Virus record (IMG/VR): IMGVR_UViG_3300017963_000074 | Span: 1 to 51,624 of that record | Reading direction: 5' to 3' (one strand) | Length of the DNA stretch: 51,624 nucleotides | From: a virus | Taxonomy: Duplodnaviria > Caudoviricetes | Shown here: in pieces, positions 1-51,624 of the stretch | Layout: every line of letters starts with the position of its first letter | Position numbering within the stretch: the first letter of the stretch is position 1 | The notes under the pieces: model-generated | Databases searched by the model: none | The model's input: the letters and a program-made list of their open reading frames with translations, nothing else | Told to the model about the DNA's origin: nothing | Position numbers and translations under genes: made by a program

Positions 1-123
1 CTCAAACTCCTTCACCATCTGTTTCCTGATCCTCATATCAGCCCTCCATCCTGGAGCCGCCTGTTACCGACTGCTGGATAATATCGTCAGTGACTCCCTT
101 CATCATGTCGTTGATTACTTCTA
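1..123. repeat. Terminal direct repeat, copy 1 (assembly circularisation overlap)
   Basis: Bases 1-123 are identical to 51502-51624. The repeat cuts through a gene junction, so the unit genome is 51,501 bp. Confidence 0.95.
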
Positions 124-772
124 CCTGTACTCTATATCCTTCAAAGTTCCTATAGAACCTCTCCAGACAGAGCACAGCTGCCTGCACGAGTACCTCAGGA
201 TAATGAACAGTCCAATAGTTCAGATCATCGTCCTCTGTAAGAGACTCTGAATAGAACTCTCCCAATACCTCCATTGTAAAGGTAGCATCAGCCGGAGGCA
301 TGAAGTAGATACCCCGCTTTGCGTAGGTAGTATCAAACAGAACGTCGTAGGGATGGTAGGAGAACTCATCCGTATAGTCACTGCTAGTCAAGGCCTTCTG
401 CTGAGGACTCAACCTAAGAAGACTCTCTGTGAAGTACTTGGGATCTCCTGTATCAATATCAGAAATGTTCTGATCGGGATAGTTCTCCTTCAGCCACCCT
501 AGATCCTTCCTCACAAGCTGGTATCCATCCTCACTCAGCCCAACTACCCAGACTTCTAGGACATTCCTCAGATTGGAAATCTCAAGCTGGTATGCATTTA
601 TTGCTATATCATACTTATACCATCTCTTGCTTTCCTTCTGAGGCCACTTCACATCAAGGTATCTGGCTCCGGCGTTCAAGAAGAATAGGTCATTGACTGT
701 TCCTGTCCCGTCCAGGAGATCTAACCTCCCGCTCGATTCGGCGAACAGATCTCTTACCTGATTGGCTGTCAT
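38..772 (-). CDS. Putative tail adaptor / tail tubular protein A (podovirus head-tail connector)
   Basis: 244 aa, two genes downstream of the major capsid gene and upstream of the nozzle-like gene; the C-terminal YPEVLVQAA helix is typical of adaptor proteins. Mainly a positional call. Confidence 0.55.
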   Translation of the reverse strand: MTANQVRDLFAESSGRLDLLDGTGTVNDLFFLNAGARYLDVKWPQKESKRWYKYDIAINAYQLEISNLRNVLEVWVVGLSEDGYQLVRKDLGWLKENYPDQNISDIDTGDPKYFTESLLRLSPQQKALTSSDYTDEFSYHPYDVLFDTTYAKRGIYFMPPADATFTMEVLGEFYSESLTEDDDLNYWTVHYPEVLVQAAVLCLERFYRNFEGYRVQVEVINDMMKGVTDDIIQQSVTGGSRMEG

Positions 773-1098
773 TTCTTAGTCTCCACAGGGGTACTCTTCT
801 TGGTGGTAGCTTTCTTGGTAGTCGTTGCAGCCTTGGGAGGGGCAGGCTTGCTGATTCCCTCCACATAGATCCTCTCATCCCTATCAGCATGTGTCCTCTT
901 GGGATAAGGCTTGCTTTCATTCACATCTACCATGAAGCCGTGTCTCTCGAATCTTGCCTGAATAGCATAGATCCTCTCCGTCTTCCACAGCACGATCTGC
1001 TTAGGCCCCAGTTCCTTCTTCTCCTTACTCTTTATCTCTCCCTTTGTATCCACAATTCCCAGGACCTCAGCAAGTTCTTGAATCGTCCAAGTATCCAT
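769..1098 (-). CDS. Hypothetical protein with basic K/T/P-rich tail
   Basis: 109 aa ORF with AAGGAG RBS; ATGA overlap with the next gene. Confidence 0.7.
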   Translation of the reverse strand: MDTWTIQELAEVLGIVDTKGEIKSKEKKELGPKQIVLWKTERIYAIQARFERHGFMVDVNESKPYPKRTHADRDERIYVEGISKPAPPKAATTTKKATTKKSTPVETKK

Positions 1099-1106
1099 TT
1101 CTTTCT

Positions 1107-1137
1107 CCTTATGATTTCAAAATTTGAAAATATAAGG
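1107..1137. promoter_or_regulatory. Palindromic site 1 (TTTCA-AAATT-TGAAA core at 1115-1129)
   Basis: CCTTATGATTTCAAAATTTGAAAATATAAGG; one of six intergenic copies. Confidence 0.6.
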
Positions 1138-1157
1138 GGGAGGAAACCCTCCCCCTT
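1126..1157 (-). terminator. Intrinsic terminator after the major capsid gene
   Basis: 10-bp stem AAGGGGGAGG/CCTCCCCCTT with a 4-nt loop directly after the capsid stop, followed on the minus strand by ATATTTTC. Confidence 0.75.
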
Positions 1158-1160
1158 ACA

Positions 1161-2495
1161 TCACACAGCGTTATCCTCGCCAACGCCATTCAGATACCCC
1201 CAAGGGCCATCGAGCTGGAACTCATACGTACCCTCAGTCAGCCACTCTTCCTCGAGACCGTCCTTGCCAGTTCCTCCACCCTCTTTCCAAGAGGTATCCT
1301 TCTTGTAGTGGGTGTCGGACTTTTGCAGGGGCAGCCACTTGATGTGGGCCGGAGGGATAACCAGCATCGAATAGTCATTGGTGGTTTCCCAGCTGAACAA
1401 GGGGTGAATCTTGAGACTGAAAGTCCCAAAGACATTATGGAACCTCTGGACAGAGATCCCATAGCCAGCTTCACCTTCCTTGATCTGGTACATAGCGCTG
1501 GATTCGACCAGCCGCTGGATTCCGAGCATCGCTCCAGCTCCACAGAAGACAATAGCATCTCCACCGAGAGATCCCCTTCCCTGAGAGAAGATCGCTTTCA
1601 TCATGGAATCCAACCAGGTCTTTCCACCTTCCAGCCAGGTCTGACCGGAATAGGTAGTGTTGGTCTTGAAGGAATCGCAGTTGGCACTGGCATAGGTATT
1701 GATGAACTGCACAATACCCATGATAGTGTTCTCAGGCTTCCCGTTTGCTCCGGTGCCAGCACTTCTCACGCCCCAGATCAGAGACTTCTCCATCTCAATA
1801 CCATGATACAGGAGAGACTGCTGCTTGGTATCGAGGTAGGCGTCCCTCGATCTCAGCTCAGTATACATCGCAGTTCTGGTCAGGTCGTTCGGGGTACGCC
1901 AGATCTGAGTGAGATTGTACACCTGAGCCGGATCATACGTGATGGCTTCTGGACGGGTAGCTCCCTGAGAGTTCACATTGCCAACCACCAGGATCCTGTC
2001 AACAGTCGCCAGGTTGTATGTGGCTCCTCCATTGTCGTCAGCCTCGATCAGCTTCACGGCAATATAAGAACTCGCCCCGTTCAGGACGACATCCACACAC
2101 TTCCCGACAACATCGACAGTGTATTGGTCGCTATCTCTCAGCAGGACCTGATGACCTTCACGGAACATATCAGCTGTTGCCTCTGCAACTTTCGCATAGA
2201 CAACTCCGCCGGCTGCTCCAAAGGTCGCGGCATGAGAGGCATAAACATACTCAGTTCCCAGTGCCGAGTCAATATACACGCTTGTGACCGCTCCGGCCTG
2301 CGTGGACATTGTCCTCGTCCACCAGTTGTGCTGAGTACTCTTGATTGACTCTCCTCTGCCGGTCATGCTGGTGATGGCCACCAAAGGGGCATGACCATTG
2401 GGATACAACTCGAGGATCTTCTGTCTCCAGTTCTGCGGATCCTCGTTTGTGACCCAATCGCCAGTGCCACGCATTCCGAAAAAAGGCGTCGCCAT
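1161..2495 (-). CDS. Major capsid protein (SU10/DUF5309-like, HK97 fold)
   Basis: 444 aa; N-terminal FFGMRGTGDW...PQNWRQKILELYPNG..PL, plus NLTQIWRT and EMEKSLIWG motifs; follows the scaffold gene and is followed by a terminator. Confidence 0.85.
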   Translation of the reverse strand: MATPFFGMRGTGDWVTNEDPQNWRQKILELYPNGHAPLVAITSMTGRGESIKSTQHNWWTRTMSTQAGAVTSVYIDSALGTEYVYASHAATFGAAGGVVYAKVAEATADMFREGHQVLLRDSDQYTVDVVGKCVDVVLNGASSYIAVKLIEADDNGGATYNLATVDRILVVGNVNSQGATRPEAITYDPAQVYNLTQIWRTPNDLTRTAMYTELRSRDAYLDTKQQSLLYHGIEMEKSLIWGVRSAGTGANGKPENTIMGIVQFINTYASANCDSFKTNTTYSGQTWLEGGKTWLDSMMKAIFSQGRGSLGGDAIVFCGAGAMLGIQRLVESSAMYQIKEGEAGYGISVQRFHNVFGTFSLKIHPLFSWETTNDYSMLVIPPAHIKWLPLQKSDTHYKKDTSWKEGGGTGKDGLEEEWLTEGTYEFQLDGPWGYLNGVGEDNAV

Positions 2496-2510
2496 AATTA
2501 CCTCCGCTTA

Positions 2511-3497
2511 TTATGTTGCAGGTTTCACGGCTATTCCACTGGTAGCAGCTGCAGGTGCAGGCGAGCTGATCCAGGTGCCAGCAATGTCCCCTGCCTCCCA
2601 TTCCAAGATCCCTACCAATGCGGAGTTACCGGTTATCAGAACATCATGAGTTGTGGTAATAGTGGCATCGAAAGCTTCCAAGAGATTATCACCATGATTT
2701 GTCCAGAAGTTGTAGAACAGACAGTCATGGAAGCGCGTCCATCTGTCGTTTCCACCCGAGATCTTTACCAGTGTATAGGTATTGGTCTCGGCCCAGGATA
2801 GGAACATACAGCCATCGAAAGTGTTCCTCTTGGAATCAGTGTCAACGACCAGATGATTGTTCGCAGCCGTTCTCTTGATAGTATCAATACCGATTGTGCA
2901 GTTCTTGAACACATTCTCCGCTGCTCCGGTCAGCTTCAGCGAATACGCATTAGCATTTCCGGCCGGAGTGGCATGTCCAATCCCTGCAAAGTGAACGTTG
3001 TTGAAGAAGTTCCTGTCGCCAGTAACAACTACATTCCCTGACGCAGCTGTCGCGCCACCCTGGAAGATGTAGAAGTTCTGGAAGGAACAGCCGCTTGCTG
3101 AAATTGTAATCAAGCTAGCTAGGTTTCCGCTGTTGAAAATCCTGGCCCTCTGGCCTACGTTTGTTGGAGCACATAGTCCGACGAAGTGTGTATAGTCCTT
3201 GTCCCAAGTAAGCGCGGAGGAAATACTGAGAGAAGAACTACCAGGGATGTAGAACAGGATGTCATTCTGGTTGGCTGTCAGAGCATCCTCGGCAGCTGCC
3301 AGGGTCTGAAATGCCTTTGCAGGAGTTCGTCCTGATCTACTATCACTTCCGTTAGTAGGATCCAGGTAGTATACATCGCCGACGCCGATAGGTCCGCCAA
3401 CTCCACCCTGAGCTTGGAGGAAACCTTTCAGCTTCATATTCCCTACACCATCGAGAATAATCCCATGATGGAGGAAATGATTGCTGAGAAAACTCAT
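2511..3497 (-). CDS. Right-handed beta-helix protein, probable head decoration/fibre
   Basis: YYLDPTNGSD..SGRTPAKAFQTLAAA pectin-lyase-like entry motif and Asn/Cys-ladder repeats; lies between scaffold and capsid genes; no signal peptide. Confidence 0.6.
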   Translation of the reverse strand: MSFLSNHFLHHGIILDGVGNMKLKGFLQAQGGVGGPIGVGDVYYLDPTNGSDSRSGRTPAKAFQTLAAAEDALTANQNDILFYIPGSSSLSISSALTWDKDYTHFVGLCAPTNVGQRARIFNSGNLASLITISASGCSFQNFYIFQGGATAASGNVVVTGDRNFFNNVHFAGIGHATPAGNANAYSLKLTGAAENVFKNCTIGIDTIKRTAANNHLVVDTDSKRNTFDGCMFLSWAETNTYTLVKISGGNDRWTRFHDCLFYNFWTNHGDNLLEAFDATITTTHDVLITGNSALVGILEWEAGDIAGTWISSPAPAAATSGIAVKPAT

Positions 3498-3513
3498 GGC
3501 CTACCTCCTTTGA

Positions 3514-3858
3514 TTAGTCAGCCTCATAGGACTCTACGAGAATCCACTGAGTCCCATCAGACTCAACAGTCAGGGTATCGCCGGCATCCTCAATGGTCAC
3601 GTCAGTCCAACCCTCGCTATCATCTCTGTCAGCGATGGTCAGGATGTTCGATCCAGTTCGAACAAGGAACGTGAACCTGAGGCCCTTCGCCAAGGCGACG
3701 TACGGGAGGTAGAGTGTGCTCGTCCCGCTGGCCATGTTGCAGATCCAGGTGCGCTCCCACAACTCGACGTTGTCGGTACTTCCTGCACCTGTATGAAACA
3801 CAGTCCGCAGTCTTTCAGCAACACCCACCTCAATGTCGTTCTTCGCTTGCGTTGACAT
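3514..3858 (-). CDS. Small beta-sandwich virion protein (head decoration candidate)
   Basis: 114 aa; TLYLP...GLRFTF...TLTVESDGTQW pattern seen in phage fibre/decoration domains. Confidence 0.5.
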   Translation of the reverse strand: MSTQAKNDIEVGVAERLRTVFHTGAGSTDNVELWERTWICNMASGTSTLYLPYVALAKGLRFTFLVRTGSNILTIADRDDSEGWTDVTIEDAGDTLTVESDGTQWILVESYEAD

Positions 3859-3871
3859 AGCGGGTCTCCTG

Positions 3872-4673
<802 letters not shown>

Positions 4674-4690
<17 letters not shown>

Positions 4691-4955
4691 TTTCTTCTTC
4701 CTCCTCAGTAGCTTCAATTTCCAACCTATCTATGATTAACTTAACATTCTCAAGGGTATCTATCTCAGCCTGCAGGGGTTCCACCCCAAGGTGAACTATC
4801 ACATCCCCGCTATCATCCAGTTTCCTCATAGTCTGTGGAGGGGCCTTCTTAAGCTGATTCACAACCATAGCAATTCTCTCGTCGATAACTGCTATAAACT
4901 CCACCCATACTCTGTGTTGTTTAAACTGTTTGATTTCAGCTGAGCTTATGTTCAT
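4674..4955 (-). CDS. Small portal-adjacent protein
   Basis: 93 aa helical ORF coupled to the portal stop, a usual position in podoviruses. Confidence 0.6.
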
Positions 4956-6901
4956 TGTAGACCTCCTATTGGTACAAGATTACCTTTCCTCTCCTCCTCC
5001 TGCACTGTCTCCTCCGGCAATACCCGTGTATTCACGTCCCTCCTCACAAAGTCGTTTACATTCCTGGCACCTAGCTGCCTTGTGAGATGTTTGAACACCC
5101 TTACAATATCGAAGTTCTGGCTTATAACTGGATGGGAGGCCAGGATCTCAAATACCTTCGCCCACGCTTGACCATCGGAGCTGCCAGGGATACTCCCATC
5201 GTGAGGCATGACATCTACATCGATATCTATATCCTTTGGGCTAACCTTCACCCTGGTCTGGTCAGTTCCGTATTCTGCAAATAGTTCCTCACTCAGTCTA
5301 CCTATCATATTCACATAAACCTCTTCACTCATCAACTGCTTTGTATGAGCTGCGAATAGATAGGCCAGATCAAAGTGACTCTGGATACTACTCAGTCTGG
5401 CATATTTCTCCAAGCGGGATAGGGCAGAAGAGTGTACCTGCTGTGCCTCAGTTGCACTCACCCTCTCAGATGTCCTTCTCCTTATCCCCTTCAGCTGATC
5501 CACTGCCCCAGTTACCTCCTCACTCAGTTGCTTTATGAAGGATATATCAGGGATATTCTGTGCAGTTATGTCAGTAATGGCCAGCTGTTGCACTGCCTCC
5601 TTCACACCTCTTCCCCAGGCTGCCCTTCTCATTCTCACAAGCTTCCCTGGTTCTGGAGTTTTCAGGTCGTTGTAGTTCACAAGGTAAGGATCAACAATAA
5701 GCATATCGTTGATGGCCTTCCTCACATTAGCCACATGTGTCCTATACAACCAGTCAGCTGTCCCCTGCAACCCATGCATCACCTCCAGGACACCGATTGG
5801 GACTATCGAGTGGCCATCATAGTTAGGACAGTCCACAGCAAGCGGGAACCTGTTGTGATCCAACCCAGTTGGCTGGGCAGCTATCAGAACAGCATCTCCA
5901 GCCAGTGCAAAGTACCACTTCTCAGGATAGTCCCCATCCCCTAATCCCCACTCGCTGGGAACCAGGTTGACATACATGTGAAGAACATCGACAATGTTCC
6001 CTGTCTCTCTCGGAGTATCATCTGTCCATCCGGTCTTATCCCACCTACCTGTCTCGGTAGCTGTCCGGAAGTTCTTCGATCTGTTATCTCCACTATGTAC
6101 CAGATATCTTACATTGAACAGGATACTATCAACATCATTCTCATCCGAGAGAAGGGTTATCCTATTCGTCCTATCCATCCAACCCTGATACTCACTCCTC
6201 TGTATATTCTCCAGAGAGGTATTAGGATCTGGAAGATAATTATAGGGATCAATATTATAAAGGATATTCCCTTCGTACAAAGTTTTCATCTCCCTATTCT
6301 GGACTGTCCTACCAGGGATGAATCTATTAAACACCTCAGACACAAACCCTGTATTCTTCTCAACCGTCTTGAATCCCTTCACCTTCTCCCAGTCCGCTGC
6401 TACAACTCCAAAGCCATAGGCAAGTGCATCTCTCCACATTGTATGGAGATTCAAGGCAGTTTTCATTCTCCTCACCTGGAGCTCGATATTCCTCTCCAGA
6501 AGAATGGCCCCTATTGTATCCTCTGGCCCAGTGCCTTCATATCTGAAGATAGGATCCTCGAGAAAGGCAGCTACCTGGTAGGTTAGGAGAGTTTCCATTG
6601 TAGCATAAGTGATAGGGACAACTATAGTAACAGGTCTCCTCGGATCCTGGCTCTTGATCTCCTTCTCCTCATCGTCCAGATCTATGTAGGCTGTAAGGGT
6701 TCTGTCCATCTCCTGCCATGCACCTACCCTACACTCCATAGCACTATAGCTGTCCTGTGCCATTTTGAGGAGCCTGTCCCTGATATTGTTGTGAATCTCT
6801 GAGCCAGGTTTGAGATTCATACCGGCCGGATAGTTATAATCATAGTCAGCTTCTTTACCTATCTGATCAGAGTTTTTCTTGCCTTCTGATTGGAAGTTCA
6901 T
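4952..6901 (-). CDS. Portal protein
   Basis: 649 aa; DALAYGFGVV, NIDPYNYLPDP and EEVTGA...SATEAQ motifs typical of P22/T7-type portals; upstream of the scaffold gene. Confidence 0.85.
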   Translation of the reverse strand: MNFQSEGKKNSDQIGKEADYDYNYPAGMNLKPGSEIHNNIRDRLLKMAQDSYSAMECRVGAWQEMDRTLTAYIDLDDEEKEIKSQDPRRPVTIVVPITYATMETLLTYQVAAFLEDPIFRYEGTGPEDTIGAILLERNIELQVRRMKTALNLHTMWRDALAYGFGVVAADWEKVKGFKTVEKNTGFVSEVFNRFIPGRTVQNREMKTLYEGNILYNIDPYNYLPDPNTSLENIQRSEYQGWMDRTNRITLLSDENDVDSILFNVRYLVHSGDNRSKNFRTATETGRWDKTGWTDDTPRETGNIVDVLHMYVNLVPSEWGLGDGDYPEKWYFALAGDAVLIAAQPTGLDHNRFPLAVDCPNYDGHSIVPIGVLEVMHGLQGTADWLYRTHVANVRKAINDMLIVDPYLVNYNDLKTPEPGKLVRMRRAAWGRGVKEAVQQLAITDITAQNIPDISFIKQLSEEVTGAVDQLKGIRRRTSERVSATEAQQVHSSALSRLEKYARLSSIQSHFDLAYLFAAHTKQLMSEEVYVNMIGRLSEELFAEYGTDQTRVKVSPKDIDIDVDVMPHDGSIPGSSDGQAWAKVFEILASHPVISQNFDIVRVFKHLTRQLGARNVNDFVRRDVNTRVLPEETVQEEERKGNLVPIGGLQ

Positions 6902-9900
6902 CGTTCCTCCAATAGCTTACCTATCATACTGTAGAAAGCTCTCTTCTTCAAGTGGTAGTATTCGAATTGCTGTGTATCCGTATTCCAGAACATCATTACT
7001 TCCTGACTGGCTTCTACCTCTGGAACCCATCTGTGTATTACATCCCTCCTGGTTTCAGGACTATATGAAACAAAGGAAGGATCGACACTGCTAGCTGTAA
7101 GCTTCCCAGTACATCTGATAGTCCCATTTACATCGAGAGTGTACGATGGAGTAGCGTCGTTAATACCTACCCTCGTATTCACCTTATCAACATACAGCAG
7201 ACCGGCAGACAGACTCATATTATTATTAGATCCATCTATCAAAATAGAGTTCGTCATAGCCCCACCATCATTTATCCTAATATAAATATCCTTATCCTGA
7301 TCCTTCTGATCCACATAAAAGTCTGCAGCAGGGCTCTTATCATGAAAATAACTTCCGCCATGAGTAATAGTATTTCCACTGAGATCGAGTAATCCAAGAT
7401 TATTGTAACCTATATTAACAGAATCCGCCTCCTGATTTATCCCATATCTTGTTAGTGAACAGCTACTCTCTGTAATCCTATCAGAAGTCCCGTTGCCATC
7501 CAGATAATTGTTAGCAGAAAACACTCTATCACAATTGGTAAGATATAGTCCATACCTCCCATTGCTCACCAAATAGTTTCCTACAACAAAAGCATCATCA
7601 CAATAATCAAGAACTATTCCATCAGTTGTACCTGTATTATTGTATATCTTGTTTCCTATAAAACTAGAATAAGCTATTTCATTCCCGCTTGACCCATTGA
7701 AGTAAATAGCGTGTCCTGTGTTGTCGTAGATGACATTCCCCTCTATATGGTGATTGTCCTCACCTGTAGCACAATATATCCCTCCCTCCTCATTACTATA
7801 AATAACATTATCTACAATTGTAACAGCTTTTGCACTATCGTCTATGACAATACCATAGTTGAGACTTGCAGAAGTAAGATTTTTACAGTTATATATCTCA
7901 CAGTTGCTAATAGTAACATTTCTAGAACTACCTATTCTGATTCCTCTGTTGCAGTTGTATATCATACAGTTGTCAATAACAATGTTTTCTATTCTACAAG
8001 TAGAGCCATTTTCATAGATGTGAATCCCATTATTGAAATCCCTGAATGTACAGTTGCTAACAAGCACCCTTCTTACCTTGGTAGTATCAGCCCCCGTTAT
8101 TAACAACCCTACATAGAGTGAGTCAGTTCCCTCAAATATACAATTACTAATCTCCACATCATAAACCTCACCAGAGGGATTCCCACCTGTAGCACCTGGA
8201 GGTTCTATAACAACCATCCCAGGACTACATGAACCGGAGAAGGTACTATTCGTTATCTTGAGCCTCCTCACATACTGATCCGCTCCGTAGTCTCCACCAG
8301 ACACAACACTTATACATGCTCTTCCTCTCAGGGGAGAAGAGTTGAATTGAATAGTTCTAAGAGTAACTCCATCTATAAGAACATCCCTTGATCCAACTAT
8401 ATTAATCTGATCTCCAGCCGCACTATCAACTCTAACATCTCTTACTGTGACAGTATCAGAATTGAGTATCTTTATTCCATGATCGGACTGGTCGTAGTTA
8501 GCATTATCAGCTCCACCTCCATCAATAGTACCGCCTCCATATATAAGGACATTCTCCACACTACTCAAAGAAATGACTGACTTATTTGTAGCCGCGCTCT
8601 TTGTATTTCTTAATTCAGTCCCTCTTGGAATGAATAGAGCTGTATTGGAAGCCGGGATGTGTTCTGTCTGTGTTGTAGCATATTCTGTATCAGGCTCCAA
8701 CCTAATCTCGCCTGCTACAGCTGCTCCTCCTCCATCTTTTATAGCTGCATCAACTGTTGTATATCCTTCCACATACCTCACTCCGTTTAAGTCAGCTAAG
8801 TCAACTATATTATTGCTATTAAAATCCATATCTGCATTAGTTACATCTATCTGCCCACCGGAATCAAATAGTAACATCTCCCCATCAACTATACCAACCC
8901 CCTGTCCATCATCTATATGAAGCTTGTCAGCTGATATACCTCCATTGGAAATAGAAAGAGTATCCATATTAACTATACCGTTACTCTGCATATCCAGGTC
9001 AGCATACATATATATCTTATCAATCATCCCCTCTGTCCAGTCCATTATTTCCAAGCCACCAACAAATAACTCAACATGGTCACCTTGCAATCGAAAATAA
9101 GTATCCAAATCTCCATCATGATAGATATATTCTGCAAAGTTTGCAGTTCCTGATACTATAAGATGATTATCGCTCTGGAGGGTATCAGCTTGAATCATAT
9201 GACCACCAGCATCCCACGTATTTGTAAGTGGGACAGTGCCATCGGCCATTACAGCTCCAGCCCCTGCAACAATATCAGCAGCGTGCTGGCCATCCAGGAG
9301 ATCAGCGTTGAGGTTAGTTACAAGGGTTGCACTGGCAATGGTAAAGGGAGCTGTACCTCCTGCTAATGTAGAGGTTATAACTCCAGTAGCTCTAACAGTT
9401 CCATCTACATCAAGGGTGTATGAAGGAGTAGCATCGTTCACACCAACTCTTGTATTTACTTTATCAAGATACAGTAATCCCGCAGACAGGCTCATATTAT
9501 TTGTAGCTCCGTCTACCAAGATGGAATTTGTCATAACTCCACCATCGTTTATCCTTATATAAAGATCATTATCTTGGTCATTCTGATCTATATACATATC
9601 CCCAGCATCACTCTTGCTATCAAGATCATTTATATCTGCAATAGAGTTCCCTCCCATGTTCAGATTACCACCCATTGTATCAGTACCATCCAGCTCGAGA
9701 TACTGAGTATGGTCGTCATCTGCAAGGCCATCCAGCTCCCCATGATCCGTAACACCGGCACCCAATCCTTCTATACTATCACTCACAGCATCGGGCGTAG
9801 CAATCTCACTGGTATCTACCTTTATTGTAAAGGTACTATTTGCTCCTCCATCTACAAAGTCCAGCCCATAACCGGCTGTTATCTTTCTCTCTCCTGATAA

Positions 9901-11217
9901 ACTGGCATCATAATCTACAACAATATACTGAGCATCAGCAGGAGCACCAGTTAGTCCTTCTATACTATCATTAAGAGCATTGACTGTTACAAGAATGTCA
10001 GTTGTATCACTCCATACAAAACCGGATAGATCTAGGCTGTCTATAAAGTCAGCCTTTAACATAAAATCTGTCGCATGAACTCCATCAACCATATCAGCAT
10101 TAAGGTTGGTTACCAGTGTCGTAGAGGCTATTGTAAATGGGGCGGTTCCAGTAGCTAGTGTAGAGGTAAGCGCACCTGACATACCAATAGTTGTAACACC
10201 CGTAATTCCAGCTGTATTCATGTCAAGATCTGCACCCAGTACATCTAGCTGCCCACCTGCATCGAAGGAGATCCTTTCATCAGTTTCACTTATTCCTATC
10301 CAGTCTCCACTATCTATAATAAGATCATCAGAGAGATCTATATCACCTGTTACAGATATACCTGTACTTGAGGTAGAGAGCTTTGCGAAACCTGCGTAGT
10401 TTAAGGTAGTAGCCGCAGCTGTATAGGCAGCTGCAAGTGTCTCGACCCCTACATTATTATCAACATAGAGACCAATACCCCCATTAGTGACATTATAATC
10501 AATCTTGAACATAGTTCCTGCATCGGTAAGCTCAATGTAGTCACCCAACAGTATATGTGTATCCCCTCTGACTGTGTCGGCCCTTACCATATGAGCTCCA
10601 GCATCCCAGGTATCTGTCAATGTAATAGAGCCATCCCTTAGCAGAAACTCATCATCGTTAGCAGCCAAAGAGTCGCCAAAATCATCAGCTAGCAGCCACA
10701 CAAATACACTATCCCCTATCTCATTCCTCACCCACTTTGCCGTTACCAGTACGTTATTAGTATCTGCATTATTCCAGAAGCTATCAGCAAAAGCTGCATT
10801 CAGCAACCAGTCCAGGGTAGAGTCCCCTATCTCATCCCTTATCCAGTTGATTGTAGCAAGAATATTGTTAGTATCAGCAACTGCCCAAAAGGAGTCTGCA
10901 AAGGTACTTGATATAAGAACCCCCTCTATTGTTCCAGTTACCCTCAGACCTCCCTCTATCACAACCCCATCAAACTCAAGCACCCTGAGGGTATCTATCC
11001 CCTTATCCCCTTTTATCGTAAGGGAATCCCCTGATATACATACACTCACAGTATCTGTATCTGTTCTAGTTTTCATCAGAAACAAGCAGCCGGAGTCAAC
11101 ATAGGCAACAGATACTGTAAGAGTATCTCCCTTATCCCCAAACCTCATCTTCACATTATCTGCAAAGAGGAAATAAAAGGACACAAAGATTAAGATTGCT
11201 AGTGGTACTCTTCTCAT
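6898..11217 (-). CDS. Large fibre/tailspike-like protein with beta-helix depolymerase domain and N-terminal Sec signal peptide
   Basis: 1439 aa; MRR + hydrophobic core + LFA|D; fibre motifs (VTNLNADLLDG, RVGVNDATPSYTLDV.G, DHGELDGLADDDHTQY); long parallel beta-helix in the C-terminal half. Confidence 0.75.
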   Translation of the reverse strand: MRRVPLAILIFVSFYFLFADNVKMRFGDKGDTLTVSVAYVDSGCLFLMKTRTDTDTVSVCISGDSLTIKGDKGIDTLRVLEFDGVVIEGGLRVTGTIEGVLISSTFADSFWAVADTNNILATINWIRDEIGDSTLDWLLNAAFADSFWNNADTNNVLVTAKWVRNEIGDSVFVWLLADDFGDSLAANDDEFLLRDGSITLTDTWDAGAHMVRADTVRGDTHILLGDYIELTDAGTMFKIDYNVTNGGIGLYVDNNVGVETLAAAYTAAATTLNYAGFAKLSTSSTGISVTGDIDLSDDLIIDSGDWIGISETDERISFDAGGQLDVLGADLDMNTAGITGVTTIGMSGALTSTLATGTAPFTIASTTLVTNLNADMVDGVHATDFMLKADFIDSLDLSGFVWSDTTDILVTVNALNDSIEGLTGAPADAQYIVVDYDASLSGERKITAGYGLDFVDGGANSTFTIKVDTSEIATPDAVSDSIEGLGAGVTDHGELDGLADDDHTQYLELDGTDTMGGNLNMGGNSIADINDLDSKSDAGDMYIDQNDQDNDLYIRINDGGVMTNSILVDGATNNMSLSAGLLYLDKVNTRVGVNDATPSYTLDVDGTVRATGVITSTLAGGTAPFTIASATLVTNLNADLLDGQHAADIVAGAGAVMADGTVPLTNTWDAGGHMIQADTLQSDNHLIVSGTANFAEYIYHDGDLDTYFRLQGDHVELFVGGLEIMDWTEGMIDKIYMYADLDMQSNGIVNMDTLSISNGGISADKLHIDDGQGVGIVDGEMLLFDSGGQIDVTNADMDFNSNNIVDLADLNGVRYVEGYTTVDAAIKDGGGAAVAGEIRLEPDTEYATTQTEHIPASNTALFIPRGTELRNTKSAATNKSVISLSSVENVLIYGGGTIDGGGADNANYDQSDHGIKILNSDTVTVRDVRVDSAAGDQINIVGSRDVLIDGVTLRTIQFNSSPLRGRACISVVSGGDYGADQYVRRLKITNSTFSGSCSPGMVVIEPPGATGGNPSGEVYDVEISNCIFEGTDSLYVGLLITGADTTKVRRVLVSNCTFRDFNNGIHIYENGSTCRIENIVIDNCMIYNCNRGIRIGSSRNVTISNCEIYNCKNLTSASLNYGIVIDDSAKAVTIVDNVIYSNEEGGIYCATGEDNHHIEGNVIYDNTGHAIYFNGSSGNEIAYSSFIGNKIYNNTGTTDGIVLDYCDDAFVVGNYLVSNGRYGLYLTNCDRVFSANNYLDGNGTSDRITESSCSLTRYGINQEADSVNIGYNNLGLLDLSGNTITHGGSYFHDKSPAADFYVDQKDQDKDIYIRINDGGAMTNSILIDGSNNNMSLSAGLLYVDKVNTRVGINDATPSYTLDVNGTIRCTGKLTASSVDPSFVSYSPETRRDVIHRWVPEVEASQEVMMFWNTDTQQFEYYHLKKRAFYSMIGKLLEER
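7105..7323 (-). repeat. Internal duplicated ~73-aa module, copy 2
   Basis: DFYVDQKDQDKDIYIRINDGG...TPSYTLDVNGTIRCTG matches the copy at 9382-9600. Confidence 0.85.
9382..9600 (-). repeat. Internal duplicated ~73-aa module, copy 1
   Basis: DMYIDQNDQDNDLYIRINDGG...TPSYTLDVDGTVRATG. Confidence 0.85.
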
Positions 11218-11906
11218 GGTATGCTCGCTATTACCCTCAGGAAGTTCAGCTCTTCATTGATTGTAATGTACCTCATAGAACTTGACCTCTTCAACCCTAT
11301 ATAATATATCGTATCGTCAGTTGTTCCTCTACCTATCGACACTGTCTCAACCTCATTTATCCTAACCTTAAATATCTCCCCATCATTCAGGTTCATCCTC
11401 ACATCATTTCCATCCTGGTCGAAGTCTGGCAAGAAGTCAGTCTCCCACTTCTCACTCGTTCCATTAAACCTTATAATATCTCCATCTGACCCAGCTGGGA
11501 GGCCCTGCATAATCTTAGTACCCGCAACTGCCACCCAATACCCACTATCTCCTGCAACAACATAAGGTACATTAGCAGCGCTCGCTGAAGCATCCCAGCA
11601 ATATATAGTATATTCATTAGGATCAGCAACTTCGTAAGCGACCAGCATACCTCCCTCAACAGCTGTCGATAGACTAGCAAGCTCTGTCGAGGGGTCGTCG
11701 ATGTCAGTAACCTGGACAACAGAGATATACGCTCCGAGATCCTGTAACCTGACAACATGATCGTCAACAGTTGGAGCCGTCCCGACAAGGATCTGTCCTT
11801 CAAACCTTGCTCCATGAAGGCTGAGAGCTGCATCGTCTTGGTAGACATCAGTGTCATAATATAGATAAGGCCCTTCCGAACCTAGCCAGTATTGCTTCAA
11901 AGCCAT
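11214..11906 (-). CDS. Putative virion protein (fibre adaptor candidate)
   Basis: 230 aa acidic beta-rich ORF with fibre-like APTVDDHVVRLQDL and GDIIRFNG motifs; coupled to terL and to the 1439-aa gene; no signal peptide. Confidence 0.5.
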   Translation of the reverse strand: MALKQYWLGSEGPYLYYDTDVYQDDAALSLHGARFEGQILVGTAPTVDDHVVRLQDLGAYISVVQVTDIDDPSTELASLSTAVEGGMLVAYEVADPNEYTIYCWDASASAANVPYVVAGDSGYWVAVAGTKIMQGLPAGSDGDIIRFNGTSEKWETDFLPDFDQDGNDVRMNLNDGEIFKVRINEVETVSIGRGTTDDTIYYIGLKRSSSMRYITINEELNFLRVIASIP

Positions 11907-13492
11907 TAGATTACTCTCCAGTCAGAATCTGCCGGTTCGTCCTGGAGCTCGGCATACTCAGCCTCTACAGAGGCAAACGTCTCTTCCTTATCTTCTGGAG
12001 GTTGGAAGTATCTCATACCCTCCTCCAGGGCTTGTATGATATAAGCAGCTGCGTCTATAATGTCCCATCTTCTAGGTTTGGGATAGGAGAGGAGTTGCTG
12101 CTCATAGGCACCACATCCTACCTTATTATGGAAGATTAGGCCCCTTCTATAATAGGATCCAAGAGCTCCAACTCTCCCTGTCTTTCCGCCCTCCTCACCG
12201 GCCAGCTCGCCTTTTCCTTTCCTCGCACTCAGCCAGATAGGTTCAAAGAACAATCCATTACTGACCATCTCATCCTTGAGAGGATGCTTTATAAACTCAT
12301 CCAGGCCGGTAGTCTCGACTCCCAATACCCTACTATTATACCTCTTACAAGTCTTGATGGCATCAGCATACAACTCATCCGGATGGTAGAATTCCCCTCT
12401 GGCTTCCCTCAGGTACATAGCCCCACTCTCAACATCAACTCCCCACACTACAATCCCGCTTTGAGCATTCTGCATTTTAGCCGTCTTGGCCGGATCGATC
12501 AGGACAACATTCTCTATAAACCCTCCTCTTAACCTCTCCACAAATCCAAGGTCTGCCTCGCTATAATACTGAAACAACTCCGGAGAGAAGGTTAGATCCT
12601 CAGCTGACACAGATTGGCACAGTCGCTCCATTGCAAAGAAGTCCATTGTCTTATGCAATCTGTGATGCTCCAGCTCAGCATCCAGCTCATTCTGAGGCAT
12701 GAAGTCGGGGGCAAGAGTCTTATAATCCTCATCACAAACTGGGAGTCTTATATGAGCAAAAGATGGATCCTCCATTAAGTGTTCTATTAAGGAATCTTGA
12801 TGCTTCACAGTATCTATATAGATAACCTTGTAGTCCTGCCTGGCATACTTGGAACTGGTGATTTGAGGAATAGCCTTCAGCACATCAGTATAGAACCATT
12901 CATATCTCTCGGCCCTGATAGTTTCATTCTTGATGTTCATCTTATCTTCAAGATCATCAACGATGAACAAGTCCGGTCGGTAGTTTCCCCACAAGAGACC
13001 ACGAACCTGCTGGCCGGAACCTCGAGGTATGATAACAGTCCATCCATTTGCAACCCAGCCCTTCTTCGAGAACTCCTCATCCATTCCAGCTATCTTCTCA
13101 TTCGTCTTTATATTCCCGAAGAATTCCCTTATCCTCTTATCCCCAATGAGAGTTCTCTTTATACTCTCAGTCTGCATCATTGCATGACCTTCAGACTTCC
13201 CTATATAGCAGACAAACCTCTTCTGCCTGAATAAAATAGACTTCATAGCCAGTGCTCTCATGATGGTAGTCTTGCCTATACCACGGGGAGCAGCTATGAC
13301 AATCTTCTTGATCTTCGGGTCGTCTATAGCCTTGAAGATAGTATCATGGATAGAGCAAAAGGGAGCATAGAAAGAATCTTCAAGGAAGAGTCTGGAGAAG
13401 GTCTTTGTAGACACACTACACTTCGCCAGAACCTCCATGACCTCCGGATCGCGCTTGAAGTCGTAATCAGGATTTTCCGCTGGAAGTCCCAC
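11906..13492 (-). CDS. terL: Terminase large subunit
   Basis: Walker A APRGIGKTT, QVRG, Walker B RPDLFIVDDLED, nuclease IDPA and WDIIDAAAY. Confidence 0.93.
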   Translation of the reverse strand: MGLPAENPDYDFKRDPEVMEVLAKCSVSTKTFSRLFLEDSFYAPFCSIHDTIFKAIDDPKIKKIVIAAPRGIGKTTIMRALAMKSILFRQKRFVCYIGKSEGHAMMQTESIKRTLIGDKRIREFFGNIKTNEKIAGMDEEFSKKGWVANGWTVIIPRGSGQQVRGLLWGNYRPDLFIVDDLEDKMNIKNETIRAERYEWFYTDVLKAIPQITSSKYARQDYKVIYIDTVKHQDSLIEHLMEDPSFAHIRLPVCDEDYKTLAPDFMPQNELDAELEHHRLHKTMDFFAMERLCQSVSAEDLTFSPELFQYYSEADLGFVERLRGGFIENVVLIDPAKTAKMQNAQSGIVVWGVDVESGAMYLREARGEFYHPDELYADAIKTCKRYNSRVLGVETTGLDEFIKHPLKDEMVSNGLFFEPIWLSARKGKGELAGEEGGKTGRVGALGSYYRRGLIFHNKVGCGAYEQQLLSYPKPRRWDIIDAAAYIIQALEEGMRYFQPPEDKEETFASVEAEYAELQDEPADSDWRVI

Positions 13493-13631
13493 TCTTTTGG
13501 CTCCTTACTACTATCGCCTCAAGCTTTCTTATCCTATCCTCCAGATTACCTATAACCTTCTGGAGGGTCTTGATCTCTTCCCTTCTTTCATCCAGAATCA
13601 TCTTTAGGAATATTGCAGAGTTCTCATCCAT
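13467..13631 (-). CDS. 54-aa coiled-coil protein (below the ORF-track cutoff)
   Basis: Manual translation MDENSAIFLKMILDERREEIKTLQKVIGNLEDRIRKLEAIVVRSQKSGTSSGKS; TAATG coupling to the 898-aa gene; fills the gap before terL. Confidence 0.65.
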   Translation of the reverse strand: MDENSAIFLKMILDERREEIKTLQKVIGNLEDRIRKLEAIVVRSQKSGTSSGKS

Positions 13632-16327
13632 TACCACACTCCTGCTGTATCAGACGCTGAATAAAACGGGACGTAACAAGTATCCTCTCCAGTTGTGAAG
13701 TATATCCTCAGCCACTTTCTACTACCACTCATAAGGGTATCAACAAGTGCAACCCTATGCCAGGCCCCTCCATTCATCTTCCCTTCCAGCATCCCGCTGT
13801 TCATCCTGATTCCATATCCACCTGATCCCATAGAGGTATGGCAGACATCAGTTGTATCATTGGAGAAGTTTATATACCCATCCTCCCTGAGCATCAGTCC
13901 TGTTTTATAAAGGGCCATTCTTTGATCTGTTGTATTGTAATTCTTAGCATGCTGGCCTAGAACTCTGAATAAAAAGATACTTGCCTGTGATCTATTCCTA
14001 GGATCAGCTCCCCATGTACTGAAGTTCCTCAATATAATCTGCCCACCTAACGTCGTAGGCCGCGTATCCCTATAACTAGGAAAATTAATAGAATAAAAAG
14101 AAGTAGGATAACTACCGGCATAAGTCGTATCACCTGATACACTCTCTCCGATAGTAAGGGTCTCCCCGTAAAGGTACCTCCGTATCGAAACTGAATCCTC
14201 CGATACGGTGTTGCTCCCAAATAGGATCATCATAGAGTCATTCTTAGCCCTCACCATCGTATCAACAGCTGAAGAGAAAACTGTATCAGCAGCTCCATAT
14301 AGAACAGAACAAGCATCGGAGCAGAAGAACCGGATTCGATACACTCCCAAGCTGTCCACGATTATAGAGTCAGGATATAGGCCACTTACAAGCTCGACAC
14401 TAAAACTCTTCAAATAGCTATAATCATCTCCAAATATATTATCCTCTTCATTTATGAAAGAACTGTTTGCATCGTAATAAGGCTCATCATTGACTAGATT
14501 AAAAAATCTATTACCTGATACAAATACTGTATCACAGTTCTCCATATATAGAGGATATCTAGTCGTCGAGCCAGTTTCCGAAGCATATATTGTACATCCA
14601 GTTATATGTACATTATCTGCATTGGTTATCCAGATAGCATCATAACCAGGATCTTCCCTCATAGAACAGGGATCCTTTATAATACAGTCCTCTATCCAGA
14701 TATGAGAACCAGCAGCTATATATATCGCCCTTTGTGGAGGGCTATCGAATATACAGTCTCTAAATACTACATTATTTGTCGTGCCAGATAGACCTATATA
14801 AGGTTTAGTAGAATCAGCAAGACCGCTGAAAGTACATCCTTCAAATACTACATTATTAACATTAGCTCCATATAATTGGTTGTTACAGCTATCAAATACA
14901 ACATCCTTTATTCTTATATTCTTTGCTAGATCCGCACCAAACACAAGTGACATAGGATACGAAGCTATATTTTTTATAACAACATTCTCAATAAGAATGT
15001 TCTCAAAAGTAGCCTGAGAGTTTTCTATTGCTATCCCTCTATAACCTCCCCATATAACTCCATTTGATATAGTCACATCTTTGATGAGAGTAGGCCCAGC
15101 TCCAGTCGGCTCTATATCTATTCCACCTGGAAGGCCACCGACAATAGAGAAGTTACTGATATTCACTCTCTTAAGACATCCAGAGGGATTGACAGTAGTA
15201 TCAAACAGATCACAGTCAGGATATGAAGAACCCTCTCTCTGGATCACAAGAGATATACCCTGCCTACCAACAAGATTGGATACAGTTGAGTCCGTACTTG
15301 TGGTATACCAATGAAAGGGGTTATACAGAAAAACATTAGATATAGTATAGTCGCTTCCACCTACCATACAGATACAATCACCAGCAAAGTCATGCATATA
15401 CACATCTGTTATATTCACCTTATGGCACTCGTGCATATGTATACCTGTATGGGCTTGAGTAGAGGGAGTTATCCTATAATCGCTTGTAGCATCCGGATTG
15501 GCATACCAGTTACTACTAAGGGTCAATTGAGTATTTCCAGCAGCTGTAGCTGCATTGTCAGAAACTGTCCTACTATGTCCTGTACTTGTTCCAGCTGTTA
15601 TATGGATAACATAACCTATAAGAGAATCAGCTACAACAGAAAGGCCATCAACTGTAACTGTGTTATTGGTCGCTGAGACAACATTACCAGTTACATAGTT
15701 GGAATCTGCCCAGCCATAGTACTCACCACCCTGTAAGGTAATATTGGTATCTGCATAGGACTTATACAATCCATAGGTACAACCCCCTCTTACATTCTGT
15801 CTTTTGTATGTAACCTTATGGCTAGAAGGAAGGACAATATGACTGCCAGATGTAAGATAGATAGTGGTATCCTGCAAAGTCTCATGCAAACCGGATTCCC
15901 CTACAACAGTCCCAGTAACGGGGGCACTTCCACTATCATAAACAGCATCCATGAGACTAGCGTAGTATCTCGAGAACCTTACCCCTAACCTCTTCTTAAT
16001 CTCACTTCCCTCGACATACTTTCCAGTTGCAGCTGACCAATCTGTTCTCCTGGCAATCGAACTCCCACCAAGGGGATCTTCCCATAGAGTATAAAAGCCA
16101 GAGTTGGTCACATCAAACTCGTGCATTGTGAGGGTGCTATTATAACTCCCCACAAGGCTGTCCCCTTCTGTAACTGTCCCATCTATTCCCTTTAATACAG
16201 CTGTACTCCCCGAATCAGTCATTCTGATTCTATATGGAGTAGAGGCTTCTGTCTTGAATACATTGCAGATGAGTAGGATACTCAAGACCAAGAGAACTGG
16301 AACTGAAATTAATAGAAACCTTTTCAT
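13631..16327 (-). CDS. Tailspike-like beta-helix protein with N-terminal Sec signal peptide
   Basis: 898 aa; MKR + long hydrophobic core + TEA|S; GRQGISL, GIDIEP and repeated (V/I)xFxxCxF beta-helix rungs. Confidence 0.75.
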   Translation of the reverse strand: MKRFLLISVPVLLVLSILLICNVFKTEASTPYRIRMTDSGSTAVLKGIDGTVTEGDSLVGSYNSTLTMHEFDVTNSGFYTLWEDPLGGSSIARRTDWSAATGKYVEGSEIKKRLGVRFSRYYASLMDAVYDSGSAPVTGTVVGESGLHETLQDTTIYLTSGSHIVLPSSHKVTYKRQNVRGGCTYGLYKSYADTNITLQGGEYYGWADSNYVTGNVVSATNNTVTVDGLSVVADSLIGYVIHITAGTSTGHSRTVSDNAATAAGNTQLTLSSNWYANPDATSDYRITPSTQAHTGIHMHECHKVNITDVYMHDFAGDCICMVGGSDYTISNVFLYNPFHWYTTSTDSTVSNLVGRQGISLVIQREGSSYPDCDLFDTTVNPSGCLKRVNISNFSIVGGLPGGIDIEPTGAGPTLIKDVTISNGVIWGGYRGIAIENSQATFENILIENVVIKNIASYPMSLVFGADLAKNIRIKDVVFDSCNNQLYGANVNNVVFEGCTFSGLADSTKPYIGLSGTTNNVVFRDCIFDSPPQRAIYIAAGSHIWIEDCIIKDPCSMREDPGYDAIWITNADNVHITGCTIYASETGSTTRYPLYMENCDTVFVSGNRFFNLVNDEPYYDANSSFINEEDNIFGDDYSYLKSFSVELVSGLYPDSIIVDSLGVYRIRFFCSDACSVLYGAADTVFSSAVDTMVRAKNDSMMILFGSNTVSEDSVSIRRYLYGETLTIGESVSGDTTYAGSYPTSFYSINFPSYRDTRPTTLGGQIILRNFSTWGADPRNRSQASIFLFRVLGQHAKNYNTTDQRMALYKTGLMLREDGYINFSNDTTDVCHTSMGSGGYGIRMNSGMLEGKMNGGAWHRVALVDTLMSGSRKWLRIYFTTGEDTCYVPFYSASDTAGVW

Positions 16328-16336
16328 CTCTTCCTC

Positions 16337-16555
16337 CTACCTATCAATATCATCGTCATATTCGTAAGCTGCATCAGAAGGAACAGGACGGGGTGTACCT
16401 TCCACCCTGATCAATCCTCCTCCATTCCTACACAGAGCGGGATCGTCGTCATCCCCTGCGTAATCCTCAGAGAGATCTACTATTTTATAGGAATAGTTTT
16501 CTGCAATCTCTGTGATACTTTTCCTATTATCACTTGTTCTTGGCCTCTCAGCCAT
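16337..16555 (-). CDS. Hypothetical acidic protein
   Basis: 72 aa, TAATG-coupled within the late operon. Confidence 0.55.
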   Translation of the reverse strand: MAERPRTSDNRKSITEIAENYSYKIVDLSEDYAGDDDDPALCRNGGGLIRVEGTPRPVPSDAAYEYDDDIDR

Positions 16556-16914
16556 TAGATTGTTACCTCCTTATTCAAAGTGACATTCCCTTCCATGATG
16601 CAATAGACATCATCCCCATCAACCAGCTCCAGATCATACACAGCCCTGTTGAAGGATAAAGCAGCTGTTGCAGCCGCTGTTACAGCTATCCTTATCAATC
16701 CCAGCGATCCGTTGACAATTGTAATCTCAGTATCAGTATCCCATTCTGCCAACGCTGACCCACCATCACCCTTGAAGTTCCTGATCTTCATTCGGGCTGT
16801 ATAACCAGTTATGTTGACCGGGGTAGTCCCATCATCCTGCATCCATTGTATCAAGCGGGAGAAGTTACTCCCTTCCTTTATCACGAAATCATGTTTAGCT
16901 GGCAGCATCGCCAC
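16555..16914 (-). CDS. Ig-like virion protein (BppU N-terminal-like)
   Basis: PVNITGYTARMKIR...GLIRI...AVYDLEL...EGNVTLNKEVT is the pattern of small phage Ig-fold fibre-anchor proteins. Confidence 0.65.
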   Translation of the reverse strand: MAMLPAKHDFVIKEGSNFSRLIQWMQDDGTTPVNITGYTARMKIRNFKGDGGSALAEWDTDTEITIVNGSLGLIRIAVTAAATAALSFNRAVYDLELVDGDDVYCIMEGNVTLNKEVTI

Positions 16915-16923
16915 ACCTCACAT

Positions 16924-16938
16924 TTTCAAAATTTGAAA
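16924..16938. promoter_or_regulatory. Palindromic site 2
   Basis: TTTCAAAATTTGAAA filling most of a 27-bp intergenic gap. Confidence 0.6.
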
Positions 16939-16941
16939 TCG

Positions 16942-17232
16942 TCACTTCTTTCCGTTCATAGCCCTGAGCTCTATATGTATCTGATCCAATTTATCCCAGA
17001 GCTTATTCTGACTCTTCTCCACTCTGACAAGCTGATTCCCAAGCTGGGCAGTCAAAACATTACACATCTCCTTATCCTGCTTCTTTTCCATATCAGCCTT
17101 TGTCACTCCATTCTTCTTAGGAAGAATCTTAGCCAACAATGCACTAGCCATGACAAGAAACCCTCCTATAGCAGCCCCGTCTCCAATAGAAAGCATCACA
17201 TCTCCCCTCTCAGAAGAATAGTTTCCTTCCAA
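16942..17232 (-). CDS. Single-TM coiled-coil protein (holin/lysis-cassette candidate)
   Basis: Hydrophobic segment GAAIGGFLVMASALLA followed by a coiled coil; the true start may be ~12 codons downstream. Confidence 0.5.
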   Translation of the reverse strand: MEGNYSSERGDVMLSIGDGAAIGGFLVMASALLAKILPKKNGVTKADMEKKQDKEMCNVLTAQLGNQLVRVEKSQNKLWDKLDQIHIELRAMNGKK

Positions 17233-17479
17233 CTACATATCCTACTCCTCCACAAACAAAGACAGATAGATGGGTTCCCAACTCTCCCCATAAACTCCAG
17301 GATTCCAAGAACCTACCTGCACTCCACATACAGACCGCTCCCAACACCAGAGGCCACCACTGAAGGAAATGGGCTTTCCAGCTACTATGCACCATCATCA
17401 TATACTGACTGAGGTAATATGCAAAACCTATACCTCCCACGAACATCCCTCCTAGAAGGATCAAAAATAGACTTGTCAT
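17210..17479 (-). CDS. Small 3-TM membrane protein (holin candidate)
   Basis: Three hydrophobic segments; start moved to ATG at 17479 (MTSLF) behind TAAGGAG. Confidence 0.5.
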   Translation of the reverse strand: MTSLFLILLGGMFVGGIGFAYYLSQYMMMVHSSWKAHFLQWWPLVLGAVCMWSAGRFLESWSLWGELGTHLSVFVCGGVGYVVGRKLFF

Positions 17480-17495
17480 GATATGTCTCCTTAGC

Positions 17496-17556
17496 GCCCG
17501 CCAGTTAACCTCCAATAATCCTGGCGGGCTGTTGGAAGGAGGGAGGATCCTTCCTT
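17496..17556 (-). other. Two tandem stem-loops in an intergenic region
   Basis: GCCCGCCAG/CTGGCGGGC (17496-17529) and GGAAGGA/TCCTTCC (~17534-17555). Confidence 0.5.
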
Positions 17557-17560
17557 TTGT

Positions 17561-17854
17561 TCAGTCGTTGTCCAGATTCGGGAGGATCAGGCCGTGGTTT
17601 GTAGCCTCTTCCTCCATTGCTTCCATCAAGGCCTCGACAACAGCATCGTCCAGCTCAGTCTTTGTCTTCTCAACCACATCTTCCAGATATACGTCGATAC
17701 CTGGATAGGCAGCCATGAGAACAACCTTTGTCTCATTCGGAGCTTTCTCGAAGAATCTCGCGATCAAGGTCTTGAGAACATCCTTTGCAACCTTCTTGAT
17801 AATGGGTGCAAGCATGTTCAGGATCATGTCCTTCAAACCGGTTAAAGCAGACAT
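17561..17854 (-). CDS. Hypothetical amphipathic helical protein
   Basis: 97 aa with AGGAGG RBS. Confidence 0.7.
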   Translation of the reverse strand: MSALTGLKDMILNMLAPIIKKVAKDVLKTLIARFFEKAPNETKVVLMAAYPGIDVYLEDVVEKTKTELDDAVVEALMEAMEEEATNHGLILPNLDND

Positions 17855-17869
17855 CTTATTCCTCCTTCC

Positions 17870-18196
17870 TTACGGTTCAACTTCCCCAATCTGCCCCTCT
17901 TTTGGAGAGTAGTTATATTTCTCCAAGTACATGAGCAGCTTGGCAGCTTTCTCTGTGTCCCGATCTCCTATATTATAAGACACAACTTTGTTGGTGGGAG
18001 ATACAAACTCGACCTTCTCTCCAGGCCTCACCTCATACTTCTTCATCATCTCTCCAGCTTTGTTTTGATGCCAAACCTCTATCCGCTTGATAACCTTCAT
18101 AGTCCGGAAGATCTTGATATAACGGCCTTCCAGCTTGAGATGTTGGCCAAACAAAGCGGCGGGGATGAGAAGAGTTGCTATAAGAAGAGCTCTCAT
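17870..18196 (-). CDS. Small exported protein (Sec signal peptide)
   Basis: Start moved to 18196: MRALLIATLLIPAALFG|QHLK; ATGA-coupled to the methyltransferase stop. Confidence 0.65.
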   Translation of the reverse strand: MRALLIATLLIPAALFGQHLKLEGRYIKIFRTMKVIKRIEVWHQNKAGEMMKKYEVRPGEKVEFVSPTNKVVSYNIGDRDTEKAAKLLMYLEKYNYSPKEGQIGEVEP

Positions 18197-18870
18197 CTTA
18201 CTTTCCTCGCGATAAGAACATCGTTGCATAACTCCCGGCCTGCATATTCATCGGGAGTTACTTTGTACTCTACAACCCTGAACTTGTATCTTTTCAAGAC
18301 CTTTATCCAGACATCTAAAGGCCGGTACTTTTTATAGGCAAATGGTCTACTATGAGACATACTCAAGAGAGTGTCAAACTTACTTGTGATAAAAAGATAA
18401 CCTCCATCATCAATCAAGGCAGAGCAGTTCTCAATAGCATTGCGGAACCTTTCATCATCTACGATGTGGTGTAGGACATTCATGGCGGAGATTATAGAAA
18501 ACGGGCCTCTAGGCAAGAGAGCCTGGATACTGCTATCATCTGCAACATCACATAAAACAGCATCAATACCCTTCTCTCTAACGTACATCACCGAGGAGGC
18601 GGCTATATCAACTGCAAGAGGAAAACAACCCATCCTTTCAAAGAACACAGCCCAGAAGCCCGCTCCAGTCCCTACATCGAGAACTTTATCTCCCTCCTTC
18701 ACATAAGGATGAATGACACTAGCTATCCTCTCGTAATGAATCTTTGCAAGCTCTGGATTTAAGGAAACTGAAAGCTCAGTCTCCCTAGTCTCATCAATCT
18801 CACTCCAATACTCTTCCCAAAAGATGGGAGGATTGTAGAGTTGAAGAATTGTCAGAGCTAGAAAGATCAT
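18193..18870 (-). CDS. Class I SAM-dependent methyltransferase
   Basis: KVLDVGTGAG motif I, AVDIA, CDV, NVLHHI and GGYLFIT motifs. Confidence 0.85.
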   Translation of the reverse strand: MIFLALTILQLYNPPIFWEEYWSEIDETRETELSVSLNPELAKIHYERIASVIHPYVKEGDKVLDVGTGAGFWAVFFERMGCFPLAVDIAASSVMYVREKGIDAVLCDVADDSSIQALLPRGPFSIISAMNVLHHIVDDERFRNAIENCSALIDDGGYLFITSKFDTLLSMSHSRPFAYKKYRPLDVWIKVLKRYKFRVVEYKVTPDEYAGRELCNDVLIARKVR

Positions 18871-19121
18871 CGTGTTGAATCCTCCGGAGCTTGTTGTGGA
18901 GGTTTAGGGGGATCGAATCTGAGACCTATACTATTCAGATCATTGTAGTTGATCTGTCTGGCCCTGCTGAAGTATCGCTCCAACTGCACTTTCATCACCA
19001 TCAGCTGTTCCCTCTCCACAAACATCTGCTCGATCCTTTTGGCCTTCAAGCTCCCCCCAATGAGGAAACTCAGGGCCATTGCGAGTACCAGGATAACAAC
19101 ATCTTTCCAATTCTCTTTCAT
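18867..19121 (-). CDS. Single-TM membrane protein (inner-spanin-like topology)
   Basis: N-terminal TM, helical region and Pro-rich tail ending EDSTR. Confidence 0.55.
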   Translation of the reverse strand: MKENWKDVVILVLAMALSFLIGGSLKAKRIEQMFVEREQLMVMKVQLERYFSRARQINYNDLNSIGLRFDPPKPPQQAPEDSTR

Positions 19122-19405
19122 GACTCCCTCCTTCCAAAGAGTTTATCGAAGAGTTTGTTTAGGATTTGTACCCACTTGTATCTGTACAGGAGTTTCCCAT
19201 ACAACTTATGAAGCAGGCTTTTGTACTCAGAGTTGTAGTAGACTCCTATCATATGCTGCACAGTATCGTCCAGAAACAGGATGGCTCCAATGGCTAGCAG
19301 GCCTATCGCAAGGTGCTGATCCAACCAAATGGCGAGGAAACCGGTCAGCAGGATGAACAGCCCAAGGTAGCCGTGATGGAAGCCTCTTTGAGAGTGGTTA
19401 CTCAT
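19118..19405 (-). CDS. Small 2-TM membrane protein with HH..DD..H residues
   Basis: GFHHGYLGL...LFLDDTVQH; 95 aa, ATGA-coupled. Confidence 0.6.
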   Translation of the reverse strand: MSNHSQRGFHHGYLGLFILLTGFLAIWLDQHLAIGLLAIGAILFLDDTVQHMIGVYYNSEYKSLLHKLYGKLLYRYKWVQILNKLFDKLFGRRES

Positions 19406-21930
19406 GGATTCGCGTCCGGTGATAGGATCTGGAAATTGGTTCCGTCATAAATCAAGTGGACATATGAACCCGCTTCGATGTAATTGTCCTGCGGGTCCTG
19501 GTCGTGCAGAGACTTCAATGACTTAGCGCCCAACGCGTTAATTTGTAGGGTACACGCACCCGTGTTCGCTACACCAGCATTGAGATAGATCACCATCCCA
19601 GTTGTGTAGGCGGTGATGTGATCGGAGACGAAGCCATAATCATCGTCCACCGAAGACGTATCCGCAAAAAAGTTCGGGCCGCTTGCATTGACGATGAGAG
19701 AGTCGCCATCACCAGGGACGCCGACAATAGCCACCCCCGGCCCGTCATCGTTGGGGTCGAGGATGATGTCATGGTCGGCGGCGGAAGTATAGATGGTAAG
19801 GTTAGATGCACCGGAACCCTCAATGATATTGTCAACGTGGAATACACCTGCGCTGTCCACCGACACATATTCCCCTGCTGTACCGGTGTCGCCGATGCGG
19901 ACTTCGCCGTCTGCGCCTGAAGAATTATCTCGAATGTCTAAATTCCAACTTTTTGTACCATTTGAACCTGTATATAAAGATGAGCTTGACGTTCCAAATA
20001 CAATGTAAGGGTTACTTTTCGAGGTATAATAAAGTTCTCCTGCGGTTGTTATATACATAGAGTTGGTATTAATAGCCGCATCAAAACTATACCCACCACT
20101 GGCATTTTGGAACACCGCTACATCGCCCGTGGTCATGGTCTGCTCCCAAGCATCCCCGTCACTGCCCTTGAACGCAATCACCGGCAACGAGTCAGCTCCT
20201 ATGTATTGGAGTATCGCGGCGCTGTCTATTGAGGCCCAGGTGCCGTAGTCTGAGTCCCAAGTGATAGCCTGTCTTGCACTTGAAGATGCAGCAGGGCCGC
20301 CGAGCCAGAGTTCGTCTGAGGCGAAGATTTTTTTGGGGCGCTGCGTTTTTGCGCCAAGATCATCAGCGTCATCATTTGTTGGTCCGAAAAGTGCGCTGCT
20401 CATATACCATTGTAAACTGCCGTTGACATCAAGCGACACACCGCTTACACCATCCAGATTGAGATAACCCGCCGACGCTGTAATTACCCCATTCCCTGAC
20501 TGCTCCAACGTCAGCGTGTTCCCTTCGGCACTTCCAAGCACAATAGTGCCATCAGAGTCTGCTGCTGCGACATACATCTTGACAAATCCACTATCAATAT
20601 TGGCCTCGGCACCACCTAAATCAGAGTCAATGGTTGTCACCAAATATGGCGTCTTGCTCTTCCCCCCTATCTGGAGGGAGTCGGCAAGGAAAAGGTTGGT
20701 CCACCTTCGGTCAAAATTTCCCAAAGTTTGACCACCATCATCTGAAATCGGTTGCGCTGTGTCATAAAACTCAATCTGACCATTTGTCCCCGCATTAAAG
20801 ACAATATCCCCTGTACTGGTCTGGATTGATCCACTGCTACCGTTATGCTGCCAAAATATACTTTTACCGTTCGCTGCATAAAGCGTAATTCGAGGATGTT
20901 CATCAATAAAATCGCCTGTTATTGCTGAAGAGTCAATATCCCCGAATGCGGCGTGTGTGGTCTCGTTGTCTGTGTCGTAGATGGCGAAATGAGTTGTATC
21001 ACTTGCGATGGATAACGAGGCGTAGGGCGTCGCTGTCCCTATACCGACCAAATCATTAGCCAAATCCCCGTAAATCGTATTGCCGATATTCAGTTGCGAG
21101 TTCCCTGTGGCGCTCTCAGCGTCTATGTCATATCCGATCATTATATTGAGGTCACCTGTGGTTATGTTATCTCCGGCATTGGAGCCGAGGAAGATGTTGC
21201 CATAACCCTCTGTATTCGCATAACCTGCTGAATCGCCCGCGGCTATCCCTTCGTAACCCGTGGTGTTGGAGTAGAGCGCCCCATAGCCCTGTGCGATGTT
21301 GTGGTAGCCTGTGGTGTTGGAAAATAGTGTCTTATACCCAATTCCTACATTATAGCTGGCGTGCAGTGTATTTGTTGCCGTGGAACCCATTGTGAAATTA
21401 CCGGCGGAATCACCGATGAAAATATTAAATCCATCTGGTACCGCCGTATTGCCGGTCGGGTGATGGTAGTCATGAATCCACCGACTCGCACCTTTGTAGA
21501 TCACGCCTTTGTCGTTTGAAGTGGTAGATTCCAATTCTATGTCACCGATCAAGTCCAATTCTTGGCTCGGACTCGCCGTACCGATGCCCACCTTATCGTC
21601 ACTCGTAACAACAAAGGCATGGTTCGCTCCTCCTACATGAAGCGAATCCAGAACATATAGAGAGTCAACTGTTATAGACGCCATAAAGGTGTCAACAACA
21701 CCTATCTGATATGTAAGGTACGAACTATCCGTCTTAAACCACATACCAGGATAGACCCTAACAGTATCTCCGTCTACATATAGAGCACTATCCCCAGTTG
21801 CTGAAAAGACAACAGTCGCGCTTCCCCCTGATACTAACTCAACCTGCCCCTGTGTCCTATTGCTAAGGAAAGCTATAGTCAATAGAAGAAGAACAGGAAC
21901 TAGAATCCTAGCAAAACCCTTCATTTTCAA
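19402..21930 (-). CDS. Tail-fibre-like protein with N-terminal Sec signal peptide
   Basis: 842 aa; MKMKGFAR + hydrophobic core + TQG|Q; KVGIGTASPSQELD motif, NTTGY.N.A.G beta-roll repeats, C-terminal YTTGM...NTGACTLQINALGAKSL...YDGTNFQI fibre domain. Confidence 0.75.
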   Translation of the reverse strand: MKMKGFARILVPVLLLLTIAFLSNRTQGQVELVSGGSATVVFSATGDSALYVDGDTVRVYPGMWFKTDSSYLTYQIGVVDTFMASITVDSLYVLDSLHVGGANHAFVVTSDDKVGIGTASPSQELDLIGDIELESTTSNDKGVIYKGASRWIHDYHHPTGNTAVPDGFNIFIGDSAGNFTMGSTATNTLHASYNVGIGYKTLFSNTTGYHNIAQGYGALYSNTTGYEGIAAGDSAGYANTEGYGNIFLGSNAGDNITTGDLNIMIGYDIDAESATGNSQLNIGNTIYGDLANDLVGIGTATPYASLSIASDTTHFAIYDTDNETTHAAFGDIDSSAITGDFIDEHPRITLYAANGKSIFWQHNGSSGSIQTSTGDIVFNAGTNGQIEFYDTAQPISDDGGQTLGNFDRRWTNLFLADSLQIGGKSKTPYLVTTIDSDLGGAEANIDSGFVKMYVAAADSDGTIVLGSAEGNTLTLEQSGNGVITASAGYLNLDGVSGVSLDVNGSLQWYMSSALFGPTNDDADDLGAKTQRPKKIFASDELWLGGPAASSSARQAITWDSDYGTWASIDSAAILQYIGADSLPVIAFKGSDGDAWEQTMTTGDVAVFQNASGGYSFDAAINTNSMYITTAGELYYTSKSNPYIVFGTSSSSLYTGSNGTKSWNLDIRDNSSGADGEVRIGDTGTAGEYVSVDSAGVFHVDNIIEGSGASNLTIYTSAADHDIILDPNDDGPGVAIVGVPGDGDSLIVNASGPNFFADTSSVDDDYGFVSDHITAYTTGMVIYLNAGVANTGACTLQINALGAKSLKSLHDQDPQDNYIEAGSYVHLIYDGTNFQILSPDANP

Positions 21931-21942
21931 CCTCCTCTTCCC

Positions 21943-22311
21943 TTAATTCTGAGCTGCCCGCTTTATTCCAGCAAGATACAGCGTTCCAGTCCCAGAGACA
22001 GCCTCTACAATCAACCTTCTGAGCTTAACCTCTGGCCCTATCTTCAAACCCATCCCGCTTTCCAGCCGGATTTGAAATCTTGTTGCAGTACTATCAGTAT
22101 CCCCAGGAGAACCAAACTGTAGAAAAATCGAACATCCTTGCGACCAGAGAGTAACCTGATCCCAGTCCCTCGGGAAGGTTGTATCCACAGCCGTAGTGGA
22201 CACAGCCAGGGAGTCTGTCCAGAGGTAGTACATCTGCTGCTGAGCCTCTGTCTCTCCCTGGAAAGCAATAAAAAAGGCGATTGCTAGAATCGCCACTATT
22301 AGGAATCTCAT
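21943..22311 (-). CDS. Small exported beta-sandwich protein (Sec signal peptide)
   Basis: MRFLIVAILAIAFFIAFQGETEA|QQQ; all-beta mature part. Confidence 0.7.
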   Translation of the reverse strand: MRFLIVAILAIAFFIAFQGETEAQQQMYYLWTDSLAVSTTAVDTTFPRDWDQVTLWSQGCSIFLQFGSPGDTDSTATRFQIRLESGMGLKIGPEVKLRRLIVEAVSGTGTLYLAGIKRAAQN

Positions 22312-22793
22312 TTTGTTTCCTCCTCTTCTACAACCTCAGCTTCCTCAGCGGAAAGGTTCATATCTCTCGCCATTTTCTTTATACCATCTATATCATCCCT
22401 CGTCAAGTGTGAGACAGAGACCTTCTTCTCGATCGCCTTGAAGCCACCCATCTCTAGGAGGTCCTTCGCCGCGGCCTTTCTGACCGGCCAGTCTGCCTCT
22501 TCCATCGCTTCCTCCATTGTATCAACTGCTTTTGGAAGAAGCTCGTGTATGCGTTGCTGTATGCCTATTACCGAAGTATCCCGACGGGCATGGAGGAGAC
22601 TCAACAACCTCCTCCCTTCCGGACTGTTCCTCACATTCGATACCGTTTGAGGAGAGACATTCAATCTATCTGCAATTGCCTTCCCCTTCATACCCAACGC
22701 CAGAAGCCTCAAAATCTCATGGTGAGTATCCCAAAGCTTCGTAATGGCATACGCCTTATCACCGTCAGCATTTCTCCTTTTATCTACCTTCAA
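22308..22793 (-). CDS. Terminase small subunit (N-terminal HTH)
   Basis: LuxR-like HTH (LALGMKGKAIADRLNVSPQTVSNV) plus KAVDTM...VRKAAAKDLLEMGG helix pair typical of TerS; near the start of the late operon. Confidence 0.65.
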   Translation of the reverse strand: MKVDKRRNADGDKAYAITKLWDTHHEILRLLALGMKGKAIADRLNVSPQTVSNVRNSPEGRRLLSLLHARRDTSVIGIQQRIHELLPKAVDTMEEAMEEADWPVRKAAAKDLLEMGGFKAIEKKVSVSHLTRDDIDGIKKMARDMNLSAEEAEVVEEEETK

Positions 22794-22802
22794 AGCTCCT
22801 CC

Positions 22803-22937
22803 CTAATTCATGCAATAGATAAACCGGCATCTGTGCCATACAATCGGGAGGGTGAAGTCCCTCATCATAAAATCTACAAAGAACTCCACCCAGTCCTTCG
22901 TGCCCTTCCTCAAAGTGTCATCTCTAATCTCCTTCAC
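22803..22937 (-). CDS. 44-aa hypothetical protein (below the ORF-track cutoff)
   Basis: GAGGTG RBS then GTG: MKEIRDDTLRKGTKDWVEFFVDFMMRDFTLPIVWHRCRFIYCMN. Confidence 0.45.
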   Translation of the reverse strand: MKEIRDDTLRKGTKDWVEFFVDFMMRDFTLPIVWHRCRFIYCMN

Positions 22938-22974
22938 TTTCACCTCTCGCTATACAAAACACCCTTATGCCTGG

Positions 22975-23003
22975 AAGATACGAAAAATCAACATAAATGT
23001 CAA
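22975..23003 (-). promoter_or_regulatory. Sigma70-type promoter for the late (structural) arm
   Basis: TTGACA-N17-TATCTT on the minus strand. Confidence 0.7.
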
Positions 23004-23353
23004 CACATATTTTGATGCTTCTATCCCACTCTTTCTCCCCCAACTTACCCTCCAGAAAGGGAAATTGGCCCGGCCTTTGCAGAACAGCATAAATCCACGC
23101 TAGGGGCCCCTGTACCATTCTCATTCTCCCCCCTTTTTTCCTCTCCCTTTGTCTTCCCTTTCCCTTTCGGTTAGCATAGAAATGCGCTTATAGGTGAAGG
23201 TTGGGTAAGATGTGGGGTCGACAGTACTTGGCATATCTTTCGCTCGTTCCCCCTAGGCACCCCCTAAAAATAGTCTATACTCCCTAGGTGGAGAACACAG
23301 CTATTGTTCATAATAGGTTTATATTGGATAGATGTTTTTTTATAAAAAAGTTC

Positions 23354-23382
23354 TTGCATTTTATGTTTTATTGTTGTATATT
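23354..23382 (+). promoter_or_regulatory. Early sigma70-type promoter P1
   Basis: TTGCAT-N17-TATATT with an upstream A/T tract. Confidence 0.7.
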
Positions 23383-23458
23383 GAGAATAGTGTTCATTGA
23401 CAACATCATGGGTGATGATTTGGTTGCGTGATATACAATCAAAACAAGGGGTCATGAA

Positions 23459-23851
23459 ATGGAAACTCTAAAACCAGAACACCTCAACCAAATCATTGAA
23501 AACGTTAAAGTTGCTATCACTCAAAGCGTGAAAGAGACCGAAGATCATGATTCTATTGAACTTGAGATAGAATATGACTTTTCGGGCGTAACTCTTCAAC
23601 AATTAATAGCTTATGCGGTGCAGCAACTCCGGATCAAAAGAGCAGCCAAATGTCGTAAAATGGGCAGCGAGTGGATGCAGGCCCATAAGAAACAGACAGT
23701 TACGGTTGCGGAAGATTTTGGCCGGAAAGCTGCTGTTCCTAAAGAAGTTACGTTGAAGAACTTCATCACGGGTTTGAGTGATGCAGAAAAAGCTGCATTT
23801 CTGAAGGATCCTGAAGGATTCTTGAACAAGCGGATTGCAACTTCTAAATAA
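23459..23851 (+). CDS. First early protein, hypothetical
   Basis: 130 aa monocistronic unit between P1 and a terminator. Confidence 0.8.
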   Translation: METLKPEHLNQIIENVKVAITQSVKETEDHDSIELEIEYDFSGVTLQQLIAYAVQQLRIKRAAKCRKMGSEWMQAHKKQTVTVAEDFGRKAAVPKEVTLKNFITGLSDAEKAAFLKDPEGFLNKRIATSK

Positions 23852-23885
23852 TCAATAGTTCATAATCATTGCCCATGATGAACAC

Positions 23886-23912
23886 AAACCCGCCCAAGAG
23901 GCGGGTTTTTTT
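23886..23912 (+). terminator. Intrinsic terminator
   Basis: AAACCCGCC-CAAGA-GGCGGGTTTTTTT. Confidence 0.9.
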
Positions 23913-23967
23913 ATGCCTGCTTACCATCGGGAGTGGATACATAGTGGCATACATTCGCTCCTTATGT

Positions 23968-23982
23968 TTTCATATTTTGAAA
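23968..23982. promoter_or_regulatory. Palindromic site 3
   Basis: TTTCATATTTTGAAA within CCTTATGT...ATGTACCTAT. Confidence 0.6.
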
Positions 23983-24052
23983 ATGTACCTATTGGTAAAT
24001 ATAGGGAACTGTAGACATGTATGATTGTATGTTGTAGTGGTATGCATGTATA

Positions 24053-24284
24053 CATATATGGATGTAGAAGGGGGGTCGCCTCCATTGTTGGGTTTGAAAA
24101 CGTAAGTTTTTTAAAATTTCCCTCACTTTCTTCCAATTTCCCTTATTTTTAATCTATTAAAAAAAAATAAAAAAAAATAAAGGAAGGACTAGACCACTTG
24201 CAAGGAGAATAAGGGGTTCTGTGCGAGGAAGTTACGTTTTCATGTTGGACAAATGGGGCGACCCCCAGACTACTTACATATATG
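24053..24284. repeat. Long imperfect inverted repeat around an A-tract (candidate replication origin)
   Basis: Arms 24053-24105 and 24232-24284 share CATATATG, GTAG, GGGGGTCGCC, CCATT and TGAAAACGTAA in inverted orientation; the centre has two long A runs. Confidence 0.65.
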
Positions 24285-24381
24285 CATATTTGTGTACACG
24301 CTACGGGTATACAGGTATACAAGAGAGTGTTTGGGGGAATAGATGTTTGGGGGAGTAGTGGGTGTTTTTTTGTGTGAGGTA

Positions 24382-24410
24382 TTGCAATTGTGGATTTTAT
24401 TTTGTATATT
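24382..24410 (+). promoter_or_regulatory. Early sigma70-type promoter P2
   Basis: TTGCAA-N17-TATATT. Confidence 0.7.
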
Positions 24411-24454
24411 GTGTATGTTGGATTGTAGATATGAGAGAAAGGAGGTGAGAGAGG

Positions 24455-24658
24455 ATGACTATAAGTGAGGAGGGAGGAGGTAAGAACTTCGCTGAGCTGG
24501 CTATGGATGTGAAGAGGTTGGAGAGAGATCTTATGGTGAGTTTAAAGGAGAGACTCGATCCGGGTAGTATGGTGCTGATAGCTGGGAGTATAGCGGAGAT
24601 TGTAGAGCTGCTGGAGAAGGTGTATGTGAAGTTGAGTGAGTTGAGGAGGAGAGAGTAA
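24455..24658 (+). CDS. Hypothetical early protein
   Basis: 67 aa, AAGGAGGTGA RBS. Confidence 0.7.
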   Translation: MTISEEGGGKNFAELAMDVKRLERDLMVSLKERLDPGSMVLIAGSIAEIVELLEKVYVKLSELRRRE

Positions 24659-24715
24659 CCCGCTTTGCTTATTCTGGCAAGCCAGTCAGTTGAGCTAACA
24701 TTAGAGAGGAGGTGA

Positions 24716-25012
24716 GTGAGAGTGACAAAACCAAGAGTGGTGAAACTGCACAAGCGTCCGGTTTGTTCCTTTTGTTCTGATCCTGCTATAGTGGACGGGA
24801 AGGTGAAGGATGGAAAGTGGGGCTATATGTGCCTTTCTCATTATCTTGACAAAGGGACAGGTTTGGGAATGGGAAAGGGGAGTCTGATCTTAGTGGGAGA
24901 AGGGACAGTTGAAGAAGCACAGGCATGCATAAAGTACTTTCTGGAGGTAGTTGAGATATGCAGAACTACACGCCAAAGAGGAGATACATTGTCTTCAATT
25001 CTGGGCGAGTGA
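24716..25012 (+). CDS. Zn-finger protein
   Basis: CSFC...AIVDGK...GKWGYMCLSH; AGGAGGT RBS. Confidence 0.65.
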   Translation: MRVTKPRVVKLHKRPVCSFCSDPAIVDGKVKDGKWGYMCLSHYLDKGTGLGMGKGSLILVGEGTVEEAQACIKYFLEVVEICRTTRQRGDTLSSILGE

Positions 25013-25167
25013 TTGCCTGGCCTGAAGGTGTCCCCTTTGAAATGATTGAGGAGAGGGTGAAAAGGAGAGATTTTGAGGTGGTGTGGGCGAGGAATAGGAA
25101 GATAGCTTTCCTGATAAAGATTGTATCAGATCAGCTGGTTGAGGGAAAGGGGGTGATGTTAAGGTGA
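24958..25167 (+). CDS. Hypothetical protein
   Basis: 69 aa, GGAGGT RBS. Confidence 0.55.
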   Translation: MQNYTPKRRYIVFNSGRVIAWPEGVPFEMIEERVKRRDFEVVWARNRKIAFLIKIVSDQLVEGKGVMLR

Positions 25168-25400
25168 CAGAAGAGGAGCTAGATCAGACTATGAGGGAAG
25201 TCCAGGAGGTCTTGGACTCTCACAACATCACGACAGCTGTTATTGGGATAGCAGGTGAGGAAATCTCCTCAATCCGGCTCAGAGGAGATGTTAGACAGCA
25301 GCTAGTGATGGGATTGGAGTTGGTGAGAAGTGCAGCTGTTGAGTTGCTAGGGATGACAGGGATGGGCTTTGTATCAGTGGGCTCCGGTCGGAGTAATTGA
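25164..25400 (+). CDS. Hypothetical protein
   Basis: 78 aa, GTGA-coupled to the previous gene. Confidence 0.65.
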   Translation: MTEEELDQTMREVQEVLDSHNITTAVIGIAGEEISSIRLRGDVRQQLVMGLELVRSAAVELLGMTGMGFVSVGSGRSN

Positions 25401-25422
25401 CAATCCTCCTCTCCTCACACAG

Positions 25423-25465
25423 ATCCCCCCTTTTGCCAGTCCAAGGTAGAAGGGGGATTTTTTTT
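25423..25465 (+). terminator. Intrinsic terminator
   Basis: ATCCCCCCTTTTGCC...GGTAGAAGGGGGAT followed by a T run. Confidence 0.8.
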
Positions 25466-25475
25466 GTCCTTATAT

Positions 25476-25490
25476 TTTCAAAATTTGAAA
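25476..25490. promoter_or_regulatory. Palindromic site 4
   Basis: TTTCAAAATTTGAAA between a terminator and promoter P3. Confidence 0.6.
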
Positions 25491-25540
25491 ATGTGCCTAT
25501 ATAAACATATCAAGGTAATTCACAAGCATATAAATATGTA

Positions 25541-25569
25541 TTGACAAATTGCAAATAATTTTGTATATT
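25541..25569 (+). promoter_or_regulatory. Early sigma70-type promoter P3
   Basis: TTGACA-N17-TATATT. Confidence 0.8.
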
Positions 25570-25606
25570 GTATTGTTAACTTTGACTTTAGGAAGGAGGG
25601 AAAAAG

Positions 25607-25981
25607 ATGAACAGACCTACCACCACCTACCAAGCCCGCTTAGACGTCCGGTCGATAGCCACAGTAATAAAAGCCTTTCAATCTATGAACACTCCTATCA
25701 GGAATAGAAGCAATCTTATCTGGATGGTGTTAGAGCATTTTGTGGATATTCTTGTTAATAACGGAGTGGTAGAGAGGGTGGAGGATATTGAGGAAGCTAT
25801 GAACATTATTAACAACAGCGGGTTGCCTCTCATAGATAAGCGCACTACAAATAAGGAACTTCTTGCAGCTATCAAGGAGCATAGATTTGGGAAGCTGGAT
25901 AAAGATAGGATAAGAGCACTGGCTGAGAGAGGAGCAAAGATGATAGAGGAGGAGCTAGATGGAGGGAATACAGAGTTATGA
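25607..25981 (+). CDS. Hypothetical protein, possible ribbon-helix-helix DNA-binding protein
   Basis: TTTYQARLD strand followed by helices with NRSNLI; AAGGAGG RBS. Confidence 0.55.
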   Translation: MNRPTTTYQARLDVRSIATVIKAFQSMNTPIRNRSNLIWMVLEHFVDILVNNGVVERVEDIEEAMNIINNSGLPLIDKRTTNKELLAAIKEHRFGKLDKDRIRALAERGAKMIEEELDGGNTEL

Positions 25982-25997
25982 TATTTTTTTCAACTTC

Positions 25998-26026
25998 TTG
26001 CATAATTCATTATTTTTTCGTATATT
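25998..26026 (+). promoter_or_regulatory. Early sigma70-type promoter P4
   Basis: TTGCAT-N17-TATATT. Confidence 0.7.
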
Positions 26027-26063
26027 ACAGCGCAATTTAAATAATCCCATAAGGTGAGAGAAG

Positions 26064-26348
26064 ATGCCTATCCCCTCGAAGCAACACAAAGAACAGCCAA
26101 AAGGTATAAGGGTCAGAGTTGAGTTTGTTTGTCCAGCTACTGACCTCAACACAGGTGAAAAGGTTGCAAAGGTGTTGGACAGTAAGACCTTCTTCGCCGG
26201 CTTCGACCATCCAATAGCTCTCCTCGATCCAAAGCTTCAATCCTACCTCTTCAAACAATTCCAGCTTGCAATAGGCACAATGCTTTCCTCTTATGGGAGA
26301 AATAAACCTATTATCTTCACAGCACAAGGAGGAATAGCAAATGGCTGA
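26064..26348 (+). CDS. Hypothetical protein
   Basis: 94 aa, TAAGGTGA RBS. Confidence 0.65.
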   Translation: MPIPSKQHKEQPKGIRVRVEFVCPATDLNTGEKVAKVLDSKTFFAGFDHPIALLDPKLQSYLFKQFQLAIGTMLSSYGRNKPIIFTAQGGIANG

Positions 26349-26526
26349 GAGCAAAATTTCTGCAGTGTTTTCCTTGGAAAAGGAGACAAAGAACACAGTT
26401 CGTTACAGCGAAGAGTCCTCATCCGATCACCCTCCCATCTGCAACACTATCTACATCCAGAAGTGGGCCATTGGACAGTTGGATGGCCCTGAGAAGATCA
26501 AGGTCACTATCGAACCTGCTGCCTGA
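26341..26526 (+). CDS. Small beta-rich protein (AbrB-like candidate)
   Basis: EKETKNTVRY...TIYIQK...PEKIKVTIE; AAGGAGG RBS. Confidence 0.65.
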   Translation: MAESKISAVFSLEKETKNTVRYSEESSSDHPPICNTIYIQKWAIGQLDGPEKIKVTIEPAA

Positions 26527-26542
26527 CCCAGGCCGCACCCGA

Positions 26543-26584
26543 CCAGAGAGGGAGTACGCCCACGCTCCCTCTCTGGGCTATTTA
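26543..26584 (+). terminator. Stem-loop, probable weak terminator
   Basis: 12-bp stem CCAGAGAGGGAG/CTCCCTCTCTGG with a poor U tail. Confidence 0.55.
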
Positions 26585-26597
26585 TGAGGAGGTAAAA

Positions 26598-26945
26598 ATG
26601 GACGAAAAGATGAATCTCAGGGAGGCTACCTATAGCTGTCTCAGAGATGCTATTCCAGGAGAGGAAGAGCATTATGATGACTTAGCGAAGGCCTTTGCTG
26701 AGATAATACTGGAGGAAGATGTCAGTCCTGAGGCTTCACTTGCCCGCTGGCATGAGGTAAGGGAAGATCCTCATATGAATGAACTGACTATCAAGGTAGT
26801 AGTTGCACTTGCCCTGGCAGGTGTTCAAGGAATGGGAGCAAAAGCACAGATTGTCACTTATGGCATGATGCTTCTCCTCAAAGAAGCCAGAGAGGAGGTA
26901 TCCCTCGGTTCATCCCTAACAGTCAAAGATCAGAAAAATGTTTGA
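26598..26945 (+). CDS. Hypothetical protein
   Basis: 115 aa, AGGAGGT RBS. Confidence 0.7.
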   Translation: MDEKMNLREATYSCLRDAIPGEEEHYDDLAKAFAEIILEEDVSPEASLARWHEVREDPHMNELTIKVVVALALAGVQGMGAKAQIVTYGMMLLLKEAREEVSLGSSLTVKDQKNV

Positions 26946-27297
26946 AACTGAAGTATCTCTCCTTTTTGAGAATAAGGGCAAGAGGTTTGCTATCTCTGAT
27001 AGAGGGGATGTTGTATACTGGCCGGTCGGCATCTCGTATTTTGCAGTCAAAGACTACATGCAGAAGAAGGGAGCACAGGCCTTCATCATATACTGGACAT
27101 TCCATGAAAAGAAGCAAATCGAGGAGCTTTGGAGAGAGATCTTTATTGCCGTTGCAGAGGCCAAGAGAAGTTGGATCCATGCAACTGAAAGACCTAACCC
27201 TCGACTGAAACAGAAGGAGATGGATGAGTTCTATCAGAGGAAGGATGAGGAAGCTAAGAACATTATAAGGAGGCTCACCAGTGAGCATCGCCACTAG
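26938..27297 (+). CDS. Hypothetical protein
   Basis: 119 aa, overlaps its neighbours in the operon. Confidence 0.6.
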   Translation: MFETEVSLLFENKGKRFAISDRGDVVYWPVGISYFAVKDYMQKKGAQAFIIYWTFHEKKQIEELWREIFIAVAEAKRSWIHATERPNPRLKQKEMDEFYQRKDEEAKNIIRRLTSEHRH

Positions 27298-27478
27298 GAA
27301 GAGAAACATTCGGAAGTTCAAGGAGAAAAGATCCTCCGCCCGTCGAGTAGATCCTGACTGGGGGAAAGAGGGGAGGAGAGGAACCTACTCCAGAATCCCT
27401 CTCAAACCGGTCGAAACCGCTGAACAGTTTCTAAAAAGGGTACCTGTACATGACCCTAGGAAGGAGGAAAAGGGATGA
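27281..27478 (+). CDS. Basic hypothetical protein
   Basis: 65 aa, TAAGGAGG RBS, GTG start. Confidence 0.55.
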   Translation: MSIATRKRNIRKFKEKRSSARRVDPDWGKEGRRGTYSRIPLKPVETAEQFLKRVPVHDPRKEEKG

Positions 27479-27567
27479 GAATAGGCAGGGCTTTCCTAAT
27501 GATTCTGCCCTATATTCTTATTGCAATAGGGCTGCTCTGCATCGCTTCGCACACATTCACCTTATAA
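27475..27567 (+). CDS. 30-aa hydrophobic peptide
   Basis: AAGGAGG RBS, ATGA overlap: MRIGRAFLMILPYILIAIGLLCIASHTFTL. Confidence 0.45.
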   Translation: MRIGRAFLMILPYILIAIGLLCIASHTFTL

Positions 27568-27592
27568 CCCTAACTCAAGAAGGAGGTCTGAA

Positions 27593-27946
27593 ATGCCTCA
27601 AGAAGTGAACGTCACGAAGGAGGTGGACGGAGAGAAGAAGTCTGCATCCGTCCAGTACGAATTCGGCAGCAACCTCGAGGAAGCTGTTGAGCTCTTTGGC
27701 GGAGATGTTATTTTCAACAACTTCCGCCAGTCTGCAGTTATCTCCCTGCAGGGTATTCTCCGCAGGCATCTGGCCAATGGTAAGACTCAGGGCGAGCTCC
27801 AAACCATTGCAGATGGCTGGAAGCCTGGAGTTGTGTCCAGGACAGGCAAGAGCAAAGTGGAGAAGGCGCGCGACGCCTTCGCTGCTATGTCTCCGGAGGA
27901 GAAGAAGGCCCTTCTAGCCGAACTGCGGGAGATGGCTCGAGGGTAG
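27593..27946 (+). CDS. Hypothetical protein, probable paralog of 23459..23851
   Basis: 117 aa, AAGGAGGT RBS, followed by a terminator. Confidence 0.8.
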   Translation: MPQEVNVTKEVDGEKKSASVQYEFGSNLEEAVELFGGDVIFNNFRQSAVISLQGILRRHLANGKTQGELQTIADGWKPGVVSRTGKSKVEKARDAFAAMSPEEKKALLAELREMARG

Positions 27947-27962
27947 GGATAGGCCCTCGATC

Positions 27963-28000
27963 GAGAGTGGGAGAGGGAAACCTCTCCCCTCTCTTTTTTT
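27963..28000 (+). terminator. Intrinsic terminator
   Basis: GGGAGAGG-GAAA-CCTCTCCC GNRA hairpin followed by T7. Confidence 0.9.
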
Positions 28001-28032
28001 GCTTTTTTTAAAAATAGTACAAGGAGAATAAG

Positions 28033-28623
28033 ATGAAAAAGAAAATGGACAGTACAACGTGGGCCTGGGGACTGTGTGTACTCATGGCCGTTTGTGTTTT
28101 GGTGGTAGGGCTGTATATCTTTGACAAGTGGGAGCCAAAACCTGAGCCTTCACAGCCGGAACCTGTTACCCTCGCTCACTACAAGATGGTAGTGGAGATG
28201 ACCTTTAATGCTGTGGATTTGAGGGAAGCAGCCCGCTTGGAAGAAACCCTCCAAAGGATGAAGCCGTGTGAGTTCTCCTATTCGATGGAGAAGACTGCTG
28301 TTATGATTCTCAATCCCAATATGACTGGGGAAAGTATTATAACTTTCGATATTAGGATAGATAGCACCTACGGAAGCGATACTACCTCTCGTGTTCTAAC
28401 TGGCAAGCCTTCCTGGGAGATAGCTCCAAAGTGGGCCAACTGGTTGGCACAGGATTCCAACGGGAGTTGGTTTTGGTATGAGCATAAGCCTCATACAGGG
28501 ATAGGCTGGATAGACAATGCTGGTGTATATGGCCCAGATACCGGTAAGTGGAAAAGAGCCTCTGATGATAAGCCCAATGAGAATTGGAAAGAAACTCTCG
28601 AAAAGAGACCCAAAGATGTCTAA
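28033..28623 (+). CDS. Membrane-anchored protein with C-terminal Trp-rich phage domain
   Basis: N-terminal TM; C-terminal PKWANWLAQDSNGSWFWYEHKP...WKETLEKRP. Confidence 0.65.
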   Translation: MKKKMDSTTWAWGLCVLMAVCVLVVGLYIFDKWEPKPEPSQPEPVTLAHYKMVVEMTFNAVDLREAARLEETLQRMKPCEFSYSMEKTAVMILNPNMTGESIITFDIRIDSTYGSDTTSRVLTGKPSWEIAPKWANWLAQDSNGSWFWYEHKPHTGIGWIDNAGVYGPDTGKWKRASDDKPNENWKETLEKRPKDV

Positions 28624-29005
28624 GGTATACGTCATAAACCGAGGAGGTCATGACTTCACTAATGCAGCCCGCTTCGGAGAACTTGTCTATCTATCAGAAG
28701 GGAGAATCCCTCCTTTCTCTGTAGCTAACATGTACAGGACATTCTCTGAACATCTCTCTACATCCTCCCCTACCGACTACATCCTCTTAGCTGGCCTGCC
28801 TGTTATGCAATCTGTTGCTTGTAGTATCTTCTCCTACCTTCACGGCAGGCTCAATCTTCTTCTCTTCAAGGATGGGAGGTATATAGAGAGAACTATTATC
28901 CTAAGTGAACTTCTTAAGGGGAATAGAGATGAAAGAGAAGAATCCAAATCAACTAAAGCTCCAGTTCGGAGAGTACAAAGACACTCCGGCCAGAAAGTGG
29001 GCTAG
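28616..29005 (+). CDS. Small alpha/beta (Rossmann-like) phage protein
   Basis: Start moved to MSKVYVIN at 28616; ARFGELVYL and DYILLAG motifs. Confidence 0.6.
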   Translation: MSKVYVINRGGHDFTNAARFGELVYLSEGRIPPFSVANMYRTFSEHLSTSSPTDYILLAGLPVMQSVACSIFSYLHGRLNLLLFKDGRYIERTIILSELLKGNRDEREESKSTKAPVRRVQRHSGQKVG

Positions 29006-29219
29006 ACATAGAAACTTCAGCCGGTTTATGATAAGGGGATGTATCTCCAGACTCCAGCATCCCTTTGTCAGATCAGCCCTTACCTCCAATGAAAAGATAA
29101 GGTGCAAACTCGCAATAGAATATCTCCAGGCTCTCGATGCTGACTGGGAGCAGTACTATGCACTCAGTAAGCTTTCCTTTCTGGAGAGACTTGAAAGAGA
29201 GGAGGACATACAGCTATGA
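28929..29219 (+). CDS. Hypothetical protein
   Basis: Start MKEKNP at 28929; ATGA-coupled to the nuclease gene. Confidence 0.55.
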   Translation: MKEKNPNQLKLQFGEYKDTPARKWARHRNFSRFMIRGCISRLQHPFVRSALTSNEKIRCKLAIEYLQALDADWEQYYALSKLSFLERLEREEDIQL

Positions 29220-30184
29220 AACTCTCCAACCTAACATTCCCTATTCCTTTCCACAAAACCTGGGAGATACATGATGCCAGCAAAATCCAAACTTTTCTAC
29301 AATGCCCCCGCTTCTATTTCTATCGCTATGTCCTCGGATGGGAAACCGAAGGGAGCAACATTAACCTTGTATTTGGGGAAGCCTGGCATAGAGCCATGGA
29401 ATATCTCCTGCTCAACGGATACTCTAAAGAAGGTATTGCGGGAGCTTATAAACAATTCCTCGAGTATTACAGGGAGTTCTTTGATGAGGAGACAGACCTT
29501 GAGAGGCAGCCAAAGGCTCCTGGAAATGCACTTGAGGGACTGGCTGGATATGTAGAGGAGTATCAGGCAACAGATGGGGACTTTGATGTGCTTCATACAG
29601 AGTGTGCAGGGGCAGTGATGATAAGTGACAGGGATGATCTGCACTTCCGGTTGGACGCAGTTGTAAAGGATAGAAGGGGAATCTTCTGTCTGGAGCACAA
29701 GACGACCAGCTGGAGCTCATCCATCTGGGCAGCTCAGTGGAGCACGAAGTTCCAGATAGACCTCTATACCCATGTCCTCTATATGATGTATCCACCTGAG
29801 CAGGTCTTTGGGATTCTTGTAAATGGGACGATCTTCAGGAAGAATGCAGTTGCCTTTGACAGGATACCTGTAAAGAAATCCCCGGCTATGATGAACGAGT
29901 GGATGGGGAACTGCCTTTATATCCTCTCCTTGATAGAGGACAACTATCACAGACTCTCAAAGGCCAGTCCCGCTGACTACTACCTCGACGCCTTTCACAA
30001 GAACCCTGAGAATTGTACAAAGTATAACAGAACCTGCCCTTATATGGATCTCTGCATCAGCTGGCCTAATCCCCTCACCAGATGTGAGGAGACTCCTGAC
30101 TACCTCACAACAGTTTGGTGGGATCCTGTTGAGCGGGAGAAGATGGCTACAACTCAGATGAATCTTGTAAAAGGAGGGAGGTGA
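29216..30184 (+). CDS. PD-(D/E)XK exonuclease (Cas4/RecB-like)
   Basis: SKIQTFLQCPR, FGEAWH, RLDAVV, LEHKT, QIDLY and C-terminal C..C..C cluster ligands. Confidence 0.85.
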   Translation: MKLSNLTFPIPFHKTWEIHDASKIQTFLQCPRFYFYRYVLGWETEGSNINLVFGEAWHRAMEYLLLNGYSKEGIAGAYKQFLEYYREFFDEETDLERQPKAPGNALEGLAGYVEEYQATDGDFDVLHTECAGAVMISDRDDLHFRLDAVVKDRRGIFCLEHKTTSWSSSIWAAQWSTKFQIDLYTHVLYMMYPPEQVFGILVNGTIFRKNAVAFDRIPVKKSPAMMNEWMGNCLYILSLIEDNYHRLSKASPADYYLDAFHKNPENCTKYNRTCPYMDLCISWPNPLTRCEETPDYLTTVWWDPVEREKMATTQMNLVKGGR

Positions 30185-30187
30185 GAA

Positions 30188-30403
30188 GTGAAGATAAAAG
30201 AGATAATCTCCCAAAGCAGACGGGACTTCCAAGCTATATACGAGTGCGAACACTGTGGACATACCTTCGAAGGCTATGGATATGACGACAGGAACTTTCA
30301 TGAGGTTGTAATACCAGCTATGAAGTGTCCAGAATGTAAAAAGCAGGCAAAGTCTACCTACAGACCTCTCCAACCTAAGTATCCTGATAGTTTAACAGTG
30401 TAA
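30188..30403 (+). CDS. Zn-ribbon protein
   Basis: RRDFQAIYECEHCG...YDD.NFH..VIP.MKCPEC. Confidence 0.75.
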   Translation: MKIKEIISQSRRDFQAIYECEHCGHTFEGYGYDDRNFHEVVIPAMKCPECKKQAKSTYRPLQPKYPDSLTV

Positions 30404-30418
30404 AGGAGGTGAGAAAAC

Positions 30419-31552
30419 TTGATAGAGCTCACAGAAGAACAGGAAAAGGCGATTGGGAAGATTGAGGATTGGAGGGTAAGAGGGGATAAACAAACCCTCA
30501 CAATGGGAGGGTATGCAGGGACTGGTAAGACAACTATCCTTGCTCATCTTAATGAAGAGGCTATGGGACGTATAAGATATGTAGCATATACAGGCAAGGC
30601 AACCTCTGTCATGAGAGAGAAGCTCAAGGCTGCTGATGTAGATGGAGAAATCTCCACTATCCATTCAGCTATCTATCGGGTAGTAACAGATGAAAATGGG
30701 GCAATAGTCGAATGGGTAAAGAGGGATAGGTATGAGCTACTGGGGATAGATACCTTTGTGGTAGATGAAGCAAGCATGGTTCCTGAGGATATAGCCACCG
30801 ACCTTGAATCCTTCGACATTCCCGTCCTCTATGTTGGAGATCATGCTCAGCTTCCTCCCATCGCATCTTACTTCAATCTCATGCAAGATCCAGAGATCAA
30901 ACTGGAGACTATCCACCGAAATGCAGGAGGAATTGCAGAGATAGCACAGTTAATCAGAACACAAAGGGCTGTCTCCTATGGAGAACCAGCTCCAGGTGTG
31001 AAGAAGATGTCTTTCAAATCCTTCAAAGGGAGCGAGGCCGAGGACATCTGCGCACATGCCTCTAAGGATCATCTTGTGATAGTTCCTACTAACAACCAAA
31101 GGACTCAGTTCAACAGAAGATATCTCAAACGCAAGGAACATCCATCTGGAAATCTTCTGGAAGGAGATAGGATCATCTGCCTGAAAAACAACTGGAGCAT
31201 CCCTATCTACAATGGCATGACTGGGTCAGTTGAGAGTGAACCTGAACCTGTCTCCAATGATAGCTTTAGAATAGACTTCCTCCCCGATGAGTTCCAAGAT
31301 GGAGAGTTTCCTTTCTCTGTCAAGGTTACAAAGCATCTATTTCTCAACTCTACTGGCCGGCTGCCAGTTGGTGTAGATCCTCGCTTTGTAGCCAACTGGT
31401 TCGACTTCGCCTACGCTCTCACCTGCCACAAAGCACAGGGAAGTGAGGCTGAGAAGGTAGTTATCTTTGGCCAGGGATTTGGGGAGGAAAGATGGAGATG
31501 GCTATACACTGCAATAACTCGTGCAAAGAAGGAGGTGTACCTTGTCGGGTAA
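30419..31552 (+). CDS. RecD/Dda-like SF1B DNA helicase
   Basis: GYAGTGKTT, AYTGKA, TIHS, VDEASM, VGDHAQLPP, AYALTCHKAQGSE, LYTAITRAK. Confidence 0.92.
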   Translation: MIELTEEQEKAIGKIEDWRVRGDKQTLTMGGYAGTGKTTILAHLNEEAMGRIRYVAYTGKATSVMREKLKAADVDGEISTIHSAIYRVVTDENGAIVEWVKRDRYELLGIDTFVVDEASMVPEDIATDLESFDIPVLYVGDHAQLPPIASYFNLMQDPEIKLETIHRNAGGIAEIAQLIRTQRAVSYGEPAPGVKKMSFKSFKGSEAEDICAHASKDHLVIVPTNNQRTQFNRRYLKRKEHPSGNLLEGDRIICLKNNWSIPIYNGMTGSVESEPEPVSNDSFRIDFLPDEFQDGEFPFSVKVTKHLFLNSTGRLPVGVDPRFVANWFDFAYALTCHKAQGSEAEKVVIFGQGFGEERWRWLYTAITRAKKEVYLVG

Positions 31553-32342
31553 ACTCACCATGTCTCAAGCTGAGGCAAAGAAAAAACTGGACGCTATCAG
31601 AAAGGTCTATGAAGAGGCAATGAAGGAACCCCACTTCTCTGCTCTTATCATGGGAGAGTCCGGAGTGGGAAAGACATCCTGCATAGCAACTGGCCGGGCT
31701 CCTATCCTCATCGACTCCTTCGACCCGCTCGGTACCCTCGTCCTCAGGGACGAGATACAAAAGGGGAGAGTAATCGTCAGATCTTTCTGGAACGAGAAGT
31801 ATGACGAACCCACTGAGTTTGAAAAATGGAAGGAGACTTGGGACGCCGACCTGAAGAGCGGCTTTATAGGGAGCGTGGGCACCTATGCTATCGACTCCGT
31901 TACTACCCTAACCGAGTCCCTTGTTAACTGGTACACTAAAAAGAAAAGGAGGGAGAATCAGATTCCTCAGATCCAGGACTACCAGGTTATCTACAATGTC
32001 CTTAAGGATCTGGTGAAAATCTCTTCAGCACAGGGATGTGACTTCATCCTGACCGGCCACCTTGTCGCGGAGAAGGACGAAGTGAGCGGCCGAATATACG
32101 CTGAACTAGACACCTACAAGCGTCTGAAGTCTCGCATCCCGCTTCTCTTCACAGAGAAGTTCGTTCTCACTACTAGGGACACATCCAGTGGGAATAAGTA
32201 CGTCCTTCTGACGCAACCTGATGGGAAGTACAGAGCCAGCACTCAGCTAGGAAAAGGAGGTATATTCCAGAGAGAGGAAGAGCCTAATCTCAAAAAGCTG
32301 TTAGCTAAGGCGAAGCTCCCAAGCGGAGATAAGCAGTTGTAA
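31521..32342 (+). CDS. Sak4-like AAA ATPase / recombinase
   Basis: GESGVGKT, AIDSVT, ILTGH; lies between nuclease/helicase and SSB. The start may be TTG at 31542. Confidence 0.75.
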   Translation: MQRRRCTLSGKLTMSQAEAKKKLDAIRKVYEEAMKEPHFSALIMGESGVGKTSCIATGRAPILIDSFDPLGTLVLRDEIQKGRVIVRSFWNEKYDEPTEFEKWKETWDADLKSGFIGSVGTYAIDSVTTLTESLVNWYTKKKRRENQIPQIQDYQVIYNVLKDLVKISSAQGCDFILTGHLVAEKDEVSGRIYAELDTYKRLKSRIPLLFTEKFVLTTRDTSSGNKYVLLTQPDGKYRASTQLGKGGIFQREEEPNLKKLLAKAKLPSGDKQL

Positions 32343-32352
32343 AGAACCCACA

Positions 32353-32383
32353 AGGTACATTTTCACATTTTGAAATTGTACCT
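32353..32383. promoter_or_regulatory. Palindromic site 5 (core 32361-32375)
   Basis: AGGTACAT-TTTCA-CATTT-TGAAA-TTGTACCT. Confidence 0.65.
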
Positions 32384-32409
32384 ATCACTCATAACTGGAG
32401 GTATATCAA

Positions 32410-32814
32410 ATGCCTGACGTAGTAGATCTCAACCTCGATGCTGCTCCTGATCTTGGTCCTGTGAATGATGGAGAGTATGAACTGTCCATTGCCAGGATTG
32501 CAAAGCACGACACGGAGAAGTGGGCCGGCCTGCTGGTCACTCTGGAGATCCCTTCGGAACCAACCGGAGATGACATCATGCACCCACTGGGTCTGCCCAC
32601 TGCTAACCAAACGGAAAAGCAGCAGATCCGTACTCTCAACCAGATCAAGCAGTTCTGTGCCGCCTTCTCCATCACTCACAACGCCTTTCAGAAAGCCTAC
32701 GCTGCAGACGACTTCGATGCCCTGCTCGGCAAAACTGGATGGGCTGTTCTCAAGGGTGACGAGTATGACGGAAGGCCGGTCAACCGAGTCAGTCGCTTTG
32801 TCGCCAACCGATAA
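32410..32814 (+). CDS. Single-stranded DNA-binding protein (DUF669-like)
   Basis: GEYELSI...IKQFCAAF...LLGKTG...EYDGRPVNRVSRF; follows the Sak4-like ATPase. Confidence 0.7.
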   Translation: MPDVVDLNLDAAPDLGPVNDGEYELSIARIAKHDTEKWAGLLVTLEIPSEPTGDDIMHPLGLPTANQTEKQQIRTLNQIKQFCAAFSITHNAFQKAYAADDFDALLGKTGWAVLKGDEYDGRPVNRVSRFVANR

Positions 32815-32821
32815 GAGGGAG

Positions 32822-32859
32822 AAAGGGGAGGAGCCTTTTGGTTCCTCCCTTTTATTTTT
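32822..32859 (+). terminator. Intrinsic terminator
   Basis: AAAGGGGAGGAGCC-TTTT-GGTTCCTCCCTTTTATTTTT. Confidence 0.85.
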
Positions 32860-32874
32860 CCTCGGGAGATCAGG

Positions 32875-33108
32875 ATGAGCATAAAGTACCCATACAGGAT
32901 AACTACAGAAATCTCGGTAGAGATGAGGAAGAAGCTGGACTCCCTCCCCTATGGTGTAAAGAGGCTGTTGATTGTAACCCTCCTAGAAGAGTTCTTTGAT
33001 CTGTATGAGAAGGATGAGAGGGTTCTGTATGCTATTATAACGAAGGAGATCAAGGGGAGGGAACTGTTGGAGAGTTTGAAAGGAAGAAAAAGTGGAAATA
33101 AAAAATAG
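32875..33108 (+). CDS. Hypothetical protein (RHH-like N-terminus)
   Basis: 77 aa; RITTEISVEMRKKL. Confidence 0.6.
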   Translation: MSIKYPYRITTEISVEMRKKLDSLPYGVKRLLIVTLLEEFFDLYEKDERVLYAIITKEIKGRELLESLKGRKSGNKK

Positions 33109-33469
33109 CGGCATCATAAAGGCAAAAGAATTGCGAGTGTATATCATGGGGCCTTATACAAAGGGAGACGTAGCGCAGAATGTAAGTATGGCTATCACCG
33201 TTGCAGAGCGTCTGTCTACAGAAGGTTTCATCCCTTATATCCCTCACCTTACACACTTCTGGCATATGATGTACTATCATAACATAGAGTTCTGGTATGA
33301 GTATGATATTCACTGGCTCAATGTCTGCCAAGCTGGGTACAGGATGCTTGGTGAATCAAGGGGAGCAGACGAGGAGGAGGAAGTTTGCAAGGCTATGCAG
33401 ATCCCAGTATTCAAGCATATCCCTGATATAGTAGAATGGGGCCTGGTCTACAAGGAGACTATCCAATGA
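33092..33469 (+). CDS. DUF4406 / nucleoside 2-deoxyribosyltransferase-like protein
   Basis: VYIMGPYT, GFIPYIPH, GESRGADEE, IPVF. Confidence 0.75.
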   Translation: MEIKNSGIIKAKELRVYIMGPYTKGDVAQNVSMAITVAERLSTEGFIPYIPHLTHFWHMMYYHNIEFWYEYDIHWLNVCQAGYRMLGESRGADEEEEVCKAMQIPVFKHIPDIVEWGLVYKETIQ

Positions 33470-33816
33470 AAGCTGGGGAGACACTCAGAGGGATAACAAA
33501 GAAGGTGGAGATAGCTGCTCCCGAGAGAGACACGCCTCTTGACTTCTATGTCCATCTCACAGACAATCCGGACGGTTCCCTCAATCGCATCTATATAACC
33601 GGCCCAAGGACAGACGCTGACTTCAGAGCCTTTACAGTCGGGATAGCTGAACTCATAAACCTCTGTCTGGAAGAAGGGATAGGACTTAAGAAAGTAACTG
33701 ACCGGATTAAGTACATTCAAGGAGAAACATCCGGTCTGACAACTGACAGCAAGATCAAAACTGCATCAAGCATTCTAGACTATCTTGGGAAGATGCTTGA
33801 GGAGAGGTATCTATAA
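33466..33816 (+). CDS. Stand-alone TSCPD-like domain (class II ribonucleotide reductase C-terminal-like)
   Basis: LRGITKKV, FYVHL, IAELINLCLEEG, ASSILDYLGK; start moved to 33466. Confidence 0.65.
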   Translation: MKAGETLRGITKKVEIAAPERDTPLDFYVHLTDNPDGSLNRIYITGPRTDADFRAFTVGIAELINLCLEEGIGLKKVTDRIKYIQGETSGLTTDSKIKTASSILDYLGKMLEERYL

Positions 33817-34067
33817 TGCTACATACCTATATAGGTTCTTTCAAAAAACCTCAACTAAAGACAACAGACGAGGTGATAGGTTTAAAATTTGTACAGCGGG
33901 ACGATGCAAACGATACCTTTGTATTTGCTAACGTCTGCAGATCATCAATTCCATTGATAGCAGCCGATCTCCTCGGATGGGTAGTAGAGGAATTAAAGGA
34001 GAAGATAGCTCCGATAGAGACCAAGATAGATAGAATAGAAAGGCTTATTGATATACTAAAAGAGTAG
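33816..34067 (+). CDS. Hypothetical protein
   Basis: 83 aa, TAATG-coupled. Confidence 0.6.
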   Translation: MLHTYIGSFKKPQLKTTDEVIGLKFVQRDDANDTFVFANVCRSSIPLIAADLLGWVVEELKEKIAPIETKIDRIERLIDILKE

Positions 34068-34075
34068 GAGGTAAA

Positions 34076-34285
34076 ATGACAATAGACGACCTAAAGCCAT
34101 CCATTATACAGCTCTCCCGCGATGAAGCCTTTGCTATCCACAGCAAGATCAGAGCAAACCGGCTTGTGTCCAAGAGGAAAGTGGAGAGAAAGAAGGCTGC
34201 AAAGAGAACTCCAGCTTCTCTACTAGCGGGGCTGGATAAGGATACTCTTAATGGTTTGATAAAGGAGTTGGAGGCATCACTATGA
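34076..34285 (+). CDS. Basic hypothetical protein
   Basis: 69 aa, AGGAGGT RBS. Confidence 0.7.
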   Translation: MTIDDLKPSIIQLSRDEAFAIHSKIRANRLVSKRKVERKKAAKRTPASLLAGLDKDTLNGLIKELEASL

Positions 34286-34605
34286 ATATGGAAGAGGCTA
34301 TGCAGATTGCCGACAAGCTCTTGAAAGAGGATGCTGTACAGAGCTTTCACAGTCATGGTAATATAACAAGAATATGTCTCCTCATATCCAAGATGAAGCC
34401 TGAGGATATGACTGAAGAACGTGGAATGGGTCTATGCTTTAGTGCCGCCTGTCTGGGAGTGAAAAAGGGCTATGCAGCATTTACCTATGTTGATATTCCT
34501 GACAAAGACTTAAGAAATGTAACAGGTACTGTCTATATGGTAAAGCCTGATCTCATTTCAGAACTACAATCTCTTCTTCACTTCATCTCAGGGAGGGTAA
34601 AGTGA
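34282..34605 (+). CDS. Hypothetical protein
   Basis: 107 aa, coupled on both sides. Confidence 0.65.
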   Translation: MNMEEAMQIADKLLKEDAVQSFHSHGNITRICLLISKMKPEDMTEERGMGLCFSAACLGVKKGYAAFTYVDIPDKDLRNVTGTVYMVKPDLISELQSLLHFISGRVK

Positions 34606-35957
34606 AACTAAAGATAGTCTCCCTCGACAGCATAAAGGTAGGCGATCGTTTCAGGAAGGAATACAAGGACATCCCTAACCTCGTTGTCTCCATCTCCATA
34701 AATGGCCTCATCCAACCTCTCGCTGTCTCAGAAGGCAAGGATGGAACATACAACCTTCTTGCCGGCGGGAGAAGGTACATGGCCTGCCAGAAGGTAAAGA
34801 GTATCAGGGAGAAGGGAGTCCCTGTCCGGATCTATCCAGATAGTATAACAGAGAAAGATGCCCGTGCGATAGAACTGGCCGAGAATATAGATAGGGAGGA
34901 CCTCACCTGGCAGGAAGAGGTCGCTCTCAAGGCTGAAGTCCATCGCCTCCAGTGTGAGATACACGGACTTAAAAATACAAAGGAAGGAGAGGGATGGACA
35001 CAAGGGAAGACGGCCGAACTCTTCGGTGTCTCTCAAGCTAAAATATCCACCGACCTGGATCTGGCTGAGTTTGTGGAAGCTATCCCTGAACTCAAGGAAG
35101 CAAAGACAAAGGATGATGCTATAAAGGTGATGAAGAAAACTGTAAGGGATCATAAGAGAAGGAAGGTTGTAGAGGCTCTGAAGGAAGAGAGGGCAAAAAA
35201 ACCGGAGATGGCTCAGCAGGAGGAGTTGGTGAGAGGGTACAATATTGGAGACTTTCTCATTAAAGCTAAAGATATAGAGAAAGAATCTGTCAACCTGGTT
35301 GAGTTAGATCCTCCCTTCTCTATAAATCTGACGGATATAAAAAGGTACAAATCCCGCTTTGCTCAGTTGGTCAGTAGCTATGAAGAGAAGTCAACCGACA
35401 TCTATCCGGAATGGATAAAAGCTATTCTGCAAGAATCATATAGGATTCTCAAACCCAACAGCTGGCTTCTTTTGTGGTTTGCTCCTGATCCTTGGTTTGA
35501 ACTGATGCACAACATTGCCCAGTCAGTTGGCTTTGAAGGGAACAAAATCCCAGCTATCTGGGACAAGCTCCGCCCCGGCCAGTGCAACACCCCCAAGCGA
35601 TACCTCGCATCCTCCTACGAAATGTTCTTCTATTTCAGGAAGGGAGATGCTAGGATAGTAAAGGAGGGTAGAAGCAATGTCTATTCCTACCGACCCGTCC
35701 CGTCCCAACATAAGGAACATGCTACAGAAAAGCCGGTCGAGCTCTATGAAGATCTTCTGGCCACGTTCGTCACAGAGGGTGCGCATATCGCTTCGCCGTG
35801 TTTGGGAAGTGGGAATGTCCTCCTGGCGGCGAACAACTACAACTGTACAGGCTTCGGCTACGACACTTCGCAGACACATAAAGATGCATTTATTCTAAAG
35901 GTTCATGCGAGGAAGCCTGGGACCTATGCAAGCTATGATGAAAGGAGTAACACATGA
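34602..35957 (+). CDS. ParB/Srx-HTH domain fused to a beta-class amino DNA methyltransferase
   Basis: GLIQPLAV, LLAGGRRY, ELAENIDREDL, HTH (WTQGKTAELFGVSQ); then DPPF, YRILKP, HATEKPVEL and SPCLGSGN. Confidence 0.85.
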   Translation: MKLKIVSLDSIKVGDRFRKEYKDIPNLVVSISINGLIQPLAVSEGKDGTYNLLAGGRRYMACQKVKSIREKGVPVRIYPDSITEKDARAIELAENIDREDLTWQEEVALKAEVHRLQCEIHGLKNTKEGEGWTQGKTAELFGVSQAKISTDLDLAEFVEAIPELKEAKTKDDAIKVMKKTVRDHKRRKVVEALKEERAKKPEMAQQEELVRGYNIGDFLIKAKDIEKESVNLVELDPPFSINLTDIKRYKSRFAQLVSSYEEKSTDIYPEWIKAILQESYRILKPNSWLLLWFAPDPWFELMHNIAQSVGFEGNKIPAIWDKLRPGQCNTPKRYLASSYEMFFYFRKGDARIVKEGRSNVYSYRPVPSQHKEHATEKPVELYEDLLATFVTEGAHIASPCLGSGNVLLAANNYNCTGFGYDTSQTHKDAFILKVHARKPGTYASYDERSNT

Positions 35958-38419
35958 GTGTAATAGTCCCTCCCATTGGCCCTCTCGATGCAGATATCTG
36001 TCTGGTCGGAGAGGCTCCTGGGGAGGTGGAGGAAAGAAAGGGAGAACCATTTGTAGGGCCGGCCGGTCAGCTCCTCGATAAACTCCTCAAGGCAGCTGGT
36101 ATCCTCCGTCGGCAGTGTTACATCACCAACGTTATAAAGGTCAGGCCTCCCAACAATAAGATCTCGGAATATCTGAATCTCAAAGGAAAATACCCTGTCG
36201 AGACTGATCTTTATAAGGAACATAGGGATAACCTCAAAAAGGAGCTAGAGAAAGTAAAGAGCAATATCATCGTTACCTTAGGTCAGCCCGCCTTGTATGC
36301 TTTGACAGGCCACTACAATAAGATAACTGTCCGGCGGGGAAGTATGTATGACAGTACTCTCCTTCCTGGCCGGAAAGTTCTGGCGACTGCCCACCCGTCC
36401 TATGTCCTTCGTGGCAACTACTTCTTCCGCCACTTTATTGTCTTCGATCTTCTCAAGGCAAAGGAACAGGCTGCCTTTCCAGAACTCAAACTCCCCCAGC
36501 GGGATCTGATTGTATCCCCCTCCTTTGAACAGTGCACAAGTTTTCTGGATATGATCCTGGAGGATAAGCCTCTAACTGCCTTCGACATCGAGGTTTACAA
36601 CGAAGAGGTATCCTGTATCTCCTTCGCTCCCTCCTCCAAGGTTTCTATCTGCATCCCCTTCATCTACCGTGGAAAGGAATACTTCACTATCGACAAAGAG
36701 GCGTATATCTGGAGCCTCATTGCCAAGATTCTGGAGAGTAATTCTATCAAAAAGCTAGCACAGAATGGTATCTTTGATTCCTCCTTCCTATACCGCAGAT
36801 ATGGCATCCGGACGAGGAACTTCGACGACACTATGATCGGGCAGAACATAGTCACACCTGATTTCCCAAAGGGGTTGGACTTCATCTGTTCTGTCTATAC
36901 TGATGAACCATACTACAAAGACGAAGGAAAGAAATGGTTCTCCTTTGGTGAATCTGAGCTGGCCTTTTGGGAGTACAACGCTAAGGATAGTGCCGTCCTC
37001 CATGATGCCTGGCCGAAGATAGAGAAGAATATAAAGAGGTTTGGGAATGACCAGACCTATGAGAGACAGAACAAGCTGAATGAGATCCTCCTATTCATGC
37101 AGGAGAAGGGCATCCGGATGGATGTGGAGGGGATAAAGGAACAGTTCAAGAGGAATGAGACTGAGCTGGGAGAACTGGAGGAGAGGCTGAATAAGCTCTG
37201 TGGCTACGAGATCAACCACAACAGTCCAAAGCAACTCGCCCAATACTTCTACATTCAGAAGGGTATAAAGCCTTATATGAAGAAGGGTAGTATCACCACT
37301 GACGAGACGGCTATGATCCGGCTTGCTCGACGGGATTATGAGGAAGCTCAAATCATCCTCCGTCTTCGTCGCCTTACCAAGATGAACAGCAACTACTACA
37401 ACATCTCCAAGATCTCCTCCGACAACCGTCTCAGATGTTCATTCAACCCTGCTCGTACAAAGACCGGCAGGCTATCCTCCTCCGAAGATATCTTTGGGGA
37501 AGGCACTAACCTCCAGAACCAGCCTCACGAAGTCAAGCAATTCATGCTTGCTGATCCTGACCATCTGGCCTTTTCCATCGACCTTTCTCAAGCAGAGAAC
37601 AGAATCGTTGCTCACATCGCACCTGAACCCACAATGATCCAGGCCTTTGAAGAGGGAGATGTACACTCTCTAACTGCAGCTATGATAATGAAACGATACT
37701 ATCATGGCAAGATACCGGCCGGTATAACAGTCAGAAGCATCTCCCCGCTTGGTACAGGTGATCAGCCCTGGAGATTTTGGGGAAAGAAAGCTAACCACGG
37801 TCTTAACTACGGACAGGGTTATAAGAAGTTCGCTATCCAGAATCAACTAACCGAACCGGACTCCAAGCAGATTGTCAGCGGTTACTTCGAACTGTATCCA
37901 GGGATAAGAGCCTATCACAGATGGGTAGAAGATGATCTGAACAGGAACGACCGGATCCTTATGAACATGATGGGAAGAGTGAGAAAGTTCTTCGGAGCCT
38001 GGGGGCCGGATCTTTTCAATGAGGCATATAACTTCATCCCCCAAAGTACAGTTGGAGACATTATCAACGAGAGAGGGTTGATCTTTATCTACTATGACCA
38101 ACACCACTTCAAGGACGTAATCCTCCTCAACCAAATCCACGACAGTATTGAGTTCGAGATACCTGTATTGGCCGGCTTCGAGTACATGGCCCGCTCGATA
38201 AAAGCAATTGTCAAGAGTCTGGAGACTCCCATATCCTGGAGAGGACGGGAACTTATTATCCCTGCTGAAACCTGCTGTGGTCATAACCTCCTGGAACACA
38301 GCAAAGAGAATCCTCTTGGGATGAGAGAGCTAGACACAAAGCAACCATTAAAACAACTTGCATCCAACATAGAGAAAATCTATAGAGGTATAGAAGATGC
38401 AAAGCAGAAGGCTACCTGA
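35954..38419 (+). CDS. polA: Family A DNA polymerase with N-terminal family-4 uracil-DNA glycosylase-like domain and 3'-5' exonuclease
   Basis: UDG: VGEAPG, PFVGPAG, YITNV, HPSYVLR. Exo: FDIE, QNGIFD, YNAKD. Pol: TGRLSS, DLSQAE, KKANHGLNYG, IHDS. Confidence 0.93.
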   Translation: MSVIVPPIGPLDADICLVGEAPGEVEERKGEPFVGPAGQLLDKLLKAAGILRRQCYITNVIKVRPPNNKISEYLNLKGKYPVETDLYKEHRDNLKKELEKVKSNIIVTLGQPALYALTGHYNKITVRRGSMYDSTLLPGRKVLATAHPSYVLRGNYFFRHFIVFDLLKAKEQAAFPELKLPQRDLIVSPSFEQCTSFLDMILEDKPLTAFDIEVYNEEVSCISFAPSSKVSICIPFIYRGKEYFTIDKEAYIWSLIAKILESNSIKKLAQNGIFDSSFLYRRYGIRTRNFDDTMIGQNIVTPDFPKGLDFICSVYTDEPYYKDEGKKWFSFGESELAFWEYNAKDSAVLHDAWPKIEKNIKRFGNDQTYERQNKLNEILLFMQEKGIRMDVEGIKEQFKRNETELGELEERLNKLCGYEINHNSPKQLAQYFYIQKGIKPYMKKGSITTDETAMIRLARRDYEEAQIILRLRRLTKMNSNYYNISKISSDNRLRCSFNPARTKTGRLSSSEDIFGEGTNLQNQPHEVKQFMLADPDHLAFSIDLSQAENRIVAHIAPEPTMIQAFEEGDVHSLTAAMIMKRYYHGKIPAGITVRSISPLGTGDQPWRFWGKKANHGLNYGQGYKKFAIQNQLTEPDSKQIVSGYFELYPGIRAYHRWVEDDLNRNDRILMNMMGRVRKFFGAWGPDLFNEAYNFIPQSTVGDIINERGLIFIYYDQHHFKDVILLNQIHDSIEFEIPVLAGFEYMARSIKAIVKSLETPISWRGRELIIPAETCCGHNLLEHSKENPLGMRELDTKQPLKQLASNIEKIYRGIEDAKQKAT

Positions 38420-39581
38420 TTGGTATGACTCTTATATAGAGTACACAAAAGAGAGCGAGCCTCCTCCTCTCTACCATAAGTGGGTAGCCGTTTCTGTCAT
38501 TGCATCAGCGTTGCAAAGAAAGTGCTATCTCTTATGGGATGAGCCTACCTACCCCAATCTCTATGTTGTACTGGTAGGCCCGAGCGGTTGTAGGAAAGGA
38601 ACAGCTATGAGAGTTGGTAGGGGAATGTTGGACGAGATAGGTGCTACCCTCGCATCGGAGAGTGTGATAAGAGAGCAGCTAATTAATGAGCTAGAACAGG
38701 CAGGAGGTTCTTCACCTCTTGCAGATGGGACTCAGATCTCCCACTCCTCCATGACTATCTATTCCCCCGAACTCACAGTCTTCCTCGGCTATGATAAGAA
38801 GCAGTTGGTGATGGACCTCACTGACTGGTATGACTGCCATGATAGATGGAGATATTCAACTAAACATTCTGGTAAGAATGATATAAAGAATGTCTTTGTG
38901 AATTTGATAGGAGCTACAACCCCGGCCCTTTTACAGAGCACTATGACTAACGATGCTATTGGGGGAGGACTTACCAGCCGGATGATCTTTGCATATGCTG
39001 CGAAGAAGGGGAAAAGCATACCCTTTCCGTTTGCTATAAAGAAGAATGAAGTCCTCCACAAATCCCTCCTCGATGACCTCACAACTATCAGCCTTCTTGG
39101 TGGTAAGTTTAAAATAACAGATGCTTTTATAGAGCGCTGGGCACCTTTCTATCAAGAGGAGAATATCCAACAAATCTTTGATGACGATAGATTTGAAGGG
39201 TACATGCAAAGAAGAGCTAAACACATCCTCAAACTCTGTATGATATTCTCAGCATCCCGCTCGGAAGATATGTTGATAGACGTCCAGGACTTCGAACGTG
39301 CCCTTACCCTTCTCAAGGAAACAGAAAAAGTTATGTCCAAGGCCTTTGCAGGAATAGGTAAGAATGAGATGGCAGATGTTATGGAACGGGTGATGTCGCT
39401 TGTAGGGTTGGAAGGAAGGATAAAGTTTTCAGATATTGTAAAGCGCTTCTACTCCGACGCTAATGCAGATGAGATAGCTACCATTATCCGGACTATGCGG
39501 GCTATGGAGTTTGTAGAGACAAAGGTGGTTGGAGAGAAGAGTCAGGACTATTGGATTATTTATAAGGAGGAAAGGTCATGA
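38397..39581 (+). CDS. DUF3987/YfjI-like P-loop NTPase (putative replicative helicase)
   Basis: PNLYVVLVGPSGCRKGT, LTDWYD, IGATTP, GGLTSR; follows the polymerase gene. Confidence 0.75.
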   Translation: MQSRRLPDWYDSYIEYTKESEPPPLYHKWVAVSVIASALQRKCYLLWDEPTYPNLYVVLVGPSGCRKGTAMRVGRGMLDEIGATLASESVIREQLINELEQAGGSSPLADGTQISHSSMTIYSPELTVFLGYDKKQLVMDLTDWYDCHDRWRYSTKHSGKNDIKNVFVNLIGATTPALLQSTMTNDAIGGGLTSRMIFAYAAKKGKSIPFPFAIKKNEVLHKSLLDDLTTISLLGGKFKITDAFIERWAPFYQEENIQQIFDDDRFEGYMQRRAKHILKLCMIFSASRSEDMLIDVQDFERALTLLKETEKVMSKAFAGIGKNEMADVMERVMSLVGLEGRIKFSDIVKRFYSDANADEIATIIRTMRAMEFVETKVVGEKSQDYWIIYKEERS

Positions 39582-40786
39582 GAATCCTCTACATCCTAAT
39601 CGCTATTCTCCTCGTCCTCACTTTCATAAACTCTTCCACCTGGTACTACGACTACGACGAGTTCTCCCACTACCGCTCTCTGCAAAACATGCAGGACGAT
39701 TGGTGGTTTAACGCTTGGCAGAGGGGAGGCTTCAAGGCCCTCTACTACCCGTTCAAATCTCTCCCGTTGGACGGATTGAGATTCATCAATGCAGTGGCTC
39801 TCCTAATGGGCCTCTATCTCCTGTTTATTAAAAGACTCAGGAATCCGGACGGCATCTTCGTGGTCTTGTCCTCCCCTCTTGTTGTATCTATGGGCTATAG
39901 ATTCTATCCAGAGATAACTGCCTTTATCCTTATAGTGTACATCCTATACTTTCAATACCGAGACTGGCCTATACCTAGATTCCTCCTCATAGGCTATCTC
40001 CCTCTTATCCGCCCTGAACTTATAGTCCTCTGGCCTGTCATGGTTATGTATGACTGGCAGTTGTGGAGACGCAAATGGTGTTCAGCTATCATTCTCATTC
40101 CTGGCTTTCTGTACTGGGTAGCTTCTTGGATAGTCCTTGGCAGTCCGACAGCTATCCTCTCTACCTACACAGATGTAGCTTCCTCCTCTGCCCACTCCGG
40201 CTCCATTACCACCTATCTTGGCAACCTAGGTATGGCCTTTGGTATCTGGGGATTCATGGCATGGAGAGGATTTATTGTTCACAAGCTCCCACTCATTTCT
40301 GTCTCAGTCATAATTGCAGTCTATTCCCTCATGTACTGGGCGGGAGTAGGTAGCATTTGGGGATATGATAGGCACCTTATAATCCTCGCTCCGTTTATAG
40401 CAATGGGAGTTACCTTTATATCTCCTATGATATACAGAAAGATAGCTATAACCTGCGCCTTTATTGTAGCTCTCCTCGTAGGCAGGGCTGAACCTTCTGG
40501 TGAGATGCTTGTCATAGACAAGTTCGCTGACCAGCTTCCTCCATACAGCAAGATAGTCTGCCAACATCCTTATCTCAATCACACTCTCAACGTCCCGCTT
40601 ATAGACTCCAGACATGAGAGGATCAGTAGATGGAATGGCAAGCTTGGAAGTGGGGAGTATCTCATTTGGGATAGCCACAAGGCTGCTAGATACATCCCGC
40701 TGGATAGCCTTCGCTCAACCTACACAATAAAGGGAGGCCTTCAAGAAGGCAATTTCGCTATTGCTATAGCTGGTTTGAAAGAGTAA
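39578..40786 (+). CDS. GT-C fold polytopic membrane glycosyltransferase
   Basis: About 9-10 TM segments; acidic DYDE motif in the first external loop after TM1; IRPE and DRHLIILAP motifs; soluble C-terminal domain. Confidence 0.7.
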   Translation: MRILYILIAILLVLTFINSSTWYYDYDEFSHYRSLQNMQDDWWFNAWQRGGFKALYYPFKSLPLDGLRFINAVALLMGLYLLFIKRLRNPDGIFVVLSSPLVVSMGYRFYPEITAFILIVYILYFQYRDWPIPRFLLIGYLPLIRPELIVLWPVMVMYDWQLWRRKWCSAIILIPGFLYWVASWIVLGSPTAILSTYTDVASSSAHSGSITTYLGNLGMAFGIWGFMAWRGFIVHKLPLISVSVIIAVYSLMYWAGVGSIWGYDRHLIILAPFIAMGVTFISPMIYRKIAITCAFIVALLVGRAEPSGEMLVIDKFADQLPPYSKIVCQHPYLNHTLNVPLIDSRHERISRWNGKLGSGEYLIWDSHKAARYIPLDSLRSTYTIKGGLQEGNFAIAIAGLKE

Positions 40787-40857
40787 CGGGGGTAAATTTT
40801 TGTTAATATTGAACATAAATGTGATTTTTCAAAAAACCATGCCCACAAACCCAATAA

Positions 40858-40870
40858 AATCAACACGTTA
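40858..40870 (+). promoter_or_regulatory. IHF consensus site
   Basis: AATCAACACGTTA matches WATCAAN4TTR, with upstream A tracts, in an intergenic region. Confidence 0.4.
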
Positions 40871-40932
40871 CAAGCCCATTGCAGACTTTGCTTGTGGCGC
40901 GAAAAAATTTTACAAACCGGAGGAGGTCTGTC

Positions 40933-41175
40933 ATGAATGAGAAGGAGGATACAAAGGAACTAGCCAAATTCGCAGAGCTGGGAATGAAGTTTGCTGATAT
41001 GATAGATATTTTGTGGAGGTGGAAGGAACCTAATGCATACGCAAGGTATTCTTTCGTATCCAGCTTCTTCGGGGCGATATACGTTATGGTCGGGACAGTG
41101 AGGACCTGGAAACCTTTCTTTATAATGAGGGAGAAAAGGGAGATCACAATAAAAGTTATTCGCCGGTATCCCTAA
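40933..41175 (+). CDS. Hypothetical protein
   Basis: Start MNEKED at 40933 after GGAGGAGGT. Confidence 0.6.
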   Translation: MNEKEDTKELAKFAELGMKFADMIDILWRWKEPNAYARYSFVSSFFGAIYVMVGTVRTWKPFFIMREKREITIKVIRRYP

Positions 41176-41178
41176 CGT

Positions 41179-41193
41179 TTTCAAAATTTGAAA
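41179..41193. promoter_or_regulatory. Palindromic site 6
   Basis: TTTCAAAATTTGAAA in a 34-bp gap, adjoining the TAAGGAG RBS. Confidence 0.6.
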
Positions 41194-41209
41194 ATATAAG
41201 GAGATAAAA

Positions 41210-41668
41210 ATGTCATCTGACGCAATGAAAGAAGCTCTCAAGAAAATTGCAGAGCTGGCGGAGGAAGGGAGTGAAATTAGAAAGATAGCTATGATGTCCA
41301 TAGACGAGGAGTACATGGATGCCTGCGATGCCTTGCATACTCTGTTCTGTGCCAAGGATCACGAGGACACTTGTAAGTACCTAAAAGAAGAGCAGATATC
41401 CTCTACCTGGTTCAGAGAGACTCACAGACAGTGGCTAGGAATAACAGAGGCACTGTTCTCATCTCTTGGCCTAACTACCTTTCAGGATATAAAGACAGCA
41501 ATGGAAGCCCTTGCAGAAGTGGCCTCTATTGTTGATCCACTTCCATATCCTAAGTTCAAGCTCATAGAAGCTCTTATTATACATATAGGGAGGTCATACA
41601 ATGAAGAAAGCACTTCTAATGTGTCTGCTTCTATCCACAACCTGCTTAGCGCAGCTCGGTACTATTGA
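41210..41668 (+). CDS. Hypothetical protein with possible metal site
   Basis: 152 aa; LHTLFC..DH...C.Y..E. Confidence 0.7.
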   Translation: MSSDAMKEALKKIAELAEEGSEIRKIAMMSIDEEYMDACDALHTLFCAKDHEDTCKYLKEEQISSTWFRETHRQWLGITEALFSSLGLTTFQDIKTAMEALAEVASIVDPLPYPKFKLIEALIIHIGRSYNEESTSNVSASIHNLLSAARYY

Positions 41669-41987
41669 TGATCCTTACCAGGTCGCCTTCGGAGATACCA
41701 TTATTGTCCAGTGGGACAAACCCGCAGCTGGCCCGACAGTGAGATGGTACAAACTCTACTACAACGACGGGACTATGAATATCACCACCTGGTATACCCA
41801 AGGAGATACCATCCAGTACGCTCCTGCTATTGCCTATCTTTCTGTTGACATTCATAGGATGTGGTTGACAGCTGGAAATAATGCAGGTGAATCTGACCCC
41901 TCGAACTCAGTCTATGTAAATGTAACAGAGGCAGCACCAGGGCCACCTCTATTACGTAAGCTCATTATCAAAAAGAGAGAGTACTAA
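41601..41987 (+). CDS. Exported fibronectin type III domain protein
   Basis: MKKALLMCLLLSTTCLA|Q signal; VQWDKP, YKLYY, LTAGNNAGESDPSNSV Fn3 signature. Confidence 0.75.
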   Translation: MKKALLMCLLLSTTCLAQLGTIDDPYQVAFGDTIIVQWDKPAAGPTVRWYKLYYNDGTMNITTWYTQGDTIQYAPAIAYLSVDIHRMWLTAGNNAGESDPSNSVYVNVTEAAPGPPLLRKLIIKKREY

Positions 41988-44900
41988 TCGTCCAGAAAGA
42001 TCCCCCAGGCCCGGGCTCTATCCACAATCCTGGCCCTCAGTGTAGCTCGGGTCTGAGGATCCATTTCACTTATCTTCATCCTCTCCTCTATAGATCTAGG
42101 ATCCAACCCAAGCTCAGCTAGTTCCTCCCAATACTTCTCATCAACATCCTTCCCGGCCTCCAGGGCTCTCAGGATTCTCCTCCCCAACTTTCTCCCATTA
42201 TTAATAGAGACCTTTCTCTCCTCAGCCAGGAGTCTCTCAGCCAGCTGCACTTGGGTCTTGCTCACATCCTGAGCTCCCATCATGGAGAGTATCTGCAGTC
42301 TCCTCCTCTCCCACTCGCCTCCAATAAAGTATCGCTTGTCACCGAGGGGAGCTAAGACCTTTCCATCCTTAGTCTGCTGCACTCCAATCCTCTCCCTGAT
42401 CCATCCATCGTCAGTGACTTGTGCTTGTAGGAAGGTCTCCCAGTACTTCAAGACAACCGGAAGAGCTTTCGCCCAGTCTATAACATCTTCCTTTATATAC
42501 CCCTCTCCCTGAAGCATAGGAGTAACCGTGACCTTGTATAACTTTAGGAGATCCCCAAGGAACGGACCGGCTAGATCCTCCGGACTGGAACCCATGAACT
42601 GGAAGGTAGCAGGCGCTGTTATGTCCGCCCCTATCAGGCCTGGTATCCCCCTTGTCACCATCCCTAGTCCTTTTTCAACCTTCTCAGCTGTCTCCCCTTC
42701 TCCTATCTCTGGATGCAAAAGCCACTCGTCCAGCTTATCTAACGCACCGGATAGGCCAAGAATGGGAATACTCTTCACCATATACAACAGCCCTCTTGGC
42801 CCTGACAGGGCAAGCTGCATTCCAGCATATCTTGCTATCTCTTTCCCTCTCAGAGATGCTATGAACTCCAGCTCCTTCACAAAGTACGTCTTGAACTGAA
42901 ACACAAGCCTTCCGCCTGGCCCTCTTAGAGCTCTCGGAAGGGCAGCTGTATTGTAGGTAAAGTTCTGAAACCTCAGAGCCTTCCTTGCCTCTATCCTCGC
43001 CGCTTCCTCTGTCAACCCTCTATTCTTCCCCCATAGATAGTTAGCAGCTAGGGATAGCTTCCTGATACCTGGCTCAGGTTTCCCGAACATATATAGAGGC
43101 TTCCACCATGCCTGCTTGGTTGTCAACTTCCCAGCTTCTCCCATTGCAAAGTCCATGCCAAGATAGGCCTCTTCCTCAGCAATGAACCTCCTTCCCTCTG
43201 GAGTCTTGAGGAAGTCCACACCTGCCCTCATATACTCATTCCCTACCTTCACCCAGGTATGGCCATGCCCCGCTCCCAAGTTTACAAATGCCGCGACAGG
43301 CCTGTATCCAAGCTTCAAATCCCCCGTAACAGACCGGGCCGCTGCGACTGATCTGGTAAACATAAAAGGCTTCCCGCCTGTCCCTGGAACCCTCAACTTC
43401 CCGACCTTGAACCCTTTGGCCAGGGCATCAAACATCCTATCTCCCCAACTATACCTTCCCTTCGCATCCTTCATCTGATTTCTCAGAAGATTCCTCACCC
43501 CAGGCGGGAAGTTTATCTGTCCTACATCCTCCTCAAAGGCCTTCTCCATAGCTGCCTCGACAGGTTCCAAGGCCAGCTTCTTTCTGACAAGATAGGAGTA
43601 GGTCTTAAGGGCCTTAACAATATTCTCCTCACCCCAAAGAATATCCTCTCGGGGCTTGGTAGGATCTATACTCTTTTGGAACTCTGGAGTTACTGTGAGC
43701 TTCCCTATCCCTGGCTCTGCCTTCTTCAGCTCCTCCGCCTTCCTTGTTGCTTCTCTCCTTGTCATTCCTACCCTTCTCACCTTTCCCTCACTATCCATAA
43801 CCCTCCACATACCCCTCTCAATGTTGGTAATATAGTCCTTGATCCCCCACCTCTGTATCTCCCTGAACTCCTTTACATTCTCCCATAGCTCCTCGGCATC
43901 AACGTTCCTCTTCTTAGCAACCTCAGCTGATACTCCCTTCGGACTGAAGCTCTTTACCTCCTCGGTAGGAACAAACTTCTTCTCCAGTTCAAATACTTCA
44001 GTAAAAGCATCAAACATCCTCTTGCTCATCTGTCTGGCAAACATCTCCTGTTTGTGCTGTACTATCAAGCTCTTCATATTCTCGAAGTAGTTGACAGCCA
44101 GGTTAGCTGCATGATAGAGAGGATCCGATGCAATAAGCTTATTCGCCTCCTCAGGATTCTTACTCCTCAACTCATACAGCTTCTCCATTGCAGATCTGAT
44201 CTTTCTCTCCCTTGCCTCCCTCATTCCCTTCCCAAAGATAGTCTTCTTCTGGAGAATGTTCCCTTCATGAACAGTCCGGACTATCTCGTCAAAGATGGGT
44301 TCGTCAATAGCGTGAGTGTTGTGAGAAGCCTTGAGCTGGCCCTCAATAATCTGACCGGATACCCTCTGCGCCTCAGGAAAATTCCTCACCACATATTCAG
44401 GACTGCTTACAAACTGTCTGAGAAAGTGAATGTCATTCTTCTCAGGAACCTCGTATATATCCTTCCCAAGCTCTCTCAGAGTTGGAGCAGCAGGATGCTC
44501 TGGAACCTTGTCAACTGGTGTGATCTCCAACCCTTCACTCTCCTTCATCTTGTTCAGAAAGGGAATAGCCTTGTCCCCAAACTGCTCTATAATATCAGCA
44601 GAGAACTTTGTAAAGTCCATCCCTGCTTTTCGGTACATGACGAAGGCCCTCTTGAGATAAGGCCTGGCCTCTTTCCATGACTGCTCGGTGAATTCTTGTG
44701 GGAGGAAGCCGGCCCGCTTTCCTCCACCCAGTTCATACAAACCTCTTATCGCCTCCCTCGTTCCCTGCAGAACAGCTCCAAATCCATCCAGTTCCTGCTG
44801 CACCTCCATCACCATTCTATCAAAGGCCTTGGTCTGGAGGAACTTGTACCTAGCCTCTGCAGTCACTCCAGCTGCCTTGGATGCTATCTCAGATGGCTGC

Positions 44901-46648
44901 TTTGCGTAGCTAAGGCCTGGTATGTCAAGTGATCTATCGCCATACCTTATCTGCCATAAGGCATGAGTAAGTTCGTGCACAAGAGAGTTAATATAGGCAG
45001 GAACCTTCCTCTCCCAACTTCTTCCTTCCCCTCCTCTCTCAAAGGCCTTGACTGCTATACCTCTATAGGCTGTGATGGTTTTACTAGGGTTACTGGGATC
45101 TGACATAGGCTCTCTCACAAAGGCAGCAGCTATACCTTTATCATACTTAGGCCCATACCAATCCTCAAACTCCATAGGAGACATGAACTGTATCCGGATA
45201 GTATCAGCCTCTTTGGGAAACATAGGACGGGTGAGGTTAGCAAGTCGAGGGTATTGGGTATCTACAAACTCGATCGCTGCCCTTATCATATTAATATGCC
45301 TTCTGGATACCTTTCCCTCTACAACATACTTATTCCTCACAGTCCTCTTCTTCCCTCTCGTCCCAGCCTCTATCACCTTACTCTCTGTAACAAAGGCCCT
45401 CTCAGAAGCATCGTCTGGGAGAATAATAGTGGCATCCTCTGTCCCCTTCTCTAACGCCTCATACTGCCTCTTCAGCTTCTGGTATCCTTCCTTAGACAAC
45501 AGATCCCTCTCCAATCTCTCCAGTTCCTGCTTCCTCAATCTCAGCTCTACATCCCGCTCGGCATCTCTTATACCCGCTGCTCTCCTGAACCTCTCCTCAT
45601 ACTCTATCCTCTCCCGATAGCTCCTATAACCTGGCTCTGTCCTCTCCGGCAAGAGTGCCTTAGGCTTCCCAGTTACAATGTCCGGAACATCTATAGTCGG
45701 TTCCCCTTGTTGTTCAGCTCTCGCTCGATACTCTCTTTCGACAAGCCTTTCCCTGAGAGCACGTCGTTGCTTAGCCGCTTCCTCTTCTCCTGCAAGTCTT
45801 TTAATCGAGTTTCTAATTCTTTCTTGGAACTCCTTTTTCTGAGCCAGTCTCGCAATAATTTCACTACTTCCAGGCCCAGATTTAATGCCAAGATCGCGCC
45901 GGATGTGTTCAGTGACCTCAGCAGGCCCAAGATTGCGCTCAACATAAATCCTCCTCAGGAGCCCAGCACCTCTGTTGGCACCCTTAGCCCCAAACAATAT
46001 AACTGCATTATGTGCAAAATCTTCAGCGGTAGGGAACCTCCCTTCCATTGCACTTCCTGCAGCTGTAAGAGCAGTTATCTCTCCACTAGTCCCTACAACC
46101 TCTCCAGCTACTCTCTCCATAGTTGGAGATATAGCCTTCCCAGCCTTCCCTCCAACTGCCTTTCCCACAGCTCCCGCCTTACCTGTGACAGCTCCAAGGA
46201 GATAACCTTTAGCTGCTTCCTTACTTACATCTACCAACCTACTCCAGAAGTCCTCAAAGCTCTCTATCTCTCCCTTCTCATATTTCTGCATTAAGAGTTC
46301 TCTCATAGCAGCCGGCATGGCAAAAGCACCAGCCATACCTCCCACTCCACCAGTAGGACCTCCGGCTATAACAGCTCCAGCAAACATTGCAGGGAGATCT
46401 CCTATCATTGTCCCTACACTCTGAACGATACTCTCCCCGAAGTTCTGAGGTTCATAGTGAGTAGGCAACTTCTCCCTCACAGCCAGCCCTGCAACCGAAG
46501 CTTCCCAACCGGTCTTGGCAGCCTCTAACAAACCGGGCTTTCCATATCCCCCGCCTACTCCATAACTCTTCTCTTTATCCAACCCAAGAAGGCTTCTGCC
46601 TGTCTTAGGTTTATCGAGCCCTAGTAACTGTCGTCCTGTCTGAGGCAT
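41984..46648 (-). CDS. Large internal virion / ejection protein with zincin-like HExxH domain
   Basis: 1554 aa, last late gene; Gly/Ala-rich hydrophobic N-terminal region, VHELTH...YAKQPSE, and a C-terminal LVFQFKTY region typical of large podovirus core proteins. Confidence 0.7.
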   Translation of the reverse strand: MPQTGRQLLGLDKPKTGRSLLGLDKEKSYGVGGGYGKPGLLEAAKTGWEASVAGLAVREKLPTHYEPQNFGESIVQSVGTMIGDLPAMFAGAVIAGGPTGGVGGMAGAFAMPAAMRELLMQKYEKGEIESFEDFWSRLVDVSKEAAKGYLLGAVTGKAGAVGKAVGGKAGKAISPTMERVAGEVVGTSGEITALTAAGSAMEGRFPTAEDFAHNAVILFGAKGANRGAGLLRRIYVERNLGPAEVTEHIRRDLGIKSGPGSSEIIARLAQKKEFQERIRNSIKRLAGEEEAAKQRRALRERLVEREYRARAEQQGEPTIDVPDIVTGKPKALLPERTEPGYRSYRERIEYEERFRRAAGIRDAERDVELRLRKQELERLERDLLSKEGYQKLKRQYEALEKGTEDATIILPDDASERAFVTESKVIEAGTRGKKRTVRNKYVVEGKVSRRHINMIRAAIEFVDTQYPRLANLTRPMFPKEADTIRIQFMSPMEFEDWYGPKYDKGIAAAFVREPMSDPSNPSKTITAYRGIAVKAFERGGEGRSWERKVPAYINSLVHELTHALWQIRYGDRSLDIPGLSYAKQPSEIASKAAGVTAEARYKFLQTKAFDRMVMEVQQELDGFGAVLQGTREAIRGLYELGGGKRAGFLPQEFTEQSWKEARPYLKRAFVMYRKAGMDFTKFSADIIEQFGDKAIPFLNKMKESEGLEITPVDKVPEHPAAPTLRELGKDIYEVPEKNDIHFLRQFVSSPEYVVRNFPEAQRVSGQIIEGQLKASHNTHAIDEPIFDEIVRTVHEGNILQKKTIFGKGMREARERKIRSAMEKLYELRSKNPEEANKLIASDPLYHAANLAVNYFENMKSLIVQHKQEMFARQMSKRMFDAFTEVFELEKKFVPTEEVKSFSPKGVSAEVAKKRNVDAEELWENVKEFREIQRWGIKDYITNIERGMWRVMDSEGKVRRVGMTRREATRKAEELKKAEPGIGKLTVTPEFQKSIDPTKPREDILWGEENIVKALKTYSYLVRKKLALEPVEAAMEKAFEEDVGQINFPPGVRNLLRNQMKDAKGRYSWGDRMFDALAKGFKVGKLRVPGTGGKPFMFTRSVAAARSVTGDLKLGYRPVAAFVNLGAGHGHTWVKVGNEYMRAGVDFLKTPEGRRFIAEEEAYLGMDFAMGEAGKLTTKQAWWKPLYMFGKPEPGIRKLSLAANYLWGKNRGLTEEAARIEARKALRFQNFTYNTAALPRALRGPGGRLVFQFKTYFVKELEFIASLRGKEIARYAGMQLALSGPRGLLYMVKSIPILGLSGALDKLDEWLLHPEIGEGETAEKVEKGLGMVTRGIPGLIGADITAPATFQFMGSSPEDLAGPFLGDLLKLYKVTVTPMLQGEGYIKEDVIDWAKALPVVLKYWETFLQAQVTDDGWIRERIGVQQTKDGKVLAPLGDKRYFIGGEWERRRLQILSMMGAQDVSKTQVQLAERLLAEERKVSINNGRKLGRRILRALEAGKDVDEKYWEELAELGLDPRSIEERMKISEMDPQTRATLRARIVDRARAWGIFLDD

Positions 46649-46651
46649 ATC

Positions 46652-47710
46652 TCACTCCCATGGGATACCTAGTTTCTCAAATTCTTTCCTGGCCTTATCC
46701 TCATCAATCTGGCCCGACTGAAACCTGTCAACAATATCCTGTAGCTCAGGAGAAAGTTCATCACCAAGGAGCTGTTCTGGTAAGGTGGTGAGGTAGCTTT
46801 CTGGAATAAGACCAGTCTCTACACCTCTCTGGATATATTCCCTCGTCACATCCATAAGCACCTTCGCATCCTCCTCAGGGTTCTTAAACTTGGCAGTCTT
46901 AGAACCATCAGGATTCTCTATAACCTCCATCCTCTTGACAATCCTAGGATCCCTATAGGCCATATCAACGAACTGGTTATACCACCATCTGTGATTGGTA
47001 AGCTGCTGTCCCTCAGTCATCTGGCTGGCTCTGTCCTCGGGAGTGAATCTCTTCACCACCTCTCCGGTCGCCTTGTTCATCACATAGCCAGTACTCCCTA
47101 TCGGCTGCCATCCAGGATCCTGTCTCATCATTGTCCTAAGGGATGCAACATCCATCTCCCTGGTATACCGCTGAGCTGGACTCTCCTGCTTCTCCACCAT
47201 CCCTTTATAATACTCCCCAAGATCCTCTGCTCTCTTCTCTGATATATCCAGCTCCCTCTTCTTCAATACATTCTGCTCGATGGCCTGGAGATCCTCAGCA
47301 CTCATCCCCCTTACATCCTCCTCAGTAATCTGCTGCCCACTCAGCATTTTCTGCATGATACTACTATACTGCCTCCCTCTCCCAATCTCAGCCCCTACCA
47401 TTCCCGCTCCTTGCTGCCAACTTCCAGGAGCAGCTGTAGCTGCAGCTATCCTTCCCAGTATCTGCTGGAAGCCAGGAGTATCCAGGGCCTTGCCAAGACT
47501 GGAAAAGGCCTTCCCAATCATACTGGCCTTGTTGTCTTTCTCCTCAGCCGAGTCTCTCTGAGACAGCTGGCCGATGAGATCTTGCTGGCCGGCTGGTCTA
47601 ACAGCGGGATTCATAAGATTTGCGCTGGTTGAGAGGGTTGTACCTGCAACTCCTCTTCCTGGCCGGTCAGCCATGAATCTCAAAAGTTTCGGGTCGTCAA
47701 AGATATTCAT
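46652..47710 (-). CDS. Internal virion / ejection protein
   Basis: 352 aa, Q/G/M-rich helical; positional call. Confidence 0.55.
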   Translation of the reverse strand: MNIFDDPKLLRFMADRPGRGVAGTTLSTSANLMNPAVRPAGQQDLIGQLSQRDSAEEKDNKASMIGKAFSSLGKALDTPGFQQILGRIAAATAAPGSWQQGAGMVGAEIGRGRQYSSIMQKMLSGQQITEEDVRGMSAEDLQAIEQNVLKKRELDISEKRAEDLGEYYKGMVEKQESPAQRYTREMDVASLRTMMRQDPGWQPIGSTGYVMNKATGEVVKRFTPEDRASQMTEGQQLTNHRWWYNQFVDMAYRDPRIVKRMEVIENPDGSKTAKFKNPEEDAKVLMDVTREYIQRGVETGLIPESYLTTLPEQLLGDELSPELQDIVDRFQSGQIDEDKARKEFEKLGIPWE

Positions 47711-47719
47711 TGCTTCCTC

Positions 47720-48052
47720 CTACATCTCAAAGTGATAGGGATCATATGGACTCGTCCATCTCCCTCCCCACTTACCTCCTCTTCTCTCCCAAAAGCTCCC
47801 TAATTTCTCATACCACCAGTGCCTACCCCAGTGTGCCACTCCATCTACCATAACAACAAGATCAGCTGCTCTTCCCTTCTGATGTTTGCTAATAGTCACA
47901 TATCCGTCACAATTACTCAAGCCATTCTTATACAAGTTATTCTGCCTCTCAGCAGTCCTATACCCCTCATACACAAGAATATCTATCCCTTCATCCTTAG
48001 CATACTCTATTAGCTTCTGAAGGTTCCTAATGAATTTAGATTGAAGTGTCAT
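47720..48052 (-). CDS. Peptidase M15 (L-Ala-D-Glu peptidase-like) endolysin
   Basis: EGYRTAERQ, SKHQKGRAAD, WGGRW, DPYHFE Zn-ligand pattern. Confidence 0.9.
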   Translation of the reverse strand: MTLQSKFIRNLQKLIEYAKDEGIDILVYEGYRTAERQNNLYKNGLSNCDGYVTISKHQKGRAADLVVMVDGVAHWGRHWWYEKLGSFWERRGGKWGGRWTSPYDPYHFEM

Positions 48053-49242
48053 AGCAGTCCTAATATAAAGCCTGCACCAGCTCCTATCGCTGCTCCATAA
48101 CCTCCAAAGCTGGCCCCAATAGAAGCTCCAGCTGCAGCTCCTGACAGAGCACTCTGAGTAGCTCCCATTGGGTGAGTGATTGTATGTGCAGCACCTGATA
48201 CACTAGCCAGGACGTTGCCTCCCTGCAGGAGGACATCAAAAGGCCACTTGGCATCGTTGACATCTATCTCGAGGTCCCTGTCAATCTGCTCCTTCTTTGC
48301 CATGATCCTTGTAGAGTCTATCTCACGAAGGAGGGAAGCTGCCTGCCTTTCGAACTCAACATTGCTAGTCAACAGGCGGGACATCTCATTAGCGCTCTGG
48401 ACAGTGAAGATGCTCCTGTTCTTCTGGTTCTGGACAAAGGAAGCAAGGTAGTCCTTATAGGCGCTAGAGAAGGCAGCTATCTCAGCTCCACTCTGTGCAA
48501 CTCCAGTCTGTACATACAGACCCATCATTGCTCTGTATGTGTTGAGGTATTCACTCATAACCCTATCAGAGAGCTGCAATTTCACCTTCGCTCTATAACC
48601 ATCTACATCCCTCCTGAAGTCCCTCTCGATGATAGCTGTCCCAATCACAAAGGCTGAAGAGTGAACAGCGTTGATGTCAACCATCCCACCTGCAAACCGG
48701 TTGAGGCTTTTATAAAGAGTCCCCTTAGAGGCCTCCTCATAATCCTCCACAATATCATCAATGAGGTTGTCAACTGTATCTGATAGGATCTTCCCAATAG
48801 CATCATCTATCACATCACTCACATCCGCCTGGATAGCTGCATCAGCCGCACTCTGGAGAGAGGTGGCTCCAGTTATAGCCCCAGTCAGAGCATCGTCTGC
48901 AGCCCCACTTGCGTCTACCTTTGCCTTCCCACCCATCGTTTGGACTGAATCGGACGGGTCAGGGAATAGAGAACTCAGCTTAGCCTGAGCTGCTGTAATG
49001 GCAGCCTGCCAGTCCGTCACATTGTTTCTGGCATCCAGAAAGGTATCAAACTCGTCGAACTGAGTTTTCATCTCCGCTACAAGAGTGCTGGGATCATATG
49101 CACTCTCCCCTTCATAAGGAGAGTCCCCAGTTATATAAGGATCAATTAATGCCTCTGCATCATCCAACCAGTCCTCATGCTGGGTTTGCATATAGGTCGG
49201 ATAGGATATAGCACCAGCGTTACCTCCACCTGACTTACCCAT
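48049..49242 (-). CDS. Internal virion / ejection (pilot-like) protein
   Basis: 397 aa; MGKSGGG start and C-terminal glycine zipper GAAAGASIGASFGGYGAAIGAGAG. Confidence 0.6.
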   Translation of the reverse strand: MGKSGGGNAGAISYPTYMQTQHEDWLDDAEALIDPYITGDSPYEGESAYDPSTLVAEMKTQFDEFDTFLDARNNVTDWQAAITAAQAKLSSLFPDPSDSVQTMGGKAKVDASGAADDALTGAITGATSLQSAADAAIQADVSDVIDDAIGKILSDTVDNLIDDIVEDYEEASKGTLYKSLNRFAGGMVDINAVHSSAFVIGTAIIERDFRRDVDGYRAKVKLQLSDRVMSEYLNTYRAMMGLYVQTGVAQSGAEIAAFSSAYKDYLASFVQNQKNRSIFTVQSANEMSRLLTSNVEFERQAASLLREIDSTRIMAKKEQIDRDLEIDVNDAKWPFDVLLQGGNVLASVSGAAHTITHPMGATQSALSGAAAGASIGASFGGYGAAIGAGAGFILGLL

Positions 49243-49670
49243 TATACCTCCAATCTGAGGACTCTAGTAGAAGAATCCCCTCCGAGCTGCTCAACCAGTT
49301 TCACAACCCTACTTACATTACTGTAAGCTATAATCGCCTTACATCCCTTCCCTTCTGCAAACTCCCTCAACCTCACAAATGCCTGCTTCCACTGACCCAT
49401 GTTTACCTTTCCGTTGCTAAAGATAGTATATATCAACAAGTTCCTCTCCCCATCAATAGTATCCGCTGCAAAGGTCGTAGTACCAAACATTATCAACCCC
49501 TCATCCTCATCATTATAAGCCCAGCATGTCAACACACCTGACATCACTGCACTCAACAACCTAGCATCTCTCTGACTATCCTCTGTCGCAGGAAGAGAAG
49601 CGTTTATCATTGGGAGGAACTCATCCCAATACTTGGATACAAAATCCGGTTCAAGCCTTAATAGTGGCAT
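49242..49670 (-). CDS. GNAT-like tail assembly protein
   Basis: 142 aa after the nozzle gene; LREFAEGKGCKAIIAY acetyltransferase-like C-terminus. Confidence 0.55.
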   Translation of the reverse strand: MPLLRLEPDFVSKYWDEFLPMINASLPATEDSQRDARLLSAVMSGVLTCWAYNDEDEGLIMFGTTTFAADTIDGERNLLIYTIFSNGKVNMGQWKQAFVRLREFAEGKGCKAIIAYSNVSRVVKLVEQLGGDSSTRVLRLEV

Positions 49671-51243
49671 ACTGTGACCTCACATTTCTTTTGTCTGCCA
49701 TTGTCCAGTTGATCCTGATAGCCTTAGGAGGATCCTGTGCAGTGTAGGTAGTGCAAACTATCTTGATCTTGAATTCAATTCCAGCAACCGGTAGAACAAC
49801 AAAGCCGTGTTTGTTGAAGTTCCTAGTACTGGAATCTGCATAGTTAGACAAAGCATCCGCTTTGTATGACACAGTTGCATTTATATCAGACAGCCCCTTT
49901 GTATCTATCTCAATAGACTCTATCCTCTTTATCGCCTTTGTCCCGAAGTCCAGAATATCCGTTGTCAGCTCCATATCATTATCCGTACTTCCCGCTGTGT
50001 TGCAGTATCCTATAACCCCTCCATCTGCAAAGTCTGTGGAAGTAACCTTCTGATCTACCTGAGACATTCCCCATCTATTGAATAGAAAGGTCTCAGAATC
50101 TGTCCCTATGAAAAACTTCCAACCCTCAGGGTCAGGAGCGTAATTTACAAGGATAGTATTCCCCAGCAGATCATACAGATACTCTGCATATCCCAACCTC
50201 TCCACCTTCATATCCTTCGTTATCATCCACAATGTACCTGATGTATCCACAAACAGACACATATCCCCATTACCTGCTACTGCCCCGCTGTTTGCTATTC
50301 CCACATTCCTCAGCTCTGCAAAGTCCTTCCTCCCGAAAGTAGGAGTAGGTCCAGAGGAAGGTATAAGGGCATTTACTCCATTGTCCCCTATGACGATGAC
50401 ACCAGTTTCCAATGGAATGAGATGCCTTACGTTTCCCTGCCAGGGCATCGCCATGAAGCCGCATTCGTTCCTCCTAATATAATCGAAGATAATAGGATCC
50501 CTTATCGTATGTGCCTCCCCTCCATCCATAATCCCTTCCATCATCAAGTATGGATAGAACATCCACAGTGCATCACCACCTCCAATTGTACTCCACCACA
50601 CAAAGTTCTCATCGAAGGGCATGTCTAGATCTAGCCCTATATTCGCCTCTCTCCTTCCCCAGTCCTTCCAGAAGTGCTTCCACTGATTATTCCAGAAAGC
50701 ATTCTCATCAAACCCTCCGAACAGCACTCTCCCTCTGAACTCACATCCAGTTTCAATATGAACATCCTCCTGGAGGAACACTCCTGATGCTCTGCCGAGC
50801 ATGCTCTCCCAGTTCGTCCTGAACACAACACTCTCCCCGTTCAACAGAAACCATGTATCCCACATATCTATAAATTGCCAGGGCTTTGGGGAACTGTTGG
50901 CTAGAGTTACCTCTGTAGACTTATCCTCATAGTCAATGAGGTCTATCTCTGTCAAGGTCCAGAAGGCTTCGGTCACTCTGAATATCGTATCAGCATCTGC
51001 AAGGAGTGTATACTTCCTCCCCCTGAAAAGCCTGGGAGTTGGCCAAGAAAGGGATACACCTGCAGCAGTCAAGGTAGCAGATGAGAATGGGAGGGTGACA
51101 GGATTGTATGTGTTGAGACAGTGCTCTCCCGCCTCCGCATTGAGGAGATGGGTCAGTGCCTGTGTATTAAAGGCAGCCCTATCATCCCTCCTCAGTCCCC
51201 TATTCAACTCCTCTCTGAGCTCATATTGAAAGGTTCTCATCAC
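49651..51243 (-). CDS. Tail nozzle / tubular protein B (beta-propeller) candidate
   Basis: 530 aa, beta-rich; between the adaptor and GNAT-like genes as in P22/T7-type tails. Confidence 0.6.
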   Translation of the reverse strand: MMRTFQYELREELNRGLRRDDRAAFNTQALTHLLNAEAGEHCLNTYNPVTLPFSSATLTAAGVSLSWPTPRLFRGRKYTLLADADTIFRVTEAFWTLTEIDLIDYEDKSTEVTLANSSPKPWQFIDMWDTWFLLNGESVVFRTNWESMLGRASGVFLQEDVHIETGCEFRGRVLFGGFDENAFWNNQWKHFWKDWGRREANIGLDLDMPFDENFVWWSTIGGGDALWMFYPYLMMEGIMDGGEAHTIRDPIIFDYIRRNECGFMAMPWQGNVRHLIPLETGVIVIGDNGVNALIPSSGPTPTFGRKDFAELRNVGIANSGAVAGNGDMCLFVDTSGTLWMITKDMKVERLGYAEYLYDLLGNTILVNYAPDPEGWKFFIGTDSETFLFNRWGMSQVDQKVTSTDFADGGVIGYCNTAGSTDNDMELTTDILDFGTKAIKRIESIEIDTKGLSDINATVSYKADALSNYADSSTRNFNKHGFVVLPVAGIEFKIKIVCTTYTAQDPPKAIRINWTMADKRNVRSQYATIKA

Positions 51244-51270
51244 TTCCTCTTAGTTGGTTTCCATCCGTGT

Positions 51271-51537
51271 CTAGCTGCGTTTCTTGCGTTTGCTGACTTC
51301 TGTGCCGCTGCTCTTGACTTCGAGGAGCCTACCACCTTTCCCGTCTTTTTTTCCACTATCTTCCACGGCCTGGCTCCCGATCCCTTTCTCACTGTCACTG
51401 GCATTTATGACCTCCTCCCTGATCTTCTTAGCTTCATCAAGGGCTGCCTGTGCTTTTGCCAGGAGCTCAGAAGCTTTCTCCTGTCTCTCCTTCTTCCGCT
51501 TCTCAAACTCCTTCACCATCTGTTTCCTGATCCTCAT
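51271..51537 (-). CDS. Charged coiled-coil hypothetical protein
   Basis: 88 aa; starts right after the adaptor stop across the circular junction. Confidence 0.6.
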   Translation of the reverse strand: MRIRKQMVKEFEKRKKERQEKASELLAKAQAALDEAKKIREEVINASDSEKGIGSQAVEDSGKKDGKGGRLLEVKSSGTEVSKRKKRS

Positions 51538-51624
51538 ATCAGCCCTCCATCCTGGAGCCGCCTGTTACCGACTGCTGGATAATATCGTCAGTGACTCCCT
51601 TCATCATGTCGTTGATTACTTCTA
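51502..51624. repeat. Terminal direct repeat, copy 2
   Basis: Identical to 1-123. Confidence 0.95.

Follow-up and report, generated by a model that had tools for sequence, protein, structure and literature searches.

Sec-type signals and an O-glycosylation motif excess on the three large receptor-binding-type proteins of a podovirus-like phage

All three large host-recognition-type proteins (1439, 898 and 842 aa) of a phage from sediment were found to begin with Sec-type signals and to be enriched in the motif D-(S/T)-hydrophobic, a combination which suggests maturation outside the cytoplasm. The window (the whole stretch of DNA analysed, 51,624 nucleotides) is a complete podovirus-like genome of ~51.5 kb. 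The explanation favoured here, tentatively and at somewhat under even chances, is that the three are receptor-binding-type appendages made as Sec precursors. We know of no tailed phage whose particles are built outside the cytoplasm; a full-text literature search returned no report of a tailed phage adding periplasmic parts to its virion, nor was glycan attachment to phage proteins found in print.

The late operon and its large proteins

Coordinates below refer to the minus strand unless noted. A sigma-70-like promoter match (TTGACA-17-TATCTT, 22975..23003; a match to consensus only) lies upstream of the late operon, whose first gene encodes an HTH small-terminase-like protein of 161 aa (22308..22793; Pfam GerE/HTH_23) with homologues adjoining the terminase large subunit (TerL) in relatives. 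TerL was located at 11906..13492 and an SU10-type portal protein, through which the relatives were located, at 4952..6901 (PF23899, 1.4e-21).

The 1439-aa fibre and beta-helix protein (6898..11217) matched Beta_helix (1.3e-20), NosD, GH28 and the tail-spike family phrog_2234 (2.5e-14). The 898-aa beta-helix protein is encoded at 13631..16327 and the 842-aa fibre-like protein, with no Peptidase_S74 match in the Pfam search, at 19402..21930. Beta_helix and tail-spike PHROG matches give the large proteins their receptor-binding character, short modules are common to them and to annotated tail fibres of cultured phages, and no other receptor-binding candidates were found among the core proteins of the window. 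The three are predicted to be fibrous shafts with beta-helix domains that bind or cut polysaccharide.

Two adaptor-like neighbours lack signals, namely a 230-aa protein (11214..11906) and an LtfC-like beta-sandwich protein of 119 aa (16555..16914; PF23926 3.1e-8, phrog_1084 2e-29), and would therefore be separated from the fibres by the membrane until lysis. The LtfC-like protein also matched phrog_3304 ('L-shaped tail fiber protein assembly', 8.5e-11); its gene has a conserved place beside that of the 898-aa protein, and L023, the closest relative found, encodes a 44% identical homologue. Between the two genes lies that of a 72-aa acidic protein (16337..16555), whose L023 homologue occupies the same position (E 5e-4).

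Full signal layouts (n-, h- and c-regions with a site obeying the (-3,-1) rule) were present in five proteins of the window. Signals were called heuristically, by hydropathy window and the (-3,-1) rule. The n-region carries a charge of +2 in each large protein, followed by h-regions of 16, 18 and 15 residues and the sites LFA|D, TEA|S and TQG|Q in the 1439-, 898- and 842-aa proteins respectively; an Arg-Arg pair occurs in the n-region of the 1439-aa protein alone. A 122-aa protein (21943..22311; best site TEA|Q) and a small protein at 17870..18229 (119-aa ORF, likely 108 aa from its second ATG, 17870-18196; LFG|Q) both have an n-region of +1 and an h-region of 15 residues, the latter having a weak positional analogue in L023. 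An 84-aa protein with a charged tail (18867..19121, putatively i-spanin-like) and a sequon-enriched early protein of 196 aa (28033..28623, plus strand) resemble uncleaved signal anchors. In the same scan no signal was flagged on the core-module proteins, portal, TerL, scaffold and capsid among them.

The starts of the five proteins with full layouts are fixed by Shine-Dalgarno (SD) sites or by ATGA coupling, and their signal-type N-termini are genuine and necessarily translated. AGGAGG-type sites lie 6-7 nt 5' of the 898-aa, 842-aa (ATG) and 122-aa starts (GAGGAGG for the last), while the 1439-aa and 230-aa genes are coupled by an ATGA stop/start overlap, as are those of the 108-aa protein and a methyltransferase. 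The only nearby alternative start of the 1439-aa protein, Met24, has no ribosome-binding site upstream. The 842-aa ORF opens at TTG, two codons 5' of a better-supported ATG (at 21924, giving 840 aa); this ATG start and the 898-aa start also occur in the protein collection.

These data bear out the ORFs, coordinates and Sec-like signals on all three large proteins given in an earlier note on this DNA. Its addition of several small late proteins holds for the 122- and 108-aa proteins, which are of cleavable type; some others look like ordinary holin- or spanin-like lysis proteins, among them a two-TM protein of 95 aa (19118..19405; holin-like by inference, no family match). Holin-like or lysis-like roles are also predicted for a pair of TM proteins of 101 and 96 aa (16942..17515); the first has a homologue in L025 and the second a weak likeness to an 82-aa protein of L023. 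Glutamine at +1, reported there for four of six exported proteins, was found in three of five cleavable-type proteins when the three top-scoring sites of each were considered. Taken together, the N-termini make export of the three large and these two small late proteins highly probable.

Sequon excess, host and glycosyltransferase

Sequons, defined as D-(S/T)-(A/I/L/V/M/T), were counted against 1000 residue shuffles of each protein. The three large proteins carry 2.0-3.9 times the number expected from composition: 21 against 10.6 in the 1439-aa protein (z 3.5), 17 against 4.4-4.6 in the 898-aa protein, the strongest excess (z 6.2-6.5), and 13 against 5.9 in the 842-aa protein (z 3.2), and the density claimed previously was thus upheld. 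The 122-aa protein has 3 (0.4-0.5 expected, z about 4) and the 196-aa anchor 3 (0.6 expected), while eleven core or cytoplasmic proteins pooled have 20 (17.0 expected). Among ORFs of 100 aa or more, the N-terminally hydrophobic proteins of the window contain 59 sequons (23.8 expected) and the other 35 proteins 27 (27.5 expected); within the window, the excess is limited to the exported set. Six permuted or substituted motifs and D[ST]-non-hydrophobic were unenriched in the three large proteins and the 122-aa protein, and the control motif E[ST]h was raised in the 196-aa anchor only (z 2.8). Dipeptide-preserving shuffles shrink the excess (P = 0.034, 0.004 and 0.14 for the 1439-, 898- and 842-aa proteins). 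The sequon excess is largely an excess of the D-(S/T) dipeptide.

Glycosylation of the exported proteins is plausible, and somewhat more probable than its absence. Enrichment of the motif in non-cytoplasmic proteins is described as a mark of Bacteroidota and Fibrobacterota (available text of PMC12871550), and the Q-rule is described as extending to Ignavibacterium (available text of PMC5837995). The general O-glycosylation system of Bacteroidota shares with the window the three-residue motif, its limitation to signal- or TM-bearing proteins and Q-rule-like cleavage sites, but is described for cellular proteins in the accessible part of PMC12871550, and classical Bacteroidia do not share the heavy SD use seen in the window. 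Of the window genes, 40/57 have an SD-like site ahead of them, compared with 5/46 genes in Bacteroides phage B40-8, and no Bacteroidetes-type promoter motif was present in intergenic DNA of the window, which makes a classical Bacteroidia host unlikely. An SD-using lineage, either from the Bacteroidota in the wide (GTDB) sense or from a neighbouring FCB group, is the probable host and fits better than a classical Bacteroidia. The host has peptidoglycan, since the phage encodes an M15 peptidase endolysin (110 aa, 47720..48052; Peptidase_M15_4 1.4e-11, endolysin PHROGs). Heavy SD use is at odds with the hosts in which this glycosylation system has been studied best.

The phage's own GT-C enzyme, also put forward in the earlier note, was confirmed at the level of fold. 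This 402-aa protein (39578..40786, plus strand; last large gene of the replication block) had no Pfam match at E <= 0.01. It shares with ArnT, ALG9/ALG12 and STT3/PglB the GT-C fold and an acidic motif in the first periplasmic loop, just past TM1, but is shorter than oligosaccharyltransferases. Phage GtrC-type serotype converters are GT-C glycosyltransferases; the surroundings of the 402-aa gene yielded no flippase or bactoprenol transferase gene. The expected co-occurrence of the enzyme with signal-bearing fibres was not borne out, the gene being present in 0/4 related records searched. The late class I SAM methyltransferase (225 aa, signal-less, 18193..18870; Methyltransf_23 1.8e-10, _25 and _11) is real, with no tie to glycans found.

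Related phages and controls

The signal trait belongs to the clade; it recurs across four lineages of related phages, namely that of the window itself, L023, L001/L002 and L008. L023 (identities: TerL 43%, portal 44%, capsid 47%) has the block seen in the window (LtfC-like protein, small acidic protein, signal-bearing fibre, TerL), its 898-aa homologue being signal-bearing and motif-enriched, and also encodes a signal-bearing Laminin_G_3 protein. In G001/L002 each of the three large proteins encoded upstream of the small terminase carries a signal, one of them being a Beta_helix protein, and L008 has two large signal-bearing proteins. In the more distant L001/L002 and L008 the signals stand on large beta-helix or lyase-like proteins without motif excess. 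Among the proteins listed, full layouts with (-3,-1) sites numbered four in L023, two in L021, five in L001/L002 and two in L008.

Sequons were contrasted within each genome between N-terminally hydrophobic and other proteins (ORFs of 100 aa or more). The former were enriched in L023 (18 observed/9.8 expected; others 6/10.6) and L021 (6/1.3; others 16/19.7), weakly raised in L002 (15/10.0; others 17/14.9) and showed no excess in G001, L008 or a Desulfofustis phage. Glutamine by the site splits in the same way: it is strong in the window, L023 and L021, while L001/L002/L008 have a lower-ranked Gln site in 1/7 proteins. The cultured phage B40-8 was a control which behaved as export predicts: its fibres have neither signal nor enrichment and a membrane protein is enriched (N-terminally hydrophobic proteins 5/1.5; others 43/30.9).

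Homologues of the 898-aa protein support the conclusion that signal and sequon excess travel together, for P0145 has a signal and 13 sequons (6.2 expected, z 3.0) and P0144, encoded behind a tape-measure-like gene, has no signal and 6 (4.6 expected, z 0.7). A signal-less, unenriched homologue lies in the tail module of L021; the 898-aa family is akin to a tail-module fibre.

Possible fates of the large proteins

If the large proteins are appendage precursors, they would be translated late, alongside head and tail genes, and passed through the inner membrane of a diderm host into its periplasm, where signal peptidase I would cleave them (exposing an N-terminal Gln in three of the five exported proteins) and the host's general O-glycosylation system would decorate the D-(S/T)-hydrophobic sites. 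They would be retained there because they lack a type IX secretion C-terminal domain (no Por_Secre_tail match at E <= 0.01 in a Pfam search of the window proteins). Once the holin opened the inner membrane they could meet cytoplasmically built particles and dock through a conserved N-terminal domain. Attachment to the virion is possible, and we would put it a little short of an even bet. The reading proposed in the earlier note is supported in part, by the hydrophobic N-termini and their recurrence, the contrast within the 898-aa family and the B40-8 control; its GT-C link is not supported, and a classical Bacteroidia is an unlikely host. Its alternative, enzymes acting from inside, is about as likely as joining of the virion at or after lysis.

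According to that alternative, which has perhaps one chance in three, the proteins are exported but never become virion parts: as periplasmic tailspike-derived depolymerases, lectins or adhesins they would cut, or bind to, the infected cell's nascent capsule, exopolysaccharide or O-antigen, strip receptors, block superinfection, prevent trapping of progeny and be released at lysis as free enzymes. In that case the particle would have to recognise its host through core tail proteins that carry no annotation. Evidence for export and for the sequon excess fits this alternative equally well. The 842-aa architecture is that of signal-bearing cellular 'tail fiber domain-containing' proteins (Peptidase_S74, PF26696; Bacteroidota and other bacteria), which share its shaft module and signal-then-shaft layout; the shaft begins about 10-40 residues past the signal, leaving no room for a virion-binding domain, and in signal-less homologues it lies hundreds of residues from the N-terminus. 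Among the matches listed for this shaft, 66/120 have signal-like N-termini (including the query's own record, P0002), several on bacterial-genome-sized contigs; unlike the 842-aa protein, these cellular proteins have no group sequon excess (ratio 1.00 overall across 65 signal-like homologues). A 291-aa polysaccharide-lyase-like protein of L008, a sub-threshold match (26.8 bits, cut-off 29.9), also bears a signal. Against free enzymes stand the cost, about 9.5 kb or 18% of the genome for non-virion proteins, and a phage left without a recognisable receptor-binding protein; signal-less fibre-like genes occupy the same slot in related phages, as in the Desulfofustis phage, the 'tail fiber assembly'-type neighbour is kept, and conservation within the 898-aa family peaks in the N-terminal domain (residues 28-105, 54% identity; 35% overall).

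Tailspikes of the P22 type lack signal peptides and join the tail within the cytoplasm. The large proteins of the window resemble these and tail-fibre depolymerases in right-handed beta-helix, tail-spike PHROGs, shaft modules, late-operon position and a tail-module homologue, but differ in their Sec-type signals and in carrying a periplasmic glycosylation motif more often than expected. Bor, Cor and T5 Llp are exported accessory phage proteins. Lambda Lom is another (available text of PMC12309495), and Q-rule proteins of Porphyromonas gingivalis phages, already known as exported, expose Gln after cleavage (available text of PMC10367356). All are encoded in or beside structural operons and use the host Sec pathway, as in the window, but as far as the available texts describe them they are small outer-membrane proteins, lipoproteins or proteins without assigned function, not fibre or beta-helix proteins of 840-1440 aa and not a whole receptor-binding set. 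Export of a tailspike-like enzyme has a precedent in WceF of Pantoea stewartii, a tailspike-like trimer of beta-helix type that bears an export signal and a P22-type N-terminal domain and acts on surface polysaccharide; the accessible part of PMC7949094 places its gene in a bacterial exopolysaccharide cluster and gives the protein a Tat signal, whereas the window has a lytic-type phage late operon and signals of Sec-type appearance.

It is improbable that the hydrophobic N-termini are instead membrane tethers, assembly or trimerisation helices or maturation propeptides of proteins which fold in the cytoplasm and join the tail there, the sequon excess being a compositional quirk. The signal-less adaptor-like neighbours, the residual P values after dipeptide-preserving shuffles and the heuristic nature of the signal calls would suit such proteins, but full layouts recur in L023, L021, L001/L002 and L008, Gln by the site follows the same split between genomes as the sequons, the signal-less 898-aa homologue lacks the excess, permuted motifs are flat in the three large proteins and B40-8 agrees with export. 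That the signals are artefacts of gene calling or assembly (wrong starts, chimeric contigs) is extremely improbable: nothing beyond the TTG opening of the 842-aa ORF could be cited in favour, the called starts are fixed as described above and the genes tightly packed, all sampled words of the window occur in two runs (both of which may be its source), and the signal feature recurs in independent contigs.

Export-type N-termini of the large late proteins

The record has an exact repeat of its first 124 nt (1-124) at 51501-51624, so the 51,624 nt represent a closed (circular or terminally redundant) assembly of approximately 51.5 kb. A podovirus-like phage is encoded, with an SU10-type portal (PF23899, 1.4e-21), a large terminase (TerL), a DNA polymerase A with a fused UDG-family domain, a DUF3987 protein and an M15 endolysin; no tRNA genes were found in the window. 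One long late operon on the minus strand runs from a sigma-70-like promoter match (23003-22975) through the fibre region into the genes for head and tail. Among cultured phages, Desulfofustis phage LS06-2018-MD01 is nearest (38% portal identity), and portal matches were found in only 5 of 50,697 phage records. DNA of the region was present in sediment and seawater metagenome runs only (three runs, two of which may be the source), and no RNA run with the region was among the runs listed.

In the polymerase (35954-38419, plus strand) an N-terminal UDG-superfamily domain (2.6e-28) is joined to exonuclease and polymerase domains (DNA_pol_A, 4.4e-44), and relatives have ORFs of 838-854 aa at the same position. 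The segment 24001-26000 shows a strong positive GC skew (0.36) and very small ORFs; two good terminator-like hairpins (23886-23908 and 25426-25456) and a TTGACA-17-TATATT match (25541-25569) were identified in this area.

The fibre region encodes three large proteins on the minus strand, of 1439 aa (6898-11217), 898 aa (13631-16327) and 842 aa (19402-21930), whose architecture is that of receptor-binding proteins, with fibre or beta-helix kinship to known tail proteins. In the 1439-aa protein a long fibrous part is found together with a beta-helix (Beta_helix 1.3e-20, GH28 8.4e-7, phrog_2234 'tail spike' 2.5e-14), the 898-aa protein is a beta-helix protein (1.2e-18) and PHROGs matched by the 842-aa protein are labelled 'virion structural' and 'tail spike', the matches among the three being phrog_2234, phrog_4636 and phrog_6002. 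Using tblastn, the 1439- and 842-aa proteins were found to contain short modules common to annotated tail fibres of Synechococcus, Pelagibacter, Thermus and Achromobacter phages. At its C-terminus (the last 100 or so residues), the 842-aa protein shows 62% identity to a segment of a collagen-like, signal-less fibre encoded in viral contig L019, the only other match in viral contigs being a weak one (L020). For the 898-aa protein there was no match among cultured phages, nor in viral contigs searched by peptide patterns. PDB sequence searches gave 0 matches for each of the three, and an AlphaFold2 model of the whole 898-aa protein from a 2-row alignment was unusable (mean pLDDT 37.8). No other receptor-binding candidates were found among the core proteins, and an Atlas search with the 230-aa protein returned only viral hypothetical clusters at TM < 0.32 by query (one 98-aa row reached 0.54, by its own length).

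To our knowledge, the assembly of tailed-phage virions is regarded as entirely cytoplasmic, with signal-less proteins as the building blocks. Here, signal-type N-termini were identified on all three large proteins, in agreement with the earlier note. Signals were called with a heuristic (basic n-region, uncharged h-region of approximately 7-20 residues, small residues at -3/-1) and cleavage sites were placed by a crude rule; in each large protein the n-region is basic, the uncharged hydrophobic core spans 15-18 residues, and a (-3,-1) site with small residues follows within a few residues. By this heuristic the N-termini of the three, of a 122-aa protein (21943-22311, minus strand) and of a 108-aa reading of the 119-aa ORF (17870-18229, minus strand) are of the Sec/signal peptidase I type. 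The claim that several small late proteins also carry signals held for the latter two and not for the others: the 95-, 96- and 101-aa membrane proteins are most simply ordinary holin/spanin-type lysis proteins, and the 84-aa protein, like the early 196-aa protein (28033-28623, plus strand), looks like an uncleaved anchor. No signal was flagged on the portal, terminase, scaffold, capsid or other core-module proteins.

The translation starts are well constrained. AGGAGG-type sites with correct spacing precede the 898, 842 (ATG at 21924) and 122 genes, an ATGA overlap joins the end of the 230-aa gene to the start of the 1439 gene, and an overlap of the same kind links the 108-aa reading to the methyltransferase gene. 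Nothing resembling a ribosome-binding site was found before Met24 of the 1439-aa protein, and a public protein collection has the same start for the 898-aa protein and the ATG start for the 842-aa protein. Given these Shine-Dalgarno (SD) sites, couplings and database starts, the signal-bearing starts cannot shift downstream.

Tat export does not fit the N-termini, as Arg-Arg occurs only in the 1439-aa protein, whose n-region is only 3 residues long and whose h-region is strongly hydrophobic (KD 2.49), where a Tat signal would have a long n-region and a weakly hydrophobic h-region. No Pfam match to the type IX sorting domain (Por_Secre_tail) was obtained at E <= 0.01 in the three large proteins, so in a diderm they would halt in the periplasm. 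Cysteine content was considered as a mark of periplasmic folding and proved uninformative (18, 16 and 1 Cys in the three; 10 in P0145, a signal-bearing homologue of the 898-aa protein, versus 12 in P0144, a signal-less one).

Export of phage proteins has precedents in Lom, described in passages of PMC12309495, and in the exported proteins of P. gingivalis phages that follow the Q-rule (Gln just after the signal peptidase cut), described in passages of PMC10367356. In the full text of the literature searched, there was no report of Sec signals on tailed-phage receptor-binding-type proteins; Supplementary Data 4 of PMC10367356 may list signal-bearing phage proteins.

Related phages

A search with the portal led to eight IMG/VR loci where the genes for small terminase, TerL and portal are clustered; the window differs from these by insertions of approximately 9 kb (small terminase to TerL) and 5 kb (TerL to portal). 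The fibre-region proteins of the window showed no similarity to those of the portal-defined relatives except for TerL and a small terminase-like protein, and the 842-aa protein was absent from all four related records searched.

On sequence evidence, signals on large proteins are a recurrent trait among relatives, with every large host-recognition-type protein in the window, and also those of several relatives, carrying one. Locus L002 encodes three proteins (653, 395 and 473 aa) with textbook signals upstream of the small terminase, the 653-aa protein being a Beta_helix protein. The related genome G001 has the same signal-bearing set, although a terminal repeat of 1,191 nt divides its beta-helix gene into ORFs of 121 and 476 aa, and L008 encodes 1116-aa and 291-aa proteins with signals, the latter having sub-threshold polysaccharide-lyase matches. 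Signal-less large proteins are present in the corresponding region of the Desulfofustis phage (Laminin_G_3), L007 (collagen/CBM5_12) and L003 (one, unassigned). This split gene covers L001 57-1487 plus the G001 end (49463-60), where L002 has a single 653-aa ORF; G001 is labelled linear despite its terminal repeat. The L007 fibre (2599-5433; 944 aa, signal-less) has collagen triple-helix repeats (4.7e-36) and a CBM_5_12 chitin-binding-type module. Both G001 and the Desulfofustis phage encode lipoprotein spanin-like proteins.

Two homologues of the 898-aa protein were identified, with approximately 40% identity over its first 400 residues. P0145 has a signal-type start, its residue 21 aligning to window residue 28, and was not found in viral contigs. 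The metagenome contig encoding it (L023) is the closest relative found (TerL 43%, portal 44%, capsid 47%) and repeats a block of the window consisting of an LtfC-like protein (44%), a small acidic protein (E 5e-4), a signal-bearing fibre and TerL; it also encodes a signal-bearing Laminin_G_3 protein and two small signal proteins. P0144 lacks both the signal and the first domain of approximately 60 residues, and lies straight after a tape-measure-like gene in a different kind of phage (L021), where the family is represented by an ordinary tail protein. A 328-aa protein with no signal, family match or homologue in relatives is encoded in the window between the scaffold region and the capsid gene (2511-3497, minus strand); the matching slot in L023 holds an unrelated 233-aa ORF.

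Glycosylation motifs and probable host lineage

In passages of a 2025 review (PMC12871550), a glycosylation motif, here the sequon D-(S/T)-(A/I/L/V/M/T), is described as enriched in proteins outside the cytoplasm, chiefly those of Bacteroidota (GTDB sense) and Fibrobacterota, and this glycosylation as taking place in the periplasm. Sequons in the window were compared to expectations from 1000 residue shuffles per protein. An excess was observed in the 1439-aa (21 observed, 10.6 expected, z 3.5), 898-aa (17, 4.4-4.6 expected, z 6.2-6.5) and 842-aa (13, 5.9 expected, z 3.2) proteins, as well as in the 122-aa protein (3, about 0.45 expected, z about 4) and the 196-aa early anchor (3, 0.6 expected, z 3.2); 11 pooled core/cytoplasmic proteins had 20 with 17.0 expected. 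The O-glycosylation motif is over-represented in the extracytoplasmic-type proteins, while the glycan itself is a prediction. The high sequon density asserted in the earlier note was borne out for all three large proteins, less strongly with dipeptides preserved (expectations 15.6, 10.9 and 10.2 for the 1439-, 898- and 842-aa proteins; P = 0.034, 0.004 and 0.14), so the signal is largely an excess of Asp followed by Ser/Thr. Some sequons of the 1439-aa protein fall within internal repeats.

Six permuted or substituted motifs and D-(S/T)-non-hydrophobic showed no excess in the three large proteins or the 122-aa protein, and N-x-S/T was flat in every protein tested. N-linked glycosylation of the campylobacter type (D/E-x-N-x-S/T) was rejected, with no excess in the same four proteins. 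The 196-aa anchor alone showed a raised frequency of this motif (1 vs 0.1, z 2.4) and of E-(S/T)-hydrophobic (z 2.8); it has no family match and may have an envelope-directed early function, e.g. superinfection exclusion.

Inheritance with the fold was weighed against an association with export. Among the matches listed for the 842-aa shaft, the sequon ratio was 1.00 in the 65 with signal-like N-termini and 1.11 in the 54 without; there being no group excess, the sequon excess was not inherited along with the module. Of the 898-aa homologues, signal-bearing P0145 has 13 sequons vs 6.2 expected and signal-less P0144 has 6 vs 4.6. In Bacteroides phage B40-8, used as a control with a known host, the tail proteins of 1897 and 610 aa have neither signal nor sequon excess (8/6.5 and 3/2.1), and a 201-aa membrane-anchored protein adjoining the endolysin (L018 15801-16406) has 5 sequons vs 0.8 (z 5.1), so a lysis-region protein of a cultured Bacteroides phage may be glycosylated.

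All ORFs of at least 100 aa were then put through a uniform pipeline, in which N-terminally hydrophobic proteins were separated from the others. Observed/expected sequons for the hydrophobic and other sets, respectively, were 59/23.8 and 27/27.5 in the window, 18/9.8 and 6/10.6 in L023, 6/1.3 and 16/19.7 in L021, 5/1.5 and 43/30.9 in B40-8, 9/8.1 and 40/34.3 in G001, 15/10.0 and 17/14.9 in L002, 5/9.3 and 22/16.5 in L008, 0/0.7 and 34/39.4 in the Desulfofustis phage, and 3/3.2 and 9/6.9 in the unrelated viral contig L025. Four of the records with an excess are those with Gln at a top-scoring cleavage site or a Bacteroides host; in L002, which has no top-ranked Gln site, the excess is weak, and in L025 there is none. 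The test thus parts exported from cytoplasmic proteins in 4/5 tested records with Gln-type sites or a Bacteroides host, L025 being the exception. In records with Bacteroidota-type Q-rule hosts, the signal-bearing host-recognition-type proteins appear to have accumulated the host's O-glycosylation motif.

Together with SD usage, the sequon-excess test narrows the host lineage of uncultured phages. Q-rule-like cleavage sites and the sequon pattern would fit a host from an O-glycosylating lineage. SD-like motifs precede 40/57 window genes (background at random positions 14%), 36/51 in the Desulfofustis phage and 5/46 in B40-8; with uniform ORF calls, L023 (7/17) and L021 (8/18) were intermediate and B40-8 gave 4/52. 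The Bacteroidetes promoter pattern TTTG..TAnnTTTG matched 3 times in the window (0.75 expected), always within genes and never in intergenic DNA. Heavy SD use and the lack of an intergenic Bacteroidetes promoter motif make a classical Bacteroidia host unlikely. High Gln frequencies beyond Bacteroidetes proper (e.g. 77% in Ignavibacterium album) are given in passages of PMC5837995, and SD use of 32% in Ignavibacteria, 37% in Fibrobacteria and 51% in Calditrichae in passages of PMC10783764. The host signals would be reconciled if the host belonged to a branch of Bacteroidota (broadly defined) that uses SD sites, or to an FCB lineage close by.

Possible virion attachment and the GT-C enzyme

The large proteins may be attached to the virion, a reading which we hold tentatively. 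The genome has no other recognised receptor-binding gene, kin use the same slot for signal-less fibres, and the neighbouring LtfC-like 'tail fiber assembly' protein is conserved. In addition, conservation in the 898-aa family peaks in the 78 residues that follow the signal (54% identity vs 35% overall), and a best-conserved N-terminal domain is the usual mark of a docking domain. It is also quite possible that the proteins are free exported enzymes: the adaptor-like neighbours have no signals, and the 842-aa protein lacks a docking domain and runs from its signal directly into the shaft, like cellular signal-bearing homologues, whereas its signal-less homologues have the shaft module hundreds of residues in. 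A further point against attachment is Pantoea stewartii WceF, described in passages of PMC7949094 as an exported tailspike-like enzyme which keeps a phage-type N-terminal domain. The window proteins share signal and beta-helix with the WceF-like class but differ from it in their context, which is a phage late operon between small terminase and portal and not a bacterial exopolysaccharide cluster. If free enzymes, they would form a new class of phage-secreted receptor-destroying proteins.

If the proteins are virion parts, particle assembly would span two compartments and phage fibres would wear host glycans, which would be categorically new and would have consequences for host range, for evasion of immunity and proteases, and for designing depolymerases from phage proteins. 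A full-text literature search returned no report of O-glycosylated fibres of Bacteroidota phages. A joint reading, which we consider doubtful as a whole, would combine periplasmic maturation, late fitting to the particle and a GT-C add-on. The receptor-binding proteins would be Sec-exported and matured in the periplasm, where the host's Gln cyclisation would cap their new N-termini and its general system would O-glycosylate the fibres; these would be fitted to finished particles only once the holin breaches the inner membrane. Mixing of particles and fibres after that breach and before the outer layers fail would be physically possible. The outcome would be a two-compartment assembly line with fibres cloaked by host glycan, and as an add-on the phage's orphan GT-C would edit the fibre glycan or the host envelope. 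The case suggests a route to survey metagenomes for further examples.

That the genome encodes its own GT-C enzyme was corroborated at the level of the fold. The 402-aa protein (39578-40786, plus strand) had no Pfam or PHROG match, no word-based homologue and no relative among genome contigs; a full HMMER search gave 22 proteins at E <= 0.001, its own record included. Its AlphaFold2 model (shallow 18-row alignment; pLDDT 89.1, pTM 0.89) is confident and has the multi-helix GT-C membrane fold: each of the first 42 ranks listed by Foldseek against the PDB is either a GT-C fold enzyme or a complex that contains one, such as ALG12 (E 3.4e-6, TMq 0.66), ArnT (5f15, TMq 0.66), ALG9, STT3, PglB, AglB and AftD, and Atlas matches had TM 0.76-0.86. 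An Asp-x-Asp-Glu stretch after TM1, in keeping with the acidic catalytic motif that GT-C enzymes carry in their first extracytoplasmic loop, was read by eye in the protein and most of its closest homologues, and weak Pfam links among 18 homologues were to PMT_2 (1), GT87 (1), ALG10 (1) and EpsG (2). The active site is predicted to face the periplasm. The enzyme may be of a type not yet accounted for in the Bacteroidota pathway, for which passages of PMC12871550 describe both the oligosaccharyltransferase and the ligase as undiscovered.

The proposed co-occurrence of GT-C with signal-bearing fibres was contradicted, the gene being absent from 4/4 related records searched, two of them with signal-bearing fibres. 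The unrelated viral contig L025 encodes a homologue (31% identity) with another multi-TM protein after it, so GT-C is a recurrent phage gene and not a fixed partner of exported fibres. The late SAM methyltransferase proposed alongside it is present as a generic class I enzyme with no signal; its link to glycan methylation is speculation.

The L025 genes lie just after the portal gene (7959-11077) and comprise the GT-C homologue, a 419-aa multi-TM protein with no Pfam match and a 176-aa membrane protein with 3 sequons vs 0.6 expected. In L021, positions 2-3354 encode, beside the structural genes, a fusion of glycosyltransferase-2 and methyltransferase, a further two class I methyltransferases and an unassigned 362-aa protein, which may form a cytoplasmic glycosylation module.
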